This document shows positions 1-32,000 of a DNA stretch of 32,000 nt, piece after piece (position 1 is the stretch's first letter; each line of letters begins with the position of its first letter). Source of the DNA: Candidatus Saccharimonadota bacterium (GTDB lineage: Bacteria > Patescibacteriota > Saccharimonadia > Saccharimonadales > Saccharimonadaceae). The notes under the pieces were generated by a model. It saw only the letters and a program-made list of their open reading frames with translations, ran no database searches and was not told the DNA's origin. The stretch covers positions 150,001 through 182,000 of the forward strand of contig CP060232.1 in assembly GCA_023898645.1 (NCBI GenBank). The letters run 5' to 3'. The position numbers and the translations under genes are program-made.

Positions 1-158
1 ACGGCGTTGGATACGTTTCTGGCGGTCATGTTGGCTTCGCCTTCGGGTGTACGAACGGATAGGCAAGCGGCACGAATACTTTGTAGCAATTTGTCCGTGT
101 CGAACGTTTCGGTTTTGCGCCTACCGGATCTCTTTACTACGTCTACGTAAAGTCCCAT
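1..158 (-). CDS. ATP-cone domain protein, N-terminal fragment (gene continues past the window start)
   Basis: Not in the ORF track because it runs off the window. The reverse-strand ATG at 158-156 overlaps the TAA of the upstream gene (TAATG). My translation is MGLYVDVVKRSGRRKTETFDTDKLLQSIRAACLSVRTPEGEANMTARNVSNAV. This fits the ATP-cone pattern V-x-K-R-x-G-x(2,3)-E-x-F-x(3)-K-[IL] found at the N-termini of ribonucleotide reductases and NrdR-type proteins. Confidence 0.5.
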   Translation of the reverse strand, partial: MGLYVDVVKRSGRRKTETFDTDKLLQSIRAACLSVRTPEGEANMTARNVSNA

Positions 159-925
159 TACTGTGCTCCTATCGTGGAGGCAACGGCCACTGTGAGAACC
201 TGCTCAACGTATACGTAGGCGGCTAAGATGATTAATCCGCTACCGGCAGCAAATTGCAAAAAGCGTTTGTTTGATTCACGCCAGTGTTGAATGCGGCTGA
301 GCTTGTGTCCGCCACCGATCAGTATGCCGACGATCATAAGGGGCAAAATGGCAATGCCTGCGTAGAGTAGGACGCCGAGAAGTTGCCAGTCGGACGACAA
401 TTGTATCAGGACGAGAGCGGCGATAGTCAACGGGGCAAAGGTGAAAAGAAACTCGGCGAAGATGCTGGTGAGTCCCAGGCCGAAAGCTTCTGCTGATTCT
501 TTGGTTGCCTTTGCCCTATCGCCCAAAAAGCGGGCAAAACTGCGAGGGATCCAGAGTGACGTGCCAGATTCATGACGGAAGTAAAATAACCACACGGACA
601 ACCCTACCCCGACTCCCCCGCCGGCGCATGCCGCCCAAACGAGTAGTGGAGTGCGAACGGGTAGGAGGGTGTTGAATGCGAAAGCAATAGAAGACAGAAG
701 TAGGGCAACCATCACGCCAGCGCCTAATATGAAGCTGCCAGTCAGACGCATTAATCGTAGATGCGCTGTCTTGCGGCCGAGCGCATGACCACTCAGCAGG
801 GTCAGCATACTGATACTCAGTTGGAAGCTGGCATGGCATACTGCCGCCAAAAGGACGATGGAGAACGAGGTGAGTAAGTCGAAACCGTGCATGTTTGTTT
901 TTATCCTTTTGCATAATCTTACCAT
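158..925 (-). CDS. polytopic integral membrane protein, function unknown
   Basis: 255-aa ORF with about 6-7 long hydrophobic segments (e.g. LLTSFSIVLLAAVCHA, FILGAGVMVALLLSSIAFAF, LTIAALVLIQL, AGIAILPLMIVGILIGG). The N-terminus is basic (KRIK), consistent with the positive-inside rule. An alternative ATG lies at 892. I recognised no family motif. Confidence 0.7.
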   Translation of the reverse strand: MVRLCKRIKTNMHGFDLLTSFSIVLLAAVCHASFQLSISMLTLLSGHALGRKTAHLRLMRLTGSFILGAGVMVALLLSSIAFAFNTLLPVRTPLLVWAACAGGGVGVGLSVWLFYFRHESGTSLWIPRSFARFLGDRAKATKESAEAFGLGLTSIFAEFLFTFAPLTIAALVLIQLSSDWQLLGVLLYAGIAILPLMIVGILIGGGHKLSRIQHWRESNKRFLQFAAGSGLIILAAYVYVEQVLTVAVASTIGAQ

Positions 926-1043
926 AAGTGTTACGTAGAGGTCAAAATTGATATAAATTCCTCAAAACACTATTGCTTATTTGTAAATTGTATGCTAATA
1001 TAACTTTAGGTTTTGATAAAAACAAAAAAAGGAAAAAATCATA

Positions 1044-1193
1044 ATGACACAAAAATCACAAAGGGTAAGTAAACTTGAGCAGGCACTCGATGCTCTCTCG
1101 CTGGCGACGTGGAATCGGCCTCGTTCAACCAACGAATTACAGGCCTTTTTGAACCGACGCGAAGCCGTTGTTGAAACAGTAGAAGCCGACTAA
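1044..1193 (+). CDS. possible small protein (49 aa), hypothetical
   Basis: Below the track size cutoff. ATG at 1044 is preceded by aaaaaggaaaaaatcata. Translation is MTQKSQRVSKLEQALDALSLATWNRPRSTNELQAFLNRREAVVETVEAD. It is followed by a short hairpin (ctctcc-ttaaa-ggggag) and tttctt. It sits in an otherwise empty 370-nt gap upstream of the GH38 gene. Confidence 0.3.
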   Translation: MTQKSQRVSKLEQALDALSLATWNRPRSTNELQAFLNRREAVVETVEAD

Positions 1194-1296
1194 CAAAAAT
1201 AATTCTGAACGGATGAAGTCTCTCCTTAAAGGGGAGATTTCTTAGTTTGACACAAGTGGTATGATTAAAGGTACAGATAAGTGAGGGGAGGTCGCA

Positions 1297-4056
1297 ATGA
1301 TCGAAATGGTACCACACGAAGATGATCATGGGCATGAGCATCACCACGTGACTGACTATGAACCAAAACCGGACTCTTTCAATGAAGTGGAGCCGATTAA
1401 CCCTGACCTACTCTCTTGGTACCAGCAACAAGACGAAGTAGTTTTTGACGTGGTGCCGCATAGTCATTTGGACTACGCTTGGTATCGTGATCGCGAGGCG
1501 TCAAAGATGCGCGAGATCGAGGCGTTCGTGAAGACTGTCAAAGTTGATCGTTTCACATTGGAGCAGATGATTACCGCCAAAGAATTTGTCGAAGGTGGCG
1601 GCAAGCGAGTTAAAGAAGATTTGCTTGAAATGATTCGTGATGAACGTATGGAGCTGATCGGGCTGTATATCCAGCCGGAAGTATTTCTGAGTCCCGAAGA
1701 GTCGACGTTTTGGAATATTGAATTTGGTCAAAGGGCCGCACGGGAGCTTGGCGGCAATCCATCTAGCGTGGCTTACATACCCGACACGTTTGGATTTCCA
1801 GACACGATGGCGACCATGCTGAAACACGCTGGTGTCGATTCGTTTCTGTTCGAGCGAGGCTTTGAGCAGATTGATACTATCGGAGCTATGTTCATGCTTG
1901 AAGGTCCGGATGGCAGCAAGGTGCTTGCTATGCCGATGCAAGGCGGTTACAGCAATGCCGGGGGACTAACGAGTGTCCATGACGTAGACCGTGAAGCGGT
2001 GTCTGCTGAAAAGTATTATGAGAAGCAAGTTGATTTCGCGACATTGGCTGTCCGGTCACTAATAAATCGCTATGGTCAGCGTTACAAGCAAATCGATATG
2101 CCGCATTTTCTCCTGATGAATGGCAATGACTTTACTAAGCCGGACGAAGATTTACCACGCGTACTCGCTGGCGTACAAGAAAAAATAAGGCAGGAGATAC
2201 CGAACTTTACCATAAAGACGAGTTCGCTCGAAAACTATGCAGAGTTAGTTCAGCGCAGTATCAAGCCTGAGCAGATCAAAACATATGCAGGCGAGATGCG
2301 TTCGGGTAAAGAGCACTTTGTGTTGCGTGGTATTGATTCGGCGCGTATGGAGTTGAAGCAATTTCTGCACAAAGTCGAGTCGAGGATAAACGATGCCGGC
2401 GCGCTGGTGTCGCACGTGTTGCTGGCTCGTAAATATGGGCTAGTCGGGGAGAACGAACATGCGACGTGGCAGCTGGTCGAAGCGTATCAGCGGGCAATAG
2501 AGCAGGTGTTGCCGGTATTATCACACGACACGATTTCGGGCTGTGGTTCTGATAACGCGTATCCCCTGCCCCGTTCGCTTATGACCGGATCGTTCGAAGC
2601 TGCGAATCAAGCTGCTCGTAATGCTATGGCGGCGTTGGCGAATAGGCTAGACACCTATGGTCCGTACCGCCACATTGAGCGCGGACAAAGTTTTGCCAAC
2701 ATGCTGCCAGATGCTCGCACGGCGCTCGTGGAGGTACCAATACAAGGGGATATAGAACATGCGACCGGACTGCGGGCGTTTGTAAGTGTCAATGGCAGGG
2801 AAACTGAGATTCCTGTGCAAATAGTGCAAAAAAGAGATATTCGTTATGCGGTTTGCGCTTTGCCTATGAAAGGTTTCAGCTCGGCCAATGTACGACTTGA
2901 ACCGACAGACAAAGTACAGAACGGGCAGGAGGTACGCACGTTTAATGGATCGTTTGAGAATGAATGTTATACGGTCGATGTGCTACCGAACGGTACGCTG
3001 CACGTCGTAGACAAGCGAAGCGGCGTGGAAGTGAACGGCCTGATATTTGAAGATCAAGGTGACCGTGGCGACGAATATAATTTCTGTCCGGTTGATGGCG
3101 ACGTGGTCCGCACGACGAATGACGGCAAGGCGAGTGTCACGGTTATAAACGACGGGCCAGTATTTACGGAAATCAAAATCGATACGGAACTTGTCGTACC
3201 GAAAAGTTTGGACGCCGAGCAGGGGGCTGATCGCGAAGTTGAAAGCTTGTCTGCCGATATGACGACGATTCCAATAAGCACGAAAGTACGGCTGATTAAG
3301 GGCGTGGACCGTGTTGAATTCTCTACGACTGTCAACAATATGGCTCGTGATCATCGGTTGCGTGTTCGTTTCTCTGCGCCCAACGCAGCAAATACCGTCC
3401 GGGCCAAAGAGCCATATGGCATGACAAGGCGAGAAGCTCTGCCGATAAAGGGTGGTAAGGGCTGGATGGAGCCGCACCCAGTTGCAACGAGTCATCAGCA
3501 GGGGCTTTTGATAGCGGGTGATTTGGCGCTTATGAGTAAAGGTTTGCCGGAATACGAAGCGCATGCAGATGATAATGACATGATAAACGGAGTGTCTCTT
3601 ACCCTACTCCGCAGCGTTGGCTATTTGAGTCGTGGAAACTTGTCCTCGCGGCCGGGTTGGGCGGGGCCGGGTTCGGCAACGCCAGAAGCGCAGTTGATAG
3701 GCGAACATACATTTGAATACGCTATACACACGCGCGGCCGGCAGCGCGACAGCGACGTCATACGCCAGGCGAATGATTACACGCACAAGGCCGAGCACGG
3801 GTTTGAAAAAGCAGTGTTGAATGGAATCATAAACGTCGAAAGCGACGGGGCAGTTATGTCTGCGTTACGACCGACGGCCGATGGCGAAGCGGTACTCGCC
3901 CGCTTTTACAATCCCAGCGATGAGCCGACTGTAGTGAAGCTGAGCGGTGTATTTACGACTGCCGTGAAGTGCGACGCGCTCGGTGAGCCACTTGATGATA
4001 GTGACGCGCATGAGTTTGAGATGCCCAAGGGCATTGTGACGGTGAGATTGAGCTAA
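1297..4056 (+). CDS. glycoside hydrolase family 38 alpha-mannosidase-like protein
   Basis: 919-aa ORF with an RBS gaggggagg 6 nt before the ATG. The N-terminal catalytic hallmarks are VVPHSHLDYAWY (the H-x-H-x-D-x-x-W motif of GH38) and IPDTFGFP (D-x-F-G). Length and architecture are typical of bacterial cytosolic GH38 enzymes. There is no signal peptide. The extreme N-terminus is His-rich (HEDDHGHEHHH). Confidence 0.85.
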   Translation: MIEMVPHEDDHGHEHHHVTDYEPKPDSFNEVEPINPDLLSWYQQQDEVVFDVVPHSHLDYAWYRDREASKMREIEAFVKTVKVDRFTLEQMITAKEFVEGGGKRVKEDLLEMIRDERMELIGLYIQPEVFLSPEESTFWNIEFGQRAARELGGNPSSVAYIPDTFGFPDTMATMLKHAGVDSFLFERGFEQIDTIGAMFMLEGPDGSKVLAMPMQGGYSNAGGLTSVHDVDREAVSAEKYYEKQVDFATLAVRSLINRYGQRYKQIDMPHFLLMNGNDFTKPDEDLPRVLAGVQEKIRQEIPNFTIKTSSLENYAELVQRSIKPEQIKTYAGEMRSGKEHFVLRGIDSARMELKQFLHKVESRINDAGALVSHVLLARKYGLVGENEHATWQLVEAYQRAIEQVLPVLSHDTISGCGSDNAYPLPRSLMTGSFEAANQAARNAMAALANRLDTYGPYRHIERGQSFANMLPDARTALVEVPIQGDIEHATGLRAFVSVNGRETEIPVQIVQKRDIRYAVCALPMKGFSSANVRLEPTDKVQNGQEVRTFNGSFENECYTVDVLPNGTLHVVDKRSGVEVNGLIFEDQGDRGDEYNFCPVDGDVVRTTNDGKASVTVINDGPVFTEIKIDTELVVPKSLDAEQGADREVESLSADMTTIPISTKVRLIKGVDRVEFSTTVNNMARDHRLRVRFSAPNAANTVRAKEPYGMTRREALPIKGGKGWMEPHPVATSHQQGLLIAGDLALMSKGLPEYEAHADDNDMINGVSLTLLRSVGYLSRGNLSSRPGWAGPGSATPEAQLIGEHTFEYAIHTRGRQRDSDVIRQANDYTHKAEHGFEKAVLNGIINVESDGAVMSALRPTADGEAVLARFYNPSDEPTVVKLSGVFTTAVKCDALGEPLDDSDAHEFEMPKGIVTVRLS

Positions 4057-4139
4057 GCTACTAAAAAAATTAAGCCCCGCGTATCGACGCAAGAGCTTAA
4101 TGCTTTGCGGATGGGCGGGGCTAGTAGGGCCGGTGAAAA

Positions 4140-4535
4140 TCAGGTGAGATCTAGTGCGCAAAAGGCGATGGACAAAACACCTAAAGCAAAAAAGACAACT
4201 CGTATAAGCGGCCTGCTGAAGATGCTATACACTTCACTTTCGGGTAAAAAGAGAGTGAATAGTATGCCTACGCCCAATGCGATGCCTAGTACACTTTCGT
4301 ATGTGTACGACGCGGCATAGAGGTAGACGATGAACGCGACAGACACTACGCACCAGTAAATGAGGCTTGCTATGGTCCATGAGCGTTCATTGGCTGTCAG
4401 GTGTTTGCCCCATTCGCCGCGTGAATAAGTTGCGGCACAAAGTGCTAAAACCACTACTAAATCAAATAGTAGGATGGTAAAGATGACGTGCCATACAGTG
4501 GTCACTGAGATCCTCCGGATTGTATGTGGTACCAC
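4140..4535 (-). CDS. small integral membrane protein (about 4 TM), hypothetical
   Basis: 131-aa ORF with four hydrophobic spans (VWHVIFTILLFDLVVVLALCAA, IASLIYWCVVSVAFIVYLY, LGIALGVGILFTLFL, VVFFALGVLSIAFCAL). It is convergent with the GH38 gene. Confidence 0.6.
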   Translation of the reverse strand: MVPHTIRRISVTTVWHVIFTILLFDLVVVLALCAATYSRGEWGKHLTANERSWTIASLIYWCVVSVAFIVYLYAASYTYESVLGIALGVGILFTLFLPESEVYSIFSRPLIRVVFFALGVLSIAFCALDLT

Positions 4536-4607
4536 CTCGAGAAAGGCGATATGGCTTTTCGAGATATATAGATAATAAAATATATTATCTAATAAAGCAA
4601 GAATGGA

Positions 4608-4931
4608 TTAGTCTGCTAACTCGTATCCTACGATGGAATTTTGCTGGTCGGTCAGCTCGAATGTTTTACGGATTGTTCCTTGAGTTTCTAGCTGGTGAAG
4701 CGCCTCGTTGGTGACGTAGTAGGGGTATTGAGAAAATGCAACGAGTTCCATCACGCTAAGGCTGGCGTGGCTTAAAGCTTTCACTATGTCCGCCCGGCTG
4801 GCGTCAATTAGTTCATGGTCTTGGTCGACGAAATTATCTTGTGTATATCGATAGCCTTCATTCATAACTTTAGTGTACAGCAAAGCTATGTAGAGTGCTG
4901 CTACCAAGAGCTCAGCGGAGAGCGTTTCCAC
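4608..4931 (-). CDS. small hypothetical protein immediately downstream of tailspike-like gene A
   Basis: 107-aa ORF with a GTG start at 4931 that overlaps the 3' end of the upstream gene by 31 nt. An alternative ATG at 4865 (MNEGYRY...) would remove the overlap. The product is soluble and helical-looking (ADIVKALSHASLSVMELVAFSQYPYYVTNEALHQLETQGTIRK), possibly a winged-helix-like fold. No confident family assignment. Confidence 0.5.
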   Translation of the reverse strand: METLSAELLVAALYIALLYTKVMNEGYRYTQDNFVDQDHELIDASRADIVKALSHASLSVMELVAFSQYPYYVTNEALHQLETQGTIRKTFELTDQQNSIVGYELAD

Positions 4932-7015
4932 GTATCGGTATCAATGCAGGTATAAATATAATCCGTATCATACGCGATTTGTCCCTTTACTCCAGGAGAC
5001 GATGCAGTAGCTGGTGGCGGTACGTTGGTCGTCGATAATCGCGTGAGATGCTGCCCCTTCCATCTACTGAAATTGTTGGTTGTTAGGCGAATAATATCAA
5101 CGCCGCCTGGTTCTGTGGTAAAAATTGGGTCTTGTCCGTCAATCCATTCGAATTCATAGGTAGAGCCAGCAAATGCAGTTGGTACAAAAAACGGAGCTAC
5201 AAAAATCGCATTTCCACCTGAATCAGGCTGTTTAATCCAGATATCAATCGTATTTACGCCAAATGGCGAATCACCACCCAGTATAGCGGAGGAGCCAGGT
5301 ACGGAGGCCATGGATGTTAAGCCGCCTAGGTCAAGACGCATTCTATACGTACCGGGCGTGGGTTCTAGAGCAAAAATTGAACCGTTTTCGATATAGAATA
5401 CGTATGTTGGATTCGGCGAACCAGGCACTCGCTCAAACACTTCAGTGGCTAGGCCCGCCCCACCAGTAAGGTTTGTTCCATCTATTGTCATCATAGGCAG
5501 GTCTTGTGATGCCAGTGCATTTTTAAACTCTACCGAATATCCGTTCTCGTCTTGGATCACCGAATTGATGTACCTTGCTTGCAAATGATAGACTTGCGAG
5601 TTACCTGCGCCTATAGATGGCAGCGCATCAAGCGCAGCTTGCACCTGAGATACCGTGGCATTGTAAGCTAGCGGAGAAGTTGTACTACCGCTATATGTCA
5701 GTGTAAAGGTACCCCCCGTCGCTTCTGTAATATAAATACCCTGGACTTCCCTTGTGGCGTCTAGATATTGGCCGCCCCGTGCTTGTGACACAAGCTGTAA
5801 TGATTGAAACGACTGTATCGTACCGGTTGAACCCAAGGACGGTGAATTTTTGAGCAAACCACCAAATGCAAACGTCCGAGGCGTAGCGTTACCTGGCTGA
5901 AATTGTGACCCAGAATATGGAATTAAGTTTATAGAACCTGATGCTGTTACCTTTGAGTTGATCTCCCAATAATTACCCGATCCTTGCATGAAATCATAGT
6001 GCGCAGTGCCGCCCGCGGTGCCAGACGTCTCCACGCCAATCTGCAATTCACCAGAGAAGCTGGCGGCATCCGCATCGTCTTTGCCTACACGGAACAGTAC
6101 GCCCGTATTGACACCTCCGACCGTACTCAGCTGACAATTACCGGTAAGCGTGACCGATGCGCCATTCATGGAAACCTTAGACCCGGCCGCACCAGAACGT
6201 AACACAAATGCATGTTGGTCGGGCTGAACGACAAACGATAACCAGTACTGCGAATAATCGAACGATCCGCTCGTCACGTTGCCGGTGTTCGACTCAAATA
6301 CAAAACATTCAGTACATTGATTGACGACGCATTCTATATAGGCACGCTCCGACCAGTATGTTTGGTTGTCACCCCAAAGACCGATACTGCCCGACTGGTT
6401 AAAACCAGATATCTCCACATCGGTGATACGCATACGCCAGATGTCGCCGTATCGGATTCCATAAGTGTTGCTGTTGCCGTTGTTCCATCCCAATATCGTC
6501 AAGCCGTGGGCGCCGCCGGCAGGTTTAGTGCCTGTCGTTGCGAACGTCTTGTTGCGAAATTCTAGGAACGCTCCCGCGCCACGATAATCAATAGACGTCA
6601 GGCCAGAACCCTGACCTAGAATCATTTGCTGCTCTTTTATGCATCTACTCGATGCATCGTTGAGACCGACAAATAACTTGTACGTACCTACACCAAAGAC
6701 GACTGCTCCCGCCTCCGATCCCATCGCCTCGTACGCATCAATAAGTGCTTGATTGGAATCATTGACACCCGTCGGATCTGCTCCGTAATCATCGATAAAA
6801 TACTGCTTTGGCATCGTAACGATGCCGGCATTATTGAGCTTCGTCTGCGTGGCGTTGTCGAGCTTGCTTTCGGTAATAGTGCCGTCTGCGATGCTCGTAG
6901 TTGTAACAACGGTATCTTTGAGCGTACCGTCAGGATTATGTGCCTGTGAAAGAAAATCATTGAGGATAGCACCCCAGGTGCCTGAATCACCGCCAGGGAC
7001 GGGGAGGCGAGACAT
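4901..7015 (-). CDS. tailspike-like protein A: shared N-terminal fibre module + pectate-lyase-like beta-helix + conserved C-terminal knob
   Basis: The track ORF is 4901..7084. I place the start at ATG 7015 (MSRLPVPGGDSGTWGAILNDFLSQAHNPDGTLKD) because all paralogues start at M-[AS]-R-L-P and a ggggg RBS lies 9 nt upstream. YFIDDYGADPTGVNDSNQALIDAYEA...VVFGVGTYKL matches the N-terminal signature of pectate_lyase_3/tailspike beta-helix proteins. The protein is collinear with paralogue B along its whole length. The C-terminus is SSPGVKGQIAYDTDYIYTCIDTDTWKRSPLSSW. Confidence 0.85.
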   Translation of the reverse strand: MSRLPVPGGDSGTWGAILNDFLSQAHNPDGTLKDTVVTTTSIADGTITESKLDNATQTKLNNAGIVTMPKQYFIDDYGADPTGVNDSNQALIDAYEAMGSEAGAVVFGVGTYKLFVGLNDASSRCIKEQQMILGQGSGLTSIDYRGAGAFLEFRNKTFATTGTKPAGGAHGLTILGWNNGNSNTYGIRYGDIWRMRITDVEISGFNQSGSIGLWGDNQTYWSERAYIECVVNQCTECFVFESNTGNVTSGSFDYSQYWLSFVVQPDQHAFVLRSGAAGSKVSMNGASVTLTGNCQLSTVGGVNTGVLFRVGKDDADAASFSGELQIGVETSGTAGGTAHYDFMQGSGNYWEINSKVTASGSINLIPYSGSQFQPGNATPRTFAFGGLLKNSPSLGSTGTIQSFQSLQLVSQARGGQYLDATREVQGIYITEATGGTFTLTYSGSTTSPLAYNATVSQVQAALDALPSIGAGNSQVYHLQARYINSVIQDENGYSVEFKNALASQDLPMMTIDGTNLTGGAGLATEVFERVPGSPNPTYVFYIENGSIFALEPTPGTYRMRLDLGGLTSMASVPGSSAILGGDSPFGVNTIDIWIKQPDSGGNAIFVAPFFVPTAFAGSTYEFEWIDGQDPIFTTEPGGVDIIRLTTNNFSRWKGQHLTRLSTTNVPPPATASSPGVKGQIAYDTDYIYTCIDTDTWKRSPLSSW

Positions 7016-7219
7016 CAGACAATACCCCCGATGTTCTCGAGAAAGGTAGCTCCATGCTTTTTTGTATGCATAAAACCTATGCATGAAAATTTATGGAGAC
7101 GTTGATGCAATTGTTGCTCTACAGCCATATACCCCGAAACTCTTTTGAATGTGTGTGTTGTTCGTTTCTATCTATATCATAAGGGTTATGTGGCCCAGAT
7201 ACAAGGAGGAGTTTATCTC

Positions 7220-7236
7220 GGTAGCGGCGACAGGGA
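7220..7236 (-). repeat. direct copy (16/17 nt) of the 3' end of the adjacent tRNA (possible att-like scar)
   Basis: The plus-strand sequence ggtagcGgcgacaggga at 7220-7236 compares with ggtagcAgcgacaggga at 7409-7425, which is the acceptor 3' strand plus T-stem 3' strand of the tRNA. Both copies have the same orientation and lie 172 nt apart. Confidence 0.5.
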
Positions 7237-7310
7237 CAGCGGTTGAGGCCTTTTTCGTTCGTTTGCTCAAGAAAATGCTTCGCGCTTTCTTTCACTTCAC
7301 TCACTGCACG

Positions 7311-7351
7311 TCCTGTGACTATCGTCAGGCAGGCTGACGATAGTCACAGGA
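7311..7351. other. perfect 18-bp stem / 5-nt loop hairpin downstream of the tRNA
   Basis: tcctgtgactatcgtcag-gcagg-ctgacgatagtcacagga. No U-tract follows on either strand, so it is not a classical intrinsic terminator. Confidence 0.6.
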
Positions 7352-7367
7352 TTATTACTAGTACAAT

Positions 7368-7412
7368 TACCAAAGTAAAACGGCCACTTTGGGTGACCGT
7401 CTTACTTTGGTA
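7368..7412. other. 16-bp (one mismatch) hairpin that includes the tRNA 3' CCA end
   Basis: taccaaagtaaaacgg (7368-7383) pairs with ccgtcttactttggta (7397-7412) around a 13-nt loop. The right arm overlaps the tRNA terminal ACCA. Confidence 0.5.
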
Positions 7413-7484
7413 GCAGCGACAGGGAATGATCCTGTGACCTCGAGCTTATGAGTCTCGCGCTCTAACCAACTGAGCTACGCTGCC
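7408..7484 (-). tRNA. tRNA with anticodon CAU (elongator Met-like; Ile2/lysidine type cannot be excluded), CCA encoded
   Basis: The reverse complement is GGCAGCG-TA-GCTC-AGTTGGTTA-GAGC-G-CGAGA-CTCATAA-GCTCG-AGGTC-ACAGG-ATCATTC-CCTGT-CGCTGCT-ACCA. It folds as a cloverleaf with a standard D-arm and the anticodon loop CU-CAU-AA. Oddities are a G1:U72 pair, an A31/G39 mismatch and an unusual T-loop (ATCATTC instead of TTCRANY). Confidence 0.8.
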
Positions 7485-7580
7485 ATAATATTTAGTTTGT
7501 CGTAAGGTGCAACCGTGCTGGTTTCAATAAATTAGACCAGTTGGTTAGAGCGTCTCGCGAATATTTACGCTCAAGGCTGT

Positions 7581-7599
7581 CCAACTGAGCTACGCTGCC
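7581..7599 (-). repeat. exact 19-nt direct copy of the tRNA 5' end (acceptor + D-arm), not a complete tRNA
   Basis: ccaactgagctacgctgcc occurs at both 7466-7484 (inside the tRNA) and 7581-7599. In addition, cagttggttagagcg at 7538-7552 is an inverted copy of tRNA positions 7458-7472. The upstream copy cannot close an acceptor stem. Confidence 0.6.
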
Positions 7600-7673
7600 T
7601 CGTCGGAATTCACTCGGAGTTCTCGCATCCAAACAAGTTTGAATGCTGGCACTCCTTCGTTATTCCTCCTCTC

Positions 7674-7727
7674 AATTTTACAAACAGCAAGCTTGGTTTG
7701 TAAAATTGGGGGCGAACAAGTTCGCCC
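7674..7727. promoter_or_regulatory. two adjacent perfect inverted repeats in the divergent tRNA/deaminase intergenic region
   Basis: aattttacaaac (7674-7685) and gtttgtaaaatt (7696-7707) form 12-bp arms with a 10-nt spacer containing aagctt. gggcgaac (7710-7717) and gttcgccc (7720-7727) form a second pair. The function (operator or RNA structure) is unknown. Confidence 0.35.
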
Positions 7728-7834
7728 GAACATCACGACTAAACGTCATAAATGCAAAAATTATTGTAACAGATACAGGGCAATATTGCGAGGGTTTGAG
7801 TATGTGTTACTATGGTGCAAAAAGGAGAGAGGGA

Positions 7835-8356
7835 GTGACTGAGAAAATACCGCAAGGCCGAGCACCTATTGATTATCCGTATATGCATGAAGATGGTGTT
7901 TTCGTGTACGTTGAAGCGGACAATGTGTATATGCAAGTGGCAAAAGAATATGCCAAACGCTATTCGCTGGATAAAGTTATGCCGAATACAAGCATAGTCG
8001 TACTCGATGGTGAAGTGATAGGTATTGGCGCGAATGGGAGCGATTACCATGAAACTAATGGCTGTGAACGCATCAGGCTGGGGTCGCCTTCGGGTCAGGA
8101 CTACGACAAATGTGAAGGTTGTCACCCGAAAAATCATGGTGAGCCGCGAGCTGTTGGAGACGCGCAGGTCGTGATGGGGAGCCAGCGCTTGGACGGTGCC
8201 GAAGTGTACTTATGGGGGCATTATTGGTGCTGCGAATCGTGCTGGGACGCAATGATCAGTAGCGGCATTAATACCGTGTATTTACTTGAGGGTAGTGAAG
8301 TGCTTTTCAACAAGCAGCATCCCGACAATGTCGTCGGTAGACAATTTGAGTCATAG
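7835..8356 (+). CDS. CMP/dCMP deaminase zinc-binding family protein (ComEB/dCMP-deaminase-like)
   Basis: The track ORF is 7643..8356. I prefer GTG 7835, which is 7 nt after the RBS aaggag; ATG 7802 is an alternative. The zinc-ligand motifs are H-G-E (NHGEPRAV, the H-[AG]-E motif) and C-C-E-S-C (the PCxxC-type motif) about 40 aa later. VVLDGEVIGIGANG resembles the deaminase core. Confidence 0.6.
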   Translation: MTEKIPQGRAPIDYPYMHEDGVFVYVEADNVYMQVAKEYAKRYSLDKVMPNTSIVVLDGEVIGIGANGSDYHETNGCERIRLGSPSGQDYDKCEGCHPKNHGEPRAVGDAQVVMGSQRLDGAEVYLWGHYWCCESCWDAMISSGINTVYLLEGSEVLFNKQHPDNVVGRQFES

Positions 8357-8387
8357 CCAACGCGTCGAGTTATCAGTCGTTGCGTTT

Positions 8388-9377
8388 CTATCTAAATAAG
8401 ACTTTTTGTTGATTTTGAAGCGTTATTCTTAGGTCATTTAGTTCATGCGTAGGGTCAGAGGGTGGCGTGATGTAGTAAAGGGGAATGTCGGCTTCGAATT
8501 TTTCGAGCTTGTGGACATCCGCAACGGTGCCAATATAAGACGTCGTATATTTGTTTTGATCATTGGTTTTAACGGACTCGAGTAGTATTCGGTATGATTT
8601 TAAGAAATGTTTAGTTGTGCTCAGCATGTTTGCATAGACTTTGTCGTTGAGGCTGGCGTAGGGGACTTTTGGGTTTTTTGCTAAAAAGTCGGTGCAGTCT
8701 TTTGCTGCTTGGTCGTAGTCATCGAGAGTATTTATGTCGTTGAAGACCGTGGTTGAGCACATGATTGTAAAGTTTTTCAGAATCCTTTGAGTATCTATGA
8801 TGGGAATGAACTCTGTTTTATATGATTCAATCTTTTTGCTACTGTCGGCGTATGCTTGTTTGACAATAGCATCTCGCTGTACGGTTGGCGATGATTTGAG
8901 TTGACTGAGCGAGGCACTGTAGGCTTGGATATTTTTTAAGGAATCATTGATCCTTTTTATGGCGTCTGAATTTGAGGAAGAAGTTGACGAAGTTATGAAC
9001 GTCGCACTTGCCGTAGAAATGGCGGATCCGGTCGGGTGTATGATCGTCCAGTCGCTAGTGTCGTTGCTGATGGCTTTTATATTGTCGCTCATAGCCGCCG
9101 TTAGGGCAGCGGCATGTAAATAGTCTTCGTCTGGTATGCGAACAGCTGCAGAGTAGTAGCTAAAGCCAAGTGTGCCGAGTAGCAAAATACCTACAAAACT
9201 TGAAAAAACGACGACAAATAGCCCGCTCTTCTTTACTGTTGCGGGGTAGGTATCAACAGATTGGCTAACCTGCGCGAGCGGCTCAGCCGGAGCTGGGGCT
9301 GGCGTAGGAGCTTGAGTTAACTCCGGAGAAACTGGAGCAGCGTTTGGGTTTTGTTGATTCGGATCTTGGTTTTGCAT
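8388..9377 (-). CDS. single-pass membrane-anchored protein with Pro/Gln-rich N-terminal tail, hypothetical
   Basis: 329-aa ORF. The N-terminus is MQNQDPNQQNPNAAPVSPELTQAPTPAPAPAEP, followed by one TM segment (LFVVVFSSFVGILLLGTLGF) and a soluble domain of about 250 aa with no motif I recognise. Confidence 0.65.
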   Translation of the reverse strand: MQNQDPNQQNPNAAPVSPELTQAPTPAPAPAEPLAQVSQSVDTYPATVKKSGLFVVVFSSFVGILLLGTLGFSYYSAAVRIPDEDYLHAAALTAAMSDNIKAISNDTSDWTIIHPTGSAISTASATFITSSTSSSNSDAIKRINDSLKNIQAYSASLSQLKSSPTVQRDAIVKQAYADSSKKIESYKTEFIPIIDTQRILKNFTIMCSTTVFNDINTLDDYDQAAKDCTDFLAKNPKVPYASLNDKVYANMLSTTKHFLKSYRILLESVKTNDQNKYTTSYIGTVADVHKLEKFEADIPLYYITPPSDPTHELNDLRITLQNQQKVLFR

Positions 9378-9446
9378 ACTTTTTGTTTACTATGTGTAGC
9401 TACGGCCAGTGTATCAGTTACCAGGGCATTTACAAAGAGCGAGGTA

Positions 9447-9480
9447 CAAAAACAACCCGTCAAAGACAGGTTGTTTTTTA
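9447..9480 (-). terminator. rho-independent terminator (reads as a hairpin plus T/A-tract in both directions)
   Basis: aaaaacaacc-cgtcaaagaca-ggttgtttttt. It lies 14 nt downstream of the stop of the minus-strand gene 9494..10000. Confidence 0.6.
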
Positions 9481-9493
9481 ATGACGAATCTAC

Positions 9494-10000
9494 TTAGCCG
9501 TTTTGGCTGGTGTCGAAGCTGACGTATGGTACGTAGACTTGCCATGCGGCCAGCTGAGCGGCGGTCAGTGCCTGGGCACTAGCGACGGCCTTGGCGACGG
9601 TTGCCTTGTCGAGCGTGACCTTTTGGCCGTAGTTTAAGTACGGTGAGTGAGCATCAACGGTCAAATGAGTTTCGGCTGCGACGATTTGAGCTGGTTCTAG
9701 CGTGACGCCGGTGTCGCTGGCATATGCCTGGACTGCTTTACGAGCAAGAACGGTGTACGAATCACCCATGCGTGCAGTGTATGTGACGGTGCCCGACTTG
9801 GCTGCTTCGGCTTTAGCTTTTACTGCTTCTTCCTTTTTCATTTGCTCAGCCTTCTTTTGTTGGCTGGTCGATACCTTTGGCGACTTTTTGCTTGTGTCGC
9901 TACTTTTGGTGCCGCTGTTGCTGGCGCCGATGAGTACGCCAAGTAGTATGACTGCCGTGCCGAAGAAGACGGGCCATCTATATTTTTCGATTAGTTCCAT
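9494..10000 (-). CDS. membrane-anchored Lys/Ala-rich protein, hypothetical (weak LysM-like segment)
   Basis: The track ORF is 9494..10096. I place the start at ATG 10000 (MELIEKYRWPVFFGTAVILLGVLIG), which has the RBS aggggg 7 nt upstream. The protein has one N-terminal TM, a charged KKAEQMKKEEAVKAKAEAAK linker, and then YTARMGDSYTVLARKAV, which only loosely resembles a LysM start. Confidence 0.6.
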   Translation of the reverse strand: MELIEKYRWPVFFGTAVILLGVLIGASNSGTKSSDTSKKSPKVSTSQQKKAEQMKKEEAVKAKAEAAKSGTVTYTARMGDSYTVLARKAVQAYASDTGVTLEPAQIVAAETHLTVDAHSPYLNYGQKVTLDKATVAKAVASAQALTAAQLAAWQVYVPYVSFDTSQNG

Positions 10001-10099
10001 ACGAAACCCCCTACTGCCCACCACGTTACAAATTATGTATGGAGTGATTGTAGCATGTTTTAGCTTATGTTCAAGGTTCTTGTAGGCTATACTCATAAC

Positions 10100-10390
10100 A
10101 TGAGCAAGCCAAAAGCCGACGACGTCGTTAAAGACAAGAGTGTCTTGTATAGATTGACGCTTGTTGCGGCGGTCGTGCAGCCGCTAATGACTTTGCCGCA
10201 GGCAATCCAGCTGTATTCTAGCCACGACGCGCATGGCCTGTCGCTCTTGACATGGTTCGGCTACACGTCTGTCGGGCTGGTTTTTCTGGCCTATAGCATC
10301 AAATATCGGCTGAGGCCAATTATCATTCAGCAAACCCTCTGGTTTATCTTGCAATCAAGCGTCGTGGTTGGCATCGTCGTTTGGCAGTAA
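10100..10390 (+). CDS. PQ-loop / SemiSWEET-like small transporter (3 TM)
   Basis: The start is ATG 10100 within track ORF 10067..10390. The 96-aa protein has three hydrophobic helices and the PQ motif after TM1 (VVQPLMTLPQAIQLYSSHDAHGLSLLTWFGY). This is the size and layout of bacterial SemiSWEETs. Confidence 0.55.
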   Translation: MSKPKADDVVKDKSVLYRLTLVAAVVQPLMTLPQAIQLYSSHDAHGLSLLTWFGYTSVGLVFLAYSIKYRLRPIIIQQTLWFILQSSVVVGIVVWQ

Positions 10391-10408
10391 TGTAAAGTTT
10401 ACTTTACA
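10391..10408. promoter_or_regulatory. palindromic operator TGTAAAGT-tt-ACTTTACA upstream of the XRE regulator
   Basis: Perfect 8-bp arms with a 2-nt spacer, ending 6 nt before the ATG at 10415. The same half-site recurs at 11002-11025. Confidence 0.55.
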
Positions 10409-10414
10409 AGTCGT

Positions 10415-10648
10415 ATGTCTTACACTGGTCGCATGGGAGCAAAAGAACACGTTAATAGTAATCTGGCCAAATATCGGCGAATGTCCGGTTTGACGCAGGA
10501 GCAACTGGCGTTGCATGTGAATGTTACGCGCCAGACTATAATTGCTATAGAAAAGGGCAATTACGTACCATCGGTGCTGTTGGCGCTTAAAATAGCAAAA
10601 GTGTTCAATACATCCGTGGAAAGGATTTTCTACTATGAAGATAAATAA
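10415..10648 (+). CDS. XRE/Cro-C1-type helix-turn-helix transcriptional regulator (short YozG-like type)
   Basis: LAKYRRMSGLTQEQLALHVNVTRQTIIAIEKGNYVPSVLLALKIAKVFNTSVERIFYYE is a textbook HTH_3 pattern (Q-x-x-L-A...S/T-R-x-x-I-x-x-I-E-x-G). An alternative start lies at 10433. Confidence 0.85.
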   Translation: MSYTGRMGAKEHVNSNLAKYRRMSGLTQEQLALHVNVTRQTIIAIEKGNYVPSVLLALKIAKVFNTSVERIFYYEDK

Positions 10649-11003
10649 AAATAGGCTGTCTGAATGGCTACTGGCATTGGCGATAATCGCGGCGCTCGTG
10701 CTGCTTGTCAATCCGATGAATGTCATCATGACGTCAATGTACGCCATGATGCTACTGGGGCTACTTGGACTGACGGTCATTACATTTGGCGCATTTGTGT
10801 GGCGAGAAAACTACCATGATGAACGCGAGGAACTGCATGCAATGAAAGCGGCGCGACTATCGTATTTTGTCGGTGGTGGAGTGTTGGTGACGGCTATCGT
10901 CGTGGAAACAGTCAATCATGCACTTGATGTGTGGCTCGTTGTGGCATTAGCTGCGATGGTGGTGACGAAACTTATTGTTAGTTCGTGGAATCAGCAGAGA
11001 TAA
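10635..11003 (+). CDS. small membrane protein partnered with the XRE regulator
   Basis: 122-aa ORF that overlaps the regulator's stop by 14 nt. It has four hydrophobic helices. This two-gene arrangement (short HTH plus a 4-TM protein) is a common operon type. Confidence 0.7.
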   Translation: MKINKNRLSEWLLALAIIAALVLLVNPMNVIMTSMYAMMLLGLLGLTVITFGAFVWRENYHDEREELHAMKAARLSYFVGGGVLVTAIVVETVNHALDVWLVVALAAMVVTKLIVSSWNQQR

Positions 11004-11025
11004 ATGTAAAGTTGACTTTACATTT
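11002..11025. promoter_or_regulatory. second copy of the operator palindrome AAATGTAAAGT-tg-ACTTTACATTT
   Basis: Perfect 11-bp arms with a 2-nt spacer. It overlaps the stop codon of 10635..11003 and lies 48 nt upstream of the next gene (11074). It shares the core TGTAAAGT/ACTTTACA with 10391-10408. Confidence 0.55.
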
Positions 11026-11073
11026 ATGCGGGTGTAGAATCGTGGTTATATAACGTAACCACAGGGGGATTGC

Positions 11074-11367
11074 ATGAGTACAAAAACAATTATTGGGATT
11101 ATAATCGCGGTTTTAGTCGTCGGTGGCTCTGCTGCAGCACTATACATAAAACAGCAAAATGACAATCATGACGCCATGATGATGAAAGACGATTCATCAA
11201 AGACAAAAGATGTTATGAAGAAAGACGCGACTTCGATAGACGCACCGTCAACGGGCACTGTAAGCAAAGACGGTACTTCTTCGGACGCCATGATGAAGGA
11301 CGACAAAATGTCTCCATCTACGAGCCCATCGGTAGCTCCAGATGGCGCCATGATGAAGGAGCAATAA
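11074..11367 (+). CDS. membrane-anchored Met/Lys/Asp-rich repeat protein (MXKDX-pentapeptide-like)
   Basis: The RBS aggggga precedes the ATG. There is an N-terminal TM (IIGIIIAVLVVGGSAAALY), followed by the recurring motifs DAMMMKDD, DVMKKDA, DAMMKDDKM and GAMMKEQ. Confidence 0.7.
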   Translation: MSTKTIIGIIIAVLVVGGSAAALYIKQQNDNHDAMMMKDDSSKTKDVMKKDATSIDAPSTGTVSKDGTSSDAMMKDDKMSPSTSPSVAPDGAMMKEQ

Positions 11368-11370
11368 ATA

Positions 11371-13065
11371 GTGGTATTTGTGTTCTTGGCATTTTTTGCA
11401 GGCATTATAACGGTCTTTGCGCCATGCGTGTTTGCTTTGCTGCCGGTTATCGTGGGCGGGTCGATGACCGGTGACGTTCACGACAAGCGCCGGCCGCTGA
11501 TTATAGCGGCAAGCTTGGCAGTATCGCTCCTGCTCTTTACGATGCTTTTGAAGTTTGCAACGCTCTTTATTAATGTATCGCCAAATGTTTTCACTTGGAT
11601 TGCCGGTGGCATCGTTGTGGCAATTGGTCTATTTATGCTCTTTCCGGCCATATACGATTGGGCAATCATTCAGCTGAACTTACAGGCAAAGTCGCAGCAG
11701 CTTCTTGGTAGGGGCAATAAAAAAGGCGCGGTCGTCGGTGCAATCATCACCGGCGCGGCGCTGGGGCCGGTATTTAGTAGCTGTAGTCCCGTGTATGGTT
11801 ATATATTGGCATCGGTGTTGCCGATTAATTTCGGTGCAGCGGTGGTGTATATTGTCGCCTATGTGCTGGGCCTTAGCCTGATGTTGTTGTTAGTCGGCTA
11901 TCTAGGCCAGAAACTTGTACGCAAGATTCGCTGGGCGGCAAATCCACGTGGTTGGTTTACGCGGACGGTCGCACTACTGTTTATTGTCGTGGGTGTGTTG
12001 ATTATCACCGGACTCGACAAGCGGTTCCAAGTATTTATAGCAGATCATACTGCACTTGATTTTGACAAAGTTTCGTCGCAGTTGATACCGAAAAATAACC
12101 AGGCTGCAAAACTACCTGGTGGTGTTTTAAACGTAACACCGTATCCGGCGCCGGAGTTGACGGGCGTGAGCACGTGGATTAATAGCAATTCACTGACTCT
12201 CAAAAGTCTGAAGGGCAAGGTTGTCTTGATTGATTTCTGGACGTACAGCTGTATTAACTGTATTCGTACGCAACCCTACCTGAAGGACCTATATGCGAAA
12301 TATCATGACGTTGGGTTTGAGATTATTGGTGTTCATGCTCCTGAGTTCTCATTTGAAAAAAATCCAGACAATGTTCGTCAGGCGGCAAAGGAAGCCGGAC
12401 TAGTATATCCGATTGCGCTCGACAACGACCTAGATACATGGGCGGCCTTTAACAATCAATACTGGCCGGCGACTTATTTGATTGACAAAGACGGGTTGGT
12501 ACGGCGAACGCATTTTGGCGAAGGTGAATATGCCGAGGAGGAGCAGGCAGTGCGACAGTTATTGAGTGAAGAAGGAGGTCAGGCGCCCGGTCGGGCATCA
12601 GTGCATAATAGCGAGCGGAGCCTGAACCCAATTACGCCAGAGACATATCTGGGTGCGGCACGTGTCGCCGGGTATGGAGGCAAAGATAAATTGCGATATG
12701 GCGAAGCTAATTACACTTTGGGCGTACCGAAGAGTACTAATCAATGGACGCTAGGTGGTGTATGGCGTGAATCACAAGAAGGTATCACGGCAGTTAAAGA
12801 CGCAGTATTGCAGTATCGCGTAATGGCGAGTGACGTGTATTTAGTGACTGGTAATAATTTTTCTGGCACGATTGACGTCTTGCTTGATGGTAGGCCGATC
12901 TCTGAGACCGGTCATGCGGGCGGTAACATCAAAGACTCAAAACTACGCGTGAACATGGCGCAGTTGTATAAGCTAGTGCATTTTGACAAATATAACGCCG
13001 ATACGACAGTTGAGCTGCATGTGTCGGCTGGTGTACAGCTGAACACATTTACTTTTGGTGGCTAG
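11371..13065 (+). CDS. DipZ-like thiol:disulfide oxidoreductase (CcdA/DsbD membrane domain + TlpA-like thioredoxin domain + C-terminal beta-sandwich domain)
   Basis: 564-aa ORF with a GTG start. The CcdA-type motif is FAPCVFALLPV in TM1, with a second Cys at GPVFSSCSPV. The redoxin domain carries a CxxC (VVLIDFWTYSCINCIRTQPYL). The C-terminal extension of about 170 aa matches the layout of mycobacterial DipZ. Confidence 0.8.
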   Translation: MVFVFLAFFAGIITVFAPCVFALLPVIVGGSMTGDVHDKRRPLIIAASLAVSLLLFTMLLKFATLFINVSPNVFTWIAGGIVVAIGLFMLFPAIYDWAIIQLNLQAKSQQLLGRGNKKGAVVGAIITGAALGPVFSSCSPVYGYILASVLPINFGAAVVYIVAYVLGLSLMLLLVGYLGQKLVRKIRWAANPRGWFTRTVALLFIVVGVLIITGLDKRFQVFIADHTALDFDKVSSQLIPKNNQAAKLPGGVLNVTPYPAPELTGVSTWINSNSLTLKSLKGKVVLIDFWTYSCINCIRTQPYLKDLYAKYHDVGFEIIGVHAPEFSFEKNPDNVRQAAKEAGLVYPIALDNDLDTWAAFNNQYWPATYLIDKDGLVRRTHFGEGEYAEEEQAVRQLLSEEGGQAPGRASVHNSERSLNPITPETYLGAARVAGYGGKDKLRYGEANYTLGVPKSTNQWTLGGVWRESQEGITAVKDAVLQYRVMASDVYLVTGNNFSGTIDVLLDGRPISETGHAGGNIKDSKLRVNMAQLYKLVHFDKYNADTTVELHVSAGVQLNTFTFGG

Positions 13066-13067
13066 TG

Positions 13068-13331
13068 CTACGAATCGTCATCGTCTTCGTCGAGATCTTC
13101 AATGTATTCGCGTTCGTCATCGCGAATATCAATGTCGTCGGGGTATTCGTCATCGTCGAGGTCATCTATGTCTTCTTTGTCTAGCTCTTCTTTGAACTTA
13201 CTTGATGGTATTCCGAAAATCTTCGCCGGATCTTCTCCCATTTCATCCATGAGCGGGTCGGACGCATTGTCGTCTGTCGTTAGATCATCTTGGTAACTTT
13301 GTAGTTGAAAATCGTCGTCGTTTACTGCCAT
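13068..13331 (-). CDS. extremely acidic small protein (87 aa), hypothetical
   Basis: A strong RBS aggaggg lies 5 nt before the ATG. By my count there are 28 Asp and 10 Glu in 87 residues (44% acidic). The Ser-rich ORF on the opposite strand is its low-complexity shadow. Confidence 0.65.
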   Translation of the reverse strand: MAVNDDDFQLQSYQDDLTTDDNASDPLMDEMGEDPAKIFGIPSSKFKEELDKEDIDDLDDDEYPDDIDIRDDEREYIEDLDEDDDDS

Positions 13332-13420
13332 AGGCCCTCCTATTTATGCTGCTATGTATAAATGTACGATACTGCGAATAGGATGACTAGACTATGAAAT
13401 AAATTACGAGAGGAGCTTTA

Positions 13421-14002
13421 TTAGATAGCTTCGGGGTATTCGATGATGTGGTTGGGGAGTGGCAGAGGTTTTGTCTTAGAGGCGGGGCGATCAATTCGGG
13501 GAATTTCTTCGAGTAAATGTTCGTGGCCGCCGACAATCCACAAAGATTGGTAATGCGAGTCGCCATTGATTTCGAGGACGCCTTGGCGAAGTGAATTTTC
13601 GGTATCGACGGCGAGATATAGCATGGAGTGGTTGGCGTGAGATGCGTAGTTTTGTTCATTAAAACAGTAGCGGGTCTCTATGATGTCATATTCGGTCACG
13701 GTGTCTTCTTTGAACGGTCGCACGAACAAACGGTAGCGACAATTATGGTAATTGCCGTCGGTTGCTCTGAGTGCGAGGACGCTACGGCCATGATTGGAAC
13801 GTGTCATCTTGGCGCTGACAACATGAGAGAAGGTATAAGACTCACCATCAATATCCCGAACGATCGGATGATCGGGTGTGGTGTGGCAGTAGTCCCGGTA
13901 GAAAGTGTAGAAGCTCGGTAAGTATGGAGCGTTTTCTGGGAGTTCAAGGAAGCGGCGGGCATCTGGCGGGACTACTAGTGGTGCGAATTCGTGTCTTTTC
14001 AT
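13421..14002 (-). CDS. hypothetical protein (193 aa)
   Basis: Clean ORF with ordinary soluble-protein composition (e.g. YTFYRDYCHTTPDHPIVRDIDGESYTF, LWIVGGHEHLLEEIP). I recognise no motif. Confidence 0.6.
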   Translation of the reverse strand: MKRHEFAPLVVPPDARRFLELPENAPYLPSFYTFYRDYCHTTPDHPIVRDIDGESYTFSHVVSAKMTRSNHGRSVLALRATDGNYHNCRYRLFVRPFKEDTVTEYDIIETRYCFNEQNYASHANHSMLYLAVDTENSLRQGVLEINGDSHYQSLWIVGGHEHLLEEIPRIDRPASKTKPLPLPNHIIEYPEAI

Positions 14003-14249
14003 ATAAGACTATGCCTATAGACTTTTTATACGCTTAAATTCAGGAAACTGCAAGCGAAGCGGTGTGTATTTGTCAGCCCCTTGCAGTATAATAAAAATAC
14101 ATCCCCGCGATACACACTAATGCATTCGCATGAAGCGTCCCTCCGGTGGAATCATTATTCATTGTCTTCGGCGACGTATTAGAAACGGGTACAAGCGACG
14201 GGCAATACAATTTAAAGCGTTTCTCAAACTAACTTGAGGAATTTTAATT

Positions 14250-14513
14250 GTGAATGATGAAATCTTTTTGAATGAACGGGTAGACGTGCTGGCGAAATTC
14301 GGCGCTGGGCTGAACCCGTGCGTGCCGCTTAAGTTTCGGCGCAAAAGCGGGAGAGAGGTGACGATAACTGAAATTGGCTTGCGACATCCGGGCATGAAGG
14401 GCCGGCGAACGGTGCATATATTCGACGTCACGGACGGTCAGGCGGATTACCGGCTGGAGCTGGACTCGGAACGATTGACGTGGATGTTGACGCGGGAAGG
14501 GGATCGACTATGA
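14250..14513 (+). CDS. hypothetical small protein (87 aa)
   Basis: GTG start with gagga about 9 nt upstream. The composition is plausible for a globular protein (VTITEIGLRHPGMKGRRTVHIFDVTDGQADYRLELDSERLTWMLTREG). No family recognised. Confidence 0.5.
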   Translation: MNDEIFLNERVDVLAKFGAGLNPCVPLKFRRKSGREVTITEIGLRHPGMKGRRTVHIFDVTDGQADYRLELDSERLTWMLTREGDRL

Positions 14514-14610
14514 TTGCCGGAAATAAAAAACACACCCTTGAGGATGTGTTGTCGAGAGGAGTGCTAGTGGCGGACTGCCACCAGCACTTCCTCCCGAGTC
14601 GGCCGTACGC

Positions 14611-14853
14611 TCAGAGAGTGTCGTTTGAACTGATGTACTCTAGAGCGATAGCGCACGCTGCAGGCTGCTGCTCTGCACGAGCTTTGGTGCGCCACAACAG
14701 CGCATCCCACTTTCTGAAGGTAATGATATCCAGCCAGATGGCGAATTCATCATCTTCTTTGATGACTGCCGAAAGATCAGCGATCAATCGAAACCGTCGA
14801 TCAGCGTCTGTTTCGTTGGACTGCGTGCTTTTTTCCCCGACCAAAATGTTCAC
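14611..14853 (-). CDS. hypothetical small protein (80 aa)
   Basis: GTG start with a good RBS aggaga 4 nt upstream. I prefer it over the overlapping plus-strand ORF 14480..14938, whose product is Ser/Arg-rich junk. An imperfect 14-bp hairpin at about 14558-14592 separates it from the convergent gene 14250..14513. Confidence 0.5.
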   Translation of the reverse strand: MNILVGEKSTQSNETDADRRFRLIADLSAVIKEDDEFAIWLDIITFRKWDALLWRTKARAEQQPAACAIALEYISSNDTL

Positions 14854-14930
14854 TTCTTCTCCTGTAGTAGGTACAGTGCGAGTAAGACATACTTATTATA
14901 GCATAAAGCATAACAATTATCAATACCCTT

Positions 14931-16361
14931 ATGCATAAACACATTCACGATAAGGTAAATACTACTCGACCGTTGGTGATGCACATCGATCTCAATAGTT
15001 GCTTTGCCACGGTAGAACAGCAAGCGCGGCCGCGGCTAAGGGGGCGACCGGTAGCGGTGGTGAATCGGCGGACTGAGAATACTATGATTATCACGGCTAG
15101 CTATGAGGCAAAGGCGATGGGCGTGAAGCTTGGTATGCGGCTGCGTGATGCTAAGCGACTATGCCCAGGGCTTGTTGGTGTCGAAAGCGACCCAGCCAAA
15201 TATCGCTATGTGTATCATAAGCTGCTCGACATCATGAATGATTACTCGGCGCACGTGACTATGAAGAGTATCGACGAGGGGGTGATTGATTTTACGCAGG
15301 CACCGAAGGCTATCGTGGAGCGCGGGCTCGAGGTGATTGGCTATGAAATTAAGCAGCGATTACGCGACGAAATTGGCTGCGCCATGCGTTGCAATGTAGG
15401 CATTGGTACGAATCGATTCTTGGCCAAGATGGCGGCGAGTTTGCATAAGCCGGATGGGCTCGATGCCATCACGGCGGACAATTTGCGCGAGGTGTACAGT
15501 ACGCTCAAGCTTACCGATCTGACTGGCATTGCCGGGCGCAATGAGCATCGTCTGAATGCTGTCGGTATTTATACGCCGCTCGAGTTTCTCGATGCGTCGG
15601 TCGATGTATTGCATAGTATGGTGTTTCAGAGTGTCAATGGCGAGCAGTGGCATCAGAGGCTGCGTGGTTGGGAGGTTGATGATTTTGGCGCTGCATTACC
15701 CAAGCGGGTAGGCCGACAGTACGTGCTTGATAGCTTCAGTCTAACGTTTGACGAGATATTGAATCGGTTGCATCATCTCTGCGAATCGGTCGGCTATCGC
15801 ATGCGCAAACAAGGATTGAGTGCACGTGGTGTTTATGTCGGTACGCGGACGTTTGACATGGAGGGTGACAGAAGGCGAATACCTGGCTTGCACGAAACCT
15901 CGCCGATCTCAGAGTCGTATCCGGGCGAGTCAGAGGGCGTTTTATCCGAGAGAGGCATAGCTGAAGCTACGTTGAGCGAGGAAAAGCGACATCTGGCCGG
16001 TCGGGGCGAATCTGAGGCGGCAGGGATTTCGCGTAAGTCGGGTACATATTGGCATGCTACTCATGTGTCGCAAACGCCATTTTTTAGTAATGAAGCTATC
16101 TATGGTCTGGCGCGGCAACTTTTTGTAAATGCACCGCCGAACATTCGTGATATCAATGTGCACGTGTATCTGCTAGAGCAGGGCGATCGGTCGCAGCTGA
16201 GTATTTTTAATGACCAAATCGCTCGCGAACGAGCAGTGGTTGGTGCGATTGACGAGCTTAATCAGCGCTACGGAGAGCATACGATTCATGCGGCGAGCAC
16301 CACGAACACCGGTCCGTTCGTCAAAACAAAGATACCTTTCGGGAGTACGAGGTACTTGTAA
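14931..16361 (+). CDS. dinB: Y-family DNA polymerase IV
   Basis: The catalytic motifs are MHIDLNSCFATVEQ (D-x-x-x-F-[FY]-A-x-V-E) and KSIDEGVID (S-[IL]-D-E). RFLAKMAASLHKPDG matches the conserved KxLAKxAS..KPxG thumb motif. At 476 aa it is longer than usual because of an insertion in the little-finger region. Confidence 0.9.
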   Translation: MHKHIHDKVNTTRPLVMHIDLNSCFATVEQQARPRLRGRPVAVVNRRTENTMIITASYEAKAMGVKLGMRLRDAKRLCPGLVGVESDPAKYRYVYHKLLDIMNDYSAHVTMKSIDEGVIDFTQAPKAIVERGLEVIGYEIKQRLRDEIGCAMRCNVGIGTNRFLAKMAASLHKPDGLDAITADNLREVYSTLKLTDLTGIAGRNEHRLNAVGIYTPLEFLDASVDVLHSMVFQSVNGEQWHQRLRGWEVDDFGAALPKRVGRQYVLDSFSLTFDEILNRLHHLCESVGYRMRKQGLSARGVYVGTRTFDMEGDRRRIPGLHETSPISESYPGESEGVLSERGIAEATLSEEKRHLAGRGESEAAGISRKSGTYWHATHVSQTPFFSNEAIYGLARQLFVNAPPNIRDINVHVYLLEQGDRSQLSIFNDQIARERAVVGAIDELNQRYGEHTIHAASTTNTGPFVKTKIPFGSTRYL

Positions 16362-16413
16362 ATCTAAGCGTAACTGTCATAATTGTAGTTACAAAGAGGA
16401 GAAAATAAACAAA

Positions 16414-18621
16414 GTGGCTCGCTTACCGCAACCAGGTGGAGACAATGGCAATTGGGGCCATATTCTTAATGATTATCTGAGTCAAACACTCAAAGCCGAC
16501 GGAACACTGAAAGACGGCATTGTTCCGGAAGCGTCACTAGACGTGACCGTGCAGTCGAAGCTCAATGGCATTACAGGGAAAGTCGATAAATCAATCTTAA
16601 CGACAAAAGGCGACATATACGTCGCCGCTGGCTCTGGGACGCCTGTTCGACTTGGTGTCGGCATGGATGGGCAAGTTCTCACTGCAGATAGTAGTACTGT
16701 TCTCGGGGTGAGTTGGGCGGCAGTAACAACGAGTTCGCAGAAGAGGTATTGTATCGATGATTTCGGCGCAGACCCCACAGGAGTGGTAAATTCAGACGAT
16801 GCTTTAGTTGCTGCGAGGGGGGCGCTTGGAAATGACCCGGGTGTAATTGAGTTTGGTGCCGGTGAGTACAAGTTCTCGAAGGGTTTGAATACGGTTTGGG
16901 GTATGGATCTCAGGCCTAAGCAGGGTGTTCGTGGCCAAGGTAAGGCCCTGACGAAGATTTATTTTCAAGGGCAGGGTGCGGTGTTTGAGTTTCGTAATCC
17001 TGATTGGACGTTCAATAGCGCGGGCAATCCCTACGGCGGTGTCCAAGGAATGTGGATCGATGGTTGGTCGAACACCAACACAGATACGTATGGAATTCGG
17101 TACGGTGACAGTAACGGTATGACGGTTGCAGATGTACATGTAGCCGGCTTTAATCAGGCTGGTTGTGCCGGACTGTACGGCGATAATCAGATTTCTTGGT
17201 CTGAGCGTGCCGACATCGAAATATCAGTGGAACAATGTACTACCTGTTTTTTGTTTGAGTCGAATGCTACTTCTACTCCTGCAGGCTCATCCTCGTTTGA
17301 TTACTCTCGTTATCGTTTGACGTTTGTAGCTGTCGCCAATCAGGACGTTTTTGTATTGCGCACCTCTCCTGGGTGTGTTCGTACTTCAATGAATGGTGTT
17401 CAAATGGAGTTAACAGGTAACTGCAATAACGCTCCTTCGGACGGTACGAACTCAGGGGTGCTGTGGCATGTCGGGTACGATAATGATGACGAAGCCTCGT
17501 TCTCTGGAACACTGCAGATTAATGTAGAGACGTCAGGATATTCCGACGGTGTCTGCCACAAGGATTTTGTCATGGGAGGCGTGGGCCCATGGTGGTTGGT
17601 GAAGTCGCGGGTGAGGGCCACTGGAGCGATTAACCTAATACCGTTTAGCGGAGTAAACTTTGCTGAAGGTGGCGCTACTCCATATAATTTCTCATTCGAC
17701 GGTTTGCTGTATAAGTCACCGTCACTTGGCTCTTCGGGTTATTTTGGTGCTTCTCGGTCTTTGCAGTTGCAGGCTGACTCTAGGGGAAGAATTAGTTTGG
17801 AAAATACTAACGCGGCGCAATTGATTTATGTTACTAGCGCTACGGCCGGTACGTATAGATTAAATTACGGCGGGACATATACCGACACGATACCATATAA
17901 CGCGTCGACTGCTCAGGTGCAGGCTGCACTCGAAGGAATCCCGGCATTGGCGGGGAATGTAACGGTGGTCCATGCTCAGTCTCGGTTCATTAACGGGGTA
18001 TATGCAAATGAGGTTGGTTTTGGCGTTGATTTCATCGGTTCGTTGTCTGAGACTGCGGTACCGACACTTACGGCTGATATGTCAAGTTTGACCGGTGGGG
18101 TCGACATCGTCGTCGCTAATACTGGTAGTCCCAACAAGACGATTAACCTAGAGATAGAGTCAGGCAATATGTTTGTAGTAAACTGGCTTGATCCCGGTAC
18201 TTATCGGATACGAGCACAGACCGGCAACTTAACTGATTCGATGGGTCTAGATAAAGATTCTCCGTTCGGTGCCACCGTGCTTGATGTGTGGATCCAGCAA
18301 CCGACTACTGGAGGGAATGTTATTTTGGAAGGGCCGTACTTCCCACCTGGAACCAATTTCGGCTCTAGCTACAATTTTCAATGGCTGGACGGTATCGATC
18401 CCGTGTTGTCTACCACGCCCAATGCCTATGATGTTATCCGTCTTTCCACATTCAACTTCAACGCGTGGATTGGCCAGCATGTGACACGTAAAGCTATCGC
18501 TTCTGTCCCATCTACTTCTTCTTCTCCTGGTATCGAAGGCCAGATTGCGTATGATGCAGATTATATGTATGTCTGCACGGATACTGATACGTGGAAACGT
18601 TCTCCGATAGGTTCTTGGTAA
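16414..18621 (+). CDS. tailspike-like protein B: shared N-terminal fibre module + pectate-lyase-like beta-helix + conserved C-terminal knob
   Basis: The track ORF 16210..18621 overlaps dinB. I place the start at in-frame GTG 16414 (VARLPQPGGDNGNWGHILNDYLSQTLKADGTLKD), after agaggaga. It contains the phage-fibre-like motif TKGDIYVAAGSGTPVRLGVGMDGQVLTADSSTVLGVSWA, then YCIDDFGADPTGVVNSDDALVAARGA...IEFGAGEYKF (beta-helix signature). The C-terminus is SSPGIEGQIAYDADYMYVCTDTDTWKRSPIGSW. Confidence 0.85.
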   Translation: MARLPQPGGDNGNWGHILNDYLSQTLKADGTLKDGIVPEASLDVTVQSKLNGITGKVDKSILTTKGDIYVAAGSGTPVRLGVGMDGQVLTADSSTVLGVSWAAVTTSSQKRYCIDDFGADPTGVVNSDDALVAARGALGNDPGVIEFGAGEYKFSKGLNTVWGMDLRPKQGVRGQGKALTKIYFQGQGAVFEFRNPDWTFNSAGNPYGGVQGMWIDGWSNTNTDTYGIRYGDSNGMTVADVHVAGFNQAGCAGLYGDNQISWSERADIEISVEQCTTCFLFESNATSTPAGSSSFDYSRYRLTFVAVANQDVFVLRTSPGCVRTSMNGVQMELTGNCNNAPSDGTNSGVLWHVGYDNDDEASFSGTLQINVETSGYSDGVCHKDFVMGGVGPWWLVKSRVRATGAINLIPFSGVNFAEGGATPYNFSFDGLLYKSPSLGSSGYFGASRSLQLQADSRGRISLENTNAAQLIYVTSATAGTYRLNYGGTYTDTIPYNASTAQVQAALEGIPALAGNVTVVHAQSRFINGVYANEVGFGVDFIGSLSETAVPTLTADMSSLTGGVDIVVANTGSPNKTINLEIESGNMFVVNWLDPGTYRIRAQTGNLTDSMGLDKDSPFGATVLDVWIQQPTTGGNVILEGPYFPPGTNFGSSYNFQWLDGIDPVLSTTPNAYDVIRLSTFNFNAWIGQHVTRKAIASVPSTSSSPGIEGQIAYDADYMYVCTDTDTWKRSPIGSW

Positions 18622-18652
18622 ACGTTGTCTTGTGAAATTTTAACGTAACCGG

Positions 18653-18688
18653 CATAATAACAACATACTACATAATAACAACATACTA
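18653..18688 (+). repeat. perfect tandem duplication of an 18-nt unit in the 5' leader of fibre gene C
   Basis: cataataacaacatacta occurs at 18653-18670 and again at 18671-18688, followed directly by the RBS aggag and the ATG at 18705. The first unit begins with CATAAT, which sits 17 nt after TTGTGA (18630-18635), a possible -35/-10 pair. Confidence 0.8.
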
Positions 18689-18704
18689 AGGAGAAACAGG
18701 GGAG

Positions 18705-20648
18705 ATGGCACGATTACCGATTCCTGGGGGCGACAAGGGTAACTGGGGAACAATTCTTAATGACTTTCTCACGCAATCACATAAATCTGACGGGAAATTA
18801 AAGGATGACTCTGTAGGTGCGGCTCAGCTGCAAGATAACGCGGTGACGGCGAGTGCGATTGCGCCGAATGCAATTACCGTTACTGAATTGGCAGGGGATT
18901 CCGTCGACACGACGGTAATTGCGGACGGATCGATTACGAGCGCCAAAATCGCTGACGGTACGATCGTCACAGGTGACATATCTCCGGCTGCTGGTATTGT
19001 AAAATCACAACTCTCATCAAGCGTGCAGGCATCTCTTGATAAAGCCGACACTGCATTGCAGTCAGGAACGTCCGTAAGCAGCATTTCGGGCTTTCCGTTG
19101 AGGTTACCGGGCGAAAAGGCAGTCGCAGTGGCACAAGAAGTCGCAGTTGCAAGGGCAGAAGTGAGCAATCCTGCCGGCCATAAGGTTGTTGTTCTCGCGG
19201 AAACTTGGGGTAAGCCGGGTATATTGAAGCATATTTGGGTGGCGGTAGATAATTCTGCGACGGTCGACGGGTTTTTGGAGCAAGGCGGTGTCATAAGGGT
19301 GTACACCGACGATGACACAACTCCGGCAATCTCAATGTCGCTTGGTGATTTCTTTTGTTTGGCAAATCGATCTGATGTTTTTGAAACACCACGTGTCGGC
19401 AGGTCTAATAGAGGTAGTGGAGGTTCGGCCTATCGCTATCTGCATATGCCATTTCAAAAGTATCTTCGAGTTGAGATTGAAAGTCTTATGGGTACAGACT
19501 CGGCTTTTTATGGCACCGCAGATTATTCATTAGTCGATTCGTTCAGCGATCTTGGAACGCAGCAGCTCGCCTATAGTATAAAAGGTCAACGAGTTGCAAG
19601 CCAGGCAGTGCAAACCCCCATGACGGTGTGTGATTTTGATGGTTCGGGGCAGATTGAATCATTGGTCGTGAGTTTTGCGGGTGCCGACAATGGAGACTGG
19701 GGCGTGCTCGAGGGCGATATTCAGGTATACGTAGATGGCGAGCAATTCCCTATATGGTCATCGTCTGGCATGGAGGATGCCTTTAATGGTGGTTGGTATG
19801 CAACACCAATCGGTGGTTATCCTGCTGGTCGTTCTGGTGATTCCGACCAGTCTGGTGTTAATATGACGATGTATAGATTTTTCCTTGATGATCCGATTTT
19901 CTATTCATCACACCTGAAGGTTGTGGCATGGGCAGGGCAGCCGGGTCAGGGAGGTATTGTTTCTGCGACGGTTGATTTTGCCGGCTATGTGGGCGTGTGG
20001 TCGTCGGCTGCAACAACGCCAAGCTACACAGCGGTTGACGGAATATCGCCACCCGTACTTAACGATCAGATGGACCAGACTGCAGGCGCGCTTGACTCTG
20101 GCACATGGAATCAAGACGGCACTCGCACCCAAATGGTGGCGACTGGTTCGACTTTTACAGTGCCATATGGTAGTGCAAGCGCCGATCAAGATGTACGAGC
20201 AGCGCGTAAAAACGTCTCATTACCTTCGGATTATTGGCTGGAAACAAAAGTTCGCATAACAGACCCTTCTCATGATAATCAAGAGGCGTTGCTTGTTATG
20301 CTCGGAGCCACACCTGATCCATATTTTGGCTCTGCGGTACACATAGGACTTCGACGATACGAGCAATACAACTGGCATATACAGCTTCGTGACGACTTTG
20401 ATACACCATTTGACGTGACGATTGGGGGAGGTTTGGATCTTACGAATATGTGGGCTCGGTTGGCTCTAAAGAAACAGGGTTCGAAAATCACTGGTTATTA
20501 TTCGTTGAATGATACTCCCTCTCCTTGGATTCCTCTTGGTACCTGGGACGCATCTAAAGTCGGAACCGGCTTTGGAATTGCTACATGGACTGCAGGTGCT
20601 GAGTTTGACTATCTAGTTGTTCGTCCTCTCGAAGATGTCACTAGCTAA
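18705..20648 (+). CDS. tail-fibre-like protein C: shared N-terminal module + DUF2961/GH172-like jelly-roll + C-terminal LamG/ConA-like domain
   Basis: The N-terminus is MARLPIPGGDKGNWGTILNDFLTQSHKSDGKLKD, followed by fibre-type repeats (AIAPNAITVTELAGDSVDTTVIADGSITSAKIADGTIV). The middle region carries GILKHIWVAV...VIRVYTDDDTTPAISMSLGDFF, YRYLHMPFQKYLRVEIE, WGVLEGDIQVYVDGEQFPIWSSSGMEDAFNGGW and MYRFFLDDPIFYSSHLKV. These follow the conserved blocks I recall for DUF2961 (PF11175, GH172). The C-terminal ~150 aa (YWLETKVRI...WARLALKKQGSKITGYYS...WIPLG) look LamG-like. Confidence 0.8.
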   Translation: MARLPIPGGDKGNWGTILNDFLTQSHKSDGKLKDDSVGAAQLQDNAVTASAIAPNAITVTELAGDSVDTTVIADGSITSAKIADGTIVTGDISPAAGIVKSQLSSSVQASLDKADTALQSGTSVSSISGFPLRLPGEKAVAVAQEVAVARAEVSNPAGHKVVVLAETWGKPGILKHIWVAVDNSATVDGFLEQGGVIRVYTDDDTTPAISMSLGDFFCLANRSDVFETPRVGRSNRGSGGSAYRYLHMPFQKYLRVEIESLMGTDSAFYGTADYSLVDSFSDLGTQQLAYSIKGQRVASQAVQTPMTVCDFDGSGQIESLVVSFAGADNGDWGVLEGDIQVYVDGEQFPIWSSSGMEDAFNGGWYATPIGGYPAGRSGDSDQSGVNMTMYRFFLDDPIFYSSHLKVVAWAGQPGQGGIVSATVDFAGYVGVWSSAATTPSYTAVDGISPPVLNDQMDQTAGALDSGTWNQDGTRTQMVATGSTFTVPYGSASADQDVRAARKNVSLPSDYWLETKVRITDPSHDNQEALLVMLGATPDPYFGSAVHIGLRRYEQYNWHIQLRDDFDTPFDVTIGGGLDLTNMWARLALKKQGSKITGYYSLNDTPSPWIPLGTWDASKVGTGFGIATWTAGAEFDYLVVRPLEDVTS

Positions 20649-20743
20649 GATCACGCTGTATACTTGTAAGTACAGGTAATCCTCATTGCTTAGTAGTTTT
20701 ATTGGGTATGATGGTGGTTAGGCTAGTAGAATTAAGAGTATCT

Positions 20744-21634
20744 ATGTTGCGAGATGAAAACTATGTGATTGCAGTCAGTGGCGGCGTTGATTCCGTCGCA
20801 TTGCTCGGTATGCTTGTCAATGGCAATTTACCACCTACCACCTACCACCCACCATCTACCAATCTCATTGTCGCTCACTTTGATCATGGCATACGTAATG
20901 AGTCTGCAGATGATGCGTTGTTTGTGCGGGATTTAGCAGCAAAGTATAACTTGCCATTTGAGACACGGCGAGAAAATTTGGGCAAAAATGCCAGCGAAGA
21001 AAAAGCACGAGAGCGACGCTACGCCTTTTTGCGTGAAGTTGCCAAGAAACATAAGGCGACAATCGTGACGGCGCATCATGCAAACGACGTTGTCGAAACA
21101 ATTGCAATTAATTTGACGCGCGGAACGGGTTGGCGAGGGCTGGCAGTACTCGATAGTGTTGATATTTGGCGGCCACTTCTTGCGACCTCAAAAAACGAAT
21201 TGTTGACATACGCCAAGCAGCATAATTTGACGTGGCATGAGGATGCTACCAACGAGGATACTAAGTATCTGCGCAATGATTTGCGACAAAAACTAACACA
21301 CTTGGACGTGCAGACGCGGGAATTGTTGCTACTCTATCGAAATCGTCAGGTTGCCTTGAAAAAACAAATTGATGACGAGTCGGCACTGCTCATTGGCAAT
21401 TCGCCATATCGGCGTCATATGTTTATCTCTGCGAATCACCATGCGGCATTGGAAATGCTCAGGGCTGTATTTGTCCGCGAAGTTGGTCAGAGTCTGACGC
21501 GCCCGCAGCTTGCTCGCGCGCTACACGCGGTCAAGGTGTATCATGCTGGCAAGATATTCCCTGTAAGCTCAAAAATACATTTGACCTTCACAAAAACACA
21601 CTTCGTTGTCGATACCAAGGATAAAATGGTATGA
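20744..21634 (+). CDS. tilS: tRNA(Ile)-lysidine synthetase
   Basis: The PP-loop motif is VIAVSGGVDSVALLGML (SGGxDS), and AHHANDVVETIAINLTRG matches the conserved HHxxDxxET block. The start is placed at ATG 20744, 8 aa before the PP-loop strand. The track ORF begins at TTG 20702, and ATG 20708 is also possible. Confidence 0.85.
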   Translation: MLRDENYVIAVSGGVDSVALLGMLVNGNLPPTTYHPPSTNLIVAHFDHGIRNESADDALFVRDLAAKYNLPFETRRENLGKNASEEKARERRYAFLREVAKKHKATIVTAHHANDVVETIAINLTRGTGWRGLAVLDSVDIWRPLLATSKNELLTYAKQHNLTWHEDATNEDTKYLRNDLRQKLTHLDVQTRELLLLYRNRQVALKKQIDDESALLIGNSPYRRHMFISANHHAALEMLRAVFVREVGQSLTRPQLARALHAVKVYHAGKIFPVSSKIHLTFTKTHFVVDTKDKMV

Positions 21635-21690
21635 TGAAAAGAGTGAAAAATTCCCTAATATTTGCTATTGAAAGGACTTGATACTGATAT

Positions 21691-23568
21691 ATGGCAACAA
21701 AAAGTACCTCACCGAAAAACCGAATGACTAACTGGATACGTCTAGGTTTGTTTTGGGCAATCATCATAGTTGCGGTACTGACGCTATTTGCCGTCATTAC
21801 GCCGCGTACACAACTCAAAGACGTACCAATCGCTCAAGTTATCACTAATGCTAACAAAGGCGACATTAGCAAAATCGAGGGGTCTGGTAACGAGCTTGTT
21901 ATTACAGTGAAGGGCAAAGAGCGTCCAACGCAACATTCGTATATTCAGGGCGGCGTGAGTACACTTATCAAGGACGATACACTTAATGCGGAAGCAAAGA
22001 AGACTTTGGCGGATACACCACCATCAACGACGGGTGAGACGCTTTGGAATCTAGCTATCATCATTGTCCCTGTATTGTTGATCGCTGGATTTTTCATGTT
22101 TATGATGCGACAAGCTCAGGGTCAAAATAATCAAGCGCTTGGATTTGGCAAGTCAAAGGCAAAACTGTATGGCTTGGACAAAGAAAAAGTTGTCTTTGAT
22201 GATATCGCAGGCAATGATAGTGCGAAGCAAGATTTGCAAGAAGTCGTGGACTTCCTGAAGCATCCTAAGAAGTATCACGATGTTGGTGCAAAAATTCCAA
22301 AGGGTGTGCTGCTGATCGGTAGCCCAGGTACAGGTAAGACGATGCTCGCGCGTGCTGTGGCGGGTGAGGCAAACGTGCCATTCTTTAGTATTTCTGGCTC
22401 GGAATTTGTCGAGATGTTTGTCGGTGTTGGTGCTAGTCGCGTGCGTGATTTGTTCGCCAAGGCAAAGAAGAATTCTCCTGCGATAATCTTTATCGATGAG
22501 ATTGACGCAGTCGGTCGTCGACGTGGTAGTGGTATGGGTGGCGGCCACGATGAGCGTGAGCAGACACTGAATCAGATATTGGTTGAGATGGACGGATTTG
22601 AAACCGGTACGAATGTTATCGTGCTTGCAGCTACCAACCGTGCAGACGTGCTTGACCCGGCGTTGCTTCGCCCTGGCCGATTCGACCGCCGTACAAATAT
22701 CATGCTGCCGGAACGCAAGGATCGCGAGGCAATTTTGAAGGTACACTTCAAGAACAAGCCAACAGATGATTCTGTCAATCTTGATAAGCTGGCGGCAAAA
22801 ACTGCAGGTACTTCGGGCGCTGATCTGGCGAATATTGCCAACGAAGCAGCGATTATTGCGGCTCGTGACAATCGAAAGAAGATTACCAATGCCGATTTGA
22901 CTGAAGCGTTTGAGAAGGTCGCAATTGGACCTGAGCGCAAGGCAAAGGTCATGACCGACAAAGAAAAAGAGCTGACTGCATATCACGAATCGGGTCATGC
23001 GATCGTCGGACATCTCCTTCCTGACAATGATCCGGTACATAAGGTGACAATCATCCCTCGCGGTGGCACGGGTGGTGTCACGTGGTTCTTGCCTCCTCAA
23101 GACAAGAGTTACACGAGCGTGTATGAATTCAAGGATCAGCTCGCTAGTGCACTTGGTGGTCGTATCGCGGAGAAGCTTCTATATGGTGCTGACGGTATTA
23201 CGACTGGCGCAGGGTCGGATCTTCGTAAGGCGACCGAGATCGCACGAGATATGGTGATAGAGCAAGGTATGGGTACGAAGCTTCGTGATCAAGTATTTCA
23301 CGAAGACAATGGCGGTATGGTGTTTGACAAGATTACTCACGAACGACCGTATAGTGATGATACCGCCAAGGAAATCGACAAGGAAGTAGAGACACTTATC
23401 AAGGAAGCAGCCAAGCGTGCTGAGCTTGTATTGAGTACAAATATGGATAGTCTACATAGTCTCGCAAAAGCATTGCTCGAAAAAGAAACTCTCGACGAAG
23501 AAGAAGTTGATAGCATACTAAAAAGTGCAGAATTGCCGAAAGAAGCGCGACTGTACGCCGCGAAGTAG
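21691..23568 (+). CDS. ftsH: ATP-dependent zinc metalloprotease FtsH
   Basis: It has an N-terminal TM pair, Walker A (GSPGTGKT), Walker B (IIFIDEIDA), the SRH ([19 protein letters not shown]) and the zinc site [11 protein letters not shown] (HExxH). It lies immediately downstream of tilS, a common arrangement. Confidence 0.97.
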
Positions 23569-23571
23569 GGC

Positions 23572-25194
23572 ATGGGTAGGGTTAGAAGCGCTGTAGCCCG
23601 AGCAAACCGCAGGTTATCTGTGCAGCTAGCTGCTAGTTTGCTCGCGGGCTCGACGCTTCTTTCCTTGTTGTTTGGTTTCTTCCGGATGCGTCTACTCAAC
23701 GCCGCATACTACGATACGTATCCGACTGGGTACGACGCATATTTGGCGGCGTTTACTGTACCAGACTTTATGTTTTTTATTCTGGTATCGGGCGCGTTGA
23801 GTGTGAGCTTTATACCCGTCTTTAATCAGCGACTTGCGACGGGTAACAAGAAGTCGGCGTGGGAGCTCTCGACTAGCATGATTAATTTTATGGCGTTGAT
23901 AACACTCATTGCTAGTATTTTGATTATTATTTTTGCAGAGCCATTGGTGCGGTATGTGATTGCGCCTGGATTGAGCGAGTCAGGCATAGCGCTTGCGACA
24001 AGCATGATGCGGGTGATTGCCGTGAATCCTTTCTTGTTTGCGATAGCGACAGTTATCGCGAGTGTTCAGCAGGCGGTTGGTCGGTTTACGTTTTTTGCAC
24101 TTGCACCAATCTTGTACAACGTAGGCATAATAATCGGCATCACAGTATTTACGGGCGGTATCAATATATTCGGCGTACAGGTGTTTGACGGCGGAATTAT
24201 GGGCGTTGCGCTCGGTGTGGCACTTGGCTCAGTATTGCAGTTACTCGTGAGTACTATTGGACTCATCGGACTTGGATTTGATTACAAGTTTAAAATTTAT
24301 TGGAAAAACAAAGGTTTTCGACAAGTGCTTCGTTTGTTGCCGCCACGGTCAATTGACCAGGGTATGGATTATATCGTTGGTATCGTGGAGACGAACCTGG
24401 CGTCGCGTTTAGCTGCCGGAACACTAGCGGCGTATAACCAAGCAACCGTGCTCCATATGGCGCCGATTAATCTCATCGGTGTGGCCATCAGCACGGCGGC
24501 GTTTCCAAAGATGACAGAGCGAATTGGCCAGGGGCGACCTGATTTGTTTCGCAAGGAACTACAAAACATCATTCGCATTATCGTGTGGATCGCCATGCCT
24601 GTGGCTGCGGTAACGTACTTTACTCGTGGATATTTGGTGAACTTTATCAAAAACGGTGGTGACGTATTGATGGCTGGGCTGCTTGGTTCGCTTGTTATCG
24701 CGATATTGTTTCGCTCGGTATACTTTATATGCGCCAAGAGTTTTTATGCGCAGCAAGACACCAAGACGCCTCTTTATATTTCGCTATTTGCGATTGCGCT
24801 CAATATTGCATTAGCCGTGTGGTTTACTATGGGCTTAGACATGGGAGCGTATGGTCTTGGCTACGCACAATCAATCGTGGCGGTGTTTGAAGTGATAGTG
24901 CTCTTTACGGTCATGAACCGACGTATCAAAAATTTGATTGATGCATCGGTTATTCATGCTTTTTGGCGCATGGCTATAGCCACTGCGGTGACGTCGATTA
25001 TCTGCTATGCAATGGTGCAATTGTTTCAGCTACAAAATGCAGACAATAGCTTTGTCGCTACTTTTCCAAAGTTTGTACTTATTTCGATGGCAAGTGGCTC
25101 GGCATATCTGGCCGCAAGCCGTTTATTGAATCTTAGTGAAGCAGATCCGATCATTCAGCGCTTAGAGCAATTATTTTTTGCACGCGCTCGCTAA
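23572..25194 (+). CDS. murJ: lipid II flippase MurJ (MOP/MVF family)
   Basis: 540 aa with about 14 TM segments. The N-terminal block LLSLLFGFFRMRLLNAAYYDTYPTGYDAYLAAFTVPDFMFFILVSGALSVSFIPVF matches the conserved MurJ start (R-x-x-x-x-A-x-x-G......D-A-[FY]-x-x-A-F-x-[IL]-P). Confidence 0.85.
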   Translation: MGRVRSAVARANRRLSVQLAASLLAGSTLLSLLFGFFRMRLLNAAYYDTYPTGYDAYLAAFTVPDFMFFILVSGALSVSFIPVFNQRLATGNKKSAWELSTSMINFMALITLIASILIIIFAEPLVRYVIAPGLSESGIALATSMMRVIAVNPFLFAIATVIASVQQAVGRFTFFALAPILYNVGIIIGITVFTGGINIFGVQVFDGGIMGVALGVALGSVLQLLVSTIGLIGLGFDYKFKIYWKNKGFRQVLRLLPPRSIDQGMDYIVGIVETNLASRLAAGTLAAYNQATVLHMAPINLIGVAISTAAFPKMTERIGQGRPDLFRKELQNIIRIIVWIAMPVAAVTYFTRGYLVNFIKNGGDVLMAGLLGSLVIAILFRSVYFICAKSFYAQQDTKTPLYISLFAIALNIALAVWFTMGLDMGAYGLGYAQSIVAVFEVIVLFTVMNRRIKNLIDASVIHAFWRMAIATAVTSIICYAMVQLFQLQNADNSFVATFPKFVLISMASGSAYLAASRLLNLSEADPIIQRLEQLFFARAR

Positions 25195-25259
25195 TTATCC
25201 TTGAGCTTTTTCTTGGTGTTGTGCTACTATAAGCACAAGTAATAAAGGGGAATGCAGCA

Positions 25260-25454
25260 ATGTTTTCTGTAAAAGAGCAAATCAACGCCATTTTGCACAA
25301 GGAAATGGATCGTAAAGAATTTCTGACGCACATTGCGATTGGTTTGGTGGCGCTCATCGGTCTCGGTTCGATATTAAGAGTTCTTGCGTCTCATCGTCCG
25401 GGCGGCGAAGCGTTTAATTCGGAAACATTTGGTGGTACGCAGGACGGCAAGTAG
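25260..25454 (+). CDS. small single-TM protein (64 aa), hypothetical
   Basis: The RBS aagggga precedes the ATG. There is one hydrophobic helix (FLTHIAIGLVALIGLGSILRVL). A strong terminator follows. Confidence 0.5.
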   Translation: MFSVKEQINAILHKEMDRKEFLTHIAIGLVALIGLGSILRVLASHRPGGEAFNSETFGGTQDGK

Positions 25455-25475
25455 CTTTGCGTAAAAATTATACAA

Positions 25476-25508
25476 ATAGGCGCGATCAATACGCGCCTAT
25501 TTCTTCAT
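25476..25508 (+). terminator. rho-independent terminator
   Basis: ataggcgcg-atcaata-cgcgcctat forms a 9-bp GC-rich stem (25476-25500) and is followed by ttcttcattt. Confidence 0.75.
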
Positions 25509-25537
25509 TTGCCCCTCTCCCATATTTCCCGTATACT
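25509..25537 (+). promoter_or_regulatory. sigma70-like promoter of fibre gene D (TTGCCC-17 nt-TATACT), conserved upstream of gene E
   Basis: The -35 is ttgccc at 25509-25514 and the -10 is tatact at 25532-25537, separated by a 17-nt spacer. The block ttcatTTGnnC...ttcccgTATACTnaacctnntaaacnataagcact is shared with 29190-29250. Confidence 0.5.
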
Positions 25538-25590
25538 TAACCTCATAAACAATAAGCACTATGCGAGGGGGAGTATAGGCTAAACAAACT

Positions 25591-28470
25591 ATGGCACGTC
25601 TTCCAACTCCTGGAGGAGATAGTGGTAATTGGGGAACAATACTCAACACCTTTCTCTCTCAGGTTCACGCCTCTGACGGCACACTCAAAACCGACAGTGT
25701 CACCAGCGACGCCATTGCTCCGAATGCCGTAACTTCCAGTGCTCTTGCTCCCAACGCAGTCGATGCCATCACTATAGCTGATGGCTCTATCACCGAAACA
25801 CTCCTCGATACTGCAGTTCAAACCAAACTCAATGCGACTGCTCCAGTCACATCCGTAGCATCCAAGACTGGTGATGTCTCCCTCACCAAGACCGACGTTG
25901 GTCTTGATCAGGTCGACAACACCAGTGATGCGACGAAGAATAGTGCGACGGCGACGCTGACGAATAAGACGTTGACAGGGCCGACGATTGATAGTCCTTC
26001 TCTGATAGGAAATATCACGGGTGCCGCTTCAATTGGCGTGGTCGCCGGCTCTGTATCAGGGCTTTATCTATCTGCTACGACTGGCGTGGGGACACTAGGA
26101 GCTGTACGAGTGCTGTCGTCTACAGGCGCAAATGGCCTAGCCCAGTTGGGTGTAAACGGTAACCAAACAGCTTCTAGTGGTACGCAATTCGGTATCGCTA
26201 TCACTTCAAACATAAACCAGTCGTCGACTGCTGGCTATACAGCTCTCCTTGTGAACCCAACTGAAACAGCAACTGGTTCCGGAACCAAAAGGCTGATCGA
26301 CGCTCAGGTAGGAGGCACATCCAAGTTTGTAGTGGACAACGCCGGGAATGTGACACTAGGAAGCACGACAATCGCCGCTGGCCCCACCCCACTGAACGTT
26401 AGTTTAGGGGGTTCTTACGGCAATAGCACTGCGGGCAGTAGCAATAACATGAAGCTGGCGCTATACAATGATAGCAGCGTCAAACTTGGATTTGGCGTTT
26501 CGCTAAATACACTTGAATATCAAGTCAATTCGCTTTCCTCACACAAGTTCTACGTCGGCGGTACTGAGCGTTTAGCTATCTCGTCTTCTAGCATGACCGT
26601 GGGTGGTGTACCTGTAGTCACAACATCAGACACTCAGACGTTAACGAATAAGACGCTGACAAGCCCGACATTTACTGGAACAATCACCGGGGTGGCAGAC
26701 GCGACTACTACTGGGTCTGGCAAGGTTGTTACCGGCGGTGTGTTAAGTACCCAGCCAGATGCCAACTCTACATCCATGCTGGCAATTCCAGGATTGTACA
26801 ATGACCTTTCATATTGTCTGATGCGTGCTGGTGCTTCCATGACCATTACCAAAAATGGCGGTGCGACGGTAGCGGGAGTCGATTACCTTTATCCCGATGC
26901 CATGTTTGCACCACAGGGCATGACGTATCTCAATGGTTTGGTAAACGGTGACGTGTTTGTCATAGAGGTTACCGCTCCGAGCGGCTTGACCATGGACTAT
27001 GTCAATACATACGGGATTTCATGCTCTAACAGCTTCCGCGCAAGCAACGTGACCATCGAGGTGTATTTCAATGGAGCGTGGACTTCCATCCATTCGGTGA
27101 CTAATCAGACTGCTGGAGATGTATGGAAGTTCTATTCTAGCGGTGCATACTCAGTGACCAAGATTCGGTACACACTGACTAACTTCCCTTATAATCAGTG
27201 CCGCATTTTCTCCTTGTACGCAATAACCGGCACAACTGCGTTGGCGTCGGGTCCATTGCTACCACGGACCGGTGGTGCCTTGTATGGCACTAATGCTGCG
27301 CCACCAACACTGACAGCTACCGGTGCCGATGCTAGCATCAATCTCAATCTTGTCCCGAAAGGATCAGGAACTGTCCAAGCAAATGGTGTCGAGGTCGCGA
27401 CTATTTCTGGCACGCAAACACTCACAAATAAGACATTGACAAGCCCGACGCTGACTACGCCGAGGACGGCCTCTATCATGGACACGAACGGCAATTGGGC
27501 ATTCATGATAAATGCCACCACCAACGCTATCAATTATTTGCAGGTCATCAACAGTGCGACTGGAAGCGCTGTTCGCATAAATGCAGCAGGTAGCGACACG
27601 AACATTAGCATGAATTTGGTACCTAAGGGCACTGGAGTGATTCAGGCTAATGGCGCTGAGGTGGCGACCACCACCGGCACACAGACACTGTCGAACAAGA
27701 CCTTGGTGAGTCCTACGATTACTGGCACCCCCACTGGAGTTGCCAGGCAAGCTCAGGTCGATGTATTCACACCTCTGGGCGCGAACTATGTCACCGATAA
27801 ACAGGTGTCCTCAAACGTAGTAACTCTTACTACACTCACAGCACACGGCTATCAGGTTGGCGACAAGGTTTGGATCAACGGCATTGATTCCGCGATCGAA
27901 TTAAACCTAGTTACCTCGGTGACTATCACTTCGATTCCGACAGCCACTACATTTACTTTTGCTAGAAGTGTCGCTGACATAGCCCCTGCAACCGTGCGGC
28001 CCTACGGAAACGTGTTTCAACTTCAGACATGGACGAAACCGTCCGGTGCTGTTTCGGTGAAGTTCACATTATGCGGTCCAGGTGGCGGTGGTGGATCTGG
28101 TGCGAGGCGAGCTACCACGTCAAACCGTACCGGCGGTGGCGGTGGCGGTGGCGGGGGTTGGCAAGAAGTTACTGTTCCTGCGTCGGACGTGCCCGACACT
28201 GCGATGTTCGTTAGCGTCCCCGCCGGGGCTTACGGCGGTCTGCCCGTCACTACGGATGACACGGACGGAATGGTCGGCGGGAGAAGCTATCACTCGACTC
28301 GCGTCAGCAACCTTGAAATTTCGTATCTGTCCACGCTTAACTTTAACGCCAATCCGGGTTACGGCGGGCTGGGTGGCAGCACCGGAACAACCGTCGCTGG
28401 AGGCGGAGGCGCCGTCAATACTCAGTTTGCGGTGCCGGTGGAGCGGGCAACACTAGCAACGGGAGCATAG
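25591..28470 (+). CDS. giant tail-fibre-like protein D, main reading frame (shared N-module, fibre repeats, start of glycine-rich domain); interrupted near its 3' end
   Basis: The N-terminus is MARLPTPGGDSGNWGTILNTFLSQVHASDGTLKTD. It contains VGLDQVDNTSDATKNSATATLTNKTL (a phage-fibre-type motif) and a recurring TQTL[TS]NKTL[TV]SPT motif, including an 89-aa-period duplicate (27337-27450 and 27604-27717). The glycine-rich domain starts at FTLCGPGGGGGSG...GGGGGGGGGWQEVTV. The frame ends at TAG 28468-28470, in the middle of that domain. Confidence 0.85.
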   Translation: MARLPTPGGDSGNWGTILNTFLSQVHASDGTLKTDSVTSDAIAPNAVTSSALAPNAVDAITIADGSITETLLDTAVQTKLNATAPVTSVASKTGDVSLTKTDVGLDQVDNTSDATKNSATATLTNKTLTGPTIDSPSLIGNITGAASIGVVAGSVSGLYLSATTGVGTLGAVRVLSSTGANGLAQLGVNGNQTASSGTQFGIAITSNINQSSTAGYTALLVNPTETATGSGTKRLIDAQVGGTSKFVVDNAGNVTLGSTTIAAGPTPLNVSLGGSYGNSTAGSSNNMKLALYNDSSVKLGFGVSLNTLEYQVNSLSSHKFYVGGTERLAISSSSMTVGGVPVVTTSDTQTLTNKTLTSPTFTGTITGVADATTTGSGKVVTGGVLSTQPDANSTSMLAIPGLYNDLSYCLMRAGASMTITKNGGATVAGVDYLYPDAMFAPQGMTYLNGLVNGDVFVIEVTAPSGLTMDYVNTYGISCSNSFRASNVTIEVYFNGAWTSIHSVTNQTAGDVWKFYSSGAYSVTKIRYTLTNFPYNQCRIFSLYAITGTTALASGPLLPRTGGALYGTNAAPPTLTATGADASINLNLVPKGSGTVQANGVEVATISGTQTLTNKTLTSPTLTTPRTASIMDTNGNWAFMINATTNAINYLQVINSATGSAVRINAAGSDTNISMNLVPKGTGVIQANGAEVATTTGTQTLSNKTLVSPTITGTPTGVARQAQVDVFTPLGANYVTDKQVSSNVVTLTTLTAHGYQVGDKVWINGIDSAIELNLVTSVTITSIPTATTFTFARSVADIAPATVRPYGNVFQLQTWTKPSGAVSVKFTLCGPGGGGGSGARRATTSNRTGGGGGGGGGWQEVTVPASDVPDTAMFVSVPAGAYGGLPVTTDDTDGMVGGRSYHSTRVSNLEISYLSTLNFNANPGYGGLGGSTGTTVAGGGGAVNTQFAVPVERATLATGA

Positions 28471-28850
28471 GCGCGAACGCGACCTACGTCGGTGGTGGCG
28501 GTGGTGGTGGCGGCGGAGCGGCGGCGAGCTCTACGTCATCGGCGGCTGGAGGCGGCGCAGCGTCAATCTTCGCTGTACGCAGCCTTTCTGGTACCTTCGT
28601 CTCTCCAGGAAACGGCACCTTGACAATGGACGCCACTACCAACACTTCCTACTACCCGGTCATACCTGGACTGCCGGGGATTGGTGGTGGCGGCGGAGCG
28701 TACAAGACCGCGACCAATGGCGGCAACGGAGGTGACGCAACCAACTACAACGCTGGCGGCGGTGGTGGCGGGGCGTCTGACAACGGCTACCAGAGCGGTG
28801 CGGGCGGCAAAGGCGCAGACGGTTGCGTAGTCATTACTACCTATTTTTAA
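28431..28850 (+). pseudogene. C-terminal continuation of fibre gene D in the -1 frame (rest of the glycine-rich domain)
   Basis: The frame with codons starting at positions divisible by 3 is open from 28347 to TAA 28848-28850. It has no ATG or GTG start before TTG 28620. From about 28431 it reads GAGGAGNTSNGSIGANATYVGGGGGGGGGAAASS...GIGGGGGAYKTATNGGNGGDATNYNAGGGGGGASDNGYQSGAGGKGADGCVVITTYF. This continues the Gly-rich domain and ends with the typical G-x-x-G-x-V-[VI]-I-x-x-[YF] terminus. One missing base, or a -1 shift, near 28418-28432 would fuse it to 25591..28470. Confidence 0.7.
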
Positions 28851-28984
28851 AGACAAGCTCATAAGCAAACTTTTTAATGTAAAAACTACGCTTTTTGACG
28901 TTTTAAGTGATTGACACAGTCTTTATTACTTCATATACTATAGCCAACCGTGGGCGCCAATATATAACTGAAAAAGGAGGAAAT

Positions 28985-29140
28985 ATGGATATTTCAAGTA
29001 TTACTGACGCTAAAGAACTAAAAGCACTTGCATACGACACACTACAGGCAGTTGAAGTACAGCAAAACAATCTACGCCTTATTCAGCAGCGTATCGCTGA
29101 AATCGAGCAGCAGGCACAAGAGACAGAAAAGAAGAAGTAG
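28985..29140 (+). CDS. small coiled-coil protein (51 aa) between fibre genes D and E
   Basis: A strong RBS aaggagg lies 5 nt before ATG 28985; the track ORF 28907..29140 is an upstream extension. The product is MDISSITDAKELKALAYDTLQAVEVQQNNLRLIQQRIAEIEQQAQETEKKK, which is heptad-like and charged. A terminator follows. Confidence 0.6.
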   Translation: MDISSITDAKELKALAYDTLQAVEVQQNNLRLIQQRIAEIEQQAQETEKKK

Positions 29141-29158
29141 TCACAATTGATATCGAAT

Positions 29159-29197
29159 AGACGCGTATAGTCAGCGATTATACGCGTCTTTCATTTG
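29159..29197 (+). terminator. rho-independent terminator
   Basis: agacgcgtata-gtcagcgat-tatacgcgtct forms an 11-bp stem (29159-29189) and is followed by ttcatttg. It is positionally equivalent to the terminator at 25476. Confidence 0.75.
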
Positions 29198-29223
29198 AAC
29201 TCACCTCAATCTTCCCGTATACT
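29195..29223 (+). promoter_or_regulatory. sigma70-like promoter of fibre gene E (TTGAAC-17 nt-TATACT)
   Basis: The -35 is ttgaac at 29195-29200 and the -10 is tatact at 29218-29223, separated by a 17-nt spacer. It is homologous to the block upstream of gene D. Confidence 0.5.
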
Positions 29224-29284
29224 AAACCTGTAAACTATAAGCACTTTACAAGTGAGGGTACTAATAGGAGCAATATAGAAATTT

Positions 29285-30127
29285 ATGGCACGTCTTCCAA
29301 CTCCTGGAGGAGACAGTGGCAATTGGGGATCAATCCTCAACGACTATCTTTCTCAGGTCCACGCCCCTGACGGCACACTCAAAACAGACAGTGTCACCAG
29401 CGACGCCATTGCTCCTAATGCCATTGATTCTATAGCCATCGCCGATGGCTCTATCACCGAAACGTTGCTTGATACGGCGGTTCAAACCAAACTTAATACC
29501 GTCGCACCCGTCACTAGCGTTGCCGCTAAGACCGGTGACGTCACGCTCATCAAGTCCGACGTCGGTCTAGATCAAGTCGACAACACAAGTGACGCCACTA
29601 AAAACAGCGCTACGGCAACCTTGCAGAACAAGACTCTCGATAACAGTAATAGTCTTACGCTCAAAGACGCTAATCTTACCATTCAAGACGACAGCGATAC
29701 TTCAAAGCAAGCAAAGCTTCAGCTCTCCGGTATTACCACGGGCACAACGCGCACGTATACACTCCCTGACGCCTCAGGTACGGTGGCGCTGACGAGCCTC
29801 ATCCCTCCTATTCGTTTTTCTGCTCCGACTGCAGTCGTAGGCGTCACGCCGACTGACTATGCGTATGGTCCACGGACGCTAACTGGCGCACATATGCGCG
29901 TGGCGAGCGCTCCGGTCGGGTCTGATCTTGTCGCCGAGGTTCAACATTGGGATGGTTACTCTTGGTCGACACTATGCACACTCACCGTATCTGATGGGTC
30001 GGTCACAGAAGCTACCTCCAGCCTTTCTCAGCAGCAGTCAGCCGGGAACATGGTACGCCTTAATGTGACATCGGTCGGGGGCAATTCCGCTGCAACTGGA
30101 GTTGCCGTAGACGTAGAGGTAGATTAA
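29285..30127 (+). CDS. short tail-fibre-like protein E (shared N-module + small beta-rich C-terminal domain)
   Basis: The N-terminus is MARLPTPGGDSGNWGSILNDYLSQVHAPDGTLKTD. The first ~115 aa are near-identical to gene D apart from an 8-aa indel. It contains VGLDQVDNTSDATKNSATATLQNKTL and TRTYTLPDASGTVAL (a phage-fibre-type motif). Its stop TAA (30125-30127) overlaps the next ATG (TAATG). Confidence 0.85.
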   Translation: MARLPTPGGDSGNWGSILNDYLSQVHAPDGTLKTDSVTSDAIAPNAIDSIAIADGSITETLLDTAVQTKLNTVAPVTSVAAKTGDVTLIKSDVGLDQVDNTSDATKNSATATLQNKTLDNSNSLTLKDANLTIQDDSDTSKQAKLQLSGITTGTTRTYTLPDASGTVALTSLIPPIRFSAPTAVVGVTPTDYAYGPRTLTGAHMRVASAPVGSDLVAEVQHWDGYSWSTLCTLTVSDGSVTEATSSLSQQQSAGNMVRLNVTSVGGNSAATGVAVDVEVD

Positions 30128-32000
30128 TGGCTAAGGCTAGCACGCTTAGTGAGACTTTTGATTCCTATAATACCCTGGTGTGGTATCGGTCGAACGCAAC
30201 GAATGTCGCCTACACAGGTGGTCAGCTTAAGCTTACACCAACAACGTCCTACCATTATCTCGATACTTTTACTGGGTATGACTTGACCGAATCACACTAT
30301 CAAGTTGAGTTTGTTCAAAACTGCAACGCGGGAAACCACGACTCGATAACGACTAATTTTACGGTTGTAGTAGACGGTAGTAATAGCTTTGAGTTTGAGA
30401 TTGGCGGCGGTCCGACTGGCTCGGTGGTTATGCGCGAGCAAGTGGCTGGAGTTAATTCTGAAACAACGACGACATATGATGCTACCAATTTTCGATGGCT
30501 ACGTTTGCGAGAGTCGGGAGGTACGATTTATTGGGAGACATCGCCAGATGGGTCGACATGGACTATCCAGCGGTCAAAAACCTCATCGCTAACACTGGCA
30601 TCGACAAATGTGATGTTGTCATGCGGCCGTTGGACATCGGAAACATCGCCAGGTAACTCTTATTTTGACAACCTAAATCCCGGCTCGCCTACGGCAACTC
30701 TGACTGACGATTTCAGTACAGAGGATACCATCAAGTGGACAGGATATGAAGGCAACGTCGCTTCCGTTGTCGATGGTCGCCTAGCGTTATCGGGCGCTAC
30801 ATCGGACTACTACCCGCCTTTAGAATCGGTGAGTACCTATGTGTTTACGGGCTCCTACGTTGCGTGTCAGTTTGTTGAAAACTTCCCCGAGGGAAATGGT
30901 AGTTACACATTGGAATTTTATGTAGGTAGCGATACGAACAACCGAATTGAATTTCAGATTAATGGCGGTAGTCTTGGTATTTCAATGAAAGAAAAGGTGG
31001 CAGGAGTAGTGTCTTCTAGTGATTTGATATACAACCCGCTGCGACACAAATGGTTACGCATGCGCGAGTCAGGCGGGACGGTATATTGGGAAACCTCGAT
31101 AGACAGCGCGACATGGGTCGAACGTTGGTCGAAAGCCACTACATTGAATCTCAATAACGTCACCATCGGCTTTAACGGTGGATATTACGGTACTGAAACA
31201 GGCAGTCCTGTCGCCTTGTTTGATAATTTCAATCTTATTGCCGGGACAAACATTGGCTACGATGAACCGCTACCTATCTCGCTGCTTACCGATGAATTTA
31301 CTACCCTTGATGGTTCAAAGTGGTATGCGCCGCCTGAATATAGTATTAGTGCAGTGGACAGTGTGTTATCTATACCTGTCGTGCCGAATGACTATCATTA
31401 CATAAATACCAATGACACTTGGAATTTAATTGGTGATTCCTTGTTGCTTGAATTGGTTCAGAACGCCAACCGTGGATCATCTCAGTATGGCACCATCACT
31501 ACTGAAATAGCCGTCATTGTAGATGCCACGAATCGGGTTCAATTCATGATTGGCGGTGGCAATGGATCGGAGATTAAGTTGCGCGAGGTCGTTGATGGCA
31601 CGCCGTCAGACACGACGATTATTTATGACCAAACTTTACATCGTTGGTTTCGAATTCGAGAAAATAGCGGAGCTGTTTACTGGGAGACTTCCAAGGACGG
31701 TGCAGTATGGAACATCCAACGGTCAAAATCCACCACGCTTGATTTGTCTAGTGTGAAAGTGCAGTTTACGGTGGGTTCGTATGAGAACGAAGTCGACCCA
31801 GGTACTGTACTGATTGACAATGTTAATCTTCCTAACACTGCTTTGCAAGCGCAGATAGGATGGTACGTTAATTCGCTTCCGCTAGGGGCGACTGATGGCG
31901 GTACGATACAGCCGAAAAATTTCTTTCAGCAAGCCGATTGGCTATGGAAACCAATTCCAGATAATCCGGTGCTCGATCCAATGTCGGCACTTTGGGGTGC
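30127..32000 (+). CDS. large protein F with three tandem ConA/LamG-like jelly-roll repeats; 3'-truncated by the window end
   Basis: Absent from the ORF track because there is no stop in the window. I translated frame 1 from ATG 30127 through 32000 (624 codons) and found no stop. The product is MAKASTLSETFDSYNTLVWYRSN... with three repeats. Each contains F-[RHK]-W-[LF]-R-[LMI]-R-E-[SN]-[GS]-G-x-[IV]-Y-W-E-T-S-x-D-[GS]-x-x-W and ends in [FI]-D-N-[LFV]-N-L. It is start/stop-coupled to gene E. Confidence 0.8.
   Translation, partial: MAKASTLSETFDSYNTLVWYRSNATNVAYTGGQLKLTPTTSYHYLDTFTGYDLTESHYQVEFVQNCNAGNHDSITTNFTVVVDGSNSFEFEIGGGPTGSVVMREQVAGVNSETTTTYDATNFRWLRLRESGGTIYWETSPDGSTWTIQRSKTSSLTLASTNVMLSCGRWTSETSPGNSYFDNLNPGSPTATLTDDFSTEDTIKWTGYEGNVASVVDGRLALSGATSDYYPPLESVSTYVFTGSYVACQFVENFPEGNGSYTLEFYVGSDTNNRIEFQINGGSLGISMKEKVAGVVSSSDLIYNPLRHKWLRMRESGGTVYWETSIDSATWVERWSKATTLNLNNVTIGFNGGYYGTETGSPVALFDNFNLIAGTNIGYDEPLPISLLTDEFTTLDGSKWYAPPEYSISAVDSVLSIPVVPNDYHYINTNDTWNLIGDSLLLELVQNANRGSSQYGTITTEIAVIVDATNRVQFMIGGGNGSEIKLREVVDGTPSDTTIIYDQTLHRWFRIRENSGAVYWETSKDGAVWNIQRSKSTTLDLSSVKVQFTVGSYENEVDPGTVLIDNVNLPNTALQAQIGWYVNSLPLGATDGGTIQPKNFFQQADWLWKPIPDNPVLDPMSALWG
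30139..31830 (+). repeat. three tandem protein-domain repeats (about 180-185 aa each) inside gene F
   Basis: Repeat 1 is 30139-30678 (STLSETF...SYFDNLN). Repeat 2 is 30694-31236 (ATLTDDF...ALFDNFNL). Repeat 3 is 31276-31830 (ISLLTDEF...VLIDNVNL). The repeats are divergent at the nucleotide level but have a conserved motif order at the protein level. Confidence 0.8.

Follow-up and report, generated by a model that had tools for sequence, protein, structure and literature searches.

A family of phage-tail-fibre-like genes with a common N-terminal module in Saccharibacteria

Saccharibacteria have Actinobacteria as their host phylum, and pili are, to our knowledge, so far the only well-supported factor in how CPR epibionts choose and breach a host. 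Modular phage tailspikes (CBA120 TSPs and the K1-5/SP6 and T7 gp17-type adaptors) combine one conserved N-terminal anchor, 100-150 aa or longer and part of the virion, with interchangeable depolymerase or binding heads. The genes described here follow the same logic of one conserved N-terminus with interchangeable heads, with a module of 34 aa and in cellular genes.

Bdellovibrio bacteriovorus makes MAT fibres, 21 paralogous phage-tail-fibre-like trimers (Caulton et al. 2024, PMC10769870) that carry a Sec signal peptide and a conserved beta-rich N-domain of ~130 aa (PMC10769870). Their tips are swapped (TNF/C1q-like, lectin, beta-helix) and recognise prey surface glycans. The module family resembles them in being encoded by a predator or parasite, in dispersed chromosomal genes, and with one conserved end. 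It differs in the missing signal peptide, in having a 34-aa predicted helix-hairpin instead of the ~130-aa beta-rich domain, in heads that come from actinophages, with no S74 chaperone-protease domain seen, and in its organism, a monoderm-like CPR epibiont of Actinobacteria and not a Gram-negative predator. No sequence relation between the N-terminal parts was found. Paralogy and mosaic heads are seen in the module family, while a trimer is suggested by the C1q-like head of one member and by the trimeric MycGH172; by analogy, the family may be the functional counterpart of MAT fibres.

GH172 enzymes cleave mycobacterial D-arabinan (PMC10115798). MycGH172, from the Saccharibacterium Ca. Mycosynbacter amalyticus, is an exo-alpha-D-arabinofuranosidase that forms a trimer of ~67 kDa subunits and is active on arabinogalactan and LAM; it is without a secretion signal, was "predicted to not be secreted", and was proposed to have a cytoplasmic role (PMC10115798). 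In Bacteroidota and Bifidobacterium, the GH172 enzymes characterised so far are stand-alone proteins that assemble into hexamers or dodecamers and have no fibre-like N-terminal extension. [quoted passage not shown] It is also conceivable that receptor-binding proteins of the actinophage type bind to the Saccharibacteria, since a prophage of the host adsorbs to TM7x (PMC13578794). The reading preferred here, at a probability of roughly 0.55, is that the module genes are chromosomally domesticated, phage-derived trimeric fibres and enzymes that recognise and degrade the host envelope.

Genes A to F and their chromosomal setting

The window, that is, the whole stretch of 32,000 nucleotides that was analysed, shows 99.3% identity to a contig from a Saccharibacteria MAG, and protein E is 100% identical to a database protein. 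The first-pass annotation had proposed a reduced, possibly epibiotic bacterium, and these two matches place the genes in an epibiotic-type CPR organism, a Saccharibacterium with a genome of ~1.13 Mb. Five ORFs with a near-identical start (A to E) had been reported; all were found in place, with N-termini and three internal motifs matching those quoted. The features are as follows.

4901-7015, minus strand: gene A, 704 aa (ORF and translation)
6914-7015, minus strand: N-module of A, aa 1-34, MSRLPVPGGDSGTWGAILNDFLSQAHNPDGTLKD (from alignments)
16414-18621, plus strand: gene B, 735 aa, GTG start, paralogue of A
16414-16515, plus strand: N-module of B
18705-20648, plus strand: gene C, 647 aa
18705-18806, plus strand: N-module of C
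25474-25537, plus strand: terminator-like hairpin, then promoter-like site TTGCCC-17-TATACT, upstream of D (consensus scan)
25591-28850, plus strand: gene D; the ORF as annotated stops at 28470
25591-25692, plus strand: N-module of D
29159-29223, upstream of E: homologue of the hairpin/promoter-like element upstream of D (direct repeat)
29285-30127, plus strand: gene E, 280 aa, short fibre
29285-29386, plus strand: N-module of E
30127-32000, plus strand: gene F, without N-module; runs past the window end, 895 aa in full

Over the first 38 aa of A to E, 21 of the 38 aligned columns do not vary at all, and identity averages 83% per column. The proteins diverge past residue ~34, with the exception of two pairs: A and B are full-length paralogues (51% identity), and D and E have about the first 125 aa in common. 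The family alignment places the true start of A at 7015 and not at the upstream ATG at 7084. The coupling of F to E was borne out, the start of F lying on the A of the TAA stop of E (TAATG, 30125-30129). The nucleotides occupied, first given as 12,244, were recounted as 12,242 with the frameshifted tail of D to 28850 included.

The loci are set among core genes, as first described: GH38, a deaminase, tRNA-Met, a DipZ-like gene, dinB, tilS, ftsH and murJ, with lepA downstream of F. The tRNA-Met lies ~390 nt upstream of A with no integrase alongside. Pfam and PHROG scans of the window found no capsid, terminase, portal or integrase gene, in keeping with the earlier reading, and att sites, flanking direct repeats, lysis genes and phage structural genes were likewise absent from it. 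The base composition is native. At 55 other module loci, 148 sampled neighbours were mostly housekeeping genes, with a few stray integrase, portal-like and tail-like matches. The arrangement dinB-[1-3 module genes]-tilS-ftsH is kept across genomes and marks a hot spot; a B-like gene also lies 3' of dinB in locus L023. A prophage or phage contig was therefore rejected on the missing hallmark genes, core neighbours, kept synteny and native composition, and no att sites bracket this housekeeping setting. A to F thus differ from phage tail genes in lying on a cellular chromosome with housekeeping neighbours and no virion genes.

It is highly improbable that the genes are non-functional or selfish remnants of degraded prophages, or host-encoded fibres acting as decoys that spoil the assembly of phages during infection. 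All modules are of phage ancestry, D is frameshifted, a tRNA-Met is found close to A and to module genes at other loci, and the stray phage-like neighbours would also fit such an origin. Against it stand the long intact ORFs, the purifying selection on the module, full-length orthologues with 49-81% identity in many genomes, the kept chromosomal position, the native composition, an intact active site (gene C, below), and the lack of att sites and phage hallmark genes in the window. A diversity-generating retroelement target (Mtd-like) was also considered and rejected, as the window holds no template/variable repeat pair and no reverse-transcriptase domain. The repeats in the window are the module, the D/E duplication and the A/B C-termini only.

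Distal heads and their actinophage relatives

PHROG tail families match A to E, and the phage-genome matches of A, D and F are almost exclusively actinophages. The likeness to phage receptor-binding proteins noted at first was thereby narrowed to actinophage tail proteins (tblastn, PDB 9d93). Those of Mycobacterium, Gordonia, Streptomyces and Arthrobacter phages share with A to F the stalk repeats, a ~55-aa GGTFTL...YNAS...VQAAL domain, the glycine-rich head, the F-type repeats and the C-terminal motif, in matches that span just 13-46% of each protein. Swappable heads on one N-module, as first proposed, were found across the family and comprise GH172, GDSL esterase, polysaccharide deacetylase, pectate-lyase-like, Gly-rich, collagen and C1q-like types. 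By sequence, these actinophage-like heads fit a toolkit for recognition and attack of the host surface.

Gene A begins with the N-module and a short linker. A putative parallel beta-helix (~aa 70-330) comes next, then a ~55-aa phage domain (aa ~421-511) with homology to the tail-tip "cage" protein of a mycobacteriophage; at the C-terminus there is a conserved motif in common with phage tail proteins. The A/B profile matched gp23 of PDB 9d93, the solved tail-tip "cage", at E=1.4e-12, and gp23 is by tblastn a minor tail protein of a Mycobacterium smegmatis phage. A itself matched PHROG tail families and, by tblastn, 216 phage records (Mycobacterium, Streptomyces, Microbacterium), 207 of them Mycobacterium phage records annotated as minor tail proteins. 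The beta-helix first assigned to A and B is kept as a tentative call: the PF12708 match of A is weak, and Foldseek with an AF2 model of pLDDT 42 (5-sequence alignment) gave best matches that were all beta-helix tailspikes or lyases, none of them significant. B has an extra tail-fibre repeat, TKGDIYVAAG...GQVLTADSS, after the module.

In gene C the N-module is followed by tail-fibre-type repeats at aa ~30-125 and by the GH172 (DUF2961) catalytic domain, which spans aa ~164-415 (nt ~19194-19949); the C-terminal domain measures ~220 aa. It matched PF11175 at E=5.3e-34 with 118.2 bits (cut-off 27) and the PDB entries 4kq7, 7v1v, 8ah3 and 8ic8. Residues E336, E357, D358 and W364 align with E270, E291, D292 and W298 of alphaFFase1 with the same 21-residue spacing, and C is, by these catalytic residues and its predicted active site, an intact GH172 enzyme. 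More than 40 full-length orthologues were found in Saccharibacteria, and a 52%-identical GH172 head occurs on a different N-terminus in a phage-like region of a Mycolicibacterium genome. C had been described as GH172-like plus LamG-like; the first half holds by the PF11175 match and the catalytic residues, and the second found no support, PDB sequence searches and BLASTP being negative for the C-terminus of C and the repeats of F, where only weak, sub-threshold Pfam matches to DUF1349 and RET_CLD1 appeared. C resembles MycGH172, as published, in its GH172 domain, Saccharibacterial origin, size (647 aa against ~67 kDa) and lack of a secretion signal. It differs from other GH172 enzymes by the added N-module, tail-fibre repeats and extra C-terminal domain.

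The published model of MycGH172 (PMC10115798), together with the absence of an export signal, speaks for the family being cytoplasmic enzymes and lectins that process imported, host-derived oligosaccharides, with the fibre-like parts as evolutionary baggage. This is improbable, since collagen and tail-fibre repeats, C1q-like and glycine-rich heads and tailspike-like domains belong to the architectures of extracellular adhesion, many members (for example E) are without an enzymatic domain, and the upkeep of more than 10 head-swapped paralogues in a genome of ~1 Mb argues for recognition.

Gene D consists of the N-module, long fibre repeats and a glycine-rich head (Gly_rich_2, PF21722). The glycine-rich domain runs on in the +2 frame, which stays open between 28347 and 28850 and thus places a frameshift near 28405-28430. 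As annotated, D covers positions 6-114 only of Gly_rich_2; after repair of the frameshift the match extends over positions 7-225/226 at E=2.4e-14. The Gly-rich head reported at first was thus retained and the annotated end of the ORF was not. D matches phrog_13892, a minor tail protein family, and 63 phage records by tblastn (Mycobacterium, Arthrobacter, Gordonia and others).

Gene E has the N-module, a stalk in common with D, and a C1q/TNF-like jelly-roll head (aa ~170-280, nt ~29792-30124), the form in which the small beta domain of the first-pass annotation was modelled. The AF2 model of E had a mean pLDDT of 82, with a head pLDDT of >95. Foldseek matched it to the phage 7-7-1 tail fibre, the lambda tail tip, C1q heads and, weakly at rank 50, the Bdellovibrio Bd2734 tip, and also to viral tail fibres and the minor tail proteins of Gordonia and Mycobacterium phages. 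Gene F contains about three repeats of ~195 aa related to actinophage minor tail and glycoside-hydrolase proteins; it matched phrog_14065 at E=8e-52 and 62 phage records by tblastn, from Mycobacterium, Gordonia and Streptomyces phages only.

The N-module, its distribution and its possible role

A profile of the module matched 3,452 proteins at E<=1e-10 among 1.84 billion searched, so the likeness is not due to chance. An exhaustive search of representatives (50% clustering) gave a family of 6,196, and in all of the best 150 of these the module sits at the protein N-terminus; this search replaced an earlier one of a big database with a 45-aa module profile, which had returned short fragments only. 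In 299 of 305 retrieved module proteins the module begins at residue 1, and position 2 is a small residue. Matches in the genome scan came nearly all from Saccharibacteria, where each genome has 2-11 copies at the least. Searches of Pfam, NCBIfam, PHROG and PDB by sequence and profile found no curated family over residues 1-34, so that the module does not belong to a family already characterised there, and the exact database entry of E has no precomputed Pfam domain. No description of the family was found in the literature on Saccharibacteria tail fibres, minor tail proteins and surface fibres. The module marks a very large, previously undescribed family. Its predicted structure comprises a flexible tip, a single helix and a short hairpin.

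The module is rare in phages and abundant in Saccharibacteria. It occurred in 6 of 50,697 phage records, all from Streptomyces phages (five distinct phages), where the gene lies among tRNAs outside the tail module. Three weak matches were found among 2.9 million viral contigs. In a podovirus-like viral contig, a divergent module protein follows just downstream of the head and tail-tubular genes, roughly at the place of a tail-fibre gene. A Gordonia module gene lies near a TrwB/VirD4-like ATPase; as this is its sole annotated neighbour, a prophage tail cluster was rejected for that locus.

No Sec or lipoprotein signal had been recognised in the five proteins, and this was upheld and extended to F: A to F have no signal peptide, lipobox or TM segment. 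Their maximum 19-residue hydropathy is <=1.5, against 2.5-2.9 for membrane-protein controls in the same window, and the first 58 aa contain no hydrophobic segment (KD19 <=0.69). Surface exposure would therefore need another route.

One such route would be a tail- or tube-like machine encoded elsewhere (the 9-nm "lance" or a tailocin-like particle), whose receptor-binding proteins these would be, the N-module being the plug that docks fibres onto a cell-anchored or released machine. Since assembly would be in the cytoplasm, no Sec signal would be needed, as the proteins lack one. This is unlikely overall. The N-terminal place of the module in the proteins of Streptomyces phages and of the podovirus-like contig, the strong conservation of a short N-terminal peptide, which fits a single conserved partner, and the presence of a lance/conduit in the wastewater Saccharibacterium Mycosynbacter (PMC11880426) agree with it. 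However, sheath, tube, baseplate and tape-measure genes were neither found in the window nor recurrent near module genes at 78 loci, the module gene of Streptomyces phages is outside the tail module, and a T4SS pilus is an equally good reading of the lance. When 747 ORFs from the 78 loci were clustered all-vs-all, no conserved partner or chaperone emerged, no non-module family being present in more than 5 loci.

The module might instead be a Sec-independent export or targeting signal, perhaps read by the Patescibacterial T4SS, with folded or unfolded fibres exported or sent into the host. The strict position at residue 1, the small residue at position 2 and the lack of Sec signals in all six proteins despite extracellular-type architectures would suit such a signal, as would the ATPase near the Gordonia gene and a T4SS, essential to epibiotic growth, for which no substrates are known (PMC12102498). 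Known T4SS signals are usually C-terminal, phage proteins that need no secretion carry the same module, and the ATPase is one neighbourhood coincidence only, with no co-localisation with virB4, which makes an export signal quite unlikely. It is doubtful, too, that the module is a universal plug or targeting tag that loads interchangeable actinophage-derived fibres and enzymes onto a conserved host-penetration organelle (the lance/conduit seen by cryo-ET or the T4SS); if it were, the cell would have an anchored device for injection or feeding, armed with phage fibres and fitted with a host-range cassette that can be swapped.

In the preferred reading, domesticated phage-derived fibres and enzymes, the family would be chromosomally resident and vertically maintained in Saccharibacteria. 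Each protein would combine the 34-aa N-module and fibrous stalk repeats as in phage tail fibres with a distal head that can be swapped and that acts on polymers of the cell envelope by binding or degrading them. The N-module would be inherited from phage tail fibres; its most probable task is to nucleate the trimer, to attach the fibre to a single conserved partner, or both. Because heads and stalks are common with phages of Actinobacteria, the hosts of Saccharibacteria, the proteins most likely recognise and locally digest the actinobacterial (mycolata-type) envelope, presumably during epibiotic attachment.

The module family provides a candidate set for how ultrasmall CPR epibionts choose and breach hosts: thousands of chromosomal, phage-derived fibres and enzymes with heads matching the phages of their hosts, at least one head type of which (GH172) has proven activity on the mycolata cell wall, in MycGH172 (PMC10115798). 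If the preferred reading is right, this would be a large-scale case of a cellular parasite domesticating receptor-binding modules from the viruses of its host. Should host range be determined by the heads, genomes would allow host specificity to be predicted, and the host range of foam-controlling Saccharibacteria, e.g., Mycosynbacter, could be engineered. Extracellular-type architectures with no Sec signal and an invariant N-terminal tag are also a puzzle of cell biology, and its solution could bring to light a new mechanism of export or docking and show what the "lance" is made of.

Third-codon identity over the module is 11-14 of 34 among A, B, C and D/E, and 28 of 34 for D against E. Recent gene conversion was rejected for the shared N-termini of A, B, C and D/E on the low former value, and this comparison and the alignment indicate purifying selection on the module. 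The D/E duplication is, by sequence, the one case where gene conversion holds, and the elements upstream of D and E are a candidate terminator and promoter, as pattern matches only.

Gene organization and the shared N-terminal module

The first-pass annotation had placed five fibre-like genes (A to E) with a common N-terminal module, measured here as 34 aa, in the window, and all five ORFs were recovered with N-termini identical to those it quoted:

A, 4901-7015, minus strand, ORF, module gene
B, 16414-18621, plus strand, ORF with GTG start, module gene
C, 18705-20648, plus strand, ORF of 647 aa, module gene
D, 25591-28470 as annotated, plus strand, ORF, module gene
E, 29285-30127, plus strand, ORF, module gene

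The start of F, a gene without the module, sits on the last base of the E stop codon (TAATG), as expected from their proposed coupling; F is 895 aa in full, and lepA is next downstream. The length of the family, earlier put at 12,244 nt, was recomputed as 12,242 nt with D extended to 28850. D is frameshifted: its glycine-rich domain stops at model position 114 of 226 and resumes in the +2 frame, which spans 28347-28850 and ends in GKGADGCVVITTYF and a stop codon. Conceptual repair of D gave a full-length Gly_rich_2 match (E=2.4e-14). The frameshift may reflect genuine pseudogenisation, a programmed shift, or a mistake in the assembly. Upstream of D, and again upstream of E, lies a terminator-like hairpin together with a promoter-like site, both pattern matches only.

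When the first 38 residues of A to E were aligned, 21 columns were invariant and mean column identity was 83%. Divergence sets in past about residue 34 with two exceptions: A and B are paralogues over their full length (51% identity), and D and E are alike over about the first 125 residues. Because third-codon positions within the module are nearly randomised when A, B, and C are compared with each other and with D/E (11-14 of 34 identical), conservation of the module is by this measure selective and not the product of recent recombination. D and E share 28 of 34 third-codon positions and are a recent duplication that included about 90 nt of upstream sequence. No hydrophobic stretch was found anywhere in the six proteins A to F, in agreement with the earlier observation that signal peptides are absent; their maximum 19-residue Kyte-Doolittle score was ≤1.5, compared with 2.5-2.9 in three membrane proteins of the window.

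Distribution and genomic residence of the module

The module profile was searched exhaustively against 1.84 billion representative proteins, resulting in 6,196 clusters (50% identity) at E≤1e-3 and 3,452 at E≤1e-10. The best 150 matches all begin at or near residue 1, in proteins of 53-1,422 aa, and the module begins at residue 1 in 299 of 305 retrieved module proteins. Scanning GTDB with one genome per species returned 86 relatives, nearly all from Saccharibacteria/Saccharimonadia, with several genomes having many loci and many loci having tandem pairs or triplets; copies per genome numbered at least 2-11 (lower bounds). The exceptions were a few Chloroflexi MAGs, short contigs of proteobacterial bins, and the isolate Gordonia aichiensis. 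Searches of Pfam, NCBIfam, PHROG, and PDB sequences gave no match over the module, the exact database entry of E has no precomputed Pfam domain, and no description of the module or its family was found in the literature, Pfam, or NCBIfam. The first-pass annotation had allowed that the module might belong to a known protein family; no family in these collections matched it. Judged by profile search, the module marks a very large, previously undescribed family.

In the isolate actinobacterium G. aichiensis NBRC 108223 (L039, NZ_BANR01000036), the typical N-module is part of a 735-aa protein. Its surroundings contain no recognisable tail cluster, a TrwB/VirD4-like coupling ATPase is encoded ~4 kb upstream, and the other neighbours gave no Pfam match.

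Among 50,697 phage records, six carried the module, all from Streptomyces phages of ~113-116 kb, and 2.9 million viral contigs gave three weak matches. The cultured phages with the module are Alone3, BRock (L001/L002), LuckySocke, GiJojo, and pSt2308. The module gene of the Streptomyces phages is located in a tRNA-rich accessory arm (~30 tRNA genes), far from the main tail module and adjoining a peptidase and a TerD-like gene; in BRock, the same arm contains at least one other annotated minor tail gene. The BRock module gene is annotated as a collagen-repeat protein, with an annotated start upstream of the module that overlaps tRNA-Lys. A podovirus-like contig (L081, IMGVR_UViG_3300029813_000040) encodes at 10001-10519 a protein of 172 aa whose module is divergent (49% identity). 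The genes upstream are scaffold/protease, major head (E=3e-73), podovirus-type tail tubular (E=5e-47), a 560-aa ORF, and HNH, and the module gene directly follows the HNH gene, approximately the usual site of tail-fibre genes in such phages. These phage contexts make a tail-fibre origin of the module plausible. Phage proteins do not have to be secreted, and the main function of the module is therefore likely structural, in nucleating the trimer and/or in attachment, rather than export. The AF2 model of E, an unvalidated prediction, has a low-confidence tip (residues 1-12) followed by a helix (13-25) and a short hairpin.

The setting among core genes was borne out, with a GH38 enzyme, a deaminase, tRNA-Met, a DipZ-like thiol-disulfide protein, dinB, tilS, ftsH, and murJ around the module genes and no capsid, terminase, portal, tape-measure, lysis, or integrase gene found within the window. 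A contig of the Candidatus Saccharibacteria MAG HKST-UBA63 matches positions 17030-20871 at 99.3% identity, and C and E are each 100% identical to a database protein; the window therefore comes from a CPR/Patescibacteria genome of the Saccharibacteria type, in line with the first-pass annotation. When 747 ORFs drawn from 78 genome loci were clustered, no non-module family accompanied the module genes in more than five loci, and so there is no dedicated partner or chaperone next door. Annotated families among 148 sampled neighbours (55 loci) were mainly housekeeping (NUDIX, GrpE, HrcA, ribosomal protein S2, RRF, tRNA synthetases, MurJ, TatC, and NDK), with only scattered integrase, portal-like, and tail-like matches. 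The position of B and C is a conserved hot spot of variable content, with one to three module genes bearing differing heads between dinB and tilS-ftsH:

L023 (JAUPWL010000011), dinB-B-A-C-tilS
L025, dinB...C-tilS-ftsH
L027, module gene of 925 aa, then tilS-ftsH

The A-like gene of L023 lies between the B-like and C-like genes, and A of the window is 9 kb away on the other strand, by the deaminase and tRNA-Met genes; this difference implies local rearrangement. GC and GC3 of the module genes are native. Given the housekeeping neighbours, the conserved hot spot, and the native composition, the family is chromosomal and long-resident, with local turnover, and is not prophage cargo.

The tRNA-Met gene (7408-7484, minus strand) shares its strand with A and is ~390 nt upstream of it, and near-identical tRNA-Met genes (~94% identity) lie close to module genes in three other loci (L066, L075, and L079). 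No integrase or att repeat was found near it within the window. The GH38 gene (1297-4056, plus strand) encodes a 919-aa protein of the alpha-mannosidase family, ~850 nt from A. Since the cores of actinobacterial lipomannan and LAM are mannan, it might belong with the module genes to a host-glycan-processing repertoire. Two further minus-strand ORFs had no family match, one of 87 aa that is extremely acidic and Asp/Glu-rich (13068-13331) and one of 329 aa in which a single hydrophobic segment comes after a Pro/Gln/Ala-rich N-terminus (8388-9377).

Distal heads and stalks

PHROG matches of A to E were to tail fibre, minor tail, and tail protein families and never fell on the module. A, D, and F were searched against all phage genomes using tblastn. 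A matched 216 records (Mycobacterium 207, Streptomyces 6, Microbacterium 3), D matched 63 (Mycobacterium 26, Arthrobacter 16, Gordonia 13, with Clavibacter, Curtobacterium, Streptomyces, and two Vibrio), and F matched 62 (Mycobacterium 28, Gordonia 22, Streptomyces 12), most of them in genes annotated as minor tail protein. The phage host range, as far as such matches reflect it, is strikingly one-sided.

The A/B profile matched PDB 9d93 'tail tip cage gp23' (E=1.4e-12) via a repeated domain of ~55 residues, and this segment is present in 273 Mycobacterium smegmatis phage records. The beta-helix claimed for A/B received weak support (PF12708, E=0.05; phi29 pre-neck-appendage PHROG, E=0.002; a Streptomyces phage protein 34% identical across aa 1-138); the AF2 model was poor and its Foldseek matches were non-significant, yet all were parallel beta-helix tailspikes or lyases. 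The LamG-like label for the C-terminus of C and the repeats of F was not confirmed. E was modelled with a mean pLDDT of 82 (head >95) as a long, poorly structured stalk leading to a C1q/TNF-like jelly roll. Structurally, this head is most similar to the tail fibre of Agrobacterium phage 7-7-1, the lambda tail tip, C1q heads, many viral collagen or tail-fibre proteins, and minor tail proteins of Gordonia and Mycobacterium phages, with a Bdellovibrio fibre tip among the lower-ranked matches. Elsewhere in the family, the same module carries GDSL/SGNH esterases, polysaccharide deacetylase, and a pectate-lyase-like domain, as well as Gly_rich_2 and collagen, PTR, and DUF5907 repeats. Some E relatives have the precomputed annotation PF26209.

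C contains a GH172 (DUF2961) domain (E=5e-34) that retains the catalytic acid/base (E336), the nucleophile (E357), and the adjacent Asp (D358) and Trp (W364) found in the reference enzyme. By sequence criteria, C qualifies as a genuine GH172. Enzymes of this family are exo-alpha-D-arabinofuranosidases and break down D-arabinan in the arabinogalactan and LAM of mycobacteria, and MycGH172, from the cultured Saccharibacterium and Gordonia parasite Ca. Mycosynbacter amalyticus, is active on both polymers (PMC10115798). MycGH172 assembles as a trimer, with subunits of ~67 kDa, and is 'predicted to not be secreted' (PMC10115798). At 647 aa, C is compatible in size with this architecture. Full-length orthologues of C (49-81% identity) are common in Saccharibacteria. 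For some of these (P0283-P0327), precomputed PF28589 and PF28588 (GH172_1st) are listed ahead of PF11175, and PF28589 seemingly spans the N-terminal ~20% of C-type proteins. A GH172 head 52% identical to that of C is joined to an unrelated N-terminus in Mycolicibacterium sp. S2-37 (L086, JAFEVR010000004 435512-457491), in a region resembling a large mycobacteriophage/prophage (RNR, HNH, Ku, dGTP diphosphohydrolase, and dozens of ORFs of 40-100 aa), which suggests head exchange between mycobacteriophages and Saccharibacteria.

Proposed role and export

We consider it somewhat better than even (probability about 0.55) that the family consists of domesticated phage-derived trimeric fibres and enzymes. 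Using swappable heads, the Saccharibacterium would recognise the envelope of its actinobacterial host, which the fibres and enzymes would digest locally. The trimeric state is presumed by analogy with the C1q-like head and the published MycGH172 trimer. Three other explanations, namely cytoplasmic enzymes as published for MycGH172, prophage relics, and anti-phage decoys, are less likely because of the fibre architectures, purifying selection, conserved orthology, and synteny. Saccharibacteria can themselves be targets of receptor-binding proteins of the actinophage type (PMC13578794), and similarity to actinophage tails is therefore not in itself proof that the host is the target. Of the first-pass reading, there is good support for a toolkit of interchangeable heads that recognises and attacks the host; the docking adaptor and its receiving structure stay hypothetical.

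The closest functional analogue is the mosaic adhesive trimer (MAT) family of Bdellovibrio. Its 21 phage-like fibres are trimeric, combine a conserved N-terminal domain with mosaic tips, and are displayed on the predator surface, where they bind prey glycans (PMC10769870). The module family is not a MAT member: a Sec signal peptide and a beta-rich N-domain of ~130 aa are typical of MAT proteins, both of which were absent when the module family was tested. It is built from modules of actinophage tail proteins, but by context its genes are not virion genes. Phage-RBP-derived fibre families are known from bacterial predators and parasites, and the Saccharibacteria family is a further such case. 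It is large and unannotated, occurs in a group of high biological interest, and combines host-matched heads and a validated enzyme class with a Sec-independent N-terminal tag that is so far without explanation; its proposed function and localisation are inferred.

Export is the main difficulty for the proposed surface deployment, since A to F have no signal peptide or anchor, and three non-exclusive routes are conceivable. The proteins could dock onto a machine assembled in the cytoplasm, such as the 'lance', a structure of 9 nm x 70 nm with a barbed tip and unknown composition that becomes a conduit into Gordonia (PMC11880426). The Patescibacterial T4SS, a system that epibiotic growth requires and for which no substrate is known (PMC12102498), could recognise them. 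They could also associate with pili; according to a passing remark in a 2026 preprint, the Pam pilus operon and the ATP synthase genes of CPR genomes consistently co-localise with 'a tail fibre-like protein' (bioRxiv 10.64898/2026.03.03.709456). An arrangement that echoes this remark was seen at one module locus (L059), with ATP synthase beta (4007-5575) directly upstream of the module gene (6001-6486).

Follow-up and report, generated by a model that had tools for sequence, protein, structure and literature searches.

A predicted GH172 glycosidase joined to a phage tail-fibre-like stalk in the chromosome of a Saccharibacterium

Apart from pili, the one well-studied type of contact structure, little is understood of the means by which ultrasmall Saccharibacteria and other CPR epibionts recognise their hosts and breach the host envelope. 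The stretch of DNA analysed here (32 kb, hereafter the window) bears on this issue and raises the question of what purpose a glycoside hydrolase fold may serve on a stalk resembling those of phage tails. The gene concerned (18705..20648, + strand) is complete, starts with ATG and encodes a protein of 647 aa (plus stop) with a mass of 68.7 kDa, made up of four parts, a head, tail-fibre-type repeats, a GH172 double jelly-roll and a ConA-like beta-sandwich, in that order. Identical copies of the protein occur in gene calls from five independent Logan contigs and in the MAG HKST-UBA63. Direct reading of the 83-nt gap 5' of the gene revealed an 18-nt unit (CATAATAACAACATACTA) that occurs twice in a row (18653..18688, + strand), a possible promoter or regulatory element, abutting the ribosome-binding site, a Shine-Dalgarno-like AAGGAG (18688..18693, + strand) located 11 nt upstream of the ATG.

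The central domain (aa ~131-435; 19095..20009, + strand) belongs to the DUF2961/GH172 family on the basis of both sequence and predicted fold. The five DUF2961 blocks quoted in a sequence-only reading of this gene are all present and follow the order given there, i.e. GILKHIWVAV (aa 172-181), VIRVYTDDDTTPAISMSLGDFF (aa 196-217), YRYLHMPFQKYLRVEIE (aa 243-259), EGDIQVYVDGEQFPIWSSSGMEDAFNGGW (aa 336-364) and MYRFFLDDPIFYSSHLKV (aa 389-406). The family assignment made from these blocks was borne out by a profile search, in which PF11175 (DUF2961, GH172_2nd in newer Pfam) matched aa 196-408 far beyond chance, at E=5.3e-34 and 118.2 bits (curated cut-off, 27 bits); the newer Pfam entries GH172_1st, GH172_dom and GH172_2nd are precomputed for an identical protein. 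Sequence matches in the PDB were solely to four GH172 entries (4kq7, 7v1v, 8ah3 and 8ic8), with profile E values from 7e-24 to 2e-12. Structural comparison led to the same family, as the AlphaFold2 monomer model (pLDDT 85, pTM 0.79; mostly >90 for aa 130-435) contains the predicted double jelly-roll and the best seven Foldseek matches in the PDB are all GH172 (E 6e-16 to 5e-14, target-normalised TM 0.53-0.65). Foldseek also matched the double jelly-roll (DJR) capsid protein P3 of PRD1.

The catalytic acidic residues, on which the distinction between an enzyme and a binding domain had been made to depend, are intact, both glutamates being invariant in an alignment (A1) of 45 homologues that are 39-83% identical to the window protein. 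The predicted acid/base E336 (19710..19712, + strand) corresponds to E270 of alphaFFase1, E242 of Dg67 and E256 of Dg79, and the predicted nucleophile E357 (E291 in alphaFFase1, E264 in Dg67) is followed by D358 (D292 in alphaFFase1), likewise invariant (19773..19778, + strand); the two glutamates are 21 residues apart, the same spacing as E270/E291 in alphaFFase1. Y269 (19509..19511, + strand), within the A1 consensus FYGxADYS, aligns with Tyr187' of alphaFFase1, a -1 subsite residue supplied by the neighbouring protomer of the trimer. W364, the equivalent of W298 in alphaFFase1, and Y365 at the specificity position (19794..19799, + strand) are both invariant in the subfamily. Tyr365 is a bulky, non-Gly residue of a type absent from tested GH172 enzymes, which carry Gly (Gly299 in the fructofuranosidase alphaFFase1), Asn (Asn253 in the Araf-specific ExoMA1) or Cys at this position, and the active-site loop 364-366 is poorly modelled in the monomer (pLDDT <50). 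The equivalent of W267 in alphaFFase1 is variable in the subfamily, being W332 in the window protein and L, A or P elsewhere; Dg71 likewise deviates at this position, where another Tyr compensates. Since this tryptophan is not conserved and identity to the characterised GH172 enzymes is ~20%, substrate specificity is extrapolated from them.

The GH172 domain is followed by a ConA-like beta-sandwich (aa 436-647; 20010..20645, + strand), predicted with pLDDT >90. A ConA/LamG-like C-terminal domain had been proposed from sequence, and this holds at the level of the predicted fold but not of sequence profiles, as aa 436-647 matched no LamG/ConA or other Pfam family even at E<=10. Foldseek retrieved the C-domains of GH43 xylosidases, ERGIC-53 (1gv9), a legume-lectin-like domain (5zbt) and a GH16 glucanase (3d6e) at E 5e-7 to 2e-5, with target-normalised TM values of 0.53-0.65 where the target was a single-domain lectin or the GH16 enzyme and 0.24-0.28 for the larger GH43 enzymes. 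A further Foldseek match, to the central fibre gp20 of mycobacteriophage Douge (E=1e-7), was too poor to be retained (TM 0.17, rmsd 83). G542, W557, D563, F565 and W608 are invariant in this domain across the 45 homologues, and the domain, which is presumed to bind glycan, always accompanies this GH172 subfamily.

N-terminal to the GH172 domain, the stalk (aa 38-130; 18816..19094, + strand) is made of tail-fibre-type repeats (…AKIADGTIVTGDIS…), followed at aa 105-119 (…VQASLDKADTALQ) by a short neck that is helical. Residues 27-126 matched PHROG tail-fibre and minor-tail families (phrog_892 at 5e-12 being the best, followed by phrog_2012 at 4e-10 and others) as well as 385 phage records, including the minor tail protein gp57 of Mycobacterium phage WIVsmall, and the stalk is, judging by these matches, homologous to phage tail-fibre and minor tail proteins. 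The fibre character attributed earlier to the N-terminal sequence is thereby upheld, but its length is ~130 aa rather than ~150 aa. In the monomer model, pLDDT of the stalk is low except in helix 105-119. The phage matches span the repeats (~aa 40-120) and leave the 37-aa head uncovered.

This head (aa 1-37, MARLPxPGGDxGxWGxILNxxLxQxxxxDGxLKxxxV; 18705..18815, + strand) was delineated by alignment, motif and cluster searches, and is common to five window proteins and thousands elsewhere. In the alignment concerned (A2), 19 of the 26 invariant columns fall within it, 92 of the 97 matches that carry the motif have it starting at residue 3, and at least 4,492 cluster representatives (clusters at 50% identity) match it at E<=1e-3, nearly all of them through residues 1-40. 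The N-terminal module has no Pfam match even at E<=10, and an NCBIfam search returned no match for the window protein or its paralogues. The four paralogues with the same head comprise an adjacent protein of 735 aa (16414..18621, + strand) with a region weakly resembling pectate lyases and a C-terminus resembling tail proteins, whose true start is the GTG at 16414 as opposed to the ATG at 16210 of the mechanical ORF; a relative of it of 704 aa (4901..7015, - strand); a protein of 959 aa (25591..28470, + strand) with a Gly_rich_2 domain and minor-tail-protein-like repeats; and one of 280 aa (29285..30127, + strand). Elsewhere, the head is fused to SGNH esterase, polysaccharide deacetylase, pectate-lyase-like and GH28-like domains, and it is proposed to be a docking or targeting module.

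The distribution of the GH172+ConA cassette provides a second line of evidence. Among the best 80 loci of a genome scan, homologues with at least 40% identity across GH172+ConA were confined to 12 Saccharibacteria/Patescibacteria and two Mycolicibacterium genomes, and the remaining loci listed reached at most 33% identity, covering the catalytic core alone. The subfamily defined by the cassette is tight, and its members in the collections searched belonged either to Saccharibacteria, where the head precedes the cassette, or to the tail or lysis modules of Mycobacteriales phages and prophages. In Mycolicibacterium palauense, the cassette directly follows the tape-measure gene (phrog_3547, 3e-130) and precedes minor tail genes (phrog_106 and phrog_110), and the copy of Mycolicibacterium sp. 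S2-37 is situated on the margin of a phage-like block that contains RNR, Ku and HNH genes. It was also present on four phage contigs, adjoining tail-fibre or lysin genes; for the two LysA genes tested (L088 and L089), all matching records (1296/1296 and 876/876, respectively) came from phages infecting Mycobacteriales genera, and lysin B, a direct marker of mycolata hosts, was not found among the tested ORFs of the phage contigs. A search of INPHARED with GH172+ConA gave three weak matches (~25% identity) on unannotated gut phage contigs and no cultured phage or actinophage carrying the cassette. In a neighbour-joining tree, the subfamily was monophyletic (100%), with a Mycolicibacterium copy inside a Saccharibacterial clade (86%) and a Saccharibacterial copy grouping with four phage copies (93%); these groupings suggest that the cassette has been exchanged repeatedly between epibionts and phages sharing a common host.

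Together, these data point, with about an even probability of being right, to a homotrimeric fibre bearing an exo-alpha-D-arabinofuranosidase at its tip, which the Saccharibacterium would use on the envelope of a mycolata host. GH172 enzymes share a basal trimer with active sites at the protomer interfaces, and all characterised substrates are alpha-D-Araf or alpha-D-Fruf; the activities cited in the sequence-only reading, difructose dianhydride enzymes and exo-alpha-D-arabinofuranosidases acting on mycobacterial D-arabinan, agree with the published enzymes. In the proposed mechanism, the 37-aa head, common to at least four nearby paralogues, would dock or target the protein, and ~90 aa of tail-fibre repeats together with the short helical neck would form a trimeric stalk. 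The stalk would bear a trimer of GH172 double jelly-rolls with three active sites at the protomer interfaces, each composed of E336 as acid/base, E357 as nucleophile, D358 and W364 from one chain and Y269 from the next, followed by three ConA-like sandwiches that may bind glycan. Acting as a retaining exo-alpha-D-arabinofuranosidase on the D-arabinan of arabinogalactan (AG) or lipoarabinomannan (LAM) of a Mycobacteriales (mycolata) host, the tip could allow the cell to adhere with turnover, in the manner of phage tailspikes, and/or open the wall locally and release D-arabinose at the contact site. The idea that the protein targets an envelope glycan of another cell, raised from the sequence, gains support from the presence of the same cassette in Mycobacteriales phage and prophage tail modules.

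Action at the host surface rather than in the cytoplasm is proposed because of the fibre architecture and the cassette shared with phages. A crude hydropathy scan detected no signal peptide, lipobox or transmembrane segment in the window protein or its four paralogues (maximum 19-residue Kyte-Doolittle mean 1.14 for the window protein, and at most 1.5 across all five), and the N-terminus of the window protein is polar, which counts against an exported fibre. The same observation speaks for a cytoplasmic catabolic enzyme with a nutritional role, in which case arabino-oligosaccharides released by a GH183 endo-arabinanase at the surface and then imported would be trimmed to D-arabinose. Exactly this model has been published for the Saccharibacterial enzyme MycGH172, predicted as 'not secreted' and favoured by its authors to have a cytoplasmic role (PMC10115798), and exo-acting GH172 enzymes of Microbacterium and Dysgonomonas also sit in catabolic loci. 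A tail-fibre stalk and a lectin-like domain would, however, be useless to a cytoplasmic exo-glycosidase, the same cassette is present in phage tail modules, the partner enzymes carried by the same head are of the envelope-polymer and not the cytoplasmic catabolic type, and neither a sugar transporter nor a D-arabinose catabolic gene lies beside the GH172 gene in the window; a cytoplasmic role is considered unlikely.

A little less likely still is a host-directed fibre with another substrate, in which the GH172 tip would cut a different furanoside or glycan of the host envelope in place of alpha-D-arabinofuranosides. The low identity to tested enzymes, the invariant Tyr at the specificity position and the unconserved W267 equivalent would all fit such a divergence, as would the origin of several carrier genomes, which are groundwater or surface-water MAGs with no assigned host. 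On the other hand, the phage relatives with an inferable host all point to Mycobacteriales, in which D-arabinan is the distinctive furanoside polymer, and the GH172 members tested on alpha-D-Araf, including the Saccharibacterial MycGH172, all cleave it.

It is very improbable that the GH172 fold serves as a lectin-like receptor-recognition module that binds arabinan and leaves it uncut. In favour of such a role, phage receptor-binding proteins often reuse enzyme folds. MycGH172, too, is less active on LAM than the other enzymes and only weakly active on pilin arabinan (PMC10115798). Against it, both Glu, D358 and W364 are invariant across sequences otherwise 39-83% identical, the pattern of a working active site. 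Equally improbable is a true phage tail fibre, encoded by a prophage residing in the Saccharibacterium itself or by what is left of a phage there, that would recognise Saccharibacteria rather than their hosts, since the stalk homology and the five fibre-like genes in 32 kb are countered by the absence of capsid, portal, terminase, tape-measure, integrase and lysis genes within the window, by neighbours encoding DinB, TilS, FtsH, MurJ, DsbD and GH38, by the order DinB/paralogue/GH172/TilS/FtsH/MurJ, which is kept in several Saccharibacteria, and by a GC content that is uniform along the window. On account of its gene content and conserved synteny, the window is Saccharibacteria chromosome and not prophage.

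If the fibre reading is correct, an arabinan-specific hydrolase on a tail-fibre stalk would suggest a second, phage-like route of contact with the host and indicate that genes pass between an epibiont lineage and the phages that infect its host. It would also revise the published view that the only Saccharibacterial GH172 tested to date acts in the cytoplasm. The cassette could also serve as a sequence marker to predict a mycolata host for uncultured Saccharibacteria, of relevance to keeping wastewater foaming in check and perhaps to mycobacteria, and it points to GH172 tail enzymes in Mycobacteriales phages, previously unreported in the literature searched, as candidate arabinogalactan/LAM depolymerases and probes. 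More tentatively, and less likely than not, leaderless, tail-fibre-derived trimeric fibres may make up a very large family in Saccharibacteria, with the MARLP... head present in at least 4,492 clusters at 50% identity. The head would dock to, or export via, a putative envelope machine, and interchangeable enzyme or lectin tips, traded with phages of the same host, would recognise and breach the host envelope; were this so, the host clade of an uncultured epibiont, mycolata in the present case, could be read from a tip such as GH172+ConA.

Among the closest known systems is MycGH172 (GII36_05205) of Candidatus Mycosynbacter amalyticus, a Saccharibacterium parasitising mycolata. This exo-alpha-D-arabinofuranosidase liberates D-arabinose from both AG and LAM (Al-Jourani et al. 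2023, PMC10115798). Both MycGH172 and NocGH172 are trimers in solution, and the MycGH172 monomer of ~67.4 kDa (theoretical trimer, 202,115 Da) exceeds the ~40 kDa of single-domain GH172 enzymes (PMC10115798). As compared by published description only, MycGH172 and the window protein are alike in being Saccharibacterial GH172 proteins of similar monomer mass (67.4 vs 68.7 kDa) with no predicted secretion signal; the paper mentions neither a fibre module nor phage relatives (PMC10115798). MycGH172 was named neither in the match lists of the protein and cluster searches nor among the best 80 loci of the genome scan. Matching the theoretical mass of MycGH172 to family members with various tags yielded near-misses only, with too many free choices. 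In the wider family, ~9% of DUF2961 proteins are multidomain, with fusions to ConA, laminin G, CBM and lectin domains, and the family is stated not to be associated with proviruses; neither fusions to tail fibres nor Saccharibacteria nor a phage setting appear in this catalogue (Krupovic et al. 2022, PMC8812541).

ExoMA1 (8IC8), DgGH172a/b/c (Dg67/Dg71/Dg79; 8AH3) and NocGH172 share with the window protein the double jelly-roll, a Glu/Glu pair ~21 residues apart and a TED/MED motif followed by Trp, and in these enzymes the neighbouring protomer completes the active site. They differ from it in being single-domain proteins (1.5 double jelly-roll domains in Dg71) that form hexamers, dodecamers or dimers and belong to catabolic loci, whereas in the window protein the catalytic domain stands between a stalk and a ConA-like domain. 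The window protein also carries Tyr365 where they have Asn or Cys, and belongs to a subfamily in which the Trp before the acid/base is not conserved. alphaFFase1 (7V1V), the difructose dianhydride I synthase/hydrolase of Bifidobacterium dentium and founding member of GH172, has E270, E291, D292, W298 and Y187' all matched in the window protein, but its Gly299 makes room for the C1 hydroxymethyl of fructose; because an invariant Tyr replaces this Gly in the window subfamily, activity of the window protein on fructofuranosides is unlikely.

Phage tailspike and tail-fibre depolymerases combine trimeric fibres with a glycan-cutting domain, examples being the P22 tailspike endorhamnosidase and the K1F endosialidase. 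The window protein resembles them in its modular logic, with a conserved anchor at the N-terminus, a stalk proposed to be trimeric and a tip, enzymatic or receptor-binding, that can be exchanged, but differs in that its gene is chromosomal, lying among housekeeping genes of a cellular epibiont, and in having a double jelly-roll in place of the usual beta-helix. GH183 endo-arabinanases are found in actinophage lysis cassettes, e.g. that of Gordonia phage GMA6 (PMC10115798). No report of GH172 as a phage tail enzyme was encountered in the literature searched. The sequence-only reading had held this fold on a tail-fibre-like stalk to be unfamiliar, which remains so for the fibre mounting, for which the literature searched holds no report, but not for the Saccharibacterial GH172 enzyme itself, already published as MycGH172. 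With respect to that literature, GH172 enzymology in a predator of mycolata is already known, and the fibre mounting and the cassette shared with phages are new.

The gene at 18705..20648 on the forward strand is the sole ORF of the mechanical ORF list at that place; it starts with ATG, has the ribosome-binding site AAGGAG 11 nt before this start and encodes a 647-aa protein. Directly 5' of the ribosome-binding site, an 18-nt unit, CATAATAACAACATACTA, stands twice in tandem without a mismatch (18653-18688, + strand). The sequence-only reading had described the product as a fibre-type N-terminal module fused to a DUF2961/GH172-like fold and a LamG-like domain, and the five peptide blocks quoted for the DUF2961 pattern were found in the order given, at aa 172-181, 196-217, 243-259, 336-364 and 389-406. 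Family membership is borne out by PF11175, the sole Pfam-A match of the protein (aa 196-408, E=5.3e-34, score 118 bits, gathering cut-off 27), and the newer Pfam calls precomputed for the identical protein are GH172_1st, GH172_dom and GH172_2nd. Sequence matches to solved structures are confined to four GH172 entries, 4KQ7, 7V1V (alphaFFase1), 8AH3 (Dysgonomonas gadei GH172) and 8IC8 (ExoMA1), with E-values of 2e-14 to 3e-7 for the single sequence and 7e-24 to 2e-12 for a 45-sequence profile. At the level of sequence similarity, the predicted GH172 identity is confirmed far beyond chance. The double jelly-roll was recovered in an AlphaFold2 monomer model built with 45 homologues (mean pLDDT 85.3, pTM 0.79), in which aa ~131-435 are confident and the best seven Foldseek matches in the PDB are all GH172 (E 5.6e-16 to 4.7e-14, target-normalised TM 0.53-0.65); the PRD1 P3 capsid protein is also among the Foldseek matches.

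The 'ConA/LamG-like' label given to the C-terminal domain holds at fold level only, since aa 436-647 form a confident beta-sandwich with Foldseek matches to GH43 xylosidase C-domains, ERGIC-53, a legume-lectin-like domain and a GH16 glucanase, and have no Pfam match even at E<=10. On the N-terminal side, aa 1-130 are modelled with low confidence, except for a helix at 105-119. The fibre-type character of this part is supported by aa 27-126, with matches to tail-fibre and minor-tail families of PHROG (phrog_892, 5e-12; phrog_2012, 4e-10) and to 385 phage records, including 310 from Mycobacterium phages and 22 from Gordonia phages as well as others from Vibrio phages and cyanophages. The matches fall in the '...AKIxDGxVT...' repeats that occur in minor tail proteins, WIVsmall gp57 for example, and the phage matches examined cover these repeats and not the head, a conserved N-terminus of 37 aa (18705-18815, +). 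Foldseek also returned the central fibre gp20 of mycobacteriophage Douge (8zdp_v / 8zdq_v), with a significant E-value (1e-7) and poor geometry (TM 0.17).

Five window proteins begin alike, with the motif M[AS]RLPxPGGDxGxWGxILNxxL[ST]Q...DGxLK. The four paralogues are encoded at 16414-18621 (+, head 16414-16527), 25591-28470 (+, head 25591-25701), 29285-30127 (+, head 29285-29395) and 7015-4901 (-, head 7015-6905). The true start of the first is GTG 16414, preceded by AAAGAGGAG and giving a 735-aa product that begins MARLPQPGG, as in Logan gene calls; the ATG at 16210 (mechanical ORF 16210-18621, 803 aa) overlaps the end of dinB and was rejected. The products of 16414-18621 and 4901-7015(-) are related, with a weak pectate-lyase/pre-neck-appendage-like region and, at the C-terminus, a motif that phage tail proteins also have (phrog_17312), and may be beta-helix depolymerase-type fibres; two genes akin to them stand in tandem upstream of the GH172 gene at another Saccharibacterial locus (L009). 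The head motif was present in 97 of the 120 matches of the first database search, starting at residue 3 in 92 of the 97, and the C-terminal domains behind it were varied, comprising SGNH/GDSL esterase, polysaccharide deacetylase, pectate-lyase-like, GH28-related, glycine-rich and phage-fibre types. An exhaustive HMMER search with aa 1-40 retrieved 4,492 representatives of 50% identity clusters at E<=1e-3, nearly all matching at their own residues 1-40. The head has no Pfam coverage, and a preprint on Candidatus Mycosynbacter amalyticus pili mentions in passing, and leaves unanalysed, a 'tail fibre-like protein' family co-localising with the pam operon in CPR genomes. The head family looks like a major uncharacterised Saccharibacterial protein family with a common docking/targeting module.

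The overall reading of the window protein as a host-directed, homotrimeric, arabinan-cleaving fibre is given an even chance of being correct. The head would dock or target the protein, and the repeats and neck would form the stalk, carrying a GH172 trimer with active sites at the interfaces that would remove the terminal alpha-D-Araf residues of host arabinan with a retaining mechanism, with glycan binding contributed by the ConA-like domains; the site of action would be the epibiont-host contact, as for phage tailspikes on their receptors. Of this picture, the order of the domains, the family membership, the intact catalytic residues, the chromosomal setting and the phage-tail setting of the relatives of the GH172 and ConA-like part are shown; the trimer, the substrate, the location and what the head does are inferred. 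GH172, of which alphaFFase1 is the founding member, includes exo-alpha-D-arabinofuranosidases that degrade mycobacterial arabinogalactan (AG) and LAM. Al-Jourani et al. (PMC10115798) tested MycGH172 (GII36_05205) from the Saccharibacterium M. amalyticus, which parasitises Gordonia and further mycolata, and reported the release of arabinose from AG and LAM. MycGH172 is 'predicted to not be secreted'; its preferred role in that paper is to trim imported oligosaccharides in the cytoplasm, and the alternative offered is local remodelling of the wall (PMC10115798). This published model of a cytoplasmic catabolic enzyme, when applied to the window protein, is possible, if unlikely; it is favoured by the lack of any signal peptide, as neither a hydrophobic signal peptide nor a TM segment is found by a crude hydropathy test in the five head-bearing window proteins. 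The mounting of GH172 as a fibre behind a head common to a very large protein family appears to be new, as does its implication that the enzyme acts on the host surface and not in the cytoplasm. The literature already covers the enzyme class and shows that a Saccharibacterium preying on mycolata has such an enzyme and that it is active; the observation and interpretation of the sequence-only reading stand, with its claim to novelty trimmed on account of this published activity. One M. amalyticus-resistant Gordonia mutant is affected in aftB, which encodes the terminal arabinosyltransferase for AG, and its authors attributed the resistance to lost mycolate attachment.

The active site has been mapped in alphaFFase1, in which E270 is the acid/base, E291 is the nucleophile and the -1 subsite is lined by D292, W298, W267 and Y187' of the neighbouring protomer. 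Activity is destroyed by mutating E270, E291 or D292, and likewise by changing Y187 to Ala; W298A retains about 4-17% activity and W267A was not producible. E264, the nucleophile of Dg67, has been trapped covalently. In a HMMER alignment with PDB numbering kept (ending at G299), E270, E291, D292, W298 and Y187' correspond to E336, E357, D358, W364 and Y269 of the window protein, respectively, and the two glutamates are 21 residues apart in both proteins. E336, E357, D358, W364 and Y365 are invariant in the alignment of 45 homologues, which share just 39-83% identity with the window protein, and because of these invariant residues the domain looks like a working retaining furanosidase. The W267 equivalent is not conserved in the subfamily, as in Dg71, where another Tyr substitutes. 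In the fructofuranosidase alphaFFase1 the Trp is followed by Gly299, leaving space for the C1 hydroxymethyl, and Araf-specific ExoMA1 has Asn253 at this position, whereas the subfamily of the window protein has the invariant Tyr365. The same fibre role exerted on a different glycan is rather improbable. That the GH172 domain is a binding-only module is very unlikely, judging from the invariance of both catalytic glutamates, D358 and W364 across the 45 homologues. The loop at aa 361-370 (nt 19785-19814), which carries W364 and Y365, is the sole low-confidence stretch in the otherwise highly confident catalytic domain of the monomer model, and residues 364-366 are poorly modelled, as would be expected if ordering occurs solely at a protomer interface; the low confidence of the monomer is thus consistent with an active-site loop that orders only in the oligomer.

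The window further encodes a GH38 mannosidase, a deaminase, a DsbD/thioredoxin protein, DinB, TilS, FtsH and MurJ, with DinB immediately upstream of the fibre genes and TilS, FtsH and MurJ immediately downstream, and its GC content is even throughout. The order DinB or fibre paralogues, GH172, TilS, FtsH, MurJ recurs at three other Saccharibacterial loci (L009, L012 and L019), and at two more (L015 and L018) the GH172 gene lies near DsbD. The MAG 'Candidatus Saccharibacteria bacterium HKST-UBA63' encodes a protein identical to the window protein, whose named close homologues all come from Saccharibacteria or Patescibacteria. The window is cellular, not viral, and the GH172 gene is a vertically kept chromosomal gene; a prophage remnant in the window was ruled out by the gene content and the conserved Saccharibacterial synteny. 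With these housekeeping neighbours and this conserved chromosomal place, it is very unlikely that the window protein is a genuine fibre of a Saccharibacteria phage. Separately, the GH38-family alpha-mannosidase (window 1297-4056, 919 aa) has no obvious signal peptide and belongs to a Saccharibacterial genome of reduced size; to connect it with host glycolipids that contain mannan (LM/LAM) would be purely speculative.

The GH172 and ConA-like domains also occur as a cassette under other N-termini. Among the best 80 loci of a scan of one genome per GTDB species, full-length relatives (41-100% identity) were found in 12 Saccharibacteria/Patescibacteria genomes, and in two from Mycolicibacterium, sp. 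S2-37 (52% identity) and M. palauense CECT 8779 (40%), the cassette (aa ~120-640) lacked the Saccharibacterial head; all remaining matches listed were at <=33% identity and covered the catalytic core only. In the M. palauense prophage, the 559-aa cassette gene directly follows a 1,274-aa tape-measure protein (phrog_3547, 3e-130) and precedes the minor tail proteins phrog_106 (6e-82) and phrog_110 (4e-164). An internal segment of this tape-measure protein (L021 65-3889, aa 736-921) matches an ADP-ribosyltransferase exoenzyme toxin family (phrog_3895, 7e-21). In S2-37, the cassette stands at the edge of a block with phage-type RNR (phrog_367), Ku (phrog_4873), HNH and many small ORFs, after which comes a mycobacterial glycine-rich protein. 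Metagenomic relatives show four further kinds of N-terminus and lie on phage contigs beside tail-fibre, head-tail adaptor, tape-measure and endolysin genes. One of them, P0138 (L089 2291-4096), directly before lysin A, has an Mtd_N-type (major tropism determinant-like) N-terminus, so that unrelated phage anchor modules of several kinds have been joined to the cassette. On a 66-kb phage contig (L088 8470-11590), the cassette gene is directly behind a 505-aa pectate-lyase-like tail fibre (phrog_33904, 4e-98), so that this phage seems to have two adjacent tail proteins of different kinds, both glycan-active. An Acb2/Tad1-like anti-defence gene is found close by (L088 5154-5402). The lysin A proteins of two phage contigs matched phages of Mycobacteriales genera in 1296/1296 and 876/876 records (Mycobacterium, Gordonia, Rhodococcus, Corynebacterium, Tsukamurella, Nocardia and Mycolicibacterium). 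The cassette was not found among the cultured phages of INPHARED. In a neighbour-joining tree with 100 bootstraps, the cassette subfamily is monophyletic (bootstrap 100), the S2-37 copy clusters with a Saccharibacterial clade, mostly within it (bootstraps 86 and 75), and one Saccharibacterial copy groups with four phage copies (bootstrap 93). We read this as probable repeated exchange of the cassette between Saccharibacteria and Mycobacteriales phages, with the limited weight of a simple distance tree.

The occurrence of the same cassette in tail modules of Mycobacteriales (pro)phages also appears to be new. Krupovic et al. (PMC8812541) listed DUF2961 fusions to ConA, LamG and CBM and stated that the family is not associated with proviruses, and the literature searched containing 'DUF2961' or 'GH172' makes no mention of Saccharibacterial fibres or phage tails. 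MycGH172 forms trimers of 202,115 Da (theoretical), which puts each chain at 67.4 kDa (PMC10115798), close to the 68.7 kDa of the window protein, whereas single-domain GH172 enzymes are about 40 kDa; on this comparison of mass, MycGH172 and the window protein may share their architecture. MycGH172 did not turn up in any of the searches. With its conserved N-terminal module, its stalk and a tip that can be swapped, the window protein is laid out like phage receptor-binding proteins. For the head we infer a putative role in docking or targeting, common to the proteins that bear it.

What the first reader, a model, noticed from the sequence alone, without database searches (positions are those of the whole stretch)
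30127..32000. Unlisted open reading frame running off the window: triple ConA/LamG-like repeat protein coupled to fibre E
Frame 1 is open from ATG 30127 to the last base of the window (624 codons by my manual translation). It is missing from the supplied track, which appears to list only ORFs terminated in the window.

The ATG overlaps the TAA of gene E (gatTAATGgct), which suggests translational coupling. The product may associate with the short fibre E, which has the anchor module while F has none.

The protein is three tandem domains of 180-185 aa. Each has the motif order L[ST][ED].F ... [EL][FL]VQN.N ... [FV][EQ]F.IGGG ... [MKL][RK]E.V.G ... [RHK]W[LF]R[LMI]RE..G.[IV]YWETS.D[GS]..W ... 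[FI]DN.NL. This reads like concanavalin-A-like lectin/glucanase jelly-rolls. A different domain begins at about 31831.

Three tandem lectin-like domains would give multivalent glycan binding.
Basis: seen in the sequence. Interest (0 to 1): 0.7.

Follow-up and report, generated by a model that had tools for sequence, protein, structure and literature searches.

The report
Phage tail-fibre cassette in Saccharibacteria chromosome
The open frame is a real gene for a protein with three lectin-like domains; it and its upstream partner are shared between the tail genes of phages that infect mycobacteria-like bacteria and the chromosomes of ultrasmall Saccharibacteria, which are known to live on actinobacteria, so it is a candidate host-recognition device for these epibionts.

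Summary
Frame 1 is open from ATG 30127 to the window end. It is the first 624 codons of an 895-aa protein (USN96735.1). The protein has three ~185-aa repeats (37-39% identical, E 1e-36 to 1e-44). One repeat was modelled (pLDDT 97) and has a concanavalin-A-like beta-sandwich fold.

The window is not a phage. It is a Saccharimonadales (CPR/TM7) chromosome with the order TilS-FtsH-MurJ-fibres-LepA.

All five non-CPR architectural relatives whose context I read (42-47% identity) lie in tail modules of mycobacteriophage-like siphophages or prophages.

The last ~108 aa of upstream gene E are 60-70% identical to the gene directly upstream of the homologue in all ten loci examined (five CPR, five phage). 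The stop and start abut or overlap in every one. E plus target is therefore a conserved two-gene cassette.

CPR copies of E carry a lineage-specific N-terminal module. In this genome that module is shared by at least five other large proteins, one of them a GH172-type enzyme.

The C-terminal ~320-aa domain is cut by the window. It belongs to a family of about 9,000 clusters with no Pfam model and no PDB fold match.

Best reading: a phage-type, glycan-binding and probably glycan-cleaving distal fibre protein used against an actinobacterial host envelope. Localisation and ligand are untested.

The parts
30127..32000 (+). 5' 624 codons of an 895-aa gene (H6797_00855, USN96735.1): 3x ConA-like module plus an uncharacterised C-terminal domain. 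The gene ends about 813 nt beyond the window and lepA follows.
30127..30693 (+). Repeat 1 (aa 1-189), a ConA-like beta-sandwich. It starts at the initiator Met, with no signal peptide.
   Evidence: HMM envelope; AF2 pLDDT 97.1; Foldseek against the PDB; hydropathy
30682..31248 (+). Repeat 2 (aa 186-374), the most divergent repeat between CPR orthologues (pN 0.26).
31267..31842 (+). Repeat 3 (aa 381-572).
31843..32000 (+). First 52 aa (linker plus start) of the ~323-aa C-terminal domain (aa 573-895). The family has no Pfam or NCBIfam model and its fold has no PDB match. Its fold relatives are phage minor tail proteins.
30116..30129 (+). Coupling junction: GAGG (30116-30119), 7-nt spacer, then TAATG, where the stop of E and the start of the target share one A.
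   Evidence: Abutting or overlapping junctions occur in L007, L008, L009, L011, L012 and L013, and 4-nt gaps in L079, L080 and L081.
29285..30127 (+). Gene E (280 aa, H6797_00850), the upstream partner or adaptor fibre.
29285..29638 (+). E aa 1-118: a CPR-type N-terminal module (MARLPTPGGDSGNWG.ILN.YLSQ...). It is 81% identical to the N-terminus of the 959-aa protein. Residues 61-148 resemble the 'DNTSD' tail-fibre motif of actinophages. Residues 1-60 have no phage match.
29798..30124 (+). E aa 172-280: the conserved partner domain. It is 60-70% identical to the C-terminus of the gene immediately upstream of every homologue, in phages and in CPR.
29159..29223 (+). A 14-bp-stem hairpin (29159-29189) followed by a promoter-like TTGAAC-17-TATACT (29195-29223), about 60 nt before the ATG of E. 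This is a possible start of the E-target transcription unit. The evidence is weak because site counts are not above shuffles.
25591..28470 (+). A 959-aa paralogous fibre: the same N-terminal module, phage minor-tail-like middle segments and a Gly_rich_2 C-terminus.
18705..20648 (+). A 647-aa paralogue: the same N-terminal module fused to DUF2961 (GH172, the exo-alpha-D-arabinofuranosidase family).
   Evidence: PMC10115798
16210..18621 (+). An 803-aa paralogue. The N-terminal module begins at aa 69, so the true start is probably internal. It has LtfC-like and tail-like segments and is 46% identical to the 727-aa protein.
4901..7084 (-). A 727-aa paralogue. The N-terminal module begins at aa 24.

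Best explanation
Genes E (29285-30127) and the target (30127 onward) form a two-gene fibre cassette of actinophage tail type that sits stably in a Saccharimonadales (TM7) chromosome.

E is the adaptor. Its N-terminal module is shared with at least five other large proteins of this genome and probably fixes them all to one structure or export route. Its conserved C-terminal ~108-aa domain probably docks the target protein.

The target is the distal working part. Three ConA-like beta-sandwich modules would bind envelope glycans multivalently. The conserved C-terminal ~320-aa domain carries invariant Asp and Arg and near-invariant His and Glu residues. It would act on the same surface, most likely as a glycan- or wall-cleaving enzyme.

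The likely target is the envelope of the epibiont's actinobacterial host, probably a mycolic-acid-containing one. That is the surface the homologous phage proteins must recognise.

Shown: gene, repeats, fold, homology, cassette conservation, synteny, purifying selection. Inferred: E-target docking, surface location, ligand, catalysis, host.
For: Gene and fold:
- The ORF is open and the repeats are real.
- The ConA-like fold is modelled at pLDDT 97 and matches GH16, lectin and CBM structures.

Phage relatives:
- The repeats match phrog_14065 (E 4e-51). The C-terminal domain matches phrog_17388 'minor tail protein'.
- The C-terminal model matches the Gordonia phage Guillaume minor tail protein and other Caudovirales tail proteins (E 2e-19 to 6e-18, TM about 0.67).
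- Relatives with the same repeat-plus-C-terminal architecture lie in siphophage tail modules. P0004 sits in the order TMP, Sipho_Gp37, DUF7257, P0004, LtfC, amidase endolysin, holin, integrase. P0003, P0010 and P0011 have similar contexts, and P0012 is in a Mycolicibacterium rhodesiae prophage.

Cassette:
- The partner domain of E is 60-70% identical in all ten loci and the junctions abut or overlap.

Chromosomal status:
- L079 has GH38...TilS-FtsH-MurJ-[158 aa]-[1xConA+Cterm]-LepA, the same locus as the window.
- The window holds no capsid, portal, terminase or lysis genes.
- GC of the target is 46.7% against 48.8% for the window and 55-64% for the phage loci.
- Purifying selection: pN 0.10-0.26 against saturated pS 0.70-0.81.

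Organism:
- LepA is 84-89% identical to Saccharimonadales/Saccharibacteria proteins.

Extracellular role elsewhere:
- Actinobacterial standalone C-terminal-domain proteins carry Tat or Sec leaders.
- The domain is found fused to CBM60, F5/8-C, fn3, VCBS, a beta-helix and a beta-propeller.

Context from the literature:
- The paralogue with the same N-module carries DUF2961/GH172. The M. amalyticus homologue of that family is a trimeric exo-D-arabinofuranosidase active on mycobacterial AG/LAM (PMC10115798).
- Mycobacteriophage baseplate CBMs bind LAM/AM and alpha-glucan (PMC13033339).
Against: - Neither the target, E, nor any paralogue has a signal peptide or a TM helix. How they would reach the surface is unknown. 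The related MycGH172 is predicted not to be secreted (PMC10115798).
- No binding, activity, localisation or expression data exist.
- The host of this MAG is unknown.
- The catalytic role of the C-terminal domain rests only on conserved polar residues and domain partners. No known enzyme fold matched.
- The promoter and terminator calls are not above chance.
- The tree is NJ only, and P0005-P0009 were assumed, not shown, to be phage proteins.
Confidence: 0.5

Rival explanations
1. Cytoplasmic (or non-displayed) glycan-processing enzyme. The protein stays inside the CPR cell and trims imported host-wall oligosaccharides. The ConA modules act as substrate-binding modules, and the fibre-like partner has no role in surface display.
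For: - No signal peptide or TM helix in the target, E or the paralogues.
- A cytoplasm-type GH38 mannosidase lies in the same window.
- The authors of PMC10115798 predict MycGH172 is not secreted and propose cytoplasmic cleavage of imported arabinan fragments.
Against: - The homologues occupy phage tail modules, which are virion-exposed.
- The cellular actinobacterial C-terminal-domain proteins have Tat or Sec leaders.
- Triple CBM-like modules and a conserved fibre adaptor suit polymeric surfaces, not small imported sugars.
- Phage tail proteins also lack signal peptides, so the absence of a leader may simply be inherited.
Confidence: 0.2
2. Decaying remnant of a prophage, either one that infected the CPR cell itself or a mis-integrated actinophage. 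On this reading the genes have no present cellular function.
For: - The closest architectural relatives are phage tail genes.
- Several tail-fibre-like genes cluster in the window.
- There is a possible frameshift at the 3' end of the neighbouring 959-aa gene.
Against: - The window has no capsid, portal, terminase, integrase or lysis genes.
- The cassette lies between MurJ and LepA in two genomes whose LepA proteins are 85% identical.
- It recurs at two other chromosomal sites in other Saccharimonadales.
- The full-length ORF is intact and under strong purifying selection.
- Its GC is adapted to the CPR genome.
Confidence: 0.07
3. Competition or interference device. The CPR cell releases phage-type receptor-binding proteins that occupy or destroy host receptors used by actinophages or by rival epibionts. 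This would protect its host, and so itself, from superinfection.
For: - The cassette is shared with phages of Mycobacteriales hosts.
- The window's allele groups with the phage alleles and not with the 1-repeat CPR clade (100/100 against 0/100 NJ bootstraps).
- A paper cited within PMC11880426 reports, by its title, that TM7x modulates host susceptibility to phage. I saw only the reference and did not read the paper.
Against: - There is no direct evidence.
- It needs the same unexplained export step.
- It does not explain the shared N-terminal anchor module on enzymes such as the GH172 paralogue.
Confidence: 0.08
4. Component of a phage-tail-like particle (tailocin or gene-transfer-agent type) encoded elsewhere in the genome. 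The fibres would attach to it through the shared N-terminal module.
For: - Six proteins share one N-terminal module.
- None has a signal peptide.
- Fibre N-termini in phages dock to baseplates (established knowledge).
Against: - No sheath, tube, baseplate or capsid genes appear in the 32-kb window or in the 9 kb downstream.
- The rest of the 1.13-Mb genome could not be inspected here.
Confidence: 0.05

Closest known systems
Minor tail proteins of actinobacteriophages: PHROG 14065 and 17388, the uncultured mycolata siphophage protein P0004 (935 aa), and the Mycolicibacterium rhodesiae JS60 prophage protein MycrhDRAFT_6890 (P0012)
   Same: - Same architecture: 2-3 ConA-like repeats plus the same C-terminal domain.
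- 42-47% identity over the full length.
- Same upstream partner domain and the same stop/start junction.
   Different: - The window gene is chromosomal in a CPR bacterium, between murJ and lepA, with no phage genes nearby.
- Its partner has a CPR-specific N-terminal module instead of the phage collagen-like or 'MTLKNDW' N-termini.
- None of these phage proteins has been characterised experimentally.
Carbohydrate-binding baseplate accessory proteins of siphophages: mycobacteriophage Douge BppU-CBM/CFP, and Lactobacillus phage J-1 Dit CBM2 (PDB 5LY8)
   Same: - Beta-sandwich CBM-type modules displayed on tail-tip proteins to bind host wall glycans.
- 5LY8 is among the fold matches (E 5e-5).
- The Douge modules bind LAM/AM and alpha-glucan on arrays (PMC13033339).
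   Different: - No detectable sequence similarity.
- Here three tandem modules precede an extra ~320-aa domain of unknown fold.
- Binding has not been tested.
Concanavalin-A-like lectin/glucanase superfamily: GH16 glucanases/XETs, the GH43 C-terminal sandwich, legume and L-type lectins, DUF1349
   Same: - Same jelly-roll beta-sandwich fold (TM 0.6-0.7).
- Weak DUF1349 profile matches in several family members.
   Different: - 10-15% identity.
- Below the DUF1349 gathering score.
- The GH16 ExDxxE catalytic motif is absent in 0/61 repeats.
- The repeat has its own signature: DDF...W...W.R.RE.GGT.YWETS.DG..W...DN.N.
MycGH172 (GII36_05205) of Candidatus Mycosynbacter amalyticus
   Same: - A Saccharibacterial protein that attacks the mycolata envelope (exo-D-arabinofuranosidase on AG/LAM).
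- It is trimeric and has no signal peptide (PMC10115798).
- The window's 647-aa paralogue has the same DUF2961 domain and a similar size, and carries the N-terminal module found on E.
   Different: - It relates to a paralogue, not to the target.
- Orthology to the 647-aa protein could not be tested because no sequence was at hand.
- The target has no GH172 domain.
Type IV pili of Saccharibacteria, the only host-binding device so far shown experimentally
   Same: The proposed role is the same: recognition of and attachment to the actinobacterial host surface (PMC11880426, PMC12206443).
   Different: The machinery is unrelated. Pili have dedicated secretion and assembly genes. The cassette here is of phage-tail origin and its export route is unknown.

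Membership tests
Concanavalin-A-like lectin/glucanase fold (superfamily level) | Two-sheet jelly-roll beta-sandwich of about 180-250 aa that superposes on known members | tested here: met
   The AF2 model has pLDDT 97.1 and pTM 0.92, with 14 strands. Foldseek found 145 PDB hits at E<=1e-3. The top hits are GH16, GH43-C, lectins and DUF1349-type proteins, with TM 0.6-0.7.
Pfam DUF1349 (PF07081) / other ConA-clan Pfam families | Score at or above the family gathering threshold | tested here: not met
   DUF1349 scores 17.8-19.3 bits against a cutoff of 32.4 for the target. The best score in the family is 27.0, for P0017. No Laminin_G or Glyco_hydro_16 hit falls on the repeats.
GH16 glycoside hydrolases | Catalytic E-[ILV]-D-[IVAF]-[VILMF]?-E motif on the concave sheet | tested here: not met
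   0 of 61 aligned repeats contain the motif. The conserved residues are D9, F11, W19, R126, R128, S139, W145 and N184.
Lectin / carbohydrate-binding module (functional class) | Demonstrated binding of a defined glycan | not testable with these tools
   The only support is fold analogy and the domain company it keeps.
Actinophage minor tail protein family (PHROG 14065 + 17388) | Significant profile match | tested here: met
   phrog_14065 matches at E 3.7e-51 with three stretches. phrog_17388 matches at E 3e-9 on aa 674-837.
Actinophage minor tail protein family (PHROG 14065 + 17388) | Gene located in a phage tail module (between tape measure/Tal and lysis genes) | tested here: not met
   This holds for the homologues P0003, P0004, P0010, P0011 and P0012. 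The window gene lies between murJ and lepA with no phage genes nearby. It is a homologue, not a phage gene.
Translationally coupled gene pair | Overlapping or abutting stop/start with a ribosome-binding site inside the upstream gene | tested here: met
   TAATG overlap with GAGG 7 nt upstream. The junction type is conserved in ten loci.
Translationally coupled gene pair | Co-transcription and dependence of downstream translation on upstream translation | not testable with these tools
   No terminator-like site lies between the genes. No expression data are available.
Prophage / cryptic phage region | Capsid, portal, terminase, integrase or lysis genes adjacent | tested here: not met
   Pfam and PHROG scans of all window ORFs of 80 aa or more found none. 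The housekeeping synteny is conserved in L079.
Secreted or surface protein by the classical route | N-terminal Sec/Tat signal peptide, lipobox, TM anchor or LPXTG | tested here: not met
   The maximum 19-residue hydropathy is 1.16 for the target and 1.32 for E, against 2.7-2.9 for the FtsH and MurJ controls. The protein begins directly with the repeat and ends ...NSWDGS.

The most novel reading that the evidence does not exclude
Saccharibacteria and the phages that infect the same actinobacterial hosts draw on a common, exchangeable pool of receptor-binding cassettes. The CPR cell mounts these phage-type fibres on a lineage-specific N-terminal module that serves as anchor or leaderless export tag. 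The cargoes include the triple-lectin protein, a GH172-type enzyme and glycine-rich fibres. [quoted passage not shown] On this reading, allele swaps at the murJ-lepA locus (a 1-repeat CPR type replaced by a 3-repeat phage type) would be host-range switches of the epibiont.
Probability: 0.3. Interest if true: 0.85.

Novelty: new variant of a known kind. Interest (0 to 1): 0.66.

Why it matters
How CPR/Saccharibacteria choose and hold their hosts is largely unknown. In the papers read here, type IV pili were the only host-binding device with experimental support.

This locus offers concrete, clonable candidates:
- a conserved adaptor-plus-lectin cassette that the epibionts share with phages of Mycobacteriales hosts;
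- a fibre family with a common N-terminal module that also carries a GH172-type enzyme.

If these proteins are displayed, they could explain host specificity. They could also let host range be predicted from genomes, by matching CPR alleles to phage alleles. And they would reveal a leaderless display route.

Separately, the C-terminal domain defines a large family (about 9,000 clusters at 50% identity). It has a confident predicted fold, no PDB relative and no annotation. It is found in actinophage tail proteins and in actinobacterial proteins with Tat or Sec leaders, which makes it a good target for enzyme discovery against actinobacterial and mycobacterial envelopes.

Tried and rejected
- Sequence searches of the PDB with the protein, the repeat profile and the C-terminal profile found nothing meaningful. 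The best hits were RET CLD1 at E 0.014 and indolepyruvate decarboxylase at E 0.24.
- The Pfam RET_CLD1 hit scores 26.6 bits on the truncated protein and 24.8 on the full protein, against a cutoff of 26.4. No stretch passes on its own. It rests on the short W.RI.E..G.LY..S.D..W strand motif, so I treated it as chance or analogy.
- NCBIfam gave no hit for the target, E or the paralogues.
- The GH16 catalytic motif is absent.
- Foldseek of the C-terminal model against the PDB gave no match: best E 1.4, TM about 0.1.
- tblastn of the E partner domain against 50,697 deposited phage genomes gave no match, although it is 60-70% identical in metagenomic phage contigs. The phages that carry the cassette are apparently uncultured.
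- dN/dS could not be computed for most segments because synonymous sites are saturated, so pN and pS are reported instead.
- The idea that the 959-aa gene is frameshifted was not settled. The alternate frame has no Pfam hit.
- Model coordinates are not exposed, so I could not test whether the conserved Asp, His and Glu residues of the C-terminal domain cluster in space.
- Literature searches found no report of phage-type tail fibre or minor tail genes in CPR genomes.
Full report
**1. The observation**

Frame 1 from ATG 30127 to base 32000 translates into 624 codons without a stop. The other five frames of the same stretch carry 23-59 stops. The ORF is missing from the ORF list only because that list omits ORFs that run off the window.

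The start overlaps the stop of ORF 29285-30127 ('E', 280 aa) as TAATG, and a GAGG lies 7 nt upstream.

Cutting the product at aa 186 and 378 gives three segments. They align over ~184 residues at 37-39% identity, with E 7e-36 to 7e-44. An HMM built from them places the units at aa 1-189, 186-374 and 381-572.

**2. What the window is**

The neighbours are cellular housekeeping genes: GH38 mannosidase, a DsbD-thioredoxin fusion, a DinB-type polymerase, TilS, FtsH and MurJ. The exact full-length protein is public: 895 aa, USN96735.1, H6797_00855, on a 1.13 Mb contig labelled 'Candidatus Nomurabacteria bacterium'. lepA follows 58 nt downstream.

LepA of this genome is 84-89% identical to proteins named Candidatus Saccharimonadales, Saccharibacteria or Patescibacteria group. 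The organism is therefore a Saccharimonadales (TM7) member, and the deposited label is doubtful.

No capsid, portal, terminase, integrase or lysis gene occurs in the window.

**3. The repeats**

Pfam gives only sub-threshold matches. DUF1349, a ConA-clan family, scores 17.8-19.3 bits against a cutoff of 32.4. A marginal RET_CLD1 match rests on one strand motif. Sequence searches of the PDB found nothing.

The repeat HMM finds 71 instances in 40 homologous proteins, in one to three copies each. The partners include Baseplate_J, GH16, subtilase, Gly_rich_2 and Spherulin4, so this is a mobile module.

With an alignment of 61 instances, AlphaFold2 models repeat 1 at pLDDT 97.1 and pTM 0.92 as a 14-strand all-beta domain. 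Foldseek against the PDB returns 145 hits at E<=1e-3. They are led by:
- GH16 glucanases and xyloglucan endotransglycosylases;
- the C-terminal sandwich of GH43 xylosidases;
- legume and L-type lectins;
- DUF1349-type proteins;
- the CBM2 of the phage J-1 Dit.

TM scores are 0.6-0.7 at 10-15% identity. The fold assignment to the concanavalin-A-like superfamily is therefore supported.

The GH16 catalytic motif is absent from all 61 repeats. The module is best read as a binding module, not a hydrolase. Glycan binding itself is an inference.

**4. The C-terminal domain**

Residues 573-895 lie mostly beyond the window. They have no Pfam or NCBIfam match and no sequence relative in the PDB.

A profile search of 1.84 billion representatives finds 8,967 clusters at E<=1e-3 and 1,198 at E<=1e-30. 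Members come in two forms:
- standalone ~300-aa actinobacterial proteins, several with Tat or Sec leaders;
- fusions to CBM60, F5/8-type C, fn3, VCBS, a right-handed beta-helix, a beta-propeller, or the ConA-like repeats.

D696, D783 and R799 are invariant. D689, E754, H762, D803 and E818 are nearly so.

The AlphaFold2 model is confident (pLDDT 89.3, pTM 0.87), yet Foldseek finds no PDB match: best E 1.4, TM about 0.1. In the viral structure library the same model matches a 985-aa protein, the Gordonia phage Guillaume minor tail protein, and uncultured Caudovirales proteins, one of them with a parallel beta-helix (E 2e-19 to 1e-7, TM 0.5-0.67). PHROG 17388 ('minor tail protein') matches aa 674-837.

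I read this as an extracellular, probably enzymatic domain of unknown chemistry. That step is inferred.

**5. Relatives and their contexts**

Every non-CPR relative with the same repeat-plus-C-terminal architecture whose context I could read lies in an actinophage.
- P0004 (935 aa, 45-47% identical, three repeats plus the C-terminal domain) sits in this order: tape measure, Sipho_Gp37, DUF7257, P0004, LtfC, amidase endolysin, holin, integrase.
- P0003, P0010 and P0011 sit among LtfC, Phage_gene29, GP88/Gp89, PE-PPE-like, portal and capsid genes.
- P0012 is in a prophage of Mycolicibacterium rhodesiae JS60.

These loci have 55-64% GC.

In deposited phage genomes, only the repeat module is found. 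It occurs in 42 Mycobacterium, Streptomyces and Gordonia phages, inside or next to minor tail genes.

P0002 (71% identical) lies in another CPR-type chromosome next to sortase, DnaJ and TrbL genes.

**6. The link to gene E**

The last ~108 residues of E are 60-70% identical (E 1e-42 to 1e-48) to the C-terminus of the gene immediately upstream of the homologue in four phage contigs. The same holds for an uncalled ORF in the M. rhodesiae prophage and for four other CPR loci. In every case the two genes abut or overlap, or are 4 nt apart.

The N-terminal parts differ by lineage.
- Phage partners begin with collagen-like or 'MTLKNDW...' segments.
- All five CPR partners begin M[AS]RLPxPGxDxGxWGxILNxYL. 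The shortest (158 aa, L079) is just this module plus the conserved domain.

In the window the same module heads the 959-aa, 647-aa, 803-aa and 727-aa proteins. It also heads the >1250-aa gene beyond lepA. Residues 61-148 of E resemble a widespread tail-fibre motif found in 316 phage records, mostly actinophages. Residues 1-60 have no phage match.

E plus target is therefore a conserved two-gene cassette. In CPR, the adaptor's attachment end has been exchanged for a lineage-specific module.

**7. Resident gene or remnant**

L079 comes from a Saccharimonadales genome whose LepA is 85% identical. It has GH38...TilS-FtsH-MurJ-[158 aa]-[1xConA+Cterm, 503 aa]-LepA, which is the same locus as the window. 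L080 shares the sortase/DnaJ neighbourhood of L007. A Saccharimonadaceae MAG carries the cassette at a third site.

The target's GC (46.7%) matches the window (48.8%). Against its CPR orthologue, synonymous sites are saturated (pS 0.70-0.81) while pN is 0.10 in the C-terminal domain and 0.26 in repeat 2. dN/dS is 0.06 where it can be computed. The gene is functional and long resident.

In an NJ tree of the C-terminal domain, the 1-repeat ~504-aa proteins form a clade in 91/100 bootstraps. That clade includes the three verified CPR copies. P0001 and P0002 group with a subset of the phage proteins in 100/100 replicates and never with the 1-repeat CPR clade. The closest C-terminal domain is phage P0011, at 60%. 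This suggests more than one exchange between phages and CPR, and an allele replacement at the murJ-lepA locus. The method is crude, and P0005-P0009 were not verified as phage proteins.

**8. Mechanism proposed**

E acts as the adaptor. Its N-module provides a common anchor or export tag, and its C-domain docks the target. The target is the distal unit: three ConA-like modules for multivalent glycan binding, and a C-terminal domain that acts on the bound surface.

The likely target surface is the envelope of an actinobacterial, probably mycolic-acid-containing, host. The supporting context from the papers I read:
- Cultivated Saccharibacteria grow as epibionts on Actinobacteria (PMC10633639).
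- Candidatus Mycosynbacter amalyticus from wastewater lyses Gordonia, and its attachment depends on the mycolic-acid layer (PMC11880426).
- Mycobacteriophage baseplate CBMs bind LAM/arabinomannan and alpha-glucan (PMC13033339).
- DUF2961 is GH172. The M. amalyticus member is a trimeric exo-D-arabinofuranosidase on AG/LAM of about 67 kDa per monomer (PMC10115798). The 647-aa paralogue in the window carries DUF2961 (E 5e-34) behind the same N-module.

The main gap is export. None of these proteins has a signal peptide or a TM segment, and MycGH172 is predicted not to be secreted. A cytoplasmic role is therefore the chief rival. The other rivals are a prophage remnant, a receptor-blocking role and a tailocin-like particle.

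**9. Novelty**

The fold of the repeats and the general idea of CBM-bearing phage tail proteins are known. The paper on D-arabinan enzymes already notes that phages and M. amalyticus share arabinan-degrading enzymes.

I found no report of three things:
- the conserved adaptor-plus-lectin cassette shared between actinophage tails and Saccharimonadales chromosomes;
- the swap of the adaptor's N-terminal module for one common to a whole CPR fibre family;
- the large C-terminal family that has no structural relative.

I class this as a new variant of a known kind. Interest is moderately high because it yields direct experiments on CPR host recognition.

Noticed in passing
window 4901-7084 (-), 16210-18621, 18705-20648, 25591-28470, 29285-30127; L001:5676-9431: Six proteins share one N-terminal module, M[AS]RLPxPGGDxGxWGxILNxFLxQxH. 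None has a signal peptide. The cargoes differ: Gly_rich_2, DUF2961/GH172, LtfC-like and pectate-lyase-like segments, and the partner domain of E. This looks like a fibre family with a common anchor or export tag.
   Followed up: partly
window 18705-20648: The 647-aa protein is the N-terminal fibre module plus DUF2961 (GH172). Its size and domain match the experimentally characterised trimeric exo-D-arabinofuranosidase MycGH172 of Ca. Mycosynbacter amalyticus (PMC10115798). Orthology could not be tested.
   Followed up: partly
window 28401-28847 (+, another frame than 25591-28470): A 149-aa open, glycine-rich stretch continues the glycine-rich C-terminus of the 959-aa ORF in a different frame. 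Pfam Gly_rich_2 matched only profile positions 6-114 of 226 in the ORF as called. There may be a frameshift (an assembly error or a real one) near 28415-28440. The alternate frame alone has no Pfam hit.
   Followed up: partly
window 28911-29189: A compact mini-gene: TTGACA-17-TATACT (28911-28939), AAAGGAGG (28973-28980), ATG 28985, a 51-aa charged, helical-looking peptide (MDISSITDAKELKALAYDTLQAVEVQQNNLRLIQQRIAEIEQQAQETEKKK), TAG at 29138-29140, and a 14-bp-stem hairpin (29159-29189). The deposited locus tags imply three annotated features between the 959-aa gene and E.
   Followed up: partly
window 16210-18621 and 4901-7084 (-): The listed ORF starts are probably too far upstream. The shared N-terminal module begins at aa 69 in the first ORF and at aa 24 in the second. 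The two proteins are 46% identical over their full length.
   Followed up: no
whole window / L001:3480-5330: The deposited organism name (Candidatus Nomurabacteria) conflicts with LepA, whose closest named relatives (84-89% identical) are Saccharimonadales/Saccharibacteria.
   Followed up: partly
L079:8518-10512 compared with window 25591-32000: At the syntenic murJ-lepA locus, a related genome has only a 158-aa adaptor and a 1-repeat (503-aa) protein. The window has an extra 959-aa fibre, a longer adaptor and a 3-repeat, phage-type allele. The locus appears to be a hotspot for fibre turnover.
   Followed up: partly
L007:14086-14414 and L007/L080 neighbourhoods: The second chromosomal site of the cassette lies near sortase and a TrbL_3 (type IV secretion) gene. 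Any relevance to export of the leaderless fibres is unknown.
   Followed up: no
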